Part shown: positions 1-64,000 of the stretch, piece by piece
Layout of the letters: each line of letters starts with the position of its first letter
How positions within the stretch are numbered: position 1 is the stretch's first letter
Assembly: GCA_965205265.1 (NCBI GenBank)
Contig: CBDBGH010000001.1
Span: 64,001-128,000 of the forward strand
From: Alphaproteobacteria bacterium
GTDB lineage: Bacteria; Pseudomonadota; Alphaproteobacteria; Bin95
Direction of reading: 5' to 3'
DNA: 64,000 bases
Notes under the pieces: model-generated
Told to the model about the DNA's origin: nothing
Databases searched by the model: none
Seen by the model: only the letters and a program-made list of their open reading frames with translations
Position numbers and translations under genes: made by a program

Positions 1-83
1 CCGAGGAGACCGTCAGGACCGCCCGATACCGGAATCCTCTGGGCCTTGCGGAACCTCTGTCAGGATGGACCCGTCATTGCCGG

Positions 84-377
84 ACACCGCCCGCGGCGGC
101 GAACTGTCAGGAAAGGTTGCGGATATATCCTGCCATGGTGTAAGAGGAATACCGGTCCGCTATGGAGGATATGATGGAGTGCGTCACTGGCCCGATGGGA
201 TCGCAGTTCCACCGCATCGACGGCATCCCCACACCGCCCGCGGCGGCGAACTGTCAGGAAAGGTTGCGGATATATCCTGCCATGGTGTAAGAGGAATACC
301 GGTCCGCTATGGAGGATATGATGGAGTGCGTCACTGGCCCGATGGGATCGCAGTTCCACCGCATCGACGGCATCCCC
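84..377 (+). repeat. Exact 147-bp tandem duplication (84-230, 231-377) covering the upstream region and first 23 codons of the Uma2 gene
   Basis: acaccgcccgcggcgg...gacggcatcccc occurs twice head-to-tail; ATG at 162 and 309 (147 apart). Confidence 0.95.
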
Positions 378-1061
378 CTGGACATGATGGGCAGACTGGC
401 CGACATGGACTGGAACCTGGCGGGACGGCGCGTGATGATCGACGCCGCCCAGGGAATCATCTGCTGGATGTCTCCCTCAAGTGTCCATGAGGACATTTCC
501 AGGGCGGCGGACAGGGTGGTGGAGCACGCCGGAACCCTGTCGGGGAAACAGGTGGTGATCAAGGGAGGCACCCGCTGGAAACGTCCCGGGGATCCGGAGG
601 GCACGGGCCTGGAGGCGGACGCGGCCTTCTATGTCGGCGGGAACGCCGATGCCTGGTTCGCCGCCGCGAAAGATGGTGACCGGGCGATCCTCGACTTCGA
701 GTCCGTCACACCGCCCGATCTCGTGGTGGAGGTCGAGGTCACCAACCTCGACCACGGCAAGCCAGACCGTTACGCGGCCCTTGGCGTTCGCGAGATGTGG
801 CAGGTGACAAGGAAGATCAGTGACACGCCGCCCATCGTCCAGATCCTTGACCTTCAGGCGGAAAGAGGCCCCACACCGACGGAGACCTCGAGGCTCCTGC
901 CCGTCCTGTCGCGGGACCGTCTCTCCGAGGCCCTGCGGATCGCGCGGATGAATCCCAGGGCGGAGACACGGGCGCGTCTCACGAAGATGCTGGCCAAGCG
1001 GCGCGGGCAGGAAACGGAGCCGGACCGCGGCGCGTCTGGGTCACCCTCACCGTTCGACTGA
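309..1061 (+). CDS. Uma2/DUF820 family putative PD-(D/E)XK endonuclease
   Basis: MSPS..HE, EADAAFY, PPDLVVEVEVT and YAALGVREMW motifs. Confidence 0.85.
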   Translation: MEDMMECVTGPMGSQFHRIDGIPLDMMGRLADMDWNLAGRRVMIDAAQGIICWMSPSSVHEDISRAADRVVEHAGTLSGKQVVIKGGTRWKRPGDPEGTGLEADAAFYVGGNADAWFAAAKDGDRAILDFESVTPPDLVVEVEVTNLDHGKPDRYAALGVREMWQVTRKISDTPPIVQILDLQAERGPTPTETSRLLPVLSRDRLSEALRIARMNPRAETRARLTKMLAKRRGQETEPDRGASGSPSPFD

Positions 1062-1233
1062 TCCGGGGAATCACCGGCATCTGCCGGAGCGGACGGATTC
1101 CACGGGGTGGATGCCGACGCAAGGCCCATGCCGAAGGGACGGTCCGCCGGGTCCACGGGGAAACGAGGCCATCGCCCTCCATCCAGAAGCGCCCGTTGCC
1201 GTGCGGAGCGTGCCCGGAACCTGTGCCTGGCCG

Positions 1234-4200
1234 TCACCCCCCGACACCCACGCCGACGGTGCGGTCCCGTCCGGGCGCGACGCCGACCGATCTCCCGATG
1301 GACCGATGCAGCGCCACCCAAGGCGCGTCCGCGGCGGGCACGACCTCGTGCAGCGACCTCACATTCAAGGCGACGGTTCCGGCGTCCGCGCCCCGCAGGA
1401 CATCCGGAACCTCGCCGTCCCGTCCGGCCGTGGCCATCGCCTTGATCTCGGAGGCCGTGAACGCGCCGTAGAGCCGCTCCGCGAGCACCGCGCGCTCCAT
1501 CCCCGGTTCGGGTGATCCGAGCGTGGCGGACAGGACATCCCGCTCCCGCCGAAGCGTCAGGACATCCATTTCCGGCCGCCCCTTTCCGAGCGCCGCCGCC
1601 ATCGCCTCCGCGGTCCGCTCCGGCCCATCCCCTTCGGCGGTCACAACCGCCGCCGCCACCAGCCGCTCCAGCGGAGTCGGGACGACCTCCCGTCCGGCGA
1701 GCCGCCGCGCGGCCTTTCCATGCCGGTCCCGCCATTCATCGACGAGCGCCGGATCGGCGTAGACGGGCTCCCCGCGGAACCTGGCCGTTTCGGCCGCGAG
1801 GGAACTCTCCTGTATCTCCTGGCTGATGGAGACACGGAGGTCGGCCTCCGCCCGCGCACGGGCGATCGTGCGGGCCATGGCGGTGATATCCGCCTCCCGC
1901 CCGGATCGTTCCCGCACGGCATCCTTCAGAAGGGCATGGATCGCGTCCTGAAGGCCGGGCCCGTGGACCGGACTGTCGGCGTCAGCCCTCCGGGTGACCG
2001 CACAGGCAAGCGGCAGCGCCAGTTCCCGGCAGTGACCCTCCGTCATGGCATCGTAGCTCCGTGAAACGGCTACGCCGGATCCGCCAGCGGGTGCCGGTCC
2101 GTCCCCGGCCCGCTCCCGCCCCTTCGCCCCGAGCGCCTGCGCCCTGCCCCGCCATGCCGCCGCCGCGCCCCTTTCCGCGGCGTAGCCCGCCACGCGCCGT
2201 CGGCGCCGGGCAGCGCCCCCGATCCCGAACATTCCGAGGGCGTCGCGGGCCACCTGCTCGTCGGATCCCTCCACCGAAGCGAGGATGCCACCGATGTCGA
2301 GACCCCGCCGCATAGGCCGCCTTCCCCTCCGCCGCCGACGTTCCCCGCTGCCGAACGGCAGGCCGTCCATGCCCCGCCCCTGCCCCGCTCCGCGGGCCTT
2401 CGGGGCGACCAGGTCATCCACCTTGCCAAGCATCCGCGCGATCTGGGCCCGCTGGCCGTAGAGCGCCAGTCCGGCGTCGAACAGGTCCGCCACCCGCCCC
2501 TCCCCGGCCGCCCGCGCCAGAAGCGCGCCGCGCGCCAGTATCCGGGCGGTCGTCATCAGCCGTCCCGAACTGTCCGTTCCGGCCGCCTCCATCGCCAGCG
2601 CGTCGGCCTGCGCGGGCAGATCCCCCGGAGCCCCCGCCAGCATACTGCGCCAGTCTCCCCGGTCGCTGAGCGAGTGGACATACCGCTCGACCCCGAGACG
2701 GTCGGCACCCGCAGGGGCGGCGCCATCCCGCAGGATCGCCGCTCCGATCACCTCCCCGAGCACCTCTCCCTCCAGCCCCGCGGCGCCGCGTCGGGAATCT
2801 CGACCGACGAAAGCCCCGCCATGGACCGCAGGCGCTCCACCGCCGCCGCAACGCGGCCGGCCGCCGGATGGTCCACCGCGGTGACGTACCCCCTCAGCGC
2901 CTCGCGTCCGGCGAGCGCCGGCGCGAATCCGTAGTCAAGGGCGCTTCGGGCGGAGGCGTCCCGACGGAGGATCCGCGACAGCACCTCAAGCTTCCGGCCT
3001 TCGGCGGCCGGGACGACCACGTTCAGGTCGGTTCCATGCAGGTTCATGGCCGACACCAGGAGCTGGCGGTTCATTCCTGGAGAGGCGAGGAGATGGACGC
3101 TCTCCGGTCGACGGCCCAGCTCGCCGTGGATCGTTCCGGCGAAGCTGAACCGCCACTCCGGCACCCTGTCGCCGGGACGCCACACGACCTCGCGCGCGGA
3201 GGCGCCCGCACCGATCTCCATCAGCAGCGCCCCGCCGTCCGTCCTGCCGACCAGCACCGCCTCCTCCCCTGCCCGGACAAAGGGGCCGCCCTGCTCGGTC
3301 CGGCCCGCGCCGCCGAGCCGCCCGTTCGCCGTCAGGAACCTGATCCTGTCGCCCGGCCGCAGGTCCTGGAAAAGCCCTTCGGTCCCGTCCACCCACGACC
3401 TGCGGTCCTCGCGTTCATGGTCCAGCCTTCTGCGGATCGCGGAGGTGAGCGCCGCGACCTCGGCACGCGACCAGGCCAGCGCCACCCTGTCCCGACTGCC
3501 GTCCCGTACATACGCCTCGGCCAGGACCTCGACCGCCTTCCGTGGGGTCGTGCCCGAGACGATGACGCCCTCGGCCTCGAGTGCTGCGAGCGCCCCTTCC
3601 GCCGCGACACCGCCCCGGGCCAGATCGGAGAGTGCCAGCGCCCGTTCCGGCGCCCTGCCGAACACCTCGTCGAGCCTGGCCGCGCCAAGGCGGACCTCAA
3701 GGGCCCGGAACACCGGTCCGGCGGCGGGCGGCGCCTGCATGCCACCGTCGACCATGGCGACCAGCCGGGCACCGCTTTCCTCCACCATCCCAAGCAGCCG
3801 CCCCGCCTGCTTTCCCGCGAGACGCCCGGCGTCATCGAGAACGATGACGGTCCGCCGGTCCAGTCTCACATGACCGGCCTCGGCCCTGTTCAGGAACGCC
3901 CGCACCGACCATGGATCGGCGATCCCGGCGTCCCGGAGCGAATCGAGGCCGGCCCCTGTCGGCGCCAGTCCGACCGCCTGCCATCCCGCCCGGCCGTAGG
4001 CGTCCAACACCGCCGCCGAGACGCGGGTCTTGCCGGTGCCGGAGTCACCCCTGACCAGCCGGAGCCGCCCCGGCGACACGGCATGGTCGAACGCCATCGA
4101 CTGCGCCTCTCCCAGCCGCGCCCGTTCGTCAGGCGTCAGCGGGGCCGCGCCGTCCGGCTGTCCGTAGGGCGCCCCGCCGAGAGCCAGCCTGACGCCCCTG

Positions 4201-7200
4201 TCGACCGCCTCGAGATCCGTCGCGATCTGGTCCCGTCCCGTGTAGACGCGGCCCTCCCCGTGCAGGCCGGTCTCCGAGAGCACCAGAAGATCCGGATGGG
4301 CCATCGCCCGCAGGAACAGCCGCAGGAACGTCTCCGGCTCCGCCACCACCCTGGCCAGACGGTCGGCGACCTCGTCGGCCCGGAGGACGGACTGTCGTTC
4401 CAGCAGGTCGTCGACGATCCGCTGTGGCTCCAGGGCGTAGTCGCGCGGATCATCCCCGACCGGCGGATCACCTTCGCTCCAGCCGGCGGAGAGCAGGCCG
4501 GCGTACCGCTCCGCCGCGCCGATGAGCGCGGTGTCGCCAAGAACGCCGGACGGCCGCCGGGCGGTGTCGTCGCCCATCCAGTCGAGCCTGGCCCCGACCC
4601 CGACGCTCTCCGCAGCCGTTCCGGAGGAGGGCCATGCACGGTCGGGAACGTCCGGGAGGCCGGTGGAGAGGTGGCCGGGCACGCTGGCCAGCCTGCGAAG
4701 GTCACCCTCGGTCTCCAGATGCCGTCGCCGACCGAACACCCTGACACTCCTGCGGTGGCGCGTGAGCGCAACATAGACCGCATGCCTGTGCAGCCGCGCA
4801 TGGCCCAGGACCAGGGCGTGGTCAACGGTGAGTCCCTGCGCCTTGTGGACCGTCGCGGCGAATCCGCGGTCGAGGTCGCGGAATTCGGAAAGGTCGATCG
4901 TGACGGTCCGCTCCATCCCGTCCATGCTGACGTCGATGGACCCCTCCCGTGTCGAGGTCACCGTTCCGAAAGCGGACCGGGGCAGTTCCAGTTCCCTGTG
5001 CGGACGCGTCAGCATGATCCGGTCACCCACACCCAGATCCAGCGCGACCGGGGTTCTCCGGGGCGCCGTGCCCGACCGGTCGATCCGGTCGATCGACCCG
5101 TAGCTGCGGACCGTGTCGCGGTCGATCACGCCGCGCCGGAGCGCCTCGGCGCGGATCCTGTCGTTGAGCGCCCAGACATCCCGGTTCGAGTATCCCATCG
5201 CGATGCGGCTCTCATCCACCCCGCCCCCTTCGAAATACTCCGCCGCCAGCGCCGCCACGGGATCGGAAAGCACCCGTCCATCCAGACGCAGCGCACCCTG
5301 TCCCGCGTAGTGGCCGATGGCCAGTCCGGCCTCCGGACCGCCCTCCGCCAGCCGCCCGCTCGCGATGCGGTCGCCCGTGCCCTCCTGCCGCACGACCTGG
5401 CTGACGGTCACCGATGGCCCCGCCCCGCGCTCGGCCGGATGCCAGCCCGCGATCTCGGCGACGGGCTGCAGCTGCTCGGGGTCGCCCACGGCGACCAGCT
5501 TGCCACCCAGTTCGGCGATCCGGTCCTGGATGCGCAGCCACTGGGCGGCACCGACCATGCCGGCCTCGTCCATGAAGACGACGAACCGGCCCGGCGGAGG
5601 CAGGTCGCCCCTCGCCCAGCGGGCCTCCCACGCCGCCAGCGTGGCGGCCTTCATGCCCCGCACGCCGCCGAGTTCCTGGACGGCCTTGCCCGCCAGGGCG
5701 GTTCCCATCACCTCGAAGCCCCGCGACCGCCAGACCCGCGCCGCCTCGGCGACCGCGAAGGTCTTGCCCACCCCCGCGTGGCCCTGCACCATCGTCAGCC
5801 GGGACGGCGAGAGCATCGCCGCCGCCGCGGCCCGCTGTCCGGCATTGAGGTTCCCCGAAAGGGCCCCGGCTCCCGGCAGGGCCGGATCCAGATCCAGAAC
5901 CGACCCGGCGAGATCGCGCGCAGCGGCGGCGAGGCTCTGTTCGGCGGCGGCACGGGCCGCCGTGACATACTGCGGGGGCCCGTCCGGTGTCGTACGCTCC
6001 AGCTCGATGAGTTCCGGATGCGCCATCGCCCGGTCGCCAAGCTCCAGTATCCGGTCCCGCTCCAGCGACCCGCCGAGCCGGACTTCCAACGCCCCCCGGA
6101 CGTCCGCTTCCGTGAAGACGGCCTTCTGGCTCTGGACGACGATCAGGATGTGTTCCGGACTGTCGGCGAGGAACCGCCGGTTGCGCTCCCTGACCTCGGC
6201 GGTCCTGTCGCTCTCCCGCGCCTCGCCGTCTCCGGCCCGGGCATGGGCGGCGATGTATGGATTGTGGGACTCCGGCTCCAGCAGGAGCCCCCGGTCCCGG
6301 TTCGACCGGTGGTCGACCCGCTCCACGAAACCCTCGCGGGCCAGCGCCACGTTGACATGCGCCGCCCACGCCTCCCGCCACTCCTGGAGAAGGGATCGGG
6401 AATTCCAGGCCCGGACCTTCGCGCCCCATCCATCGTCGCCCAGCCCCCTGAGCGTCAGCATGACGTGCGCATGGGGATTGCCGTCGCCCTTGTCGTGGAT
6501 GACCCAGTCGGCGACCATGCCCCGCCCCGTGAACGCCTCGGCCACGAAGTCCCGCATCAGCCCGATCTGCGAACCGCGGCCGAGTTCGCCGGGAAGCGCG
6601 ATGGTCAGGGAGCGCGCGAGCTGCGCCGTCCGGAATTTCGTGTTGACCGCACGTTCCCTGTCCTGAACCCCGTTCCAGAGCCGTTCGGAGAGCTTCGCCC
6701 AGACGGCCCTTTCCACCGCATCACCCGCGACGGCGGTCCCGTCGCCTCCGGGCGGCGGCGGTGCGGGAAGACGATCGATCTCCATCCCGATGGCCCGGGC
6801 ATGCGGTGTGCGCACCGCCCAGTCCGGCGCTCTCTCCAGAAGCCTGCCAAGCCCGGCCCTCACCGCCTCGGCCGACACGGATCCGCTGACGTCCTCGCCG
6901 GTGGCGGTCAGCGTCGCTTCCAGCGCGTTCGGCCCGAAGTGCTCCCTCGCCCAGTGAGGTCCGGTACCGGTGGCGTCGTCCAGGACATCCATCACCGCGG
7001 CGTAGGCGTCCGCCGTTCCGCCATCCGGTCCGTTTCCATCCGGCGACATCTCAAGGGCCGCGGCCTCGAACGCGCTGGTCCCGAACGCGGTCTCCGCCCA
7101 GGCCGGGGCGCCGTCCGGCAGCGCGATTTCCGAATGGATCAGCTCGCCCGCCTTGACGGAGTGGTTGAGGGTCCGGGCGTCCTGCTCGGACCGCATGACG

Positions 7201-7286
7201 GCGGCGTGGCGGTAGGCGGCGGACGCCACAGCGCTCCCGCCCGTGCCCCGCGAGATGATTCCGACTGACAGCCTGAAGATCGCCAT
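1234..7286 (-). CDS. traA: TraA-type MOBQ relaxase with two RecD-like helicase domains and a long C-terminal region; split by a 1-nt frameshift near 2776 (ORFs 2748-7286 and 1234-2763)
   Basis: MAIFRLS...SAVASAAYR, NPHAHVML, RVDHRS; Walker A GHAGVGKT and GDSGTGKT; DEAGMV; ATVHKAQGLTVD. One extra G in the G4 run near 2776 joins the two frames (RG-LEGEVLGEVI). Confidence 0.9.
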
Positions 7287-7305
7287 GGCGCCATTCTACA
7301 GGCCG

Positions 7306-7341
7306 CATCAAACTTTGCAAGTTTGATGTATAAGCGTGCCT
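7306..7341 (+). other. Putative MOBQ-type oriT
   Basis: Perfect 10-bp inverted repeat CATCAAACTT-tgc-AAGTTTGATG followed by TATAAGCGTGCC (resembles the RSF1010/Ti nic region TAAGTGCGCCCT), about 20 bp upstream of the traA start. Confidence 0.65.
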
Positions 7342-7425
7342 GAACCGGAATCCGTCGGCTGCGCGCGCCGGATTCCGGATTCCGCGCCGCCAGCGCGGAT
7401 ATGGCGGCTGGCGCTTCTCCGCACG

Positions 7426-7515
7426 AAATGCGAAAGATCTGAATCATGTGAATGATATGCATGAGTCGAATCATATGAATGTTGTGAATGAGTCGAATGA
7501 TTCACGACATTCGAC
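7426..7515. promoter_or_regulatory. AT-rich array of YGAAT repeats; partly duplicated in inverted form at 11259-11321
   Basis: tgaatcatg, tgaatgata, cgaatcata, tgaatgttg, tgaatgagt, cgaatgatt at about 9-10 bp spacing. Confidence 0.6.
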
Positions 7516-7538
7516 TTCGCCGACCGAAGGAGTGAAGG

Positions 7539-7763
7539 ATGCGCGAAATTCCCCTGTCAGACATCCACCGCCGAGCAGGTGACGTCCTCGAGATCGCCGA
7601 GGCCGGACCCGTGGCGCTCACACGCTACAGCCGCGCCCGCTTCGTCCTGATGAGTGCCGATCACTACGAAACCCTCGGCAGTGCCGACGATGCAACGGAC
7701 GTGACTGCCGTGGCGGAAGTCCCGAAGGAGGCGGAGGTACCCGCCCAGCCTACCCTTCTCTGA
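7539..7763 (+). CDS. Orphan Phd/YefM-like antitoxin or DNA-binding protein
   Basis: SDIHRRAGDVLEIAEAGPVALTRYSRARFVLMS matches the Phd N-terminal fold; RBS aaggag; no toxin downstream. Confidence 0.7.
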   Translation: MREIPLSDIHRRAGDVLEIAEAGPVALTRYSRARFVLMSADHYETLGSADDATDVTAVAEVPKEAEVPAQPTLL

Positions 7764-7944
7764 CGGCCTGCCGGATTCCGCCCATCGGCACCGAAGCGGG
7801 ACCTTCGGAAGTTCCGTTCGCAGTCATTGATGCGGTGAGTCTAATGTGCTGGCGGTTTCGCGGATCTGATGGCTCAGGCGCGGATCTTTGGATTTCCGGC
7901 GCTGTTCGGGCGAGTGGTCACGTCGGAGACGCCAGGAGGCATCG

Positions 7945-8733
7945 CTAGTCCCGGTAGTTCCGAACCGCGTCGTCATCCAGCCTGTCGTGGGGTACGAGGC
8001 GGTAATGGCGCTCTTCAGCAACCCTGACCTCATCATTCTGGAGCGTGAGTTCGAAAAGCGCGATCACCTGATCCTTCATGAACTGCGCCGCCACCGCCCT
8101 GACCATCATTCCCGGGAATCTCTGCTCGGCGAAACGGAGATCCTGCGTGGTCTGGACAATGCCGATCTGGTCCTTTCCACCCTTGACCTGAACAGGAATG
8201 ACGTAGTGGCATCCACGCCTGTCGAGTCCGACATAGAGTTCGTCTATCTCGATCTGGCCCACCCCTCTCACAGTGGTTCGCAGATGGTTCTGGAGACTGT
8301 AGACCGTCAGTCCGAGAAAGGTGTCAATCAGCCGGTTGTACCGCACGACGGCCAGCAGCGCCTGCTCATCGTCAAGCGCATACTTGCGGATCATCTCCGG
8401 CGTCGCGTCCGGAATGTCGGCAACCGTGAGATCATCCCGCGGCAGGATCCGGGTTTCCCTGACCAGCCTGAATCGATACCGTCCCTTGCCCGCCCCCTCG
8501 ATCACCCATTCGCGTCCCTGCGGCTGGGTGTCCAGGATACTCTCCGGTAGCCTGTTGCGATACCGGAAGGAGTATGGCACATCGCCGACGTTCCTGACCC
8601 GCTCGAACCCGAGCGCGGCCGCGCCTTCCTCCAGTTCCTCCCGTACAACCTCGAATTCGGTCGTTCCATCGGCGTAGTGATCAAAGAATATCTTCTCGAT
8701 CAGAGCCTGATAGCGGTTTGGTCCCCTAGCCAT
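7945..8733 (-). CDS. Putative type II restriction endonuclease (PD-(D/E)XK-like)
   Basis: Intact 262-aa ORF just downstream of a C5 MTase; GQIEIDELYVG...PVQVKGG motif. Confidence 0.65.
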   Translation of the reverse strand: MARGPNRYQALIEKIFFDHYADGTTEFEVVREELEEGAAALGFERVRNVGDVPYSFRYRNRLPESILDTQPQGREWVIEGAGKGRYRFRLVRETRILPRDDLTVADIPDATPEMIRKYALDDEQALLAVVRYNRLIDTFLGLTVYSLQNHLRTTVRGVGQIEIDELYVGLDRRGCHYVIPVQVKGGKDQIGIVQTTQDLRFAEQRFPGMMVRAVAAQFMKDQVIALFELTLQNDEVRVAEERHYRLVPHDRLDDDAVRNYRD

Positions 8734-8761
8734 GGGCCACCAGATGCCCGTCCATCTCGCG

Positions 8762-10057
8762 CTAAATGTCGATTTGTCTGCGCTTACGGACCCCGCTTTT
8801 CCTGTCCCGGCAGCCGGGAGGCGGCTTTACACCGAAGTGCCGAGAGGCAGCGGAACGGTCGAAGGTCAGGAATGCCGGATCTCCCAGAACCACGCCTTGC
8901 TGCGGACGGGGCGGTGTCAGGCCAAGGGCATCCACTATGCTTCCGGCCAGCGCTCGCACGAGTGGAGGTGGAACGGCGTTTCCGACCTGCCGTGCACCAT
9001 GCCACTTGGTGACGTGCAGACGGAACCAGTCGGGAAATCCGTGCAGGCGCGCCATCTCACGAACCGTGATGCAGCGGGCGTGGCGGTAGTGAATCGGCCG
9101 TGGACTGGTGAAGGCGCCGCGCGCGCCGTCCGTACCTGCCCGCAGTGTGTTGGACACGCCATCCTGCGGAAGCCTGAAGAACCGGCTGATCGGTTCAACG
9201 GTGCCCGGTACCGTCATGCCGAAGCGCCGCCTTGAAATCTCGGTATGCTCCGTGCGGGCACTTGACGTGAGGAGTGTCGGCGTCCATTCGCGAACATACC
9301 CACTGAACCAGGCGTCACCCGGTATGCATCGCAGGGTTGCGGCGTAAGCCGACGGATCGCCGTAAGACGTGGTCGACACCGAATCCGATACCAGCAGGGT
9401 ACGGAAACGCTCTGCATCGGGCAGGTCTGCCAGTGCGTCAGCGCAGCTTGGCCCGTCAGGCAGATTCCCGTAGGTCCTGGGTCTGCCTCTGATGTTGGTG
9501 GTCGGATCGGGATATTCAGGTAGAGGCGTTCCGTTCCTCGCACCGACAAGGATCAGGCGTTCGCGGTTCTGGGGTGTGCCGTAATGTCCGGCGTTCAGAA
9601 CGCGCCACGGGGTGCGCACCCGGTAGCCGACCTCCGAGAATGCCGTCACCAGCTCATCAAGAATCTATCTATGTCTACCGACCGTAAGGCCCTTGACGTT
9701 CTCGAAAACGAAAGTCCGTATGCCGAGTTCCGAAACGATGCGTACGAAGTCCCGGACCAGTCGGTTGCGGGGATCGTCGAGCACGCGCTGGCCGATCAGC
9801 GAGAATCCCTGGCACGGTGCCCCGCCGAAGACACAGTCCACTTCCCTGTCTCCGATCCCTGCCATCATGCGGATGTCGTCACCACTCAGCTTCTCCACTG
9901 AATGTGGCACGGTAACCGTGTCGGGAAAATTGAATTTATGTACGGCACAGTGCACCGGGTCGATCTCGACAGCGGCGCGGACATCGAACCCCGCCTGCTC
10001 GAATCCCAGGCTCAGCCCACCGACTCCGGAGAAAAGATCTATGCCGGTTGGCCTCAT
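8762..10057 (-). pseudogene. DNA (cytosine-5) methyltransferase with an in-frame TAG at 9665-9667
   Basis: DLFSGVGG, GAPCQGFS, ENV, QNRER, RLHGFPD, QVGNAVPP; the two ORFs share a frame (GRHR*ILDELVTA). Confidence 0.9.
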
Positions 10058-10408
10058 GACGCCATGTCTCCGTCCCTGCTGAGGCTGGCGTTATCACGAA
10101 CACATTTCGTATGTCAAACCATTGCGTACCCTAAATGTGGCTTTGCCGAAGATGGGCATCCGAACCACCCCCTCGCTGGTTCCACACCACGGGAGTGCCG
10201 GTCCCTCCCGGAATTACGGAAGCCCCGGGACTCATATATTATCCTTTCGTCTCGTCTTGAGGAGTTCCGTACACTACGGAAACCTCGGCATATGCACCTG
10301 AACAACTGAGGGGAAGGGCGGGGATGCGGAAGGGTCCCGGAGATTTCAGTGGTTCGGCTGCTGCCCTGATGGCTGGCATCAGTCGGCGCTGCAGCTCGGT
10401 TGCCGCAA

Positions 10409-11032
10409 TCAGACGAATGGGACGATGTCCAGCAGCCATCTTGCTGAGTCAGCGGCCAGATCCCCCATGAGAGCGAGGACTGGCTGCAGCCCATGTCTTG
10501 CAAGTATCCCTGTGAGGACGAACGCGCCAAGCGTCCCGTAGGCGATGGCGGCTGCTGCGATAGCTTTCCTGAGACCTCCCGGGCGTCGGTTGGCCATGTG
10601 TTCCATATTTCTCAGGCCCAGCTGCACTTCCTGCGTCAGTCCCTCGATCGCTTTGCGGAGGCTGACCAGCTCGCTGTCGCCTTCCGGGCGGCTGCGTTTC
10701 TGAGCATCGGGGGCGGGGCCGGAAGCGGAGACTGGACCGCCATCCCTGGAAGTGGACAGATCACCGGACGGTGACGGTCTCTCATTCGTCGGCACCTGGT
10801 GACCGTCGGCCATGAACAGGACCGTCGCACGATCAAGCAGCCTCTTCGGCGGCGCGGTCCGGCCACGCTCAACTGCCGAGATCGTGCATCTTGACACCTC
10901 AAGCGCCGTCGCGAACTCCGCCTGGGTCATTCCGGCTGCCAGTCTGATCCGTCTGATATCGCCGCCCGGGTTCGCTACAGCTACGCTCAATGGATACCTC
11001 CGATCCCGCCAGTTATGGGCGATGCGGCCCAT
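10409..11032 (-). CDS. XRE-family HTH protein with a C-terminal coiled coil and hydrophobic (possible TM) segment; start uncertain
   Basis: IRRIRLAAGMTQAEFATALEVSRCTISAVERG; AIAAAAIAYGTLGAFVLTGILA. Confidence 0.7.
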   Translation of the reverse strand: MGRIAHNWRDRRYPLSVAVANPGGDIRRIRLAAGMTQAEFATALEVSRCTISAVERGRTAPPKRLLDRATVLFMADGHQVPTNERPSPSGDLSTSRDGGPVSASGPAPDAQKRSRPEGDSELVSLRKAIEGLTQEVQLGLRNMEHMANRRPGGLRKAIAAAAIAYGTLGAFVLTGILARHGLQPVLALMGDLAADSARWLLDIVPFV

Positions 11033-11047
11033 GGTGACTGCCACGGA

Positions 11048-11178
11048 ATGTAGCACGGTGTAGAATCGCATTCTACATGTAGAATTCATTTGAAAACAGC
11101 GTCTTGGTCAAGCGCTTTGCCGTCTGGTTCCACATCGTTCTACATCATTCTACATGGGATTCTACATCGTGCTACATC
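11048..11178. promoter_or_regulatory. Operator-like TCTACAT/ATGTAGA repeat array
   Basis: Perfect palindrome ATTCTACATGTAGAAT at 11070-11085, plus five phased copies at 11128, 11138, 11148, 11160 and 11170. Confidence 0.65.
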
Positions 11179-11258
11179 TGGCGCACCACGCTGTGGCAAC
11201 GAATCCACCTTGGCATGTGCCCTGCGGCGGGGCCGGTCGGGTCGGCGAATTCGAGTGT

Positions 11259-11321
11259 TGTGAATCATATGAATCATTCGACTCATGTATATCATTCACA
11301 TGATTCAGATCTTTTGCATTC
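11259..11321. repeat. Inverted copy of the traA-upstream GAAT element
   Basis: ttcgactcatg(t/c)atatcattcacatgattcagatcttt(t/c)gcatt matches the reverse complement of about 7427-7470. Confidence 0.8.
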
Positions 11322-11442
11322 CGGGCCAGAAAGCCACAGGTTATCAGACCCGCCGCGCGGCGCCCCGAGTGGGGATTGCCCGAAGATACAGCAGATGCTA
11401 GGATTTAGGCCGAATCCACAGTCCGATAGGAGGGAAGAGGTT

Positions 11443-11727
11443 ATGGCCTCTCCAGCAGTGCCGCCTGCCCGCGCCCTCGCGGCCGAGGAAAGCTACCGGA
11501 AGTCGTTCCGCGACGCGGTGATGCCCCACCTCGGGACGACCCCCGAGAAGGCGGCCTACATCGAGGCGGCGCTCGACATCCTCTGGGAGTATGACGAGCT
11601 GTCCCCCTATGAGATGGCCGTCAACGCCTGGAACAGCGGCAACCGGGAGCTCTACGAAAGTGCGCTCGCCGACGACCACCGGCTCACCGAACTCGCGGCT
11701 GCGATCAAATCCGGGGAAGAGGGGTGA
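11443..11727 (+). CDS. Small acidic hypothetical protein, possible antitoxin partner of the downstream PIN-like gene
   Basis: RBS ggaagagg, 94 aa, GTGA overlap with the next gene. Confidence 0.6.
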   Translation: MASPAVPPARALAAEESYRKSFRDAVMPHLGTTPEKAAYIEAALDILWEYDELSPYEMAVNAWNSGNRELYESALADDHRLTELAAAIKSGEEG

Positions 11728-12623
11728 CCTCTCCCGCCGCCGCGCAGGTCGCCGCCGACACCAATCTGGTCCGCCATTCGACGCCCAGACGCTATCTCAC
11801 CGTAATGGAGGACCTGCGGGGCCGACGCATCGCCATCCTCCCCACGGTCGCCCACGAGCTGCGGGGGCATATCCCGCTGCAGGCTGCGGCATACGTCAGG
11901 GGAATCTGCGAACGGGACGAGAGGTGGAGCGGCGGCCAGATCCAGACCGCGGCCCGCGCCGTGGGCGGCGCGGCGGTGGAATGGTGGGAGGACTGGCGGC
12001 TCCGCAACGACTCGGTCTACGAGCATGTTCCGGATCTGGGAGCTTCGCATTAAACCCTGACGGCCACCTCCCTTCCCGACGACGCCTTCCGGGACACTAA
12101 CGGGAACGACCAGTTGATCTATGCCCAGGCATGGGCGCATGGTATCGACATTCTGGCGGGCCGGAACCGCCGGAGCATTGTCAGGAAGGAGCTGGAACGT
12201 CATTTCGCGGCGCTCGACGCCCCACGCCCGCCAATCGAGGTCAGGAACCTCTACGAGCATACCACTGCCGTTGCCGAGACCGAACGGCGGGATGTCCCGG
12301 AGGTCGCGCTGGAGGCGATGCTGTGTGCCGTCATCCCCGAGGACTGGACATCCGGGAAGCACGTCGGCGTCCGCTCCTCGTGCGAAAGGTTCATCAGGAA
12401 CCTGAACACTGGCCCCGGCCGACGCGTCAGAATGACAGCAGGTGAGAACACGCTCTCCCGAATACTGGACAGGGCGCTTCATCGCCTCGGTCATACAGCT
12501 TTCGTCGAGCGCTGTGAGGCGGCATACGCCATACGCCCGGCGGCGGCACGGGAAGCCGAGAGGCAGTTTCACAGCAGGACCCGCGCCGCAGTGCGGTTGA
12601 CCGGCATCGATCCCTGGGCTTGA
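11724..12623 (+). pseudogene. PIN-like domain protein with an in-frame TAA at 12051-12053
   Basis: VAADTNL, PTVAHEL, NDQLIYAQA, ILAGRN follow PIN spacing; ORFs 11724 and 12114 are in the same frame. Confidence 0.55.
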
Positions 12624-13071
12624 TCCACGCTGCATCGCGTCAAGGGTCGAAGTTGCCGAATCACGGACCGGTCCGCGGTGAATCAACGTGATCATCTGGA
12701 TCAAGGCGCGCCGAAACCGCCTGTTTCGGGCAGCGCTGAATGACCTGGGTTCCGCCCCGGTTGAATTCCCCTCCGTCGGGATCCGTTTCCGGGTCAACGT
12801 CGGCTGCCTACTCGCGACGCAGCCTGTCCCAGTCCGCCTGTCCCTCTCCTGACTGGCGGACCGCCTACTCAAGGGTGACTGTCGTGACGGCGTTTTTTCC
12901 TTCTCTTCCCGCCGGTTGGCCGCGATGATCAGGATGGCGTAACTGCGGAACATGTAGACCGCCGGGATGACGGTTCCACCGTCCAGACCCCCGTCGCGGT
13001 CCAGCGGACCGGAGCCCATCCGACCATCGGCACTGGACATCCCGGATTCCGGCCGGGTTTCACTGCCGCCG

Positions 13072-13398
13072 TCAGGCCGCGCCGACAGGGATCCCGTCCG
13101 ACGACAGCCCGAGGGCTTCCAGACGCTTTTCGACCGCGAGCGGGCTGCGCTCCAGAGCCACGGCGATCTGGGAAATCCCCTTCCCCGCTCCGTGAAGCCG
13201 TCTCACCCTGTCCTCCTCGTCCTGTGTCCATGCCGCGCCCTGGCGGGCCGGACGACCGGTCCTTCCACCGGAACGCGCGGCGGCGGATCCTCCGCCTTCC
13301 CGACGGACTTCCGCAGTCCTGCCCGGGACAGGCCTAGGCGGGACGTCCGCCCAGGTATGGACCGGCCCGCTGAACCTCTCGGTCTCCCGCCGCTCCAT
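13072..13398 (-). CDS. HTWADVPP-motif protein with a C-terminal GcrA/Myb-like HTH
   Basis: AWTQDEEDRVRRLHGAGKGISQIAVALERSPLAVEKRL; N-terminal motif shared with 51565-52560. Confidence 0.65.
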   Translation of the reverse strand: MERRETERFSGPVHTWADVPPRPVPGRTAEVRREGGGSAAARSGGRTGRPARQGAAWTQDEEDRVRRLHGAGKGISQIAVALERSPLAVEKRLEALGLSSDGIPVGAA

Positions 13399-13659
13399 CT
13401 AGTCCGACAGCGCCGCCAGGGCGGAGGGCAGCGCGGTGGCGAGGAACCTCCCCCCTTCCAGCGTGAATGTCGCCATCGTCCCGCGTCCGTCCTCCACCGC
13501 CACGTAGTGCAGGACCACGTCGCCGCCGACATCGGCGGCGCGGAACATGTACCGGTCATCGCCGCTGCTGGACTCTGCGTCCCAAACGAAATCCGGCCTC
13601 GCGCCGCCGCCCTGTCCGTCCATGGCAACCATCATGCTTCGGTCGGTGCAGTGTGCCAC
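13399..13659 (-). CDS. Small hypothetical beta-beta-beta-alpha protein, single-domain homolog of 52567-53037
   Basis: W..(E/D)...R...and TFTLEGGRFLATALPSALAAL shared with both halves of 52567-53037; stop abuts the next ATG. Confidence 0.6.
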   Translation of the reverse strand: MAHCTDRSMMVAMDGQGGGARPDFVWDAESSSGDDRYMFRAADVGGDVVLHYVAVEDGRGTMATFTLEGGRFLATALPSALAALSD

Positions 13660-13889
13660 CGGAGCGTCCAGCGCTCAAGCGCGGCGGCGCAGGGGTCTGG
13701 TCCTTTGCTTAAGCCCCATTACATGTGCTTGGTCCGGGTTTCTCGAGGCGGACAGCGGTTCCCACTAGCCCGGATATCTCACCAGACCGGGAGTCCGTGC
13801 ATCCGGCGAGGGAAAGTCCGGACAAAAAATCGTAGACAACGACTGGAATGCGTTTCTGTAGATGTCCAGAATGGAAACTCCCCCATTTA

Positions 13890-14440
13890 CGGGTCTGAGC
13901 AGCAATGGCGCAGAGAACCTACATAAGGATTTCAGGGCTCGTCAGGGTCTGCGTTCTGCGGGTCGCGCAGTGGCCTGAGTTCGCCCCGTTCCACGAATTC
14001 CGGCAGTGGGAAGGCGTATCGGCCGGGCATGTTGACGTGTCTGAAACCTGACGGCGACAGACGCGCGACGTCTTCGGGCCTGGAGTCGCAGCCCTCCGCC
14101 ACGAGTTGGTCGGGGGCGGCATCCATTTAGATCGTGTTCCGGAGCACGACGGGATTGACGACCGGGCCGAGTGCTCCGAGTTGATCCTCCTGACGTTCAC
14201 GGTAGCGTTGGCGCAACTCGCCACGCCATTCCGTGGAAAAGGGCACGAGCGGGTTGATGTCGTCCTTCAACCCGGTTGGGTTGAGCGGGGATGCGCCGCC
14301 GGCAGGCTTCGTCATCGATGAAACGGAGAAGATGGAGTGTCTTTACGAGGCGGCCGACGCCGGGCACGGGCAATGCGGTCGATGGCAGCGCGGACACGCG
14401 CCAGCGCGTAGTTGCGGCGGTGGGCTGGCCGAAATCGGTG
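13890..14440 (-). mobile_element. tnpA: Tn3-family transposon remnant (tnpA 3' end, frameshifted, plus a degenerate 38-bp IR at 13890-13927)
   Basis: LRFIDDE..RRRI, RGELRQRYRE.QEDQLGAL, DVARLSP, H.NM.GRY.F; end cgggtctgagcagcaatgg...cctacataag resembles Tn3/gamma-delta IRs. Confidence 0.8.
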
Positions 14441-14479
14441 GTTTCGGTCCCCGGTGCCACCGACGCAGGGCAATGCCGA

Positions 14480-14587
14480 CCGATTCATTCGTTTCGGGTC
14501 TTCCTCATTGAAGAAGGCGATCATCCGGGTATGGAATCGGGCAGACGGAACGATGATGGCGACGATGGTACGGATTTCAGGTTCTGA
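14480..14587 (+). pseudogene. 3' remnant of another copy of the AAA+ ATPase family
   Basis: PIHSFRVFLIEEG...RRNDDGDDGTDFRF* matches the tails of the two downstream ATPases. Confidence 0.8.
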
Positions 14588-14711
14588 AATCCATGCCAAT
14601 ACCCTGTTGGTTCAGGTTTCATTTTTCGGCTGGTTTTCCTATGGTAAGGACACGGAATTATTTCCGGTGTCGATGGCATCGCGAATATGTCAATATATGA
14701 AAGAACTGTCC

Positions 14712-15986
14712 ATGCCCATCAATCGCGCCCATATCAAGGAATACCTGCGGCAGGGCGAAGGTGCGCCACCGCCGGTCTTTATCGGTCATGATGATATCCT
14801 GAATGATATCCTGGTCACAGCAAAAGACAGTGCCGGTCAGTCAAAAAAGACCCACGTTGTGCAGGGGGCACCTGGAGCCGGGAAGACCTCCCTGCTGCAC
14901 GAGATGCAGAAGCGATGGACGGGGGAGGACGGATTTCCAAGAGTGGTGGCCCTGCATTCCACCCAGCTTCTGTACAATTCCCTCAATGGTGTCGGGGCTG
15001 TACTTGAAGCCTGGACCATGGATGAAGGAAAATGGAAGCGGACATTGACCGATCGGATCAAAAGACTGAGCGGAATTGGGATTGGACCTGGCGGTCTGTC
15101 GATGGAATTCTCCGATGTCCAGATTCCAGAGACATTATATATGGTGGCCAACAGATATCCTGTAAAGGAACAGGCCAGACCGATCATTGTCGCCGTGGAC
15201 GAGGCGCAGCGCCTGTCCAGGGGGCAGACGGCACCGGAAGCCCTGTTCCTGCAGGAGATCCATGACGGCGGTTCCGGCCTGCCCTTGATCCTGGTGCTCG
15301 CTGGCCTGTCCGATACAGATGCCAGGGCCAGGGAGATGCATCTGACACGTGGACGGACAGTCCATGAAGTCAGACCCCTCACGCAGGCCCAGGCCCGGGA
15401 TTTCATGCGCAGGCTGGCCCTTTGGTTCGGCCTCGACACCTCCCGCCACAATTCCCGTCTGGAGGCCCTAGCCGACATCTGCGATGGCTGGCCGCGGCAC
15501 CTGCGCTTCGCTGGCGTCTCCCTGGCGGAAGAGGCCCTGCGCATTGACGGTGACATGCATCGCATGGACTGGCCTGCGATGGCGGCGAGGACATGGCAGG
15601 AGCGTCAGGCCTATTACAGTTCCCAGAGAACTTCGCGGATGCGCCATGCCAAAGCGCTCCTGGCGGCGGTGATGCAGGACATTCCAACACAGGCGAATGG
15701 ACCCAGATCACTTGAGGACACGGAAGTCCTGGCCTCAATCGTCCGGCATAGACGTATTGGCGATACGCCCGACAATATCCCCTGGTCATTGCCGAAAGGG
15801 ATGGATGCGGAGGATTTTCTTGAGGATCTCGTCCATCAAGGTGCTCTGTACATTGATGGCGAAGGATATGTCCATTCCCCCATTCCCTCATTCAAGGCTT
15901 TCCTCATCGACCAGGGCCGTCAGCCGGATACGGAACCGACCAGGCGGAACGATGGGGGAGATGATGGCACGGATTTCAGGGCCTGA
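14712..15986 (+). CDS. AAA+ ATPase (AAA_16/AAA_22-like) with a probable C-terminal winged helix, paralog 1
   Basis: PPVFIGH, Walker A GAPGAGKT, Walker B VAVDEAQ, DGWPRHL, LVHQGAL...SPIPSF. Confidence 0.85.
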   Translation: MPINRAHIKEYLRQGEGAPPPVFIGHDDILNDILVTAKDSAGQSKKTHVVQGAPGAGKTSLLHEMQKRWTGEDGFPRVVALHSTQLLYNSLNGVGAVLEAWTMDEGKWKRTLTDRIKRLSGIGIGPGGLSMEFSDVQIPETLYMVANRYPVKEQARPIIVAVDEAQRLSRGQTAPEALFLQEIHDGGSGLPLILVLAGLSDTDARAREMHLTRGRTVHEVRPLTQAQARDFMRRLALWFGLDTSRHNSRLEALADICDGWPRHLRFAGVSLAEEALRIDGDMHRMDWPAMAARTWQERQAYYSSQRTSRMRHAKALLAAVMQDIPTQANGPRSLEDTEVLASIVRHRRIGDTPDNIPWSLPKGMDAEDFLEDLVHQGALYIDGEGYVHSPIPSFKAFLIDQGRQPDTEPTRRNDGGDDGTDFRA

Positions 15987-16030
15987 AATCCGTATTGACG
16001 CCATTATGTCAATGTATGAAAGGACTGTCC

Positions 16031-17277
16031 ATGCCCATCAACCGCGCCCGTATCAGGGAATACCTGCGCCAGGGCGAGGGTGCGCCGCCGCCGGTCTTTG
16101 TCGGTCATGACGATATCCTGAAGGATATCCTGACCACAGCGAAGGACAGCGCCAGCCAGCCGAAGATGACCCGCGTCGTGCAGGGCGCCCCCGGCGCCGG
16201 CAAGAGCTCGATGCTGCACGAGATGCAGAAACGATGGACGGGGAAAGATGGAACCCACGGTTGGTCGAGGTGTCTTCGGAAGCCGTCATCCAAAATGTAT
16301 CCGGCGTCATCCGGGCGATCATGGCCGCCGGCCTTTCATCTGAGGACAGCTGGTGGAATATCCTTCAGGAGCGTTTCCGTAGGATACGCGCCGTCGGCGC
16401 TTCCGTCGCGGGATATGGCCTGTCCGCTGAATTCGATGTCTACGCCGATGTGAAAATGCTTGGTATGGCCATGGAACGGAGCCGGAGGGAGGCTTGGAAC
16501 CACGTTGTCATCCTCGCCGTGGATGAAGCCCAGGCGCTCAGCGGCGATCATGAATCCACATCCGCATGTTTCCTGCGCGAGATCCACAATGGCAGGACTG
16601 GCCTTCCCATAGGTCTGGTTTTCGCCGACCTGTCCGATACAGATGCCAGGGCCAGGCAGATGCATCTGGCACGTGGACGGAAAATCCATGAGGTCAGACC
16701 ACTCACGCAGGTCCAGGCCCGGGACTTCATGCGACGGCTGGCCCTGTGGTTCGGTCTCGACACCTCCCGCCACAATTCCCGTCTGGAGGCCCTGGCCGAC
16801 ATCTGCGATGGCTGGCCGCGACACCTGCGCGTTGACGGCGTCTCCCTGACGGAGGAATCCCTGCGCGTTGACGGCGACATGCATCGCATGGGCTGGCCAG
16901 CCATGCGGAGGATGGCATGGGTGCTGCGCCAGAAATACTATGACGAACAGTCCAGCACCATGATGCAGGATGCGGATATCCTGACCGCCAGGGTGATGTG
17001 CGGACTGCGCGATGGCATGCGGTTCAGGGATCTGCAGGGACTGGTGGAGAACAATGTTGTGGACTGTCCCGGGCAGCGATTGCCGGCGGGAGTGGATTCC
17101 GCAATGTTCCTCAACGATCTCATCCATCAGGGCGCGTTGTACAGAAACCCGCAGGGCCGCGTCCATTCCCCCATCCCCTCGTTCCGGGCCTTCCTCATCG
17201 AACAGGGCCGCCAGCCGGATATGGAACCGGCCAGGCGGAACGATGGGGGAGATGATGGCACGGACTTCAGGGCCTGA
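16031..17277 (+). pseudogene. AAA+ ATPase paralog 2, 1-nt frameshift near 16255
   Basis: GAPGAGKS in ORF 15995-16453; LAVDEAQ and the tail in ORF 16234-17277; one more C in ggaaccc restores DGTPRLV (could be a sequencing error). Confidence 0.8.
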
Positions 17278-17308
17278 AACCGGTTGCGGTTGGACCGCCC
17301 GGAAATCG

Positions 17309-18577
17309 TCAGTCCCGACCAGAATTCTCAGTCACGTCATTTTCCAGACCATCCCCGCTGTTTCTGCCGATCAGGAAAGCCTTGAAGGAGGGGATTGGCG
17401 AATGGATATATCCATCGCCATCCTCGTACAGGGCTCCCTGGTGGATGAGGTGGTCGAGGAACCATTCCGCATCCCTGTTCCGGGGCAATGTCCATTCGAT
17501 GGCCTCACCGTCCCTATGCTGGTTGTGGATACGGTTCATGTGATTGAGTATGTCCACATCCGTAACGGTGGTTTCATCGGATCTGACGGGGACGCCGTGG
17601 AGGATTTCCGCGAGCAGGAACCGTGAACGTCGCATGGTCCGGCTGGTCTGTTTTCGGTAATATTCCCGCCGCAGGGTCCATGTCCGTTCCTGCATGGCTG
17701 GCCAGTCCATGTGGTGCATATCCCCTTTCGCACGTTCGGTTTCCCTGGCCAGCACCTCACCGGCCTGACGCAGGTGCCGGGGCCAGCCGTCGCAGAGACC
17801 GGCCAGTGCCTCGAGATGCGCGTTGTGGCGGGATGTGTCGAGGCCGAAGAAGATCGGCAGCCGTCGCATGAAGTCCCGGGCCTGGAATTCCGTCAGGGGT
17901 CTGGCCTCATGAAGTCTGGCGCCGCGTGTCAGATGCATTTCGCTGGCTCTGGCGGCGGTGTCGGACAGGCCGGCGAGTACCGGAACCAGTGGCAGGCCCG
18001 ATGTGCTGTCATGGATTTCCTGCAGGAGCAGCGCTTCGGGCGATGTTTTCCCCCGATCCATACGCTGGGATTCGTCCACGGCGACGATGACCGGACATCC
18101 CTCTTTCGCTGGAGGGTATCTGGCGGCCAGTTCGCGGCATGTTCCGGGAACCTCGCTGTCGGCGAATTCAACCGACAGCCCGCCCGGACCGGCACCGACC
18201 CCCCGCAACCGCTTGAGTCGATCCTTCAGGGTATCGGTCCATTTCGCCTCCGCCATGGTCCAGGCATCAAGGACGGCGCCAACGCCCGTTCGGGGATCTT
18301 TCATCAGATCGGTCGAGGACAGGGCCACGACCCTGGGTTTTCCGTCCTTACCCAGCCATCGTTTCTGCATTTCGGCGAGCAGCGAGCTCTTGCCGGCCCC
18401 GGGGGCGCCCTGGATGATGCGGGTGAATTTCGCCTCTCCGGCGCTTTCCTGTGCCGTCCGCAGGATGTCATCGAGGATATCCTGATGGCCGACGAAGACC
18501 GGTGGCGGGGCACCCTCACCCTGGCGCAGATATTCGCGGACCCTGTCCGCGTGATAGCGTGGTGGCCTTGAGGACAT
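17309..18577 (-). CDS. AAA+ ATPase paralog 3
   Basis: EYLRQGEGAPPPVFVGH, GAPGAGKS, VAVDESQ, DGWPRHL, HSPIPSF. Confidence 0.85.
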   Translation of the reverse strand: MSSRPPRYHADRVREYLRQGEGAPPPVFVGHQDILDDILRTAQESAGEAKFTRIIQGAPGAGKSSLLAEMQKRWLGKDGKPRVVALSSTDLMKDPRTGVGAVLDAWTMAEAKWTDTLKDRLKRLRGVGAGPGGLSVEFADSEVPGTCRELAARYPPAKEGCPVIVAVDESQRMDRGKTSPEALLLQEIHDSTSGLPLVPVLAGLSDTAARASEMHLTRGARLHEARPLTEFQARDFMRRLPIFFGLDTSRHNAHLEALAGLCDGWPRHLRQAGEVLARETERAKGDMHHMDWPAMQERTWTLRREYYRKQTSRTMRRSRFLLAEILHGVPVRSDETTVTDVDILNHMNRIHNQHRDGEAIEWTLPRNRDAEWFLDHLIHQGALYEDGDGYIHSPIPSFKAFLIGRNSGDGLENDVTENSGRD

Positions 18578-18731
18578 GACCTGTTCCCTCTGTTTCAGGT
18601 CGAAATCGGTCCGCATCAGTCTATCATACAATGATGATGAGGTCCAGAATGGCATCATTGTTGACCTGTCTTTCATGAAGGGTGACGTCACAGGTGGCCC
18701 GCAGGGATTCAGCCCAGACATGAGATGTTCC

Positions 18732-18769
18732 GTGACTGTTCCCCGCCCTGAAGGACGGGGAACAGTCAC
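18732..18769. repeat. 38-bp palindrome (REP/PATE-like), copy 1
   Basis: GTGACTGTTCCCCGCCC-TGAA-GGACGGGGAACAGTCAC; homolog at 49149-49186. Confidence 0.7.
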
Positions 18770-18879
18770 CCGATCGAACCCACATATCCGCGGTATTCAG
18801 GCATTGTCCGCTTCCATGTTCCTTGTACAATACGATCACAGGAGGTTTTCCCTGGTCGGCCAGGCGATCTATGCGCCGT

Positions 18880-19175
18880 CGGCATTTCCCCCTCCATTCT
18901 CTCGAGGGTGACCCGGTAGCTGAGCGCCCCCACCACCCGCGACAGCGTCCTCATGGTCGGATTGCCCCTGGCCGGAAGAATCTGTACATCACCTCACGGC
19001 TGACGTTGGCGCGCGCGGCGACCTCGCCCATCCCCCAGGCCTGGGCGATGTCGCAGATGACCGCGACGATGAGGGCCGGGTCGCCGTCATCAAGGGCCGC
19101 CTTGAGATAGGCCCGCTGGGCTTCGGGCGTCCCGAAACGCTCCGCGGGATCCCAGGGTTCGGTCTCAACTGTCAT
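18880..19175 (-). pseudogene. Addiction-module antidote (HI1420/HigA-like), frameshifted, orphan
   Basis: AYLKAALDDGDPALI...GMGEVAARANVSRE, continuing in another frame as TLSRVVGAL. Confidence 0.75.
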
Positions 19176-20520
19176 TCACGATCTCCCCTGCCAGTCGCCT
19201 CGCGCGTGTGGCCTCACAAGCCGCACCCTGAATTGACGAAAGCGGAAGAAACATCGCGACGACCCCACCTGGCCTGACCTTCACATGCGCCAGATCGACG
19301 AAGTTCGAGGCGAGACCGGCATTGCCCTGCCCGGCGGGCAGGTGGCTGTCTTTCATCAGCGTTGTCCGGAGCCGCTTCAGACGTTTCGACATTGCTTTCT
19401 GTTCCGCGCCCTCAGTCACAAATCCGGCAAATGAAGGGACTGGCACATTGGCGGTACATGGTTGGTCGGTCGGTTGAACGGCGGATTCATAATGACGAGA
19501 TCCACGGACCCCGCGGGGACCTCGATATCCTTGTTCTCGACGTCGCCGCGGCCGCCGACCTGTCTCTGCCCCGTGGCGAACAGGGTCAACGCCGCCGCCT
19601 GACCCGTCAGATCCAGTGATCCGAGCGATATCCCGGAAGCGCCATCGTATCCGTAAGGCATCGTGTATACGCGGGTTCGGCCGAATGTGACCGTTGGATG
19701 CGCACTCGAAAGCTGCGAAGCGCAGAGATGGGTCGCCGCCGACATGATGTCCGCCGCGACCATTGCGTTCTCAATCATTGCTTGGTGCACTTCGCTTTCG
19801 TCAGCGCCAGCTCTCCGGTGGTGCGCCAGGATCGACTGGTAGGCAGCGGACAGCAGGGTGCCGGTCCCACAGGAAAAGTCGGCGATGCGCAGCCTTTGGT
19901 ACCCTTCATGATCCGACCAGTCCACATTCATCTGCCGTATGGCAATCTTCGCCAGCAGGACAGCGCTTGTCGGCAGCGTGTGGAATGTCGCAAGGAGCTT
20001 ACGGTCCGTGATCAGTGTCTGGAACATTCGTCCGGCAAGGTCATGCCTGGTTGTGACGCCCAGTTCAGCGAGCCGGGCGGCCGCGGCGACCAGGACATCG
20101 AGCACACGTTTCGCGGTCTCGATCCGGATCGGGGCGAGGAGGTTCGATGCCAACTGGAAGATCGGCCAGTAATTGATCGTCTCCAGAATGTGGTCCCAGC
20201 AGTCAAGCAGCGGTTGCCGGAGGTGCCCGCCGGATTCCCTCCGGAGTTCCGCCACGGTTCGGATGCTATGTGTCCCGGCCATGACGGCATGGAACGTCAA
20301 TGCATTGGCGAGAATCGTCATCGCCATTCGGTTGGTCTGCTCGCCAGACGATTGGTTGAGGATCCGAAGGCTCTCCGTTATCAGGTGCTGCGCCAGCATC
20401 GCATGTTCGATGCACCGCACGATACCGTCGACGGAACCGGACAGCCAGCTCGCCGTCGGCAAGCGGTGCGGAGCTACCGGGTCACCGGGAGCATCGGCGG
20501 CAACCTGATGGCCGGAGAGT
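19165..20520 (-). pseudogene. Fragment of a type IIG-like amino-methyltransferase / RM fusion
   Basis: IADFSCGTGTLL and LVIMNPPF; frameshift after NPPF; truncated at both ends. Confidence 0.75.
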
Positions 20521-20596
20521 CCGAATTTGACAGATGGTTGCCTCCCGAATGACCCAATTCAACGCTCGGACCCACGGGGTAAACTGCGGCCTCTAT

Positions 20597-20630
20597 TGAC
20601 AATTGCTTCGATTGCTTCATCTAATTCGTT
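20597..20630 (+). promoter_or_regulatory. Putative sigma70 promoter with an ATTGCTTC direct repeat in the spacer
   Basis: TTGACA attgcttcg attgcttc atctaat upstream of the HTH-PIN pair. Confidence 0.4.
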
Positions 20631-20674
20631 CAACTATATCATTCCATGGAATCACACCGTCCTGAGAGGCCTGC

Positions 20675-21139
20675 ATGAACACGTTGCCTCATCGCCAGCT
20701 CCCGCCTACGCCTCGGGACGCTGCGATCGCACGAAGCACTCGTGAGGCTCTGTCTCCCTACGGCGGGATGGACCGGCCCTTGACGCTACGCGTCAGGGAC
20801 AGCGAACAGGAACGACCTATCGAACTCCCGTCCGGTGCGGTCGACCTGCTCATGCAGGTCCTGGAAGCCATGGCCGCAGGCCAGGGCGTGACGTTGATAC
20901 CGGAAAGCGCCGATCTCACAACGGTCCAGGCGGCCGACTTGTTGAACGTCTCCCGCCCCTTTCTCATCAAACTCCTCGACCAGAAGGTCATCCCCCATCG
21001 GAAGGTTGGCAAGCACCGCCGGATTCGCATGGAAGACGTCATGGCTTACAAGAACGCCATCGACCGCGAACGCGAGCAAGCGCTCGACCAGCTGGCCCGT
21101 GAGTCCCAAGCTAATGACATGGGATATGGCGCCCGGTGA
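20675..21139 (+). CDS. Excisionase-like HTH (HTH_17) antitoxin
   Basis: LTTVQAADLLNVSRPFLIKLLD..IP.RKVGKHRRI; coupled to the PIN gene. Confidence 0.85.
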   Translation: MNTLPHRQLPPTPRDAAIARSTREALSPYGGMDRPLTLRVRDSEQERPIELPSGAVDLLMQVLEAMAAGQGVTLIPESADLTTVQAADLLNVSRPFLIKLLDQKVIPHRKVGKHRRIRMEDVMAYKNAIDREREQALDQLARESQANDMGYGAR

Positions 21140-21705
21140 CGGGCTTCACCGCTCTTCCTGACGCCAACATTCTCTATCCCGCACCTATGCGGGATATTTT
21201 TCTGCAAATGGCGGCTGACGATGTCTTTCGCGCCAAATGGACCGAAAACATCCATCAGGAGTGGATCGACGCCCTGATCCGTAACGAACCGCACCGTGAC
21301 CGAGCAACGCTGGAGCACACCCGCCGTCTCATGGACCGGGCGACGCGGGACTGTCTGGTCACCGGATACCAACCGCTGATCCCCGCACTCAACCTTCCCG
21401 ACCACGACGACCGTCATGTTCTCGCCGCGGCCATTGTAGGACATTGCGATGTGATCGTTACCTGCAACCTGCGAGACTTCCCGGAAGAAGCGGTGATGCC
21501 CTACGGGATCGAAGTCCTCCACCCCGACAGCTTTCTGTCCAATCACCTTGACCTGGTGCCAGGCTCTTTCTGCGACGCGGTGCGCAAGATACGAGCGCGG
21601 CTTGTGGCGCCACCCATCTCCGTTCAGGACTATCTCGCCGTCCTGACCAAGCTGGGTCTCGTCGCCACCGCCGCTGAACTGGCTCGGTTCTCGGAGCGGC
21701 TCTAA
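21136..21705 (+). CDS. PIN-domain toxin (PIN_3/VapC50-like)
   Basis: DANILYP, LPDHDDRHVLAAA, IVTCNLRDFP, HPDSFL. Confidence 0.85.
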   Translation: MTGFTALPDANILYPAPMRDIFLQMAADDVFRAKWTENIHQEWIDALIRNEPHRDRATLEHTRRLMDRATRDCLVTGYQPLIPALNLPDHDDRHVLAAAIVGHCDVIVTCNLRDFPEEAVMPYGIEVLHPDSFLSNHLDLVPGSFCDAVRKIRARLVAPPISVQDYLAVLTKLGLVATAAELARFSERL

Positions 21706-21993
21706 TTGGTCTCCGATCCTCGAGGAATGGCCAAGCCCAGACGGGATCGAAGTCAGCATTTCCGTCCTCCAGTGCTTTCACAATTCTCGTCCGCAATCGG
21801 TAAGATCCTACAACTGCGACGAGTCCCCGACGTTGAATTCCATCAACACATAGCCGAATCTTGTTGTCAGAATCTGCTTTCCTGCCTACCCCGAAACAGC
21901 GTGATTCCCCGCTTTCTGCAACCTGTCCCCTCCCCTGACCGATCAGAAACCTCAGAGGCTACGGGATGACAATTCTCAACACTGGGCGCACGG

Positions 21994-23150
21994 ATGGCGC
22001 ATGACGAACTGCTCGCCTGGTCCGCCGGCAGATTGCCTTGGCAACAGGACGCGTTACGTCGCCTGGCCATGCAGGGCGAACTCACAGCCGACGATCTGCT
22101 GGCACTTCAGCTACAGATCGAACAGGCAGCGGGACTACCTGTGGAAAACGTTCCTGAACCAGTGCCGCTTGCCGAGGAGCACCTCGATCAAGCGGCAAAC
22201 AACAACCCCAGGACCGTCCTCGCCGGCTTGGGTCCAGTCCGCCACGTAGACCGGCTTTCGTCTGATCAGCCGCCGCTTCGATTCGCGATCAACGGCATCA
22301 CGCTCGTCTACGGCGCCAATGCTTCTGGCAAGAGCGGCTACTGCCGTATCGCACGGCGACTCTGCCGGTCTCTGAGCCCGGTCGATCTTCGCCGCAACGT
22401 CTATGACACCGGGGCCCCAGCTCCACCCGAAGTGGCTGTTGCCTTTCGCGTCGGGAGCGATGACCAGCCCAAGGAAGAGCTGACCTGGTACGCCGACCAA
22501 GACCCGCCTGCGGAACTCTCGCGGATTTCCGTGTTCGATACTGCCAGTGCACGCGTCTACGTCGACAGGCAACGAAAGATCGAGTTCCTGCCCTACGAAC
22601 TCGATCTGATGAACAAGCTGGGTCTCGCCTGCCGGTCCCTCGAGGAGGGCTTCAGAGAACGTTTGACAGCCGTCAATGCAGCCGTGAGTGCGTGCCTGTC
22701 GGAAGCATATCACGAAGGCACGAAGGTTCAGGCGACGCTTGCCCGTCTCGTGACACAGACCGCTCTCGAGGAACCCCCAAGCGAGCTCGAACTACAGGCA
22801 TTCGGAAGGTGGTCGGCAGAAAGGCAGGCCGCATTCGAGGCCGCCGGAGAACGCTTGAGGCAGGATCCGCAGGTCATGGTCCGGCTTCTCCTCGCCGGAT
22901 TTGATGCCCGGCGACCTACAAGGCAAAGGCCCTATGGTGGGACCAGGAGCTATGTCGGCCGACGAAAAGGCGAAACCGTGCCCGATCCGGTGCGGTTTTC
23001 ACGTTCAAGGCCCTCTATCATGCAGCTCGTCACCAATAGAACATGCTACAGGTCACGAGCGCACCCTGAAAGCCTCGCAGATCCTTGTGGATCGCTTCAG
23101 GATCGGTCACGGATACCGATGGAGGGTCAACAAAAGTATGGATTGCCGGC
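21994..23150 (+). pseudogene. SMC/Rad50-like ABC ATPase (AAA_13-like), N-terminal part only, apparently internally deleted
   Basis: LPWQQDALRRL, VYGANASGKSGY, ISVFD; protein-like sequence lost after about 22900. Confidence 0.7.
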
Positions 23151-23152
23151 AA

Positions 23153-23392
23153 TCAGTGCCGCCTTCGGGGTTCGAAGACCTCGTCCAGGGTGCCTGCGCC
23201 GACCAGTGCGTCTAGCCAGCGGTCCACGGTCTCCGCGTCCGCTGAAAGCACCATGTCGGCGCGGGCATCCGGAAAGTCCCCGAACCTCTTTCGGGCCAGA
23301 CGGAGCAGCGTCTCGGCCTTCCCTGTTGCGATGCCTTTGCTCAGCCCGCGCGCCTCGCCCTGTTCGAGCAGCGTCTCCGCTATCGTTCCCAT
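23153..23392 (-). CDS. Rpn/YhgA C-terminal small protein (RpnS-like, DUF4351-like), preceded by decayed Rpn fragments (23400-23840)
   Basis: MGTIAETLLEQGEARG...GKAETLLRL..KRFG; RBS GGAGGG just upstream of the ATG. Confidence 0.7.
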   Translation of the reverse strand: MGTIAETLLEQGEARGLSKGIATGKAETLLRLARKRFGDFPDARADMVLSADAETVDRWLDALVGAGTLDEVFEPRRRH

Positions 23393-23842
23393 GATCCCTC
23401 CATTCCGTTGTGTCCCTGGTTCCGCAGCGCCGCCCTGAGCCCATCAAGGTCGGTGCTGCGGACCCGCACGATGTACTCGATGACCTGCCGCGCGAGGTCC
23501 CCCTCCTCCGGCAGGCTCTATGCGGTCTCCGCGAGGTGGTCCAGCGCGTCGACACGCGGGCGTCCAAGTTGCGGGCCGTACTCCCGAAGCAGCCTCGAGT
23601 GCGCGAGGATTGCCCTTCGCACCACCAGGGGCAGATCCAGAAACTCGGGATGGAAACTGGCCGGATCCTTTCCCGATGGTCACCCCGCCTTCATCCCGAC
23701 GGCGCGGCCTCCCTGAGTGCATCGAGGATGGCCGACCTGACCTCACCCGGATCGCCGCGCTTCATCGTCGCCATCACGAATTCTGTTGTGTCCCTGGTTC
23801 CGCAGCGTCTCCCAGAGCCCGTTCAGGTCGGTGCTCATGTGA

Positions 23843-24190
23843 TCACTGTGTGCGTCCGTGTTCGTGGCCGAAGTCCGACAGTTCCACACGCCCTCCGTCA
23901 GGAAGTTCGGCGATGAGGCGCAGGTCACCACCCATCGCCTCGACAGCCTTCCGGAGGGTGGACACCAATGTGTCGTTGCGTCTCTCAAGGCGCGAGACGC
24001 CCTCCTGTCCGATGCCAAGCTCGGCCGCAAGCTCGACCTGTGTTATGTCCAGTCTCCTGCGGATTTCGCGCAGGGTGCCCAGTTCGGCCCGCAGTTCGTC
24101 AGCCCGGTCCCTGATCATCTGCCGCATCTCCGGGGTCTGTCGTGCCTTCATCTCCTCGAGGCTTACAGCTGTCATCTCGTCTATCTCCAA
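23843..24190 (-). CDS. XRE/HigA-like HTH antitoxin; only a short toxin-like remnant upstream
   Basis: LREIRRRLDITQVELAAELGIGQEGVSRLERRND.LVSTL..VEAMGG.LRL.AE.P; ADDRFD remnant near 24272-24290. Confidence 0.8.
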   Translation of the reverse strand: MEIDEMTAVSLEEMKARQTPEMRQMIRDRADELRAELGTLREIRRRLDITQVELAAELGIGQEGVSRLERRNDTLVSTLRKAVEAMGGDLRLIAELPDGGRVELSDFGHEHGRTQ

Positions 24191-24289
24191 CTCTCTTCAG
24201 TTTTCTCCGCCGCCCCTCCCCGTAGGTGCTCGGACGGTTCATGCGCTGCCGGTCGTTTCATTCAGGAATCGGTCGAACCTGTCGTCGGC

Positions 24290-24476
24290 GGTCCTGCTCC
24301 TCGATGGTGGCGGCAAGAGGCGCATTGAGCGTGAAAATGTCAGTCGCAAGCAATCCCTCAATCGTGGTCTGTGTGCTGAAGTGGTCAGGCACCGCAAACA
24401 GTGCCCGCCTCACCCTCTTCCAGAGTTCGTAATGCTCCCACTCAACAGGATCGGCGGGATGGGGAGCATCAGGCAT
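24290..24476 (-). pseudogene. Truncated 5' fragment of a probable restriction endonuclease
   Basis: ALFAVPDHF...ATDIFTLN..LAATIEEQ directly downstream of the MTase, ending abruptly. Confidence 0.45.
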
Positions 24477-25492
24477 CTGCAAGTCGCTTGGCGGCGGCAT
24501 GATAGAACTCCGGTATGATCTCGGCGCTGCGACATGCGCGGTCTGAATGCCACGAACTCACGAGTGCGGGACAAAGGCCTCCAAACGGTTCCCACACCAT
24601 GTCGCCCGGATCGGTGCAGATCCGGATGGTCCTGTCGACCAGTTCCAGAGGCTTCTGACTACCGTGGAGGCTCTTGAACTTCCAGCGCATGTCGCGGCGG
24701 TCGCCGCTGACCCTTTCGTTACCGCCAACATGAGGACGCCGCCAGACGTTTGTGATTCCGACCGGACAATTGAATTTGGCGCGTTGTCGGGACCATTCGG
24801 ACGCCGTGAATGGTCGTTCTCCATCGCCGCTAAAGTACGGACGGCCTGCCGGATTCCCGTTCGCATTGGCGTAATGGGCCAACGCCTCGAAAGCGCTGGG
24901 TGGAGGGAAATACCAGAGATGATCGGACGTAAGGTATTTCCTGGTCGCTGCATTCGCGACGCCGCAGGCATCGTTCGCCAGGCGGAATGGAAGGCCTGAT
25001 CGCTTCCATTCATGCCTGAGCCAGGCCTGCATCGTCATTCCGCCGAATCTTGGTTGCCGGACATACTGAACGCAGACCTCGGTGGTGACCGGCAGTTTCC
25101 GCAAGGTCTTTGTGTTGGCATTGCCTGCGACATGACCCAATCCCTTGTCCCAGACATGACAGCTTCTGTATTCCCACCCGAACTCCTGAAGTACGGGATG
25201 GACTGTCGCCCATCCGATCTCCGTGTTCCAGAACCACAGAGTGGTTTGCGGCGTGGCCCTTTCGGCCCAGACGCGCACATGCGGAACATACCAATCCGCC
25301 AGTCCGTCAGTGCCGGAAAGGTCTCCTGGGTAGCCACTGACTCCGTAAGGCCCATCGCACACGATGCAGACCGGATCCGGCCATTCGCCGTAGAAGTTCT
25401 CGGCGCGGCCAAAGCAGACCTCGGCACCTCCGCGCCGGAGCCGGTCTCGGTTCCGTCACCTCGCCTGAAATGACCGCCTGCAGTGCTGTCAT
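24469..25492 (-). pseudogene. N4/N6 DNA methyltransferase (beta class), frameshifted near the 5' end
   Basis: DGPYG, H.SQKPL, VWEPFGG. Confidence 0.75.
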
Positions 25493-25625
25493 ATCCTGTC
25501 TCCCCGCGGCTGATGGCTGGCGGCGGAGGGCCAGGCATCAGTCTGATCCTTTCCGGCCCCGCCCTTATCGAACCCGCGCCGCCGCGCCAATATGTCGGCA
25601 TCGCCCATGGTGTACCGGCCTCCTG

Positions 25626-25973
25626 TCACGCGACCACCCTGCCCCGCGTGTGCGCATCCATCGCGTATTCGATCAACGACTGCCGTGCCGCGAATGTCCG
25701 GTCCTGCTCGACCGGCATCCCGCACGGACCGCGCATGGCCGCGATCTGGCTCAGCCGGAAGCCGCCGATCTCCGGGAAGCCATTGCCCAGGTCACAGAGG
25801 CCATAGGCGACGTCTGGGTCATTGGGCGAAAGCCAGGCAAGCAGCCAGGTCCCGGCGGCGTCCGGGGTGTAGAGCTTCACCACCGGCCGCACCTCCCCCG
25901 TAATGTCCCGCCGTGCGAGCGTGAAGCCCGTCTCCCGCAGCCGCGCCCGCTGTTCAGCCGTCATCAACATCAT
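25626..25973 (-). CDS. DUF2958-family protein
   Basis: PVVKLYTPDAAGTWLL, AYGLCDLG.GFPEIG, VEQDRTF. Confidence 0.85.
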   Translation of the reverse strand: MMLMTAEQRARLRETGFTLARRDITGEVRPVVKLYTPDAAGTWLLAWLSPNDPDVAYGLCDLGNGFPEIGGFRLSQIAAMRGPCGMPVEQDRTFAARQSLIEYAMDAHTRGRVVA

Positions 25974-26243
25974 CACTCCCCTTCTCGGCCACCTCTCTTG
26001 CGGCGTTGACTTCCTCAAGCAGCTCGTCCCGCAGCCGCTCCAGCCGTCCGGTGTCGCCATCGATCAACGGCTGGACAAGCACGATCCCCCGCATCCGCGC
26101 CCAGCCCTGCCATGCGGCACGGCAATCGGCGCTGCAATAGATCTGGTTCCGGCGCGCCGGAATGAACGGCCGGTGGCATCGCTGCCATCCGCAGCGCCTC
26201 CCAGTTCCGGCCGGATGATTCGAACCCGCCACGTTCCCTCCAT
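25954..26243 (-). CDS. Small zinc-finger protein (start uncertain)
   Basis: CGWQRC.RPF.P.RRNQIYCS.DCR. Confidence 0.6.
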
Positions 26244-26695
26244 CTTTTCGAGACTAACATATGTCTACCTATTGATCAAGCGTTGCCTAACACAAAACCG
26301 CTACCGGTCGTGGCGCATCCTTCCGTTTCGATCACCTTACCGGCCGGGAAGATGGCCGAAGACCCGAAGTCCGGCCGCATGGAGTTCTGACGTGGAGAGT
26401 CGATATCCGTCGGCATTTCCTCAATGAACGGCAGCGCGGCGAGAACCCTATTTTGTAACCCATGGATTCCGTCCTTAGTATACTTATGGTATCCGAACCA
26501 CAAGATGCTGTCCCCCCCCCCCCTTACTTCACCAAGGCTTCGCGGGAGTTCCGCAGTGGCGTCGAAACCGTTACGGAAGACCTTCGCCATGCCGCCTGAA
26601 GGACGTGAGGCGCCAACCGTCCGGAAGGTCCGATAGACCCGACGCCCATGCCCATTCAGCCAGGGTGGACACCGACCCACCCGGATAGCCCTCCG

Positions 26696-26723
26696 GGTTA
26701 ACCGTGGTTAACCACGGTTAACC
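26696..26723. other. parS-like perfect palindrome 1
   Basis: GGTTAACCGTGGTTAACCACGGTTAACC just downstream of parB. Confidence 0.8.
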
Positions 26724-26749
26724 GCGGGGCGCGTGGCACTCCAGTCAAT

Positions 26750-27811
26750 CTAGCCACCCTCTCCACCGATCACCCGGTCGAACGCCCTGACTGCCCGCTC
26801 CAGTCTTTCCCTGTCAACGGATGAATAGTCTCCTTTCGACCGTATCCTGCATTCCCCTCCCTTTGCCGTCACCTTGAGGTCCCCGACATGAATCTCGACC
26901 TTCGCGGCCCGCTCCCTGTCCGAACCGGCGTCCGCCCGCTCCCCTGCCCTGCCGGCCGCGAAAGCCACCAGAACCGCGGTCTGTCCCTTCGGGTCGGCAC
27001 AGGCCCGAAGGCTCTCGCAAAGCGCGACGGCGTCGCCGCCCCGTTCACGGATCATGCGCACGACATCCAGTCCGAGGTTGCGCGGCACCTCCTTCGGGAA
27101 CCGAAGGCTGTCCCCCAGACTCACCAAGAGATGGACAAAGCTCCGTATATGGGAGCGCTTGACCTTGTGAAGCGACGCGTAGAGCCGATTGACCATCGAC
27201 TCCGGGTCATCCCCTTCGACCGACCTGTCGCCGGCGGCAAGGATCGCGACCTGCGCCATCTCCGCATAGGTCAGGTCCTCCCGGATGACGTTCTCCTCAA
27301 CCATGTCGATGTAGAGGTCGATCCTACCATCATCCCCCGCGGCGATCCTCGCCACCACCTCCGAGAACGCCCCGTCGCCCGTTTCCGCATACAGCTGCCG
27401 CAGCGCGGTCAGGCGCCGCCAGCCCTTCTTGAGCTGGAAGACACCCTCCGACTCCCGGAACACCTCGATCGGTTCCTTCTGGCCCCGCGCCCTGATCGAG
27501 CTCTTCAGCTCCTCCATCTCGTCGGAGACGGCCACGGCGTCGATGTCCAACCGGTCTCGCGGAAGCCCATCGGTGCGGATCTGCGTCAACGGCAGCCTGA
27601 CAAGCAGCCTGCCCCCTTCCTCGGCCTCGCGGTAGCGCTCGGCGTCACGGAGGTTCCGCCGCCGCCGTTCCGTCAGTTTCTCCGAACTCTCCCGGAGGTT
27701 CCCGGCCACGTCCACGATCGCGGCGCCCATCGGCCCCGCCCGCCGCTTCGCAGCCTCCTCGACATCCGCCTCGCGGATGGACGCCAGTCCGAAATCAAGC
27801 TTCTTGGACAT
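26750..27811 (-). CDS. parB: ParB/RepB partition protein
   Basis: RDRL, LKSSIRARGQKEPIEV, GWRRL.AL, ENVIREDL. Confidence 0.9.
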   Translation of the reverse strand: MSKKLDFGLASIREADVEEAAKRRAGPMGAAIVDVAGNLRESSEKLTERRRRNLRDAERYREAEEGGRLLVRLPLTQIRTDGLPRDRLDIDAVAVSDEMEELKSSIRARGQKEPIEVFRESEGVFQLKKGWRRLTALRQLYAETGDGAFSEVVARIAAGDDGRIDLYIDMVEENVIREDLTYAEMAQVAILAAGDRSVEGDDPESMVNRLYASLHKVKRSHIRSFVHLLVSLGDSLRFPKEVPRNLGLDVVRMIRERGGDAVALCESLRACADPKGQTAVLVAFAAGRAGERADAGSDRERAAKVEIHVGDLKVTAKGGECRIRSKGDYSSVDRERLERAVRAFDRVIGGEGG

Positions 27812-27835
27812 CAGTCCCTCCCTTTCCGTATCACC

Positions 27836-27863
27836 GGTTAACCGTGGTTAACCACGGTTAACC
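27836..27863. other. parS-like perfect palindrome 2
   Basis: Identical 28-mer between parA and parB, overlapping the parA stop. Confidence 0.8.
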
Positions 27864-29201
27864 CACCGTCGCCTCAACGTCGGGCGGCGTGTCGGCCACC
27901 GGCCGCTCCCGACTTTCCCAGGCATTGAGGACTGTCTCCAGGAACTCGCCGTATGCGGCGTCGAAGGACCGCCGCGCCCGCCGCCAGGTCTCCCGGGTGA
28001 GCTGCCGGTAGTCCTGCTCGTAGATCGAATTGTGGAACCTTCCCGACTGTTCAACCGCCCGCGTCTGCTCGATGACGTTCCTGCAGACCACGCCATCGCC
28101 GAAGACGTTGATGAAGGCGGCCCGCATGGCCCGGTGAAGGGCGTTGTTGTGATCGAACCGGGTCATCAGCAGCCGGATCTCGAAGAACCGCTTGTGGACC
28201 GGGAAATCGACCAGCCCGGCCAGCCCGCCGAAGCCCTCCTTCAGCGACCCCAGCGCATCGCCGAGCTGTCCCAGATAGCTGGTGGTGCTGTCATACTCCC
28301 ACCAACCCGGCCCGGTCGGAATGTACAGGACATCCGCCGCGTAGACGGCGTTCAAAGACTGGTAGCCGATGGCCGGCGGGCAATCGAATATCACGAAGTC
28401 ATACTGGTCGTCCGGCAGTTCATCCAGATACCGCGCGACGCATCCGAAGAACGTCCAGGCGCCGTGCAGCGCCCGGTACTGGGCGGTCGCGAACTCCACG
28501 AAAGCGGCGTTGGCGCAGCTGGGAATGATGTCGATCGTCGGCCAGCAGGATTTCTCGATGAAATCCTGTACCCGCATCGCGCCACATTCCTGGACCTCGT
28601 GCGGAAGTTCCTCGGGAGCGGGGTAGGGGCAGTCACCCGGGCCGTCATAGAGCGCCTGCACGCGCCCAGCCTCCCGGTAGAGGTCGCGGCCCAGAATCCC
28701 CCAGACCGTGTTCTCCTCGTTGACCTCCACCAGACCCATCGAATGCGTGAGTGTCGCCTGGGGGTCGAAGTCAACGACAAGGACGCGGTAGCCGTCGAGC
28801 GCCGCCGCGTGCGCGAAGTGGTGGGCGACCACGGTCTTTCCCACCCCGCCCTTGAAGTTCGAGACACCGATCCGCATGGCCCGCCCGGGCGGGCGCTTCG
28901 GCAGCTTCCTGTCCCCGCGGTACCGTATCCTCCGGCGCAGGTCGTTGATCTCCTCAAGCGTGAACCAGCGCTGACCGCCGTCCCCCTCCGCCTCGCCCTG
29001 TGGAAGGCCGGGGTCTGCGGCCAGTTTCTTCCGAAGCGTGTTGGGCTTCATGTCGAGGATGAACTCGGACACCTCCCAGGTCGAGAACCGCCGCAGGTCC
29101 TTCGTTTCCGCCGGGGAGAACGTCTCCCTCCTGACCGCCTTCTGCTGCGCCGCGCTCCGCGCGTGCAGTCTCAGAAGATCCGTGTAGTCCTGCATTTCCA
29201 T
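27858..29201 (-). CDS. parA: ParA/RepA-type partition ATPase with an N-terminal HTH
   Basis: NFKGGVGKT, DFDPQATL, DCPP. Confidence 0.92.
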   Translation of the reverse strand: MEMQDYTDLLRLHARSAAQQKAVRRETFSPAETKDLRRFSTWEVSEFILDMKPNTLRKKLAADPGLPQGEAEGDGGQRWFTLEEINDLRRRIRYRGDRKLPKRPPGRAMRIGVSNFKGGVGKTVVAHHFAHAAALDGYRVLVVDFDPQATLTHSMGLVEVNEENTVWGILGRDLYREAGRVQALYDGPGDCPYPAPEELPHEVQECGAMRVQDFIEKSCWPTIDIIPSCANAAFVEFATAQYRALHGAWTFFGCVARYLDELPDDQYDFVIFDCPPAIGYQSLNAVYAADVLYIPTGPGWWEYDSTTSYLGQLGDALGSLKEGFGGLAGLVDFPVHKRFFEIRLLMTRFDHNNALHRAMRAAFINVFGDGVVCRNVIEQTRAVEQSGRFHNSIYEQDYRQLTRETWRRARRSFDAAYGEFLETVLNAWESRERPVADTPPDVEATVG

Positions 29202-29321
29202 TTTCCCGTCTATCGCGCTTTGGCAGTAGAATATCGTGATTTGTGGGCATTGCAAATAGCTGAATGCAGAAAAGGTGATATTTGGCATGTTTCATCATCG
29301 ATTCAGGTGCTTGCACTGTAT

Positions 29322-29402
29322 TTGGGTGACACCTGATCATCAACCTGCATCATATTGGGTGACACCACCGACCTGATTGGGTGACATAATGCACGTCACC
29401 CT
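29322..29402. repeat. GGGTGACA repeats in the AT-rich parA-rep intergenic region (candidate origin or operator)
   Basis: ttgggtgaca near 29322, 29355 and 29377, plus inverted gtcaccc near 29395. Confidence 0.6.
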
Positions 29403-29547
29403 TCACCAAGATTCACCTGATTTCAAAAAGATTTCGGAAAAAGAACATCCCGCATTTTCGGATCGCTTGACAAAGATCGGGATTTCGTCCTTTCTATCAA
29501 AAAAGATCGAATCAATGTAATTGATTGGGGACGAGGCAGTAGAGGAA

Positions 29548-30252
29548 ATGGCCCACACAGACATCCAGCGGCGGTTCACCGGCCTCAACGCCGGGGTTCG
29601 GAAATACGACATGCTCACGGCCATGGCGCTGGTCGGTCTGGCGGGTCCGCCGGTCCTTCACACCTCCATGCTGCGCCTGATCGCCATCGTGACGGCGCGG
29701 TACAACTGGTCGCTCGACGAGCTTACGATGGGCCAGCGGGAGATGGCGAGGATATGGCAGGTCTGCATGCGGACCGCCAAGAGGGAGGTAAAGCGAATGA
29801 CCGCCGCGTCGATACTTGTCCCGATCCGTCCCGGCGTCCGTGGCCGTGTCGCCGCCTATCGCCTCAACCACGACGAGATCCGCCGCCTGAGCAGACCGGT
29901 CTGGAACTGCATCGGCCCGGATTTCACATCGCGCATGGCCGGGGTGGCCGAAACGCCGGTGCCATCCTCCGCCACCGTTGTTCCGCTCCATCCGGAGCAG
30001 TTCGGGCTTCCGGAGGAGGACGGCAGCGGCTGGCGGACGGCGGCCGTCCGTCTGCGGGAAGACGATCCCGCGGTTTACAGGTCGTGGTTCGCTCCCCTGC
30101 GGTCTCTGGGCCTGGCGGACGGTGTCCTCGTCCTTGAGGCGCCGACAAGGTTCCACGCGAGCTATGTCCAGACCCATCACAGCCCCAGGCTGCTGGCCGC
30201 GCTGCTGTCCTGCGGCGCGCCGGTCCGGGACGTGAAGGTGACGGCCCCGTGA
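29548..30252 (+). CDS. DnaA-like plasmid replication initiator (Rhodobacterales type)
   Basis: KYDMLTAM, ARYNW, QREMARIW, RGRVAAYRL; C-terminal DnaA_N-like YRSWFAPL...APTRFHASYV; divergent from parAB. Confidence 0.8.
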   Translation: MAHTDIQRRFTGLNAGVRKYDMLTAMALVGLAGPPVLHTSMLRLIAIVTARYNWSLDELTMGQREMARIWQVCMRTAKREVKRMTAASILVPIRPGVRGRVAAYRLNHDEIRRLSRPVWNCIGPDFTSRMAGVAETPVPSSATVVPLHPEQFGLPEEDGSGWRTAAVRLREDDPAVYRSWFAPLRSLGLADGVLVLEAPTRFHASYVQTHHSPRLLAALLSCGAPVRDVKVTAP

Positions 30253-30298
30253 CCGGCGGGCACCGTGGCGCGGGCGGAAGGGCAGGGGGGATCATCCG

Positions 30299-31777
30299 GT
30301 GAGCAACGTCACGGCGATCAGGGCGACCGGGGAGGCGGTCACGCAGCCGAGCAACATCGAGGCCGAACAGCAGCTGCTCGGCGCGATCCTGACGAACAAC
30401 GAGGCCTACGACCGCGTCAGCAACATCATCGAGGCGCACCATTTCCACGATCCGGTCCATGCCAGGATATTCGAGGCCGCGGAGTCGCGGATCAGGAGGA
30501 ACATGCTGGCCTCCCCCGTCACGCTCAAGCCGTTCCTCGAGGATGACGAGGGGCTGAGGGAGCTTGGGGGTCCGCGGTATCTGGCGCGTCTGGCGGCTTC
30601 GGCCATATCGAGCCTGGCCGCCAGGGACTATGCCCAGGTGATCTACGACCTCGCGATCCGCCGCGACCTGATCCGCCTCGGCATGGAGATCACGACCCGC
30701 GCGGCCGGGCCCGGGCAGGCCGGGCCGGGCGAACAGATCGCCGAGGCCGAGCAGGAACTGTATGACCTCGGCGAACGTGGCCGGGCCGGAACCGGCTTCG
30801 AGACCTTCTGCAGCGCCGCGACGGACGCGGTCCACCAAGCCACCGCGGCGCTGCAGCGGGGCGGCGGGATGGCGGGTCTCGCTACGGGCCTTGTCGACCT
30901 TGACCGAATGCTGGGAGGGCTGCACCGCACTGATCTCCTGGTCCTTGCGGGCCGCCCGTCCATGGGGAAGACGGCGCTGGCCACGAACATCGCGTTCAAC
31001 ATCGCGAAGCGCTACCGGCGCGGAACCCTTCCGGACGGATCCGTCGGTGCGCTGGAGGGAGGGGTCGTTGGCGTGTTCAGCCTCGAGATGAGCGCGGAGC
31101 AGCTGGCGTCACGGATCCTTGCGGGGGCGGCGGAGGTGGAGGGCGACAGGATCAGGCGGGGCGAGCTGGGCGAGGATGAGCTGCGGCGGTTCTACGGGGC
31201 GGCGAAGACGCTGGAGGCCTGTCCGCTGCACATCGACGACACACCCGCGCTTCCCATAAGCCAGATCGCAGCCCGGGCACGTCGGCTGAAGCGGACCCAT
31301 GGGCTGGATCTGCTGGTCGTCGACTACCTCCAGCTCGCCCGTGCGGGTACGGCGAGGGACAGCCGGGTCCACGAGGTGACGGAGATCACCCAGGGGCTGA
31401 AGGCGATGGCCAAGGAGCTGGAGATCCCCGTCCTGGCGCTGTCCCAGCTCTCCAGGCAGGTGGAGCAGCGCCCCGACAGACGCCCCCAGCTGTCGGACCT
31501 GCGGGAGTCGGGGTCCATCGAGCAGGACGCCGATGTCGTGATGTTCGTCTACAGGGAGGCCTACTACAGGGAGCGGGAGAAGCCCTCGGACAGCGACGGG
31601 GAGGCCATGGCGGAATGGCTGGCGGACATGAACCGGCTCAGCTACCGGGCCGAGCTGATCGTCGGCAAGCAGCGCCACGGTCCGATCGGCACGGTCGAAC
31701 TGGGTTTCGAACCGGCGTTCACGCGTTTCGGAAACGCGGAGCTGACGCGTCGGACCGACAGCGGTTACGGGGCCTGA
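30299..31777 (+). CDS. dnaB: Replicative DNA helicase DnaB
   Basis: NIEAEQQLLGAIL, AGRPSMGKT, SLEMS, VVDYLQL, LSQLSR, SDLRESGSIEQDAD, KQRHGPIG. Confidence 0.95.
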   Translation: MSNVTAIRATGEAVTQPSNIEAEQQLLGAILTNNEAYDRVSNIIEAHHFHDPVHARIFEAAESRIRRNMLASPVTLKPFLEDDEGLRELGGPRYLARLAASAISSLAARDYAQVIYDLAIRRDLIRLGMEITTRAAGPGQAGPGEQIAEAEQELYDLGERGRAGTGFETFCSAATDAVHQATAALQRGGGMAGLATGLVDLDRMLGGLHRTDLLVLAGRPSMGKTALATNIAFNIAKRYRRGTLPDGSVGALEGGVVGVFSLEMSAEQLASRILAGAAEVEGDRIRRGELGEDELRRFYGAAKTLEACPLHIDDTPALPISQIAARARRLKRTHGLDLLVVDYLQLARAGTARDSRVHEVTEITQGLKAMAKELEIPVLALSQLSRQVEQRPDRRPQLSDLRESGSIEQDADVVMFVYREAYYREREKPSDSDGEAMAEWLADMNRLSYRAELIVGKQRHGPIGTVELGFEPAFTRFGNAELTRRTDSGYGA

Positions 31778-31892
31778 ACCGATGACCGACCGGGGCGCTG
31801 GCGACAGTGATTGACATGGAAGGAGCGATATCCATGAAAGACCGACGCCCGACCCCGGAAACCGGGTCGTTCCGCCATATGGGCCGGTTGTG

Positions 31893-32994
31893 ATGGCGCT
31901 GCATGCTGTCGAACTGTGTGCGGGTGCAAGCGGACTGTCTCCCGAGACTCGAATGCGCGGGATTCAGGCCGGTTGCCCTGGTCGACAACGACAGTCACGC
32001 CTGTGCGACCCTGCGCCTCAACAGACCGACGTGGAACATGATCGAGGCTGACCTCAGGTCGATCGACCTCTCACCTTGAAGGGACGTCGATCTGCTCTCG
32101 GGCGGTCTGCCCTGTCCACCGTTTTCGGTGGCAGGTCAACAGCACGGCGCGGATGACGAGCGCGACCTCTTTCCCCGGATGCTTGATATCGTGCGGCAGG
32201 TGAGACCACGCGCCGTTCTGGTCGAGAATGTCCGTGGCCTGCTGCATTCGGAGTTCGAGGAAGTCCGCCGCAGGGTCGCCGACGATCTTCTTGCCCAGGG
32301 ATTCCGCACGTATTGGGCGATGCTGAAAGCCGCGGATTACGCCACCCCACAGAACCGCTACCGGGTGTTTCTGATCGGGCTCCGGCACGATGTTCAGGGC
32401 GAACTGGTCTGGCCGTTCCCGAGTGACGGCGCACGTGTCACGGTCGGGAATTCGGTCGGTGATCTGATGGGCGCGAATGGGTGGAAGGGAACCAATGACT
32501 GGATCCGGACCGCAGGTCGGGTAGCGCCTACCATAGTCGGTGGCTCGAAGAAGCATGGTGGCCCTGACCCTGGACCTACCCGGGCCCGTCGCGAGTGGGC
32601 TGGGCTGGGGGTGGACGGTCCGGGAATCGCGGATGAAGCACCGGCGCCGGACTTTGAGGGGATGCCGATGCTGACGGCACGGATGGTCGCGCGCGTTCAG
32701 GGTTTTCCCGATGTGTGGAGGTTCTTCGGCGGGAAGACCCAGCAATGCCGGCAGATCGGAAATGCGCTTCCACCCCCACTCGCCGCCGCGGTGGCAGGAT
32801 CGATAGCGGTATGCCTTCGTTGGCGGGTCGGGCCGGAATCGCGGATTTCCTCCGCAGAAACGTCGGTGTGGTGGTCACCACCGAGCGGATATACGAGGCG
32901 AGTGGACGGCAGGGGCAGTATGGGCGGCGGCTACGGGAGCTGCGCAACCTGTTCGGATGGAAGATCAGCAGCCACAACGACCGTGCCGACCTGA
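31893..32994 (+). pseudogene. DNA (cytosine-5) methyltransferase, NaeI/NgoMIV-like TRD; frameshift near 31943 and in-frame TGA at 32077-32079
   Basis: VELCAGASG, GGLPCPPFS, ENV, VGGSKKHGGPD.GPTRA, QIGNALPP. Confidence 0.85.
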
Positions 32995-33377
32995 AGCCAG
33001 GTGAGTATGTTCTCGAGGAACCGCCGCCGGAGAAACACACCTACAGATTTGGAAAGGGTATATCCAGCCGCCTTCGGGCACAGGTCCTGGAGCGCAATGG
33101 CTACACGTGCCGGATGTGCGGGGCAGGGGTTGGCGACACAATGGTCGACGGCCGCAGGGTGCGGCTTCACATCGGACATATCACGGACAGAAGCCATGGT
33201 GGTTCCGACACCCTCGGCAACCTGCGTGTTCCCTGCAGTGAATGCAATCAGGGCGCGAAGAATCTCGTTCAGGAGCCTCCCTCGTGCGTCTGGTTGATGA
33301 GTCAGGTTCGAAGGGCCAGGGAAGATGACCAACGCGCTGTACTGGACTGGCTGGCGCGCAGGATCGGGTCCATTTGA
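32811..33377 (+). CDS. HNH endonuclease, probable cognate REase, possibly inactivated
   Basis: RRLRELR, C..CG, LHIGHI (usually DH), GG...NLRVPCSECNQG. Confidence 0.8.
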   Translation: MPSLAGRAGIADFLRRNVGVVVTTERIYEASGRQGQYGRRLRELRNLFGWKISSHNDRADLKPGEYVLEEPPPEKHTYRFGKGISSRLRAQVLERNGYTCRMCGAGVGDTMVDGRRVRLHIGHITDRSHGGSDTLGNLRVPCSECNQGAKNLVQEPPSCVWLMSQVRRAREDDQRAVLDWLARRIGSI

Positions 33378-33717
33378 GTGGACTGATGGACGTTCGCCGC
33401 GAAACGCTGAACCTGTCCATTCAGGGACCGGTGTCTCCATCCGTTGCCGCTTACCGCCGTAAAGCCCCGTTCTTCGGGGCGGGGATATGAGGCGCAGGCA
33501 CCTTGGCGCTTCCCTGGCATCGACGGATGCCTGCGCAGGGAATCCCTGGACATTTCACTGCCCGGCCTTTGCCTGTTTGGCCGCAGTGAAGCCAATCCAG
33601 CGTGAAAAGTCCACGAAACGGAATTCGCGACGCCCGCGCAACAGACTGATAATGAACGAAAGGAATTTCTGGCGGGAATTGCTGCGACACCCTCGGCAAT
33701 CTGCGTGTTCTCTGCAG

Positions 33718-34989
33718 TCACTGTTCCAGACGGCTGACCGGAGCCAGCCCACCGGCCTTGAGGAGGAAGTTTCGGAACGAGGGGATGGGACAGTGAATGG
33801 TCCTGTCCGGCTTCATGTGCAGGGCACCCTGATGGATGAGATGGTTGAGGAAATCCTCCGCGTCCTTACCTTTGGGCAGCCGCTGGCCGGGACGGTCGGC
33901 GACATTGCCTTCGATGATTCCCTGTATTTCCCCGGGATGCATTCCGTCCTCTGACTCCGCCATCACCCGGGCCACAAGGATACTGGCGTTCATCATTTCC
34001 CGGCTCTGCTGGAGATGGTAATGGTTCCGCCGGCTTTCCGCTGATTCACGCATGGCTTCCAGCCAGTCGATTGTGGCCAGGTCGCCATCGGTCTTCAATA
34101 CACCCCGTCCCATGGCCTGCAGGGCGAAATGCAGGTGCCTTGGCCAGCCCTTGCAGGGCGCGGCCAGGGCCATGAGCCTGCTCTCCTGCCCGGTGGCTCC
34201 GATGCCGAAATGGTCGCAGAAGGAAAGCATGAGGTCCATGACCTCGACATAGCCACCCCGTTCCGGATCCGGTTCCGTGGACAGGGCCCCGATCTCCCTG
34301 ACGGACAGCCTTGTCAGGCCCAGCTCGGCGACCACGTCCGCCGTGTCGCCCAATCCACCGAGAACCAGCGACAGGGGCAGGGTTGAGCGGCCGTTATGGA
34401 GCGTACGCAGGAATACAGCATGAGGCATGCGTCTGTCCTCGGTCAGGTTCTGGGCCTCGTCGATGCAGACGATGACCGGCCCCTGCCATTTCCTCGCCGG
34501 GAATCTCTTCGCCAGGGACAGGACATTCTCCGGGCAGGTATTGTCGCGCACCGTCGATGACAGGGCCGCCTCAGCCTTGACGGCCTGCAGGTCCACGCCC
34601 AGGGCGGACTTCGAGGATATCCCTTTCCACATCTCCGGTGACAGCCCGCCAGCCAGTCCGATGAGTTCGATTACGTCAGGCAATCCATCCATCAGTTCCT
34701 CGCTGGAAAGGGTGACGACCCGCGACTGTTCCGGCAGGTGGGCGCGGGTGCCGACCGAGCGTTCCCTGAGTTCGTCGATGAGGGCGGTCTTGCCGGCGCC
34801 GGGTGCGCCCTGCACGACTGTGGTGGCCTTTCCCACGCCATGGATGTGGGCGCCCGGTCCTTTCCAGCTGGCGCTGGCGTAGCCCTTGATCCGGTTCAGG
34901 ATATCCCCGCGTCCGATGTAGACAGGGGGAGTGTCGCCATCGGTGGTGTTGACGAAGTCCTGCAGGGCCTCTCTCCTGAATTCCGTCAT
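33718..34989 (-). CDS. AAA+ ATPase paralog 4
   Basis: PPVYIGR, GAPGAGKT, CIDEAQ, GWPRHL, LIHQGAL...CPIPSF. Confidence 0.85.
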   Translation of the reverse strand: MTEFRREALQDFVNTTDGDTPPVYIGRGDILNRIKGYASASWKGPGAHIHGVGKATTVVQGAPGAGKTALIDELRERSVGTRAHLPEQSRVVTLSSEELMDGLPDVIELIGLAGGLSPEMWKGISSKSALGVDLQAVKAEAALSSTVRDNTCPENVLSLAKRFPARKWQGPVIVCIDEAQNLTEDRRMPHAVFLRTLHNGRSTLPLSLVLGGLGDTADVVAELGLTRLSVREIGALSTEPDPERGGYVEVMDLMLSFCDHFGIGATGQESRLMALAAPCKGWPRHLHFALQAMGRGVLKTDGDLATIDWLEAMRESAESRRNHYHLQQSREMMNASILVARVMAESEDGMHPGEIQGIIEGNVADRPGQRLPKGKDAEDFLNHLIHQGALHMKPDRTIHCPIPSFRNFLLKAGGLAPVSRLEQ

Positions 34990-35000
34990 GGGAATGTCCT

Positions 35001-35767
35001 TCCGGGATGATCAGGCGTTTCCATCCTATTGCGGAAAACGGTCATTGTCCAAGGGATACGGAAAGGTGCGGCGACACCGCTCCATGAACCGCCGTCTGGC
35101 CGCACCGCCCGGCCACCCTCGCGGTGGTTGATTCGTGTCCGGCTTCCGGATACCGGATCAGAAAGGGTTCTCCAGCGCCACCCCTGTGGGCGCGAAATCC
35201 CTGGTGTTCCGCGTGATCACCGTGGCGCCATGGCGCAGCGCCTTCGCCGCGGTCATGGGATCCGCGCCGGTGTGGCCGGTCTCCGCGCTGAGGCGTCCCC
35301 GGATGCGCGCGTCCTCCGCCCCGAAGTCCAGGATCCGGTCGGCGAACACCAGCAGGTCGCGGGCGAAGTCCGGATTCCGGCGCCTCTGCCGCTGGATGCC
35401 GCGCTCGACCCCGCCCACGGTGACGGCGCTGATGTAGAGGCTGTCCTCCGGCCTGCCGCGCGGGAACGCCGCGACCTGCGGTGCCCGTTCCGGCCTCCGC
35501 GCGGCCGGGGAGCACATCGGTGTCGGCCACATACACCCGGAACTCCACATCGCGGGGCGTGACCTGCGCCCGCTCCACCCCAGGGGCCGGGAATGCCGGC
35601 AGGTGCCCGGCGAAGCTCTCCCTGCGCTCCACCGCGCCGCCGATGAGATGTCGGTCATCGGTGGCGCCGGGAACCACCACCGCCGGCCTGCCGCGGCGGC
35701 TCACCTCCTGCGGCCTGCCGGCCAGCGCCGCCTCCACCACGGCGGAGAATCTGTTCTTCGCGTCCTG
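35001..35767 (-). repeat. Direct repeat A (about 770 bp) containing a degenerate Phd-VapC pair, antitoxin 5'-truncated
   Basis: Near-identical to 39762-40546; PIN-like LYISAVTVG..ERG, ITRNTRDF. Confidence 0.9.
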
Positions 35768-37174
35768 GGGTCAATTAAGGCTCAGTGCCAAATCCTGCGT
35801 CAAGCCCTCTGGGTCCCTTGCAATGTGCGATAGACGGTTGCCCTCATTACCCATATAGGTCGTTGCCAATGGCACCGGTGTCGAAACGGTCCCCAAGGAC
35901 GAAGTCGAAGTCGAAATCCTCCGCAGTGATCTGCGACGCCCGTATCCCGACCAAGGTGACGGATCCGCTGTCCCAGGTGATCACGGTGTTCTCGCCCGAC
36001 TGACTGATCGTGAGATCCTCAAGCTTCGTCCTGAGCGCCTCCCCAACAATGGACGCCGGGACTGACTTGAACGCCAGAATGTCCGTCCCGTCCTCGAAAT
36101 CCTCGATCGTCGCATGGCCGCCGTAATCTCTCCAGGATTTTCTCGCGAGCAGGAAAATATCGTTGCCGTCGCCACCATGGAGCGTATCGTGGGCTGGGCC
36201 AACAGCGAGAATTTCGTTGCCCTCTTCGTCATAGTGCGTAAAATAGTCTGGGCCAACAGCGAGAATGTCGTTGCCCTCACCGCCATAGAGCGTGTCGTCG
36301 CCAAATCCGCCGATGAGCAGGTCGTTACCTGCACCTCCGTAAAGGGTGTCGTTGCCCCAGCTGCCCCAGAGCCCGTCCATGCCGTCGCCGCCTCTGAGCG
36401 TGTCGTTGCCGTCGCCGCCGTCGAGGTGATCATTGCCGTTGCCACCCTCCAACGTGTCGTCGCCGTCGCCACTATGGAGTTCGTCGTTGCCGTCGCCGCC
36501 GTACAGCCTGTCGTCGCCCTTGCCGCCATTCAGGTCGTCGTCGCCGCCACCGCCGTAGAGGGTGTCGTCGCCGTATTCGCCGGCCAGCCAGTCGTTGCGC
36601 TTGCCGCCGTACATCTTGTCGTTGCCGTCGCTGCCAAGGATGACGGCGTCGAAGTTGCTCCAGCCGCCGCCGATGCCTCCGTCAGTGTCGTAGTCGACAT
36701 GCCGGGTGAAGCCCCTGGGCAGCGCGAAGTCGCCCCCATCGAGGGTGTCCGCCGACACACCTGTCAGCCTGATGGTGTCGCCATCGCCGTAGCGAACAAG
36801 GGCATCGGCGCCATCCTGCTCGATGACCAGCCCCGCGAACCCGCCCGCCTCGCCATCGATGCGGATCGTGTCGCCGTCCTCGAAGTCGGCAATGGTGTCG
36901 TGGCCGTCCCCTGCCTTGAACACGAAGGTGTCGTCGCCCAGGCCGCCCCTCAGCCAGTCGTCACCCTCCCCGCCGTTAAGAGTGTCGTTGCCCTTGCCGC
37001 CCCTGAGCGTGTCGGCGCCCCTGCCGCCGTTAAGAATATCGTCACCTTTGCGGCCTATCAGGGTGTCGTCGCCGTCTCCGCCGTCGAGGGTATCGGCGCC
37101 ATTTTCGCCCTTCCGCGTCACTCCGGCGGTCTTCCGCTGGGCCGGGTCGGACCCTTCACCTCGTATGTTCAAAG

Positions 37175-38428
<1,254 letters not shown>

Positions 38429-39761
38429 CGCCGGGACGGACCGCGTCCGTCCGGCACCGGAACGAATCACCCGCGGGCCGGCCGGGGTCTCCCCGGCGGG
38501 CGTTTCCGGCGTGCCCGGACGGCACCCCCTGTGGGGAACGCTGTGGAAAGGTCCGGGACAGCCGCACACGGAACCCGGAAAAAACGGAAAAAAAGCCGGA
38601 TCCGGGCTTGATTTCCAACATGGATGCTTCCTCGCCTTCCGTCCGCGTCACCTGCTCCAGGACGGGGCCTTCCCCGTCGCCGTCACCCTCGCCGTTCGGG
38701 GCGTCGTCGTCATCGCCTTCCGTCTGCGTCACCTTCGCCAGGATAGGGCCGTCGCTCTCGGCGGGAGGAAACTCGAAGCGGTTCCTTCCAAGCGTCTCCG
38801 CCGACACGCCCGACAGCCTGATGGTGTCGCCGTCGCCGTAGCGGATGACGGTATCGGCGCCGTCCCGCTCGATGACCAGCGCCTCGAAGCCCCCGGATAC
38901 GCCGGTGATCCTGATGGTGTCGCCGTCCCCGAAGTCGGAGATCCTGTCGTGGCCGTCCCCGACCGCGAACGCGAAGGTGTCGGCGCCGATGCCGCCCGAC
39001 ATCCAGTCATCGCCCCGGCCGCCCCTCAGTGTGTCGTCGCCGCGCCCGCCCCACAGCGTGTCGACGCCCTCGCCGCCGTCGAGCGTGTCGTTGCCGTCGC
39101 CGCCGTAGAGGGTGTCGTCGCCCGCGTCGCCGTGCACGGTGTCATCGCCGGACCAGCCGTCGAGCGTGTCGCCGCCCGCGCCGCCATGGAGGGTGTCGTT
39201 GCCGTCGCCGCCCGTAAGCGTGTCCGCCGCCGCGCCGCCGCGCAGGGTGATGCCTTCAGCTGTCATCATTCATCCTCCCGTTGGTGAAAGCTGGTGAAAC
39301 CGGTCAGGCCGCCGCCCGAGGCCGGTCCAGCGCAGGACGGCCGCGGCGGTCTGGAATGTCGCGAAAGGGAAAAGGGGCGGGGAGGCGTCCGGACCCGGAC
39401 GCCCGGCGTCAGGCGGCGGAGGCGCGGATGCTCCCCCGGCTGCCCCTGACTTTTAGGGGGGGGGGAACTCCACTCTTCCTGCCATGCCGACACTCCCATG
39501 GTGCGTGGGCCGGTGCCCGTTCCGCCGCGCCACAATGGCACATGCCGGGGCTGGATGCAAGCCCACCGATGTGACCCCATGTCGCATATGGTGGTGAAAG
39601 GCTGAACAGCCGTCAGGGGCAATCCGGCACCTCGCCGTCCCCCTCCGGCGCGCGCGGCGCCACGGAGGTCGTCGGATCCGTCGCTGTCCATCGGCGGGCC
39701 ACCCCGGCGCCTCCGCCTCTCGATGGCGTGCCGCAGCTGATGGGCGAACGGTTGTTGGCCG

Positions 39762-40561
39762 TCCGGGATGATAGGGCGTTTCCATCCTATTGCGGAGAAC
39801 CGTCATTGTCCAAGGGATACGGAAAGGTGCGGCGACACCGCTCCATGAACCGCCGTCTGGCCGCACCGCTGATGCGTAGGTCTCCATCCGGCCACCCTCG
39901 CGGTGGTTGATTCGTGTCCGGCTTCCGGATACCGGATCAGAAAGTGTTCTCCAGCGCCACCCCTGTGGGCGCGGGATCCCCGGTGTTCCGCGTGATCACC
40001 GTGGCGCCATGGCGCAGCGCCGTCGCCGCGGTCATGGGATCCGCGCCGGTGTGGCCGGTCTCCGCGCTGAGGCGTCCCCGGATGCGCGCGTCCTCCGCCC
40101 CGAAGTCCAGGATCCGGTCGGCGAACACCAGCAGGTCGCGGGCGAAGTCCGGATTCCGGCGCCTCTGCCGCTGGATGCCGCGCTCGACCCCGCCCACGGT
40201 GACGGCGCTGATGTAGAGGCTGTCCTCCGGCCTGCCGCGCAGGAACGCCGCGACCTGCGGCGCCCTTTCCGGCCTCCGGGCGGCCGGGGAGCACATCGGT
40301 GTCGGTCACCTACACCCGGAACTCCACATCGCGGGGCGTGACCTGCGCCCGCTCCACCCCAGGGGTCGGGAATGCCGGCAGATGCCCGGCGAAGCTCTCC
40401 CGGCGCTCCACCGCGCCATCGATGAGATGTCGGTCATCGGCGGCGCCGGGAACCACCACCGCCGGCCCGCCGCGGCGGCTCACCTCCTGCGGCCCGCCGG
40501 ACCACGCCGCCTCCACCACGGCGGAGAATCTGTTCTTCGCGTCCTGCAGGGTCCAGGTCAT
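39762..40561 (-). repeat. Direct repeat B: Phd antitoxin (40310-40561) plus degenerate VapC (39937-40316)
   Basis: MTWTLQDAKNRFSAVVEAA...VSRRG.PAVVV; toxin has an early stop and frameshift. Confidence 0.9.
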
Positions 40562-40733
40562 GTTCACCTCCGAAATCCATCTGGCCATATGACTGGCCAG
40601 ACAGGCGACTGCAACCACATCCGGTCATGAGGATGGCGCGGGCGGCGTGGGAGAGCCGCTTCGGGGCTGCGATCACCTCTCCCTTCCGTATGGATGCTTG
40701 ACGGAAGGTCCGCCACCCCACTATCGGTGCAGG

Positions 40734-42004
40734 ATGGAGAGCGACCAGCGCAATGAAGCCAATTTCGCCAGCGGCACCGTCTGGACCGGGGACAACCTTC
40801 CGGTGCTGCGGGGTCTCAACTCCGCATGCGTTGACCTGATCTACCTTGACCCGCCGTTCAACTCGAACCGGCACTGCGAGGCCCCGATAGGGTCGAAGGC
40901 GGCCGGGGCGAGCTTCAAGGACGCATGGACACTGGACGACGTTGACGTGCACGAGCACGGCGATCTGGCGGACCGGAACCCGCTGGCCTATTCGGTCATC
41001 GAGTCCGCGAGGCAGGCGCATGGCAAGGGCATGCAGTCCTACCTGATCTTCATGGCCGTCCGGCTCATGGAGATGCGCCGCGTGCTTTAAGGACACCGGC
41101 TCGGTCTACCTCCACTGCGACGACACCGCCGGGCATTGGCTCCGGGTCTTGATGGACGGAATCTTCGGGCGGGCCGCCTTCCGCAATGAGATCGTGTGGA
41201 AGCGGATCGGCAACCACAACGACGCTGGCCGGTTCGGGCGCACCGGTGACCGTCTCCTGTTCTACGGTTCGGACATTCAGCGGGAAGGGGTGCGGATTCC
41301 GCTTTCCGGCAGCAACCTGCGCTCGAAGTACCGGTACCGCGACGGACGCGGACGGTACAGGAAGGGAGACCTGACAGGGGCAGGGACCAGTGACGGAGAG
41401 GCGGGAGCCGTGGCGTGGCTGGAATCCCTCTGACATCGGGCGGCACTGAAGCGTTCCCCGGCCCGGCGACTACGCGGCCTGGATCGAGACCGGCCCCATT
41501 CCCGGCTATCGGGCCGAGAAAGGCGTCCTGGCGCGGCTCGACATGCTGCATGACGCGGACCTGATCGCCTTCACGGCGAACGGCACGCCGGAACTGAAGC
41601 GCTACCTCGCCGCCAGTCCGGGTCAGGTGCCGCCCGATGTATGGACGGACATTCCCCCGGTGAACTCCCAGGCGAAGGAGCGGACGGGCTACCCGACACA
41701 GAAGCCGCTCGCGCTGCCTGACCGGATCATCCGGGCGTCCAGCGGTCCGGGTGACATGGTTCTCGACCCGTTCTGCGGCTGCGCCACCGCGCTTGTCGCC
41801 GCCGACAGGCTGCAGAGGCGTTGGGCCGGAATTGACCTTTCGGCGCTGGCGGTGAGTCTGGTGAACGAACGCATCGAGAGCGACAGGGCATCCGGCAGGC
41901 CGGGCCATCACATCGGCGGCAATCTCCGGGGCGGCGCCACGGCGCTGGAGATTCCGCCTGTGCGCACGGACCTTGGTGAGCTGGCCAGCTCTACCGTGTC
42001 ATGA
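40734..42004 (+). pseudogene. N4/N6 DNA methyltransferase (beta class), frameshifts and TGA, 3'-truncated by the adjacent IS
   Basis: GDNL..LRG, LIYLDPPFNS, GYPTQKPLAL, VLDPFCGCAT. Confidence 0.85.
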
Positions 42005-43854
42005 TAACTCTGCATGGCGACGTGCCATTCCGCTCCGCGCAGCGCATGCCTCCGGCCGGCCTCGAAGCCGATCCCGTGATCCAGCGCGGCGCTGGTCAGC
42101 CGCGTCTGGCCGTGCCACATGATCCGGTTTCCCGGCTCCGCGTCGGTGAACATCAGCTGCGGGCCGCGGTCGGGGACCTGGCGCCCGAGCAGGGTCATGG
42201 CCATGATCCGCAGGCGATGACCGCGTTGATGGCGACCGCCCGCCGCAGCCGTCCGGCGGTGCGGACCGGGATCACCCGCGTCCTTCCGCCGACCTCGCGG
42301 ACGGCGTCGGCGATGTCGTCGAAGCCCTCCAGCCAGCGCTCCGTCTTCCGACGCTCCTCCGCCTCCTCCGGCGTCCGGTCCGTCCCGTCCTTCGGGGACG
42401 CCTTCGCCGGGTCGAAGCCCAGCCGGGGCAGGCCGATGTCCGTCACCGCCAGCGTCGCGTGCATGTGCAGGCCCAGCGTCGAGGACGTGGCCCGGTTCCC
42501 GCCGATGGGCTCCAGGCCGTCGCAGCCGGGGCGGCGCGGGAGGTTCAGGTCCGTCCCGTCCTGGATGGCCAGGACCGTCCGCTGGCCCCGGATCCTCTGG
42601 ACGGTCCGCCCGCGGTGCGTCGCCAGGATGTTCGGCGCCGTCACCTCCGACCCGTCCGGCGACCCGGTCATGCGGTGGAAGCCGGCGACGTCGCTGTCCC
42701 CGCTGTCGCTGGAGGCGTTGATCCTCTGTCCGGGACACCCCGCCAGGAGGCCGGCGCTCCTGACCAGCCGTGCCGGGAGCCGTCCGTCGCCCAGGGGTGC
42801 CCCTCCGGACCCGTTCTCCGCCCGGACCGCCGCGTCCAGGCCCTCGCCGGGCCCAAGCGACGGCGCATGGTCCACATGCGGGACCCCCAGCCTGCGGCGC
42901 CAGGACCGCTCCAGACCGCGCATGAACACCGTCCTCACGGTCCTCTCCCGCCGGTGCTCCCGGTCCTGCCGGCCAAGCCCGGCCGTGGCGCCGAGGCACA
43001 GGAAGCCCGCCGCCCGCAGGCGGATCCCCTCATACCCCCCGTCGGCGAAGCTCCCAGCCAGCCAGGGACGGAATCCGTGGCGTTCCGCGAAGTCGTCCGG
43101 CAGGCGGCGCAGGATGCGGCTGGCAAGGTGCGGGCAGCGCACCGGGGGCCGGACCAGAAAGCGGCTCAGGCAGACGACGCGGGCGGGGTGCGCCCGCCGC
43201 CCCGCGTCGTCCCACGCGATCCAGCGGTCCCGCGCCGCGACCCGCAGCGCGGCGGCCGGGAACCCCGCCGCGCCGAGCCAGCCGTGGTCCGAGCCGACCA
43301 GATGGCGCACCTGGCGGCCCGCGAAGACCGCCATCCCGTGCGGGTGCTCCCGCGCCATCAGCGTGTTCCACCTCCGGGACCCCTGCGCCGGGCAGGCGCG
43401 GCCCGCCCGTCACCGCCGGCGCCTTCGGCGGCGGTAGCGCGATGCCCGGCTCGCGTTCGGCCAGGGCGGCCGTGCGCCTTCAGGCAGCCGGACAGCTGCG
43501 GGCGGCCGCGTGCGTCGACGAACGGGAACTCACCGCAGACGCGCCGGCCCAGCGCGCTCCGGGTGTCGAACCGCTCCCGCGACAGGATCTCCGTGACCCG
43601 CGCGACCGCCGCCGCGTCCCGCAGCGTGCGGCTGATCTGTGACTGTGCCATGCCGCATTCCTGGCCTGCGGAATTCACGTTGTTCAGAACTTTTTTTGTA
43701 GACATGGTAGGGCGGGTCTGCGTCCTCACCGCCCGCACCCGCGACGCGCGGGAGAAGGCGTCACGTCCCAGGCCGGGCGTCTGCGAGGTCCCGCTCTCTG
43801 TGGTCCGCAGGCCGGCGGCGATGTGGCCGGGAGAGAAATGCCGGTCGGGCACGT
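41990..43854 (-). mobile_element. Decayed IS4-like element with a DUF4338-domain plus IS4 DNA-binding transposase
   Basis: ARDRWIAWD, CLSRFLVRP..CPHLAS, LGDGRL.ARLV, VLAIQDGTDLN, GLHMHATLAV, KTERWLEG; many frameshifts and deletions. Confidence 0.7.
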
Positions 43855-43908
43855 AATCGGAAAGGGATTATGTAGGAAAGTGCCGAAATAGTTGTTGACG
43901 CGCCCGGC

Positions 43909-44082
43909 TCACCGATCCCGCCGATGCCGGGCAACGCGGACAACCTCGACCGGCTTTGCCAAGGCGCTCACCGCTTCCTCAAACGTCGCGTCAACCCGCG
44001 TGTCCGCTTCCAGTTCCTCTTTGGAGGGCTGGTAGCTGTCTCGCGCAATCTCAACCCGCACGGGCTTGGGCCTGTTGGTCAT
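43909..44082 (-). CDS. 57-aa hypothetical passenger protein
   Basis: MTNRPKPVRVEIARDSYQPSKEELEAD...; ATGA overlap with the REase stop; stop abuts the IR; too short for the ORF track. Confidence 0.6.
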   Translation of the reverse strand: MTNRPKPVRVEIARDSYQPSKEELEADTRVDATFEEAVSALAKPVEVVRVARHRRDR

Positions 44083-44906
44083 GGGGTAGCTCCGATCCGT
44101 TCCAGTTTCGCTCGCAGGGTGTCTTCAAACTCCTTGCGTTTCACGGTCTCCGCCGACAGCAGTCTGACGCTGGAGTCTTCTAACGACAACACCTCCCAAT
44201 GGTGCGGCTCCAGTGTGAAGTTGTCTGTCATGCGCGGGATCAGCCACGCAATGTCGCCGTCGTCCAGGTCGTGAGACGGCGCAGCGCTCGGTCCACCTAT
44301 TGCGGCGAAGAACGGCCAGTCAACGGACACCGCCAGCTTTGTGCCCCATCGTCTCAACGTCGGGGCCTTGATCTGGAGTTGAGGCATGAGCCGTTTCGCG
44401 CTGGACGACCGCCAGTCCGGTCTTCGTCTGCCTTGAGGTGCGGGAGGTTGCGCGTCGTTGTTGGTCAGCAAGGCCTCGAACTCGGGCACCATTCCGGCAC
44501 CCTGAAAGTAGACGGCCTGAATCTCCAACCCGAACCACGTTGCCGCCGTGTCCTCTCCCGCAACGACAAGATCAATGCGGCCGGCCGGTCGCCCGGTCGC
44601 GGGTGAGCGCATGAACGGAACCTCGCGGGCGAGAAAGACCTCCTGAAAGCCCACGATCCGCGCCAACCAGTTTGGAACGAGATTGCCTTCCTCGAAGCGG
44701 CTTGGGCAGGTAACGACAGGCCGACCTTCCGGTTCCTGTATCGAACACACGCCGCCTCTCTTGCCGCACGGCGGGTTGCCCCGCTGAAAGGGACACGGGG
44801 GCGGATCAACGCGTTGTAGAGCCGCCTCCGCCAATGCTTGTCGGCGGGCGGGCGGCATGGCCGAGAATGGCTCTCCGAACCATTCGGCAATCCCGTAGCC
44901 GCTCAC
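44079..44906 (-). CDS. NotI-like restriction endonuclease
   Basis: AEWFG, Cys pattern CPF..C...GVCS...CPSRF, LEIQAVY, RPDWRSSSAKRLMPQL. Confidence 0.75.
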   Translation of the reverse strand: MSGYGIAEWFGEPFSAMPPARRQALAEAALQRVDPPPCPFQRGNPPCGKRGGVCSIQEPEGRPVVTCPSRFEEGNLVPNWLARIVGFQEVFLAREVPFMRSPATGRPAGRIDLVVAGEDTAATWFGLEIQAVYFQGAGMVPEFEALLTNNDAQPPAPQGRRRPDWRSSSAKRLMPQLQIKAPTLRRWGTKLAVSVDWPFFAAIGGPSAAPSHDLDDGDIAWLIPRMTDNFTLEPHHWEVLSLEDSSVRLLSAETVKRKEFEDTLRAKLERIGATP

Positions 44907-45775
44907 GAGAACAACGGCTCCGACGTGATGACCAGCTCGTCAATCTGATTGTGATGTGTGTTCTTCATGGACAATGCCACCGCGTCGAAATCGTGGTGAC
45001 GGACAAGATCAACGATCTCCGGGGCCGGATCGTAGGTCATCAGGAAGTTGGAGTCGCATTCGGCCAGCAGGGAGAACAATGCCGCATGGTCAATGTCGGA
45101 GTGAACATACAGCCGTGACCCTGCCCGCTTGCCGCTCGCCGCCGTATAGGGCGGATCGAGGAACACTGCCGCCTTGCGACCCCACCCATACAGCAAGGCT
45201 GGCAGTATCTTCATGCCATCGCCTTCCAGAAAGGTGATTCGGTCTACGTATCGCGTGATCGCCGCAAGGCGGTCTGCCAGCGTGTCAGGATACCAGCGGG
45301 ACAGAATGCCCTTGCCGTTCTCTCCGTGACGGGTGAGGGAAGCGCCAGGGGCCAGGATGCCGCCGCGCCTGGTACGGTTCAGCACAAGTGTGCGGAAGCC
45401 ATGCTCCTGCACCGTAGACGGCGGCTTGCTCGCGATCGCGTTCACGCTTTCGCGCGTCGGCTCGAACTGCCTCACCCACTCCTGCAGTGTTGCACCGCTC
45501 TCCAGGGCAGAGCGCCAGAACGCTGCTACATCACGATCAATCTCCACCATCACCGCCTCTGGCACCAGATCCTCCATGACGGCAGTGAGGGACACGACTG
45601 CACCACCGGCAAACGGCTCAACAAGGATTTCCGGCTCTGTAGCAGTCAACCATTCCCGGATGTGTGGAATCAGCCACGTCTTCCCTCCCGGATAGCGCAA
45701 GGGACTGCGTTGCGGCACCTGCGCCACATTGACGACCGGGACGCGGGACGCGGGGAACGCGACAGCGGCGCTCAC
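44903..45775 (-). CDS. D12/Dam-class amino DNA methyltransferase
   Basis: SPLRYPGGKT, VEPFAGG, FLDPPY, MTYD. Confidence 0.9.
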   Translation of the reverse strand: MSAAVAFPASRVPVVNVAQVPQRSPLRYPGGKTWLIPHIREWLTATEPEILVEPFAGGAVVSLTAVMEDLVPEAVMVEIDRDVAAFWRSALESGATLQEWVRQFEPTRESVNAIASKPPSTVQEHGFRTLVLNRTRRGGILAPGASLTRHGENGKGILSRWYPDTLADRLAAITRYVDRITFLEGDGMKILPALLYGWGRKAAVFLDPPYTAASGKRAGSRLYVHSDIDHAALFSLLAECDSNFLMTYDPAPEIVDLVRHHDFDAVALSMKNTHHNQIDELVITSEPLFS

Positions 45776-46758
45776 GACCGCGCTCCGGACTCAAGGCCGT
45801 TGTCGGCGATGAGGTCGTGGTACTTGAGCCGCTTTCCTGCCATGGCCCGGGCGGTCCCGGCCATCTGGTCAAGCGTGTCTTCGTCACGGATGTTGTGGCG
45901 AGTGGCAAACTCGCTCACGTAGCGGTCGAGGTGCCTGGCACTGATCTTGTGGAAGGTTCCCTTGTGCGCCCGCTTGAGCATCGACCACAGAGATTCGATT
46001 CCGTTGGTATGCGCCTGTCCCCGGACAAACTCGGAGACCGAGTGCCTGACGGCCTCGTGGCCGTAGTCTCGGGCCAGTCCGTTGTAGGCCCCTGCCTCAT
46101 CTGTGTAGACCATTGCGCCTTCCTCCGTGTTCTCACGGACGAAGCCTTGCAGGGTCTCTGCGGTGGTGTCATCAACTACCTTGGCACGAACGCGCTTCGT
46201 TCCACGGTCCTTCAACCCGGCAACCACAGACTTGCCAACAGAACCGCGTCCGGTGTCCGCCAGTTCCTTCCTCCTGACGTTGCTCATGTTGCGACGCCTG
46301 CCACCGAAGAACGTCTCGTCGGCCTCTACGGGACCGGAGAACTCGGTGCCGTCCTGTGCGAGTGCCGTGCGGAGACGATGGGCGAGGAACCATGCGCTAC
46401 GCGGGTTGATGTCGAGATCCCGATGGAGCTTCATGCTCGACACCGACCTGAGGCTTGTCGTCATGAGAGAGGTGGCGATCATCCACGTCTGGAGGCCCAG
46501 CTTCGAGCCTTCCATGACCGTGCCTGTCTTGGCGGAGAACCGCTTGTCGCAAGCCTTCTCCCGGCAACGGTAGGGCATGGTCTTGTGCTTACAGTCCGTC
46601 TTCACATTCAGCGAACCACAAACCGGGCAATCGATCCCATTCGGCCACCGCTTCCCGATGAACCATGCCTCGGCAGTCGCGTCGTCCGGAAACAGGCGGA
46701 ACAGTGCCTTGAGTGACAGTCCCTTGCGGAATGACTTGCCGGGTGCCTTCTTGGTCAT
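45772..46758 (-). CDS. IS1595 DDE transposase with a zinc ribbon
   Basis: RWP...CPVCGS, YRC..C.KRFS, VEADET, YTDE, HTNGIES.WSMLKR. Confidence 0.95.
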   Translation of the reverse strand: MTKKAPGKSFRKGLSLKALFRLFPDDATAEAWFIGKRWPNGIDCPVCGSLNVKTDCKHKTMPYRCREKACDKRFSAKTGTVMEGSKLGLQTWMIATSLMTTSLRSVSSMKLHRDLDINPRSAWFLAHRLRTALAQDGTEFSGPVEADETFFGGRRRNMSNVRRKELADTGRGSVGKSVVAGLKDRGTKRVRAKVVDDTTAETLQGFVRENTEEGAMVYTDEAGAYNGLARDYGHEAVRHSVSEFVRGQAHTNGIESLWSMLKRAHKGTFHKISARHLDRYVSEFATRHNIRDEDTLDQMAGTARAMAGKRLKYHDLIADNGLESGARS

Positions 46759-47400
46759 GACGTTCTCTATCCCTGTATTGCAGGGACAGATTATAGGAGA
46801 GTGCCGGGCTCGTCAACAACTGTTTCGGCACTTTCCTGCATAATTCCCAATCGGAAAGGTGCATGGCAACCCCGTCTTCAGTCACGCGGAATGCCGTCGG
46901 ATGATCTGGTTTTCAAGGTTGCTGGCGAGGATTCCATCGGCATTCTCACGCGCCCACGCGGGGTCATTCGATGCCGCCCCAGTCCCCCGCGGCGCGCTCG
47001 ATCATCTGCCTGTCGGTGCGGGCGAAGGCCCAGTCCAGCCCCCTGCCGCAGATCTGGAGCTCCTCGACGGCGAACCGCTGCCGCTCCGGTGCCAGGCCCC
47101 GCCACCACTCCAGTGCCTCGGGATGGACCGCCTCGCCCGGCTGCGCCAGAGCGTCTCCATATGTCTCGGGTCAAGGTGCGGATGCTCGCATCGGAACGTC
47201 TCCAGTGTCTTCGGCGTCAGGCGGCGGTCGCGAGGCTGGAACTCCTTCCTGACATGTCGGGGGCCGTCGGTGTAGCCGGTCACCGTCCTTATCTGGCGGC
47301 GGCTGTCGTCATCCGGGGCGCCCCGCAGGTCCGCGTCCATATTGTAACCCGTTGGATTCCACGCTTTGACATATGCCCGGTTGACTACTATAGTGTTCAC

Positions 47401-47698
47401 ATTATCGAAGTGATCCGAAGCGGTGTCTTTGACGAATGGCTGTCCGGCCTGCGGGACCGTCGCGCGATGGTCCGGATCGCGGTGCGGCTTGACCGTCTCG
47501 CTTCGGGAAATCCCGGCGACACGGCGCCGGTCGGTGGCGGCGTTTCCGAACTCCGCATCGACTACGGGCCGGGTTATCGTGTATATTTCCTGCGTCGTGG
47601 AACCATCCCGCGCCGTCCTGCCCTGCGGCGGGGAGAAGGCATCTCAGGGCCGCGACATCAGGAAAGCCAGGTCACTCGCCGGAAACTGGAAGGATTGA
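47401..47698 (+). pseudogene. Addiction-module killer (HI1419/HigB-like), start codon apparently lost and frameshifted
   Basis: FDEWLSGLRD, GNPGD, GVSELRIDYGPGYRVYF. Confidence 0.8.
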
Positions 47699-47701
47699 GC
47701 G

Positions 47702-48019
47702 ATGCATGAAGTGACGTTCGCCCGATACGACACGGCCGACTACCTCAGGACCGAGGAGGATGTGGCTGCCTATCTTGAAGCGGTGATGGAGGAAGGCGGC
47801 GATGATCCGGCCTTCGTTGCCCGTGCGCTCGGAACGGTGGCCCGGGCACGGAACATGACCGCCCTCGCGGAGGAGATCGGAATGAGCCGCACCGGGCTGA
47901 ACAGGGCGCTTTCGGGAGCGGGCAATCCCACCCTCGCCACGGTCCTGAAGGTTGCCGGGGCGCTCGGCCTCAGGGTCTCGTTCCAGCCACATGCCGCGGG
48001 AGCGCCCGGAGGAAGCTGA
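47702..48019 (+). CDS. Addiction-module antidote (HI1420/HigA-like)
   Basis: YDTADYL, AAYLEA, ALG.VARAR.M, ALSG.GNPTL.TVLKV. Confidence 0.88.
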   Translation: MHEVTFARYDTADYLRTEEDVAAYLEAVMEEGGDDPAFVARALGTVARARNMTALAEEIGMSRTGLNRALSGAGNPTLATVLKVAGALGLRVSFQPHAAGAPGGS

Positions 48020-48589
48020 ACCTGTTGTGTGGGTTCGTGTGCGTATGGCCCGCAGGACCTGCCCGAAGGAGGTTACGGATCATGGGCGGAACCGGAATCG
48101 GGACCGCCCCCGACGACGACCCCCCATAAGCGTCAACCTGTTTGCATCGGCCTTTTGCCGTGCCATTCTGCCGCATCCGACCTTTTGGGGAGCGGCAAAG
48201 CATGAACGGGGACTGGGATCCGCTGTTGGAGTTTTTCCCTCCCGGCCGGGAGGGGCTGGCGGCCGGGTCCGGTGCGCTGAAGGGACTGCGCAGGGACAGA
48301 TCGGCGGAGAATCCCCTGCGTACCCTGCCGCTGCATCCCGGCTGCGGCCATTCGCTGCGCGGGACCGCGCTCCGGTCCCGCCGGGACGGGCTGGCCGGTC
48401 TTTCGCCGGTGGCGTTGAGGAAGCGTGTCGCCAGGTCCGGTCCCTGGCCTCTTTCGCCTGGGAATTGCATACTGAAATTGACAAACACCACATGTTGTGT
48501 TTTATCAATCAAAATATGTGCGTCAATTCCCTTATATGGTATGCTGTAAAGTTGGGTATGCAATCCCCAAAAATATGGTTGTCACGACA

Positions 48590-49121
48590 GCCGGTCTCCG
48601 CGCTGAGGCGTCCCCGGATGCGCGCGTCCTCCGCCCCGAAGTCCAGGATCCGGTCGGCGAACACCAGCAGGGTGCGGTCGAGCCGGAGCCGCAGGCCGCG
48701 GGCGGAGTCCCGATTCCGGCGCCTCTGCCGCTGGATGCCGCGCTCGACCCCGCCCACTGTGACGGCGCTGATGTAGAGGCTGTCCTCCGGCCTGTCGCGC
48801 AGGAACGCCGCGACCTGCGGCGCCCGTTCCGGCCTCTGCGCGGCCGGGGAGCACATCGGTGTCGGTCACATACACCCGGAACTCCACATCGCGGGGCGTG
48901 ACCTGCGCCCGCTCCACCCCAGGGGTCGGGAATGCCAGCAGGTGCCCGGCGAAGCTCTCCCTGCGCTCCACCGCGCCGTCCAGCAGCTGCCGGTAATCGG
49001 TGGTGCCGGGAACCACCACCGCCGGTCTGCCGCGGCGGCTCACCTACTGCGGCCCGCCGGCCAGCGCCGCCGCCGCCACGGCGGAGAATCTGTTCTTCGC
49101 GCCCTGCAGGGTCCAGGTCAT
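48590..49121 (-). pseudogene. Third degenerate Phd-VapC copy, toxin 3'-truncated
   Basis: Homologous to repeats A and B but retains a segment (RGLRLRLDRT) missing from both. Confidence 0.85.
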
Positions 49122-49148
49122 GTTCACCTCCGAAATCCATCTGGCTAT

Positions 49149-49186
49149 GTGACCGCTCCCCGTCCTTCAGGACGGGGAGCGGTCAC
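49149..49186. repeat. 38-bp palindrome (REP/PATE-like), copy 2
   Basis: GTGACCGCTCCCCGTCC-TTCA-GGACGGGGAGCGGTCAC. Confidence 0.7.
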
Positions 49187-49465
49187 TTCTGCTTCATCGC
49201 GGGAATTACGACAACCCGCAGCGGAGACCAGCGTTGGTTGACAATTCGCCTGGGCTTTACCGGATGCGCCGTCCGGTCGCGGGCTGACCGCGTCATCCCG
49301 GCATCAATGACCCTGTGCGCCGCCGACGCGGTCGATGCGAAGCGCCGTATGGCGCACCAGCACATCAAAATCGCTGTCGCGGTGAAGCACCTGCGCGTCC
49401 ACGCGGATCGCAACCGCGGCGATGGGACAGTCAACCAGCCTGCGAACGGTCTCGTATGTTCAAAG

Positions 49466-50719
<1,254 letters not shown>

Positions 50720-51155
50720 CGCCCGGACGGACCGCCGCGGTCCGGCACCGAAACGAATCACCCGCGGGCCGGCCGGGGTCTCCCCGGCGGGCGTTTCCGG
50801 CGTGCCCGGATGGCACCGCCTGTGGGGAACGCTGTGGAAAGGTCCGGGACAGCCGGACGCGGAGCCCGGAAAAAATGGAAAAAAAGCCGGATCCGGGCTT
50901 GAATTCCAATATGGATGCTCTCCCCTGCGACGGCAAAGGCGATGGAGGGCGGCCGCCTCCTCATGGTCCGCCGGTCCAGTCGGAGCGGTCAGCGGAGGTC
51001 GCGCAGATGCCCCTCGTCCCTGGCACCGGCAAGAACCTCCATGCGAATGGCGTCACAGACGGCGATGTCCGCCCCAAGGACCTTTCCGACACGCTCACAT
51101 ACCGGTGAACCCGTGTCGCGGAGGAATTCGATCCATGCGGACGTGTCGACCGGTA

Positions 51156-51359
51156 TCACGCCGTCCGGCCAGTCCGCATCTCTTCGAGATCGCCTTCCCA
51201 GCCCGCTCCCCGCATGCCGCGGGCCCTGTCGAGGCCGAGCCGCTCAGCCGCCGCCGCCCGCAACGCGAAATTGATGGCATCCCGCTTTGTCTTCAGGCAG
51301 TAGCGATGCATGACCGCCGCGCAGGCGTCGTCGTCGATATTCACGTTTGTGCGGGCCAT
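51156..51359 (-). CDS. vapB: VapB antitoxin
   Basis: MARTNVNIDD...TKRDAINFALR...GWEGDLEEMR; GTGA overlap with vapC. Confidence 0.85.
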   Translation of the reverse strand: MARTNVNIDDDACAAVMHRYCLKTKRDAINFALRAAAAERLGLDRARGMRGAGWEGDLEEMRTGRTA

Positions 51360-51564
51360 GTGCCAAACATGCACACACGAGGCAACCGTGCAAGCCGTTT
51401 CGATCCTGCTTCAGGCATGCAAAGGTCCTCTGTCGTTTGCGAAGTCCGGGTCACTCCACCTGGATACTTCGGCATATTCCCGTGACCGGTCCGCCGACGA
51501 CTTCGGACCTGGGATCATTGAGATCAAGCGCCCCGGACACAGACCTGGTACAGCACCGCGGTGT

Positions 51565-52560
51565 CTACGCCGCGGCGACCGCGAGTCCGGCGGAGCGGGC
51601 CCGCTCAGGCCGCAGCGCCGCGCCGAGCGCCTCGTAGTGGCCGTACCAGGGGGCCGGCGTTCCCAGTCGGGCGCCGTGCAGTTCGGCGATGCCCGCGGCG
51701 ATCTCCCCGGCCTTCGGGCCGTGGGCGGCGCGGAACGCCGCCGTGACGCGGCCCTCGGGCTGCCCGGCCATGGCGCGGATCTCCGTCGCGGAGAACGCCC
51801 TGTAGAGCCTGGTGGCCGTCCGCTCCCTGTCGCCGTCCTCCAGCTGCCCGGGCGAGGCCATGCTCCTGATGAGTTCCTCCCGTTCCCGCTGGAGGTCGGC
51901 GGGCGCCAGCGGCGGCGAACCGTAGCCGAGCGCCTCGGCCATCGCCTTTCCCAGAAGCCTGTCCCGGTCGGTCGTGGCGGCGGCCTGGGCGGCGGCGGCA
52001 AGCCTCTCAAGCCCCGTGGGCTCCGCTTCCTTTCCGGCGGCGCGCCGGATCCCCTCGGCGTGCAGCGCCCGCCACTCGTCGAGTTTCCCGTGCTGGATGA
52101 AGAACGGTTCCCCCTGGAAGCGGGCCGTCTCCGCCGCGATGGCGTTGTCGGGATCGAGCCGGGTGACGGCGTCCACGCGGAGGTCGGCCGCCGCCCGGGC
52201 CGCCGCGATCCGCCTAGCCCCGTCCATCCCGCGCCCGTCCATCGGCCGCCCGTCTGAGGCGAGCACCCGGACCAGCTCGCTCTCGAGGTCCATGCCATGG
52301 ACCGGGTTCGCCGAATCCACCCGCTCGGTTACGAGGCACGCGAGCAGGCGGGCGGTGGTCCCGTATTCGCGGACCGCGTCGGCGCGCTGCCGCCGGCGTT
52401 GGGTTTCCGCATCGGGTTCCGCCAGCGCCGCCGTCCGACGCGGTGGAGGGGCAGGGGAGGCGCTGCGGCCCGCGCCGGTCCGTCCCTGCTCCCACCATCT
52501 TCCGGGAGGGACATCGGCCCAGGTGTGGATTTCCCGCCGCTCCCACTCCGCCTCCCGCAA
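51565..52560 (-). CDS. HTWADVPP-motif protein fused to a TraA C-terminal-like domain
   Basis: AAETARFQGEP...DEWR...PTGLERL...RLYRAFSATEIRAMA...APW aligns with the last part of TraA; RBS ggagg, TTG start. Confidence 0.8.
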   Translation of the reverse strand: MREAEWERREIHTWADVPPGRWWEQGRTGAGRSASPAPPPRRTAALAEPDAETQRRRQRADAVREYGTTARLLACLVTERVDSANPVHGMDLESELVRVLASDGRPMDGRGMDGARRIAAARAAADLRVDAVTRLDPDNAIAAETARFQGEPFFIQHGKLDEWRALHAEGIRRAAGKEAEPTGLERLAAAAQAAATTDRDRLLGKAMAEALGYGSPPLAPADLQREREELIRSMASPGQLEDGDRERTATRLYRAFSATEIRAMAGQPEGRVTAAFRAAHGPKAGEIAAGIAELHGARLGTPAPWYGHYEALGAALRPERARSAGLAVAAA

Positions 52561-52566
52561 CGCCTC

Positions 52567-53037
52567 CTAGCGCTCGATCCAGCGGTTGAGCGCGGCCATC
52601 GCGCCCGGCAGGGACTGGGCGAGGAACCGGCCCTCGTCCCGCGACAGCGGCATCACCGTCAGCCCCCGACCCGGTGCCGCCGAGTGGAAGATCAGTTCGG
52701 GAGTCCCCTCGGCGACGGAAACGCACAGGCGCACCTTCGTCTGGCCAAGGTCGGCGTCGGTGTCCCATGGAAGGTCGGCTGGGCCGTCCGCCCGGGCGGA
52801 CCGGTCGCTGGCCTCCGCGCCGGGCTGGCTCCAGCTCCCGGCCGCCGCCACGGCGGCCGGCAGGGCGTCGGCGAGGAAGCCGGATTCCTCGAGCGACAGG
52901 GTAACCGACCGCTCGCCGCCGACAGCGGCCGAATCGAACGCCATCCCCGCCCCGCCGTCCCCATCGACGGCGCGGAGGCTAAGTCTGGTGCCGCCGATAC
53001 TGGCCTGTGTCTTCCATCTGAAGGTGTCCGCGTCCAC
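52567..53037 (-). CDS. Hypothetical protein with a tandemly duplicated small domain
   Basis: SLEESGFLADALPAAVAA and SRDEGRFLAQSLPGAMAA; RBS gggagga. Confidence 0.65.
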   Translation of the reverse strand: MDADTFRWKTQASIGGTRLSLRAVDGDGGAGMAFDSAAVGGERSVTLSLEESGFLADALPAAVAAAGSWSQPGAEASDRSARADGPADLPWDTDADLGQTKVRLCVSVAEGTPELIFHSAAPGRGLTVMPLSRDEGRFLAQSLPGAMAALNRWIER

Positions 53038-53057
53038 CGCGTCCTCCCTTCCGTTCC

Positions 53058-53342
53058 CTACGCCGCTGCGCCGCCGGACTCCGGCGGCCGGTCGGGCCCC
53101 GTATGGACGGCCATCGCCTCCGCCAGCGCCTTCCCCCCCTCCACGAACATCTCGATCGTGAACCGGAGCGCCTCGGGTTCCGAGGACTCCACCGTGAAGG
53201 TGCATCTGTGGCAGGTGGCCTCCACACCGTCGAACGCCCCCCCATGGCCGATGGCCAGCGCCGTCTCGACGCCCTGGCCGTCGCAGATCGGGCACCGGCG
53301 CAGGTCCGCGGGCCACAGGGCGATTTCGTCCGGGTCGTTCAC
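53058..53342 (-). CDS. Small zinc-ribbon protein
   Basis: CPICDG...CHRC; GTG start after ggaga. Confidence 0.55.
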   Translation of the reverse strand: MNDPDEIALWPADLRRCPICDGQGVETALAIGHGGAFDGVEATCHRCTFTVESSEPEALRFTIEMFVEGGKALAEAMAVHTGPDRPPESGGAAA

Positions 53343-53439
53343 GATGTGTTCTCCGTTCCATTGGGTTCGTACACGTCGTGATCCCGGTCCGCAAGGCCCT
53401 CCGGCCGCGCGTTCCCGACCTGTCCTGCCTTCGCGATGG

Positions 53440-53675
53440 AAATGGCCGACCCCGCGCTTCGGGGCGAAATCCCGTGAGACCAGAAAATCCAGATTCTCCG
53501 ACAGCCGTGGCGAGCCCCAGGACAGGTGCAGGTTGGTGCCACCATGGAAGACGACATGGTCCAGCGACAGGGTGGCGGACATCGACAGGGCATCGATGAA
53601 CAGGACATGAAGCATGGAGGTCCAGTTCCGCGCCTCGTCCTCCTCCAACGGGCGCCGTTGTTTACGGATGGCCAT
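53440..53675 (-). pseudogene. AbiEii-like nucleotidyltransferase 5' fragment
   Basis: FHGGTNL...PRLSENLDF (canonical SEDLDF). Confidence 0.7.
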
Positions 53676-53870
53676 GAAGCTTTTTTCCTAACATATAGGT
53701 TAGGTTATTGAGACCAGCGGGAACCGGAAATCCCCGCCGTCAGCTGGTCTGCCACAGGCCCTGCATCCGTGCTGCGGATATCCCCGGTCCCCGGCAACAG
53801 CCTGACCGACCGGTTCCTCTCCGCGTTGGTATGGGGAGTGGACGGCTTTGCGTTTCGGTGTGGAAATGGG

Positions 53871-54104
53871 CTATAGTTCCAGCGCCTTGCGCAGGAGCGC
53901 GTTCGCCCGTGTCTGCCATCCGCGGCCGTCGGCCTTAAGGTGATCGATGACGTCAGGGTCGAGCATCATGGTAACACGGCGCTTGCGCTGGCCGGGTGGC
54001 ATGGGAGGCCGCCCGGGGCGGATCGCATGCTTCAGGTCCGCTTCGGTGATCTCACGCACCTCGCCGTCCTCGCCGACCAGCGGCGCCCGTTCAGTGCCCT
54101 TCAT
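53871..54104 (-). CDS. brnA: BrnA antitoxin
   Basis: GRPP...K.RVT.MLDPDVI...GRGWQTRANALLR. Confidence 0.9.
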   Translation of the reverse strand: MKGTERAPLVGEDGEVREITEADLKHAIRPGRPPMPPGQRKRRVTMMLDPDVIDHLKADGRGWQTRANALLRKALEL

Positions 54105-54357
54105 GGATCTTCCTTTCCCGTCTGTTCGCCCTTCTCATGGAGATCACGCGAAGCGCGTCTCCCCGGAACGTGAACGCCACGACGACCACAAGGTCGTGCA
54201 GGCGGCCAAGGCAGACCTGACGCCTCTCGCCGTAGTCCTTCCGCCCATCGTCGAGGATGATCGCCGTTTCCCAGTCGATCAGCGCCACATCGGCGAAATC
54301 GAGGCCGCGCTCCCGCAGCGTCGCCTGCCGCTTCGTTTCGTCCCAGTCGAGCTTCAT
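54091..54357 (-). CDS. brnT: BrnT toxin
   Basis: WDETK...RGLDF, DYGERR, RVISMRRANRRE. Confidence 0.9.
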   Translation of the reverse strand: MKLDWDETKRQATLRERGLDFADVALIDWETAIILDDGRKDYGERRQVCLGRLHDLVVVVAFTFRGDALRVISMRRANRRERKIHEGH

Positions 54358-54433
54358 GGAGTTGTTATATGCATATTAAATCAGGTCTGCAAGCGCCCAG
54401 GGAACCGCATGGCAACTCCAGGTGTTGCGTCAC

Positions 54434-54530
54434 CCATATTTTTGCCACCCGCGGTTTTCAATCCCTTGATTCCGAGCAATAAAAAATATAGACTGGCCGA
54501 CCTGCTCTCCACCGGCACTCGCCCCGCTTT
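54434..54530. repeat. Non-coding element repeated at 58644-58740
   Basis: ccatattttt.ccacc.gcggtttt...ttgatt...aaaaaatat...gacc.gc.ctccacc shared by both. Confidence 0.6.
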
Positions 54531-54784
54531 TCCACAGCTTTCCGACCGAATTCGCCAGTCCGGCAGGAGATCCAGACCGGAACGTCCCGGTTTCTTGGCG
54601 CTTCACCCGCCCGCTCTGATCCCGGAAAGGATGTCCGGCGAATCAGTCCCGTCCCGGACAGCCCCTTGACGTCGGCGCATATCCTGTCCAGACTGGCGTC
54701 ATGATTTCGGTCGTATCTTTTCTTATTCCATCCCCGCTGCTATCGCGGGCCGCGGCTCGCGCTTCAGTGACGGAGACACCTGAC

Positions 54785-55030
54785 ATGCGCCGTCCGCGCA
54801 TCCTGGCGATGGTTTTGCCACTGGCTCTGGCACTGGCGACGGGTGCCGCCCGGGCGGATCTCAACCGGCTGGAACGTCTGGCGGTATATCAGTCCGGCTA
54901 TGTCCTCGACCACGACCATCTGCGGGCGGTGTTCTACGCCCCTCAGGGCATGTTCTGGATACTGCCTCCGGAGGGGACACAGGCTTCCCACAGGTTCTTC
55001 GAGGTGCTCCGAACGGAACGCTCGTTGTGA
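54785..55030 (+). CDS. Small exported protein or fragment
   Basis: Signal peptide MRRPRILAMVLPLALALATGAARA. Confidence 0.45.
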   Translation: MRRPRILAMVLPLALALATGAARADLNRLERLAVYQSGYVLDHDHLRAVFYAPQGMFWILPPEGTQASHRFFEVLRTERSL

Positions 55031-55322
55031 CAAAGCGGCGTTCCGCGATCCAGGCGCGAGCCAACGCGGCAGGATCGGGTCAACACTGATGGATGTGTTC
55101 GCCCTCCTTGTCGGTCTGGTCGCTGGAGGGCTGGCTTTGCGCAGCGACGACAACGGGTCAGTGCCGGATAGAGCTTCAAGTGAGCCGACGGAGGCACCAA
55201 TCCCCGCCACGCGGCGGCGTGATCAACCAACTTGGGCTACACCCATTTGCGAATGGCGGCTTGACCCCCCCCCCCAATAGTGCAGCACTGGGATCGCTGA
55301 CTAGGGTAAGGGGCGAGATATT

Positions 55323-57365
55323 ATGGATTTCCGAATGGCATTCGCGGGGTTTGTCCGCAAGGCCGCCGCGGCGGCCTTCGTGGTGGCGGTGGCGGCAGTA
55401 TTGTCATCTTGCGGCGGCGGGGGAGACCTGCCGACCCCACAAATCGATTCTCAGCGCGCTTCGGCACAAGCTCAGCTGACTGCCTTGCGGAGCGCCCACG
55501 GAGAGGCCGTCCGGGCTTTGGCCCGGCTGAAGACCGGCACAGGCGCCGCCACCCGAGCGGAAATCGCGGCCGCCGAAGCGGCGGTCCGGGCGCTGGACGC
55601 CGCGCTCGCGGCGGCCGTGGATGTCGCTGGCGCGGACCGCGCTCGGTACGGATCGACCCAGCTCAAGGCCGATCTGGCGGCGGTGAAAGCCGAGGCGCGG
55701 GAAAACATCCGGGGGCAAGAGGATGAGAGGCGACGCCAGAGACAGGCGGCGGCAGTTGATGCGGCCGCGGAGGCATTGAGTGATGCGTCTGAGCGTCTGC
55801 GCAGCCTTGGCGACAATGCGAGTTATGCGGAGATCACTGATGTCGAAACCGCGTTGGCATACCTGGAGACTCAAATCACCGCCGCCGCCGATTGGTCAGA
55901 TGACGCAAAGGATAGTTGGCGCGCGCCATTAGCAGGTGTAAGGCCCCGGCTTTCACGTCAAAGAGCGGCGTTGCTGGCAAGAACGCGCGCAAGAGACAGC
56001 TCTCGGAACTTTCGTCCAAGGGAGCGAGGGTGGTCCTATGGTCCGGCTTGGCAGCATAAGTCACCCGCAATCGACGACTTGTCCAGAGTTTCCAGTCGCG
56101 GTGGCATTGAGATCCGATCAGGTCGTTGGCGCGACCGGCAAGGTCGGGACGGCAGCGTCAGCGCCGCCCGATTGGCCGAATATTTCAACTCGGTTGCGCG
56201 GGTTGAACTTCGGGAAGAAGGTGATGTGATCAGGGCTAGGGATTTCGGCTCCTACAGGCGTGTCCGAGTGAACGACAATGCCACATCAGAGCAGCGTGCC
56301 GCTCTCGATAGAGCGATACAAAACATCAACGAAGTGCTGCCGTATGAAAAAGAGCTACGGCGGGGTTCGGATATCCCACGATTAATCGGCCCGATCAGCG
56401 GCGACGATTTGTATGACAGCCTCAAGGATGGAGAGATTCATATACACTTTACGGACGGACAACGGAACTGGCCGTACGATTGGGACAATTACGATGCCGC
56501 GGGCTTCGGCGGCGTGCAGACCACCTGTTTGGACCAGGATTGTTTGCAGACAAGGATCAAGACGGGCTATGCCTTAATTGACTGGAGCACTCGAAACGAC
56601 AAGGACGATCTTGTCACGCATGAGCTGCTCCATGCTCTCGGGATCTCAGGTCATGTCGAAGTCAGCCGCTTTCCCGACGCGATCCTCGCGCACCAAAACC
56701 AGGACGGCACCACATTGGATGTTTCCAGCACCGTGGAAGGAAAGGTCCTATTGGCCATCGCGACGAACCGGGTGGCGAACGGCACCCGATGGGCCGATGT
56801 CACTCCATCCAGCTTCGGGAATTGGGAGCGGGATGCGTTCCATCTCCTCGGCTGGGCGGACACCGGCAACGGGAGCGGAGACATCCAGTTCGGGGTCAGC
56901 TGGGCGAACGGACTCGCAACACCCTGGGCATTCGGCCATGCGAGACCGACTCGGCGGCTGCAAGACAATGCCGCATTCGGCGGCCGCGCCACATGGAACG
57001 GCGTTTTGCTGGCCGTCGACACCAAGGGTGAAGGTTCGGGCCGTACTGTGGCTGGCGACACCGAGATTTCGATTGAATTTTCGTCCCTCCAAGGCCGGGC
57101 GGATTTCACCGGGTTGGAATCCTGGTCCCCAGGAAGCCATCCGGGAACAGCCGCCAACGGCGAAATCTGGGGAGACGGCGACCTCGGATATTCCATCGAA
57201 GTACGCAATCAGGGTGATTTACAGTTCTTTTCCAGCACCAACGTTTCGTCAGCGGATGACCCGGGCGTTGTCAGCGGTTTGTTTGTTGGAACATCCCACC
57301 AAGGCACGACGGGAACCCTCGAGCATCCCGGGCTGATTGGCGCCTTCGGAGCTCTTCGGGAGTGA
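55323..57365 (+). CDS. Lipoprotein with a metzincin-type Zn-protease motif and a TbpB-like C-terminal beta-barrel
   Basis: Lipobox LSSC-GGGG, coiled coil, HELLHALGISGH, C-terminal VSGLFVG..HQG..GTL...LIGAFGA.R. Confidence 0.75.
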   Translation: MDFRMAFAGFVRKAAAAAFVVAVAAVLSSCGGGGDLPTPQIDSQRASAQAQLTALRSAHGEAVRALARLKTGTGAATRAEIAAAEAAVRALDAALAAAVDVAGADRARYGSTQLKADLAAVKAEARENIRGQEDERRRQRQAAAVDAAAEALSDASERLRSLGDNASYAEITDVETALAYLETQITAAADWSDDAKDSWRAPLAGVRPRLSRQRAALLARTRARDSSRNFRPRERGWSYGPAWQHKSPAIDDLSRVSSRGGIEIRSGRWRDRQGRDGSVSAARLAEYFNSVARVELREEGDVIRARDFGSYRRVRVNDNATSEQRAALDRAIQNINEVLPYEKELRRGSDIPRLIGPISGDDLYDSLKDGEIHIHFTDGQRNWPYDWDNYDAAGFGGVQTTCLDQDCLQTRIKTGYALIDWSTRNDKDDLVTHELLHALGISGHVEVSRFPDAILAHQNQDGTTLDVSSTVEGKVLLAIATNRVANGTRWADVTPSSFGNWERDAFHLLGWADTGNGSGDIQFGVSWANGLATPWAFGHARPTRRLQDNAAFGGRATWNGVLLAVDTKGEGSGRTVAGDTEISIEFSSLQGRADFTGLESWSPGSHPGTAANGEIWGDGDLGYSIEVRNQGDLQFFSSTNVSSADDPGVVSGLFVGTSHQGTTGTLEHPGLIGAFGALRE

Positions 57366-57624
57366 CTCGATAGTCGATCAATGGCTGGGCCCAGGTCGGA
57401 ATCTTTGGTCGGGGCAAAGTGTATCATTCCGAGTCCCATTGGAAGAACCCAGCCCAGCGGCCGTTCCCGACAGGCGTTGACGAGACAGAGCAGCATCCGC
57501 GTCCGCAGCCTGTCCGCGATTGCCGGGACAGCCGAGACGCACGAACCCAAACCGTCCTTGCCCCCATATCTCAAGCATCGGCAGGACAAACTCGCGGCGA
57601 ACAGGCACCGCCCCAATGATTCTG

Positions 57625-57875
57625 ACGTGTACCCCCTTTCCAACCTTGATGCGCGCCGCAGCCTCGCGAACGGCAAGACCTTTTTCGATCGGCGTCTTCG
57701 CCCGTGCCAGTCTTTCAGCCGTGACGACAGCCTTGCGTCCACCTTTTCTTTCGCGCACGGCGGCGGCACCCAGGCCAGCGCGAGTTCTCTCCCGGATGAG
57801 GTCGCGTTCGAACCGGGCAAGGGCACCGAACAGGTGACCCATGCCGCGGTCCGGGAGACCGGCGGTGGTGGGTAT
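57625..57875 (-). pseudogene. Serine resolvase C-terminal fragment
   Basis: LFGALARFERDLIRERTRAGL.AA..R.RKGGR...AAARIKVGK. Confidence 0.8.
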
Positions 57876-58445
57876 TCCGAGGCCAGGGCACAGTTCGAGG
57901 GGAACCCGGACTATCCGGAGATGGATCGCCAGGACGCCTACGAGGCTGCCATCCGGGACGGCCTTCGCCGCCTCGACGAAACTGTACCCGTTCCCTCGGA
58001 GACCGAGCGTCGCGTGGCGCGCGCCGTGGTCGCGACACGGGGCACCGGGCGGCACGGGCTGGCGCTGGCCCCTGCGCAGGCGCTGGAGCGTGGGACGCCG
58101 CCGACCGCGGACAGCATCCGTAGGGAGCGGGATGCCGTCATGGGGCAGCTGCGGGATGGCACGGAGATTGTTGACCCATACGAGGGGCGGCCGTTCCTGC
58201 GACGGGTCTACCGCAGCTACATTGCCGCGGAGACCATCGAGATGTCGGAGGGGAGGGGACAGCTCCTCCGGCGCCTGGCCGACGGCGCGTCGCGGACGCG
58301 GGTCCGGGATAGGCTGTTGAGCCTGCACCGCGACGTCACCTATCCGGAGGCGTCTCCCTGGCGCCGACACCACGATGCCATCGCCCGCGCGGCCGGACTG
58401 GACCACCGCCACGAACGCGGCCTCGGCGTGGAGACCGACCTCTGA
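57876..58445 (+). pseudogene. 5'-truncated gene ending in the TraA C-terminal-like domain
   Basis: AQFEGNP...PSETERRVA...RRERD...RVYRSY.AAE...SPW.RHH...RGLGV. Confidence 0.65.
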
Positions 58446-58936
58446 GGAGCGTTCGCGCCTCCTGTCGCCAAGGCCATACCTTTCTGCGGCTGTCGTTCGA
58501 TCATGAGGCGGCTGGCATCCGAATGGCGCAAGAACCAAGTGGAAAGGGGAGCACCACGATGGATGAATCGAAAGTTCGTTGCGCTGGCTCTCCTTTGCCG
58601 CATCGGATAGTGTTTGAGTAGGATCACGCCGGTGTCGCGACAACCATATTTTTTCCACCTGCGGTTTTTCCACCCCGTTGATTTTACGAGACAAAAAATA
58701 TGGGCCGGTTGACCAGCCCTCCACCGCCATCCGCCTTGGGTTTTCCACAGAAAACCGCTTTTTCCACAGATTCCCGACCAAATCTGCCCGTTCGGCAGGA
58801 GGATTCTGGCCGGAACGCTCCGATTTTCCTGGAATCACCCGCCTGCATCGGTTCCGGAAAGGATGCCCGGCGACTTACCTATGCCCGGCAAAACGCCTGA
58901 CTTCAATCCATACCCTGTTCAGGGAAGGGACGGCGG

Positions 58937-61930
58937 TCAAGCGGCTTCCCGGGCCTGCCGCAATGCGCGGTTGAAGAAGTGGCATGTCGCCTTCTCGCGC
59001 GCTTCCTGATCCGACAGCACGATGTTCCGCATCTCGCTGTCGCGCTGGAACAGGCGGATCGCTCCCTGCAGGAACGCATCCGCGAACGCCGAATACACCA
59101 CGTCCGGGGGGTTCCTGCGCAGCATTTCGGAAAGCTCCCCGTCGAGGATATCGCGGTTGACCTGCTCGAAGCGGATCATGTCGCCCTCGGTGAACCGGGT
59201 GCCGTGCCGTTCGTTGAACGCCTTCACGAGTTCCGACAGATCCTTTCTCTCGTCCTCCGTGTAGGGCTTCGCGCCGAACGCGCTGATGGGATCAAGCCCT
59301 TCCGTGTCACCGGCGGACAGGGAGGCGCTTCCCTCTTCCTTGCGGTCGACCCTGAACGCCTGCAGGCTGAGCATGTCCTCCGTGACCTCGATATCCGGTG
59401 GAATCCCGCGGTTCGGCAGCAGACGGGACAGCCAGCCGCCGTAGCAGGCCAGCTTCTCGAGTTCCGTGTCCTCCAGCGAGACGACCTGGGCGATGAAGGC
59501 GTAGAAGCGGCCGTAGCTCCCCAGGAGCTGGCGGAACCCCTCCTGCCGACCTTCGTCATCGTCGGCCTGGAACCGGTTGACCGCCTCCCGCACGAGTCCC
59601 TCGAGGCGCGGGCGGTCGGCGGCGCGGAGCGCTCCCCCGAAAAAGGTCCGGGCGAAGCGCTCGATATCGTCCCTGTCGAGGTAGCCGGAAGCGAAGAGCC
59701 GCCTTTCCAGGTCATATATCTGGTTGGGATCGGACATCGCATCGATGGCGGTTGCCTCATAGTACGGCCTGAAGGCTTCCTGGATGTCCTCGATGGTGTT
59801 CTGGAAGTCGAGGATGAAGGTTCGCTCCTTGCCCGGACAGGTCCTGTTCAGCCGGGAGAGCGTCTGCACCGCCTGGAGTCCGGAGAGCCTGCGGTCGACA
59901 TACATGGCGCACAGCCTGGGCTGGTCGAAGCCCGTCTGGTATTTCTCGGCCACGATCAGGATGTGGTAGGTATCGGGATACGGCGTCCCATCCACCCTGA
60001 GACCGTCGAAGCGTCCGGGAAGCTCGGTCTCGGCGAACCCGTTGAGCGACGTTTCGGTGAAGGTCTCCCCATCAAGCCTGAGATCGCCGGAGAAGGCGAC
60101 CAGCGCGTTCATGTCGTCATAGCCGTGGTTCCTGAGGTATTCCCTCACGGCGAGGAAATACCTGAGCGCATGCTCACGGCTCTGGGTGACGACCATCGCC
60201 TTCGCCTGTCCGTCCAGTTCGTGCAGGACGTGGCGGCGGAAATGCTCGACGATGATCCCGACCTTCTGGCCGATGGCCGTCGGGTGCAGGCTGGCGAAAC
60301 GTGCCACCGCTTTCTGGCCCCTGCGCCTGTACAGTTCAGGATCGTCCGCGATCGTCTTTTCCAGCTGGTAGTACGCCTCGTAGGTCATGTAGTTCCGCAG
60401 CACATCGAGAATGAACCCTTCCCCGATCGCCTGCCGCATCGAGTAGAGGTGGAACGGTTCGGGAAGCCCGTCCTCTCCGGTCATGCCAAAGCGTTCCAGG
60501 GTGACGTTGCGTGGCGTTGCGGTGAATGCGAGGAAGCTGATGTTCGCCTGCGGACCGCGCGCCTTCTGGTAGGCTGCGATCAGATCCTCGATGTCGTCGC
60601 TCGAACCGGCCTCCCGCGTCAGCGCGTCGGTCATGGCCTGGGCGCTCCTGCCCGACTGGCTCGAATGGGCCTCGTCCACGATGACGGCGAAATTGCGGTG
60701 TCCCTGCCCCGACAGTTCGGCCAGATGATCGGTGGAGAATTTCTGGATGGTGGTTACGATGATCCTTGCGCCGCCGGCGATGGCCTCCTTCAGCTGGCGG
60801 GATGTGCCGTCGATCCTCCTGACGACACCGGCTGTCCGCTCGAACTGCGACACCGTCTCCTGGAGCTGCCTGTCGAGGACAACCCGGTCGGTCACGATGA
60901 CCGCGGTGTCGAAGACCGCCCGGTCCCCGGCGTCATGCAGGTTGACCGCGTGATGCGCCAGCCAGGCGATGGTGTTGGATTTCCCGGAGCCTGCGGAGTG
61001 CTGGACCAGATAGTTCGAGCCGGTGCCGTGCTTGCCGGCATGGGCCATGATCCTGCGGACCGCGTCGAGCTGGTGGTAGCGCGGGAAGATCATCGCCGCT
61101 TTCCGGCCGCGGCCCTCAAGGTGCATGAACCGCCAGATGACGTCGAGCAGCACCGGGCGGGACAGGACCGCTTCGCCCCACGGGCCCGCCCTGTAGAGGT
61201 AGGCGATGCGGTGCTCATCCGGGATGTCCGCGTTACCGGCTCCTCCGTCACGTCCCCGGTTGAAGGGCAGGAAACGGGTCCGTCCGTTCATGAGCCGCGT
61301 CGTCATCGAGACATTGTCTTCGTCGAGCGCGAAATGGACAAGCGCACCGCGCCTGAAGGTCAGGAGAGGCTCGCCGGCCGGGGAGCGGTCGGTCCGGTAC
61401 TGCCTCTCGGCGTGCCGGAAGGTCGTGCCCGTCGGGATGTTCTTGACCTCCATCGTCACGACGGGCAGGCCGTTCAGGAAGAGCACCACGTCGATCCGGT
61501 TGCCGCACCGGGTGCTGTATTCGACCTCCTTCATGACCGAGAGGATGTTGGATTCGTATTCACGGATGCGTTCAGGAACCAGAGCGCTCGCTGGACGGGG
61601 AAAGCAGAGCTGGAACCTGATATTGGGTACGATCGTGATGCCGTTGCGGAGCACGTCGAGCGGCCCGCGTTCCCTGAGGTTCAGGTTCCGTTCCAGCTGT
61701 TTGAGGAAATACTCCCCGGCATTGCCTTTCTGTTGCCTGTAAAGTCTGTCCCATGCGTCCGGCTGCGATTCCTGGACGAAACGCAGCGTGAGCGCCCTGT
61801 CCATCGCGAGGGCGCGGTCGTAATCGGTCGTGGGGTCTCGTGGCTCATAGCCCTCGCCTGCAACCAGCTGCGCAACCATGTGGTCCTGAAGCATGCGCTC
61901 CTGATGGAGATTCCGGGCGGAAACGGTCAT
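58937..61930 (-). CDS. hsdR: Type I restriction enzyme R subunit
   Basis: RIDVVLFLNGLP..TMEVK, HSAGSGKS, TTIQKF, VDEAHSS, FTATP, QTGFDQP. Confidence 0.95.
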   Translation of the reverse strand: MTVSARNLHQERMLQDHMVAQLVAGEGYEPRDPTTDYDRALAMDRALTLRFVQESQPDAWDRLYRQQKGNAGEYFLKQLERNLNLRERGPLDVLRNGITIVPNIRFQLCFPRPASALVPERIREYESNILSVMKEVEYSTRCGNRIDVVLFLNGLPVVTMEVKNIPTGTTFRHAERQYRTDRSPAGEPLLTFRRGALVHFALDEDNVSMTTRLMNGRTRFLPFNRGRDGGAGNADIPDEHRIAYLYRAGPWGEAVLSRPVLLDVIWRFMHLEGRGRKAAMIFPRYHQLDAVRRIMAHAGKHGTGSNYLVQHSAGSGKSNTIAWLAHHAVNLHDAGDRAVFDTAVIVTDRVVLDRQLQETVSQFERTAGVVRRIDGTSRQLKEAIAGGARIIVTTIQKFSTDHLAELSGQGHRNFAVIVDEAHSSQSGRSAQAMTDALTREAGSSDDIEDLIAAYQKARGPQANISFLAFTATPRNVTLERFGMTGEDGLPEPFHLYSMRQAIGEGFILDVLRNYMTYEAYYQLEKTIADDPELYRRRGQKAVARFASLHPTAIGQKVGIIVEHFRRHVLHELDGQAKAMVVTQSREHALRYFLAVREYLRNHGYDDMNALVAFSGDLRLDGETFTETSLNGFAETELPGRFDGLRVDGTPYPDTYHILIVAEKYQTGFDQPRLCAMYVDRRLSGLQAVQTLSRLNRTCPGKERTFILDFQNTIEDIQEAFRPYYEATAIDAMSDPNQIYDLERRLFASGYLDRDDIERFARTFFGGALRAADRPRLEGLVREAVNRFQADDDEGRQEGFRQLLGSYGRFYAFIAQVVSLEDTELEKLACYGGWLSRLLPNRGIPPDIEVTEDMLSLQAFRVDRKEEGSASLSAGDTEGLDPISAFGAKPYTEDERKDLSELVKAFNERHGTRFTEGDMIRFEQVNRDILDGELSEMLRRNPPDVVYSAFADAFLQGAIRLFQRDSEMRNIVLSDQEAREKATCHFFNRALRQAREAA

Positions 61931-63165
61931 TCGCGACCCTCCGGTTTCGAGTGCGTCCGGAGGTCGGTTTGCCTGGCCTCAGCCCAGGTCGCAACGTCGA
62001 TCTGGCCGGTGACCGCGGCGGTGATCAAAGCGGAACGGAACTCTCGAAGGAGAACGATCGACCGTTGCGTTTTTTCGACAATCTGCACAATCGTCGAGCG
62101 CCACGAGCGAAACTCATCAACAAAGCCGCACTGAAATTCCTTGGAAGGAAGCGGTATCTTGAAGCTGTAGAAGGCCTCAGTGCCTAAAGATGGCACAGCA
62201 CCAGGTTGAACCATTGATTTCATGTTTGCTTGTGACAAGCCAAGCAGGGCGAAATCCGGCTCGATCAGCCTGCCATTCGGAACGAACGCTGACATGTTGT
62301 TGTCAATGCAGGCAGCGCGGCCAAGCATTGAGAACCTTCCCAAGAGAACCGCGGCGCCGATTTTGGCGAAAACGATAGTGCCTTTGGGAAAGACTGTTGC
62401 TCGCAACGATCGTGCGATGTCTTCGGAAACCGTATCGTCTGTGTCGGTGATCGTTGCGTCAAGACCGTGAATCGCGAGATGTTTCACCTTGAAGAAGGCG
62501 ATGTCATTGGATGGGTCACCTTGAAGATTAACGGGAAATCCCGCGCCGTTCTTCAGCTTGCCGAGCAGACGAACACGCCATGCACGAGCATCTATCTGCG
62601 AAAACTTGTGCGCGATGTACGAATTCTCCCATTCCTGTACGAGTTCCGTCAAGCGCCGCTTCCTCTCGACCAGCCGGTCGATGCGGGCGGTCTCGCGGTC
62701 GAGGAAATCGGCGATGCGGCGCTGGGTGGTGAGGTCGGGCAAGTCGATTCCCATCGACAGAAAGGCATCTGGATATAAGCGAAGGCGTGACTCGATGATT
62801 CCCTTTGAACGCGCTTTGAAGACCGTATGCATATGTGCGGAGCGCAAGTAGTGGTGAATGAATCGCTGATCTGCGTAGAGCGGGTTCACCTGATAGACGG
62901 CATATGCTGGGCTAACAATTCCATCGTAGTCAGATACGCCGTACGCGCCTTTCCAAGCCAGCATATAGTTCATTACCAAGTCGCCTGCGTATACCCTACG
63001 GTATCCTTCCAATGACTCTGCGCGACTTTCGGCAGCATCTTCGCCAAAGACTTCGGCGCGTGGTTTCACGCCAAAGTATTCAGAGACTGACAATAGCGTC
63101 TCCTGACCTGTGGCGGAAAACTCAATTCGTTCGGGCATGAAATGCTTGAAACGCCTACGGCTCAC
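61927..63165 (-). CDS. hsdS: Type I RM specificity subunit
   Basis: PDLTTQRRIADFLDRETARID, ALITAAVTGQID; two lower-GC TRDs; GTGA overlap with hsdM. Confidence 0.92.
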   Translation of the reverse strand: MSRRRFKHFMPERIEFSATGQETLLSVSEYFGVKPRAEVFGEDAAESRAESLEGYRRVYAGDLVMNYMLAWKGAYGVSDYDGIVSPAYAVYQVNPLYADQRFIHHYLRSAHMHTVFKARSKGIIESRLRLYPDAFLSMGIDLPDLTTQRRIADFLDRETARIDRLVERKRRLTELVQEWENSYIAHKFSQIDARAWRVRLLGKLKNGAGFPVNLQGDPSNDIAFFKVKHLAIHGLDATITDTDDTVSEDIARSLRATVFPKGTIVFAKIGAAVLLGRFSMLGRAACIDNNMSAFVPNGRLIEPDFALLGLSQANMKSMVQPGAVPSLGTEAFYSFKIPLPSKEFQCGFVDEFRSWRSTIVQIVEKTQRSIVLLREFRSALITAAVTGQIDVATWAEARQTDLRTHSKPEGRE

Positions 63166-64000
63166 CCCGCCACTTCCTTCAGCAGCCCCGCGATTTCCGC
63201 TTCCAGCGCCTTCAGCTCGGCGTCTATCTCCTCCAGCGGGCGCGGGGGCACGTAGCTGTAGAAGTAACGGTTGAAGTTGATCTCGTAACCGACGCGGCCG
63301 ACCTGCCGGTCCCGGGAATCCACGTAGCTCCCGTCGACCCATGCGTCCGGCACGAAGGGCAGGACCTCGCGCTCCATGTAGTCCCGCCAGTCCTCGCCCA
63401 GGGGCACGCGCTCGTGGTCGCGCAGCTCGGTGTCCGGCTCCGGTCCGCCGTCCTTCCCGATGCAGACGTCCGCCGTTTCGTCCCGCTCGGAGAGCGCGGC
63501 CAGGATCGCCTTCCTGACCGGTGCGCCGGTCTTCAGGCCGCTGGCATCCAGCGCTTCCGACAGGGCCTTCCCGAAGGCGTCCCGATTGGTGAAGGTACCG
63601 TCACCCATGGTGCGGAGCGCGGCCTCGATGGCGGCCCTGCTGGCCCCGTCCTGCCGCGCATAGGCCCTCTGGCCGGAAAGGCGGGCAAGGCGTTCGGCAT
63701 CGACCCGGAAGTTCAGCCTCAGCGGACGCTCGACGCGGATCTCGCGGTAGCCGAAGTCGGCGGTGTCGAAGACGCGTGAAACCTCGTCCTCCCCCTCGCC
63801 GCCGCTCAGGAAGCCCGCGTGGATGCGCACGATCCCGGCCCGCGCCTCTTCCGGGATCTCCCGGCGCTTGCTGCCCAGGGACTTCCGCATGGATTTCCAG
63901 AAACGCTCGCCGCTCGCGTCGACCAGCTGCACCTTGCCCCGCCGGCTCTCGGGCTTGCGGTTGGTCAGCAGCCACACATAGGTCTGGATGCCGGTGTTGT
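63162..64000 (-). CDS. hsdM: Type I RM methyltransferase subunit, 3' part (runs off the window)
   Basis: NTGIQTYVW, MRKSLGSKR, VGYEINFNRYFY...RPLEEIDAEL. Confidence 0.92.
   Translation of the reverse strand, partial: NTGIQTYVWLLTNRKPESRRGKVQLVDASGERFWKSMRKSLGSKRREIPEEARAGIVRIHAGFLSGGEGEDEVSRVFDTADFGYREIRVERPLRLNFRVDAERLARLSGQRAYARQDGASRAAIEAALRTMGDGTFTNRDAFGKALSEALDASGLKTGAPVRKAILAALSERDETADVCIGKDGGPEPDTELRDHERVPLGEDWRDYMEREVLPFVPDAWVDGSYVDSRDRQVGRVGYEINFNRYFYSYVPPRPLEEIDAELKALEAEIAGLLKEVAG

Follow-up and report, generated by a model that had tools for sequence, protein, structure and literature searches.

Introduction

To our knowledge, it is clear for just a few model plasmids which proteins accompany the DNA in conjugation, and no portable domain signal other than BID has been described on both relaxases and cargo. 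The TSA and TSB signals of the F and R1 relaxase TraI are large folded recognition elements within the relaxase and not short peptides; they are internal to TraI, and we know of no portable versions of them on other cargo. Both signals are mentioned in PMC6509941.

The BID domain (PF17841; structures 4YK1, 4YK2 and 4YK3) is a C-terminal module with a basic tail behind it. PMC6509941 and PMC5675462 describe its carriers as alphaproteobacterial Ti-type TraA relaxases, some of them with two copies, and toxins or effectors (FIC, PezT/Zeta), and they describe a link to VirB/VirD4-like type IV secretion systems (T4SSs); the BIDs of toxins are thought to be relaxase-derived. Fusions of PezT/Zeta to BID and the transfer of primases serve as precedents (PMC5675462, PMC6509941). 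The VbhT protein of the Bartonella schoenbuchensis plasmid pVbh combines a FicT toxin with a relaxase-derived BID and is translocated during conjugation (PMC5675462, PMC6509941). Another described signal, the XVIPCD of the Xanthomonadales X-Tfe effectors (PDB 7MU9), occurs as a conserved domain at the C-termini of many T4SS effectors that are otherwise unrelated. According to PMC8740702, it has an alpha-alpha-beta-beta-beta fold of ~117 aa with a Gln-rich tail and binds the all-alpha domain of VirD4, and the disordered tail that follows it is needed for secretion.

Here we analyse a window of 64,000 nucleotides from the 193-kb plasmid contig C1 of an alphaproteobacterium, in which the C-terminal domain of a TraA relaxase recurs on other genes (Table 1).

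Results

A TraA domain repeated on plasmid C1

The preliminary description of this window held that the last ~190 residues of TraA match the C-termini of two other open reading frames. BLASTP upheld the homology but not the length: the TraA C-terminal frame (509 aa) is 39% identical to ORF 51565-52560 on the minus strand over 263 aa (E 2e-35) and 33% identical to ORF 57381-58445 on the plus strand over 184 aa (E 4e-11), while the two extra copies are 29% identical to one another over 189 aa (E 7e-10). The domain measures ~265 aa, about 263 of which are common to TraA and ORF 51565-52560, and the fragment copy is shorter (~200 aa, HMM positions 67-266). As also described, all three copies end in an Arg-containing tail, ...GRDRTVGVGVGG in TraA, ...RPERARSAGLAVAAA in the 331-aa ORF and ...HRHERGLGVETDL in the fragment ending at 58445, and this tail recurs throughout the domain family.

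Table 1. Positions of the features discussed, numbered from the first letter of the window
Feature	Position	Strand	Basis or remark
traA body: MobA/MobL relaxase and two AAA_30 helicase modules	2748-7286	-	1512 codons, stop at 2748; Pfam/NCBIfam
Reading-frame change in traA, present assembly	2775-2778	-	alignment to P0046
3' part of traA in the other frame, bearing the domain	1234-2763	-	509 codons
TraA C-terminal domain, 265 aa: 12 predicted helices and Arg-containing tail	1237-2031	-	HMM E 1.6e-105
2xN-family putative cargo gene, ~490 codons: two ~65-aa N-terminal repeats, linker, domain	51565-53037	-	homologues P0004, P0005
In-frame TAG; homologues have Arg or Gln there	52567-52569	-	homologue alignment
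Domain copy of the putative cargo gene, 266 aa	51568-52365	-	HMM E 4.2e-123; BLASTP to TraA C-terminus E 2e-35
Resolvase remnant adjoining the debris break point	57378-57830	-	PF00239, only last 28 profile positions, E 0.0013
3' debris of Fic-domain fusion gene	57842-58632	+	last ~200 domain codons (57846-58445) and 187 bp downstream

The traA body is a Ti-type relaxase, scoring 639 bits against TIGR02768 (TraA_Ti; curated cut-off 590.45), and its matches to PF03389 (E 3.4e-48) and PF13604 (E 1.6e-55) identify the MobA/MobL relaxase and RecD-like helicase parts. In the present assembly no single intact frame runs through to the end of the C-terminal domain. The homologue P0046 (1976 aa, 68% identical) spans the frame change, its residues 1-1459 matching one frame and 1459-1961 the other. 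The distance from the start at 7286 to that at 2763 is 4523 bases (2 mod 3). A length difference of one base makes this a single frame, and near-identical contigs from three public runs of two studies carry one extra base behind 2775. Either a recent mutation or an error of the assembly may thus lie behind the frame change. No RNA run was listed among the matching sequencing runs.

ORF 51565-52560 proved to be the 3' portion of a longer gene cut by the in-frame TAG, with full-length homologues in P0004 (488 aa, 62% identity) and P0005 (473 aa). The N-terminal part, which aligns with P0004 at 69% identity, has no Pfam or NCBIfam match, and a poor AlphaFold2 model built from four sequences (pLDDT 57.9) gives two beta-meander-plus-helix repeats. 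We considered whether an AbiEii fragment upstream of this gene is the remnant of an AbiEii-domain fusion and rejected this for want of BLAST similarity to P0021, P0022, P0025 and P0044. A plasmid-borne suppressor that reads through two in-frame TAGs was likewise rejected, as C1 has no tRNA gene.

The 791-bp fragment at 57842-58632 is 97.7% identical to C1:139288-140078, the 3' end of an intact gene at C1:138089-139891 whose product carries a Fic domain (PF02661, E 2.6e-18) and the motif HPFx[DE]GNGR (HPFQDGNGRISR). Judged by sequence, the fragment is a remnant of this Fic fusion and not traA debris. The fusion has a homologue, P0036, which is 60% identical over the full length (615 aligned columns), and bears an N-terminal TxxxEG-like stretch, IETGQIEG, which we take to be a candidate class II inhibitory motif; no small VbhA-like gene was seen upstream of it.

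With the initial query, five domain copies were found in the genome, all on C1 and none on the 5.46-Mb and 43-kb contigs; a profile search added one further short piece, part of traA debris. Two of the five lie outside the window, and one of these, on the Fic fusion, is the sole intact copy on C1. The other four are broken or out of frame, two of the five being 3' debris beside resolvase genes. The plasmid is rich in IS. With traA out of frame in the assembly, a nonsense codon in the 2xN gene and two debris copies, the system looks decayed in the present strain.

Carriers of the domain

An HMM of the domain, as the preliminary description had proposed, was used to search 1.84 billion representative proteins and to list N-terminal partners. 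It found 144 carriers at E≤1e-3 (48 at E≤1e-30). Among the 87 proteins that reach the profile end, the domain stops within 20 residues of the C-terminus in 77, and the final 30 residues carry a net positive charge in 57, no net charge in 18 and a net negative charge in 12; the recurrent tail motif is R.R(S)RG followed by a hydrophobic residue. The partners in the 60 matches with more than 100 upstream residues form 17 BLAST clusters. Scanning of cluster representatives identified two unrelated relaxase families, MobA_MobL (including giants of 3.2-4.0 kaa) and one TrwC relaxase; AbiEii (a cluster of 4), HepT (2), NTP_transf_2/HEPN and Fic; and ArdC (2), DnaG primase (2), ankyrin, YhgA-like (3) and AAA_16 (2) proteins, and several N-termini belong to no family. 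On comparative evidence, the domain is grafted onto the C-termini of non-relaxase proteins, as had been proposed. In eleven matches, the terminal copy is preceded by a shorter internal one (~140 aa, without profile positions of about 46-127).

The preliminary description had allowed that the extra copies might turn out to be mere traA debris with no conserved non-relaxase architecture. Such architectures are conserved in P0004/P0005 (2xN), P0036 (Fic) and the ankyrin protein P0009 with its counterpart in genome G003, so this is not the case. It is accordingly very improbable that the copies are functionless products of traA recombination scattered by IS and resolvases. The two debris copies beside resolvase genes and the IS load of the plasmid would fit that explanation, but these architectures are full-length elsewhere, the window fragment stems from the Fic fusion, and the domain keeps 20-40% identity across the 144 clusters.

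On a quickly built tree of 68 copies of the domain, the relaxase label must change at least 10 times over well-supported branches. Several cargo copies have a relaxase copy as their sister, and the Fic and TraA copies of the plasmid fall in different clades. Two genomes of the same order, G003 and G025, bear the domain. It was found in none of 400 other sampled genomes of the class, for which only four candidates were scored per genome, nor by tblastn in 72,556 PLSDB plasmids, and megablast of traA against PLSDB gave no match; the sample behind our reading therefore consists mostly of metagenomic proteins without genomic context. An ESM Atlas look-up returned no usable match to the domain, and we found no description of it in the literature, mostly at the level of titles and abstracts.

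Comparison with known signal domains

The AlphaFold2 model of the TraA domain comprises 12 helices and no beta strand (pLDDT 93.4, pTM 0.89). The structural comparison with BID that had been called for gave no BID among the listed matches and no clear match in the PDB; the best hit of the domain profile to PDB sequences was an unrelated protein (E 0.12). No Pfam or NCBIfam model matches the domain. PF17841 (Bep_C_terminal) was not among the matches of the three window copies (E≤0.1) or of 25 other domain-bearing proteins, and a six-frame search of the whole genome gave nothing on C1 at E≤10 and three chance-level matches on C3 (E 0.24-1.4). As a positive control, PF17841 detected the traA of p1METDI (E 3.2e-7, 27.8 bits). 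Conversely, the domain HMM had no match on p1METDI at E≤10, and hhalign gave a probability of 0.2% each for the domain against the p1METDI TraA C-terminus, the Fic protein of that plasmid and an alignment of 15 TraA proteins. The earlier statement that the domain is not recognisable as BID therefore holds. By sequence the domain is a family of its own, with neither a BID nor an XVIPCD match, and by predicted fold it is without a clear solved relative. It is a self-contained, all-helical C-terminal module of ~265 residues with a short Arg-rich tail ending in Gly and hydrophobic residues.

Like BID, the domain lies at the C-terminus and has a basic tail behind it (77 and 57 of 87 proteins for position and net positive charge, respectively), and its carriers are relaxases and toxins or effectors linked to a VirB/VirD4-like T4SS. 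It differs from BID in showing no sequence or profile similarity to it; in size and predicted fold (~265 aa and 12 helices, against about 100 aa and a four-helix bundle with a hook); in its wider range of partners (TrwC relaxase, DnaG primase, ArdC, AbiEii, HepT, ankyrin, YhgA-like, AAA_16); and in its occurrence, which in our searches was confined to a narrow set of genomes and metagenomes. The domain might instead be a genuine BID that has diverged strongly, with a BID-like core and an inserted helical sub-domain; its function would then be the same, but the family would not be new. We consider this unlikely, while noting that position, tail, hosts (relaxases and toxins) and T4SS type are those of BID (PMC6509941), that BID domains are described as very variable, with about 14% similarity between those of relaxases and Beps (PMC6509941), and that the ~140-aa internal copies are nearer to BID in size, relaxases with a short internal and a terminal copy recalling the BID1 plus tBID2 arrangement (PMC6509941).

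As in VbhT, a plasmid Fic protein has the same C-terminal module as the TraA of the plasmid. However, the BID of VbhT is virtually identical to that of its TraA (PMC5675462), whereas the Fic and TraA copies here are only ~33% identical and belong to different clades. The XVIPCD is not known from relaxases and has beta strands, ~117 aa and a Gln-rich tail, while the present domain is all-helical in the model, has Arg-rich tails and occurs on relaxases as well. With TSA/TSB it shares the character of a large folded relaxase element; the present domain is portable, and no structural match to these signals was listed.

Linkage to a T4SS and a coupling protein

C1 bears VirB4-like, VirB6/TrbL, VirB8 and VirB10/TrbI genes, and its coupling protein (PF02534, E 1.6e-39) is encoded at C1:175022-177220. 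The Rhodobacter metagenome-assembled genome (MAG) G435 encodes a coupling protein 75% identical to that of C1 and has seven full domain copies, three of them in tandem and one ~42 kb from the coupling-protein gene; within 10 kb of another, IS elements and a DprA-like gene are present but no T4SS gene is. A related-locus search starting from the domain returned only two loci, both in one Rhodobacter MAG. Two further coupling-protein homologues lie on contigs of exactly the same size as those of domain-bearing proteins (120,092 and 336,933 bases). Among the 36 other genomes of the order, no close homologue of the C1 coupling protein was found at E≤1e-20; G025 has only a 277-codon T4CP-like frame.

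Alternatively, the domain may not be a secretion signal and may instead serve in docking or regulation, holding enzymes at the relaxosome, on the strand being transferred or at a common partner within the donor, for example a chaperone or an antitoxin-like inhibitor. The transferred DNA is what primase, ArdC and relaxase work on, most T4SS signals are much smaller than this domain, and the G435 copy remote from T4SS genes would suit such a role. However, ankyrin, Fic, AbiEii and HepT proteins have no obvious need of transferred DNA, a strict C-terminal position with an Arg-rich end is a hallmark of T4SS substrates, and the same partner set is documented for BID (PMC5675462, PMC6509941), which leaves the docking role, in our view, quite unlikely.

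Discussion

We suggest that the domain probably represents a new family of T4SS substrate-recognition modules resembling BID. Domain and tail would form a translocation signal with the role that BID and its basic tail have in Bartonella and Rhizobiales; the signal would dock the relaxase and the other carriers on the coupling protein of a VirB-like conjugative T4SS, and the docked protein would be sent into the recipient cell during mating. We infer this binding and transfer from the homology of the copies, their C-terminal position, the diversity of partners, the presence of several copies per element, the linkage to a T4SS and coupling protein in two genomes, and the interleaving of relaxase and cargo copies on the tree. 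The N-terminal partners are exactly the classes known or proposed to pass conjugative T4SSs: relaxases, primases, ArdC and toxin-antitoxin toxins.

Several observations weigh against translocation: the tail is not net-positive in 30 of the 87 proteins; no close coupling-protein homologue came up in the 36 other genomes of the order (E≤1e-20), and no T4SS lies within 10 kb of one G435 copy; and the plasmid copies are divergent (33-39%), with the Fic copy in another clade and four of five copies broken. Since the plasmid cargo copies are only 33-39% identical to the TraA copy, one coupling protein would have to accept divergent versions of the signal.

A broader version of this reading is possible, and we put it forward only tentatively: the T4SS recognition domain may have a fold with no relation to that of BID, XVIPCD or the TraI signals, and its presence alone may define the injected protein set of a clade of alphaproteobacterial conjugative elements, comprising relaxases of two families, primases, ArdC, at least four toxin families, ATPases, nucleases and several proteins without an assigned role. 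The ankyrin-repeat carriers hint that some systems also deliver into eukaryotic cells.

If the domain is a translocation signal, it would be a second, independent domain with a BID-like distribution, and the grafting of a relaxase signal would be a general route to interbacterial effectors. Genomes could then be read by sequence for the proteins that are delivered (144 clusters already), and the domain could serve as a new tag with which to send proteins through systems of the VirB type. The partner list, with its anti-restriction proteins, primase and toxin-antitoxin toxins, would then fit ideas on the establishment of plasmids in new hosts and the addiction of those hosts.

Copies of the domain in TraA and in cargo genes

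The preliminary description proposed that the last ~190 aa of TraA recur on two other ORFs in the window. In BLASTP searches, the TraA tail matched ORF 51565-52560 (39% identity over 263 residues, E = 2e-35) and ORF 57381-58445 (33% identity over 184 residues, E = 4e-11), and the two ORFs matched each other (E = 7e-10). These matches show that the similarity is real, although in the first ORF the shared stretch is longer than proposed. No Pfam or NCBIfam model matched any of the three copies at E ≤ 0.1.

The start of the traA body and that of the ORF for its last part differ by 4523 bases (2 mod 3); a single additional base would therefore unite them in one frame of ~2,000 codons. The metagenomic relaxase P0046 (1976 residues) is 68% identical to the body and 56% to the tail, its alignment spanning the junction with a frame change at 2775-2778. 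Contigs of three public runs (two studies), ~99.3% identical to traA, have one extra base behind 2775; a fourth run has no coverage there. Given this single frame across the junction, the domain is the C-terminus of TraA, and the frame break seen here stems either from a recent single-base change within a run of Gs or from faulty assembly. No second traA body was found on the plasmid contig (C1).

The second copy belongs to a cargo family (2xN) whose members P0004 (488 aa, 62% identity) and P0005 (473 aa) carry two ~65-residue repeats at the N-terminus, followed by a linker and then the domain. Window 52570-53037 encodes the 2xN N-terminal part, 69% identical to P0004 and in frame with the 331-codon ORF; between the two lies a TAG at 52567-52569, a site occupied by Arg or Gln in the homologues. 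Window 51565-53037 is therefore a conserved non-relaxase architecture, here interrupted by a nonsense codon. In-frame TAGs where relatives have Gln or Arg were seen in two of the five plasmid copies (the other within C1:22565-23341); both fit C-to-T changes, and no tRNA genes were found on C1. The two TAGs may be a coincidence or may reflect selection against toxic cargo. Toxin-antitoxin genes on either side of the cargo gene mark the region as a toxin-antitoxin patch. In the ORF directly upstream of the 2xN gene, the match to AbiEii is confined to the first ~43 profile positions (E = 7.7e-6); its remainder is unrelated, and no similarity was found to the AbiEii-domain fusions from other sources.

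The third copy derives from a Fic-fusion gene that is intact elsewhere on C1. Its Fic domain contains HPFQDGNGRISR and is followed by the shared domain, an architecture matched by P0036 (60% identity, full length). The copy of its 3' end in the window breaks off beside a resolvase remnant and is debris of this cargo gene, not of traA. The extra copies are thus more than plain traA debris, in line with the preliminary description. Both 3' debris copies, of traA and of the Fic gene, adjoin resolvase genes or remnants, suggesting that they were made by site-specific recombination. Immediately upstream of the Fic fusion lies an AAA_16 ATPase gene that lacks the domain; it resembles the N-terminal part of AAA_16 fusions in a Rhodobacter MAG (G435) and in P0030 (30-33% identity, E = 4e-41 and 5e-38). 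A 680-codon ORF at 55323-57365 has no Pfam match; its HELLHALG stretch looks like the HExxH zinc-protease motif.

C1 is 193,076 bp long with 65.7% G+C (the window being its bases 64001-128000), and the other two contigs of the assembly measure 43 kb and 5.46 Mb. Its coupling protein matches PF02534 (E = 1.6e-39), TraG-D_C and TrwB_AAD_bind; PF03135 gave no match on C1. A whole-genome search found five domain copies, every one on C1 and most of them damaged, and the profile picked up one short additional piece of traA debris. An IS110-family transposase gene is also present three times, with flanks 93-94% identical; one copy follows the Fic fusion at a short distance and another lies near the 2xN gene.

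Features of plasmid C1 (window coordinates unless prefixed C1) and partner classes of the domain, the latter from Pfam scans of cluster representatives
Feature	Position or representative	Strand	Details
traA body	2748-7286	minus	TIGR02768 (Ti-type TraA), 639 bits; MobA/MobL domain, two AAA_30 helicase modules
TraA last part, overlapping ORF	1234-2763		509 codons
traA 3'-end copy	C1:22451-23722		86% identical; in-frame stops; adjoins resolvase gene
Fic-fusion gene, intact	C1:138089-139891		600 codons; PF02661, E = 2.6e-18; outside window
Fic-gene 3'-end copy	57842-58632		791 bp, 97.7% identical; includes 187 bp downstream
Resolvase genes/remnants	57378-57830; C1:23738-24391		
VirB4-like, VirB6/TrbL, VirB8, VirB10/TrbI and coupling-protein genes	C1 ~166.9-177.2 kb		
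Uma2-family putative endonuclease	309-1061	plus	adjoins traA 3' end
C-5 cytosine methylase ORF	8762-9649	minus	only C-terminal part of profile matched
IS110-family transposase	37481-38428; 49772-50719; C1:141474-142421		315 codons; PF01548, PF02371
VapB-like antitoxin, solitary	51156-51374	minus	PF09957, E = 9e-9
ORF with partial AbiEii match	53058-53675	minus	
BrnT toxin and BrnA antitoxin	53871-54357	minus	PF04365, E = 4e-23; PF14384, E = 1e-16
680-codon ORF	55323-57365	plus	lipoprotein-like N-terminus
Type I restriction-modification genes	58937-63342	minus	HsdR-like (997 codons; HSDR_N, ResIII, T1R_D3); HsdS-like (Methylase_S)
AAA_16 ATPase gene	C1:136314-137720		outside window
MobA_MobL + AAA_30 relaxases			~1,900 residues
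Giant carriers	P0010		~3,000-4,000 residues; P0010 has MobA_MobL, DUF7146, Toprim and four AAA_30 in one polypeptide
TrwC-type relaxase	P0056		
AbiEii	P0021		cluster of 4
HepT	P0012		cluster of 2
NTP_transf_2	P0031		weak HEPN match
Fic	P0036		
ArdC (ArdcN + MPTase-PolyVal)	P0060		cluster of 2
DnaG primase	P0045		cluster of 2
Ankyrin repeats	P0009		
YhgA-like Transposase_31	P0039		cluster of 3
AAA_16	P0030		cluster of 2

A family with many partners

Eight copies were used to build a profile of 267 positions. Among 1.84 billion representative proteins it matched 144 at E ≤ 1e-3, of which 112 reached E ≤ 1e-10 and 48 reached E ≤ 1e-30. Most of the 144 clusters are metagenomic. With domain positions set by local hmmsearch, 87 proteins extend to profile position 250 or further; in 77 of them no more than 20 residues follow the domain, the ten exceptions continuing for 23-97 residues. 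Over the last 30 residues, 57 of these 87 proteins carry a positive net charge, 18 are neutral and 12 are negative; recurrent tails read ...HPERARSRSRG(M/L)G(M/L) or ...R.RG(I/L)S(I/L). Sixty matches have >100 residues upstream of the domain and fell, by all-against-all BLAST, into a relaxase-linked cluster of 30 and 16 other clusters. Among the giants, P0010 alone was scanned against Pfam, and P0029, P0034, P0038, P0050, P0058, P0061, P0064, P0078, P0088, P0098 and P0111 were grouped with it by BLAST similarity. The N-termini of P0019 (cluster of 5), P0004, P0055, P0059, P0130, P0007 and P0014 match no Pfam or NCBIfam family.

Within the window's order (37 genomes), two of the 36 others carry the domain, G003 on an ankyrin protein and G025 on a protein with a repeated F(T/S)xxEI motif. 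It was found in none of 400 other genomes sampled across the class and in none of 72,556 PLSDB plasmids.

Relation to BID and XVIPCD

The Pfam BID model (PF17841, Bep_C_terminal, 97 positions) was absent from every Pfam scan of domain-bearing proteins and had no six-frame match on C1 at E ≤ 10; the TraA of the control plasmid p1METDI, which bears BID, was detected at E = 3.2e-7. Reciprocally, the domain profile found nothing in p1METDI, and hhalign gave a 50-sequence domain alignment 0.2% probability against each of three targets: the C-terminus of the p1METDI TraA, the Fic protein of that plasmid, and an alignment of 15 TraA proteins that bear BID. The domain therefore fails the sequence tests for BID, in keeping with the preliminary description, which did not recognise it as such. 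An AlphaFold2 model from the 50-sequence alignment has 12 helices (pLDDT 93.4, pTM 0.89), with no fold match to BID among the matches listed. The domain may still hide a BID-like core inside a larger fold, an option kept alive by shorter internal copies that lack profile positions ~46-127 in eleven matches, usually upstream of a full terminal copy. XVIPCD was rejected as an identity: PMC8740702 describes an alpha-alpha-beta-beta-beta fold with a Gln-rich tail, clearly different from the 12-helix model.

A putative secretion signal

Two papers (PMC5675462, PMC6509941) describe VbhT as a FicT toxin with a relaxase-derived BID domain that is translocated together with pVbh. They also place PezT/Zeta-BID fusions next to VirB/Dtr loci and present BID plus a basic tail as a bipartite signal whose proposed binding partner is the coupling protein. 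VbhT is an exact precedent for a relaxase-derived signal on a toxin, and here a Fic protein carries a domain also found on TraA. Since the partners (relaxases, primases, anti-restriction proteins and toxin-antitoxin toxins) are of classes known or proposed to pass conjugative T4SSs, a T4SS secretion signal is the best reading of the domain and, judged from sequence comparisons, a fairly probable one. Its terminal position, tail, multiple copies per element and linkage to coupling-protein genes fit this reading, as does the confinement of every copy in the genome to a T4SS plasmid. As for linkage, the coupling protein of G435 is 75% identical to that of C1 (one TGA within the match), and this MAG contains seven full domain copies, three in tandem genes and one ~42 kb from the coupling-protein gene. 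The domain closes each of the tandem genes (G435:C16:35387-42403, loci L035-L039), which look like an effector island. Of the three, one begins with an AAA_16-like part (by similarity to P0030 and the C1 gene), another includes an extra short internal copy, and the remaining one has a short N-terminus. Two more coupling-protein homologues come from contigs whose lengths equal exactly those recorded for a primase fusion (120,092 bases) and a giant relaxase (336,933 bases), which suggests, short of proof, that the contigs are shared.

A maximum-likelihood tree, built by a quick search from the 68 copies covering at least 225 profile positions (shorter matches excluded; SH-aLRT supports only), interleaves relaxase and cargo copies and places several of the latter as sisters to relaxase copies. 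Well-supported branches force at least 10 label changes, a score as low being reached in 61 of 500 shuffles.

Other observations weigh against a secretion signal. Across the order's 36 other genomes, no close homologue of the C1 coupling protein was found, though two of these genomes carry the domain, and G025 has only a truncated T4CP-like frame. One G435 copy, surrounded by IS elements, has no T4SS genes within 10 kb. Most copies on C1 are damaged. Further, the cargo copies on C1 are only 33-39% identical to that of TraA, and the Fic copy falls in a different clade from the TraA copy. On balance, the comparative evidence supports the proposal of a putative translocation module distinct from BID, and the domain is a new, rare family that is BID-like in behaviour.
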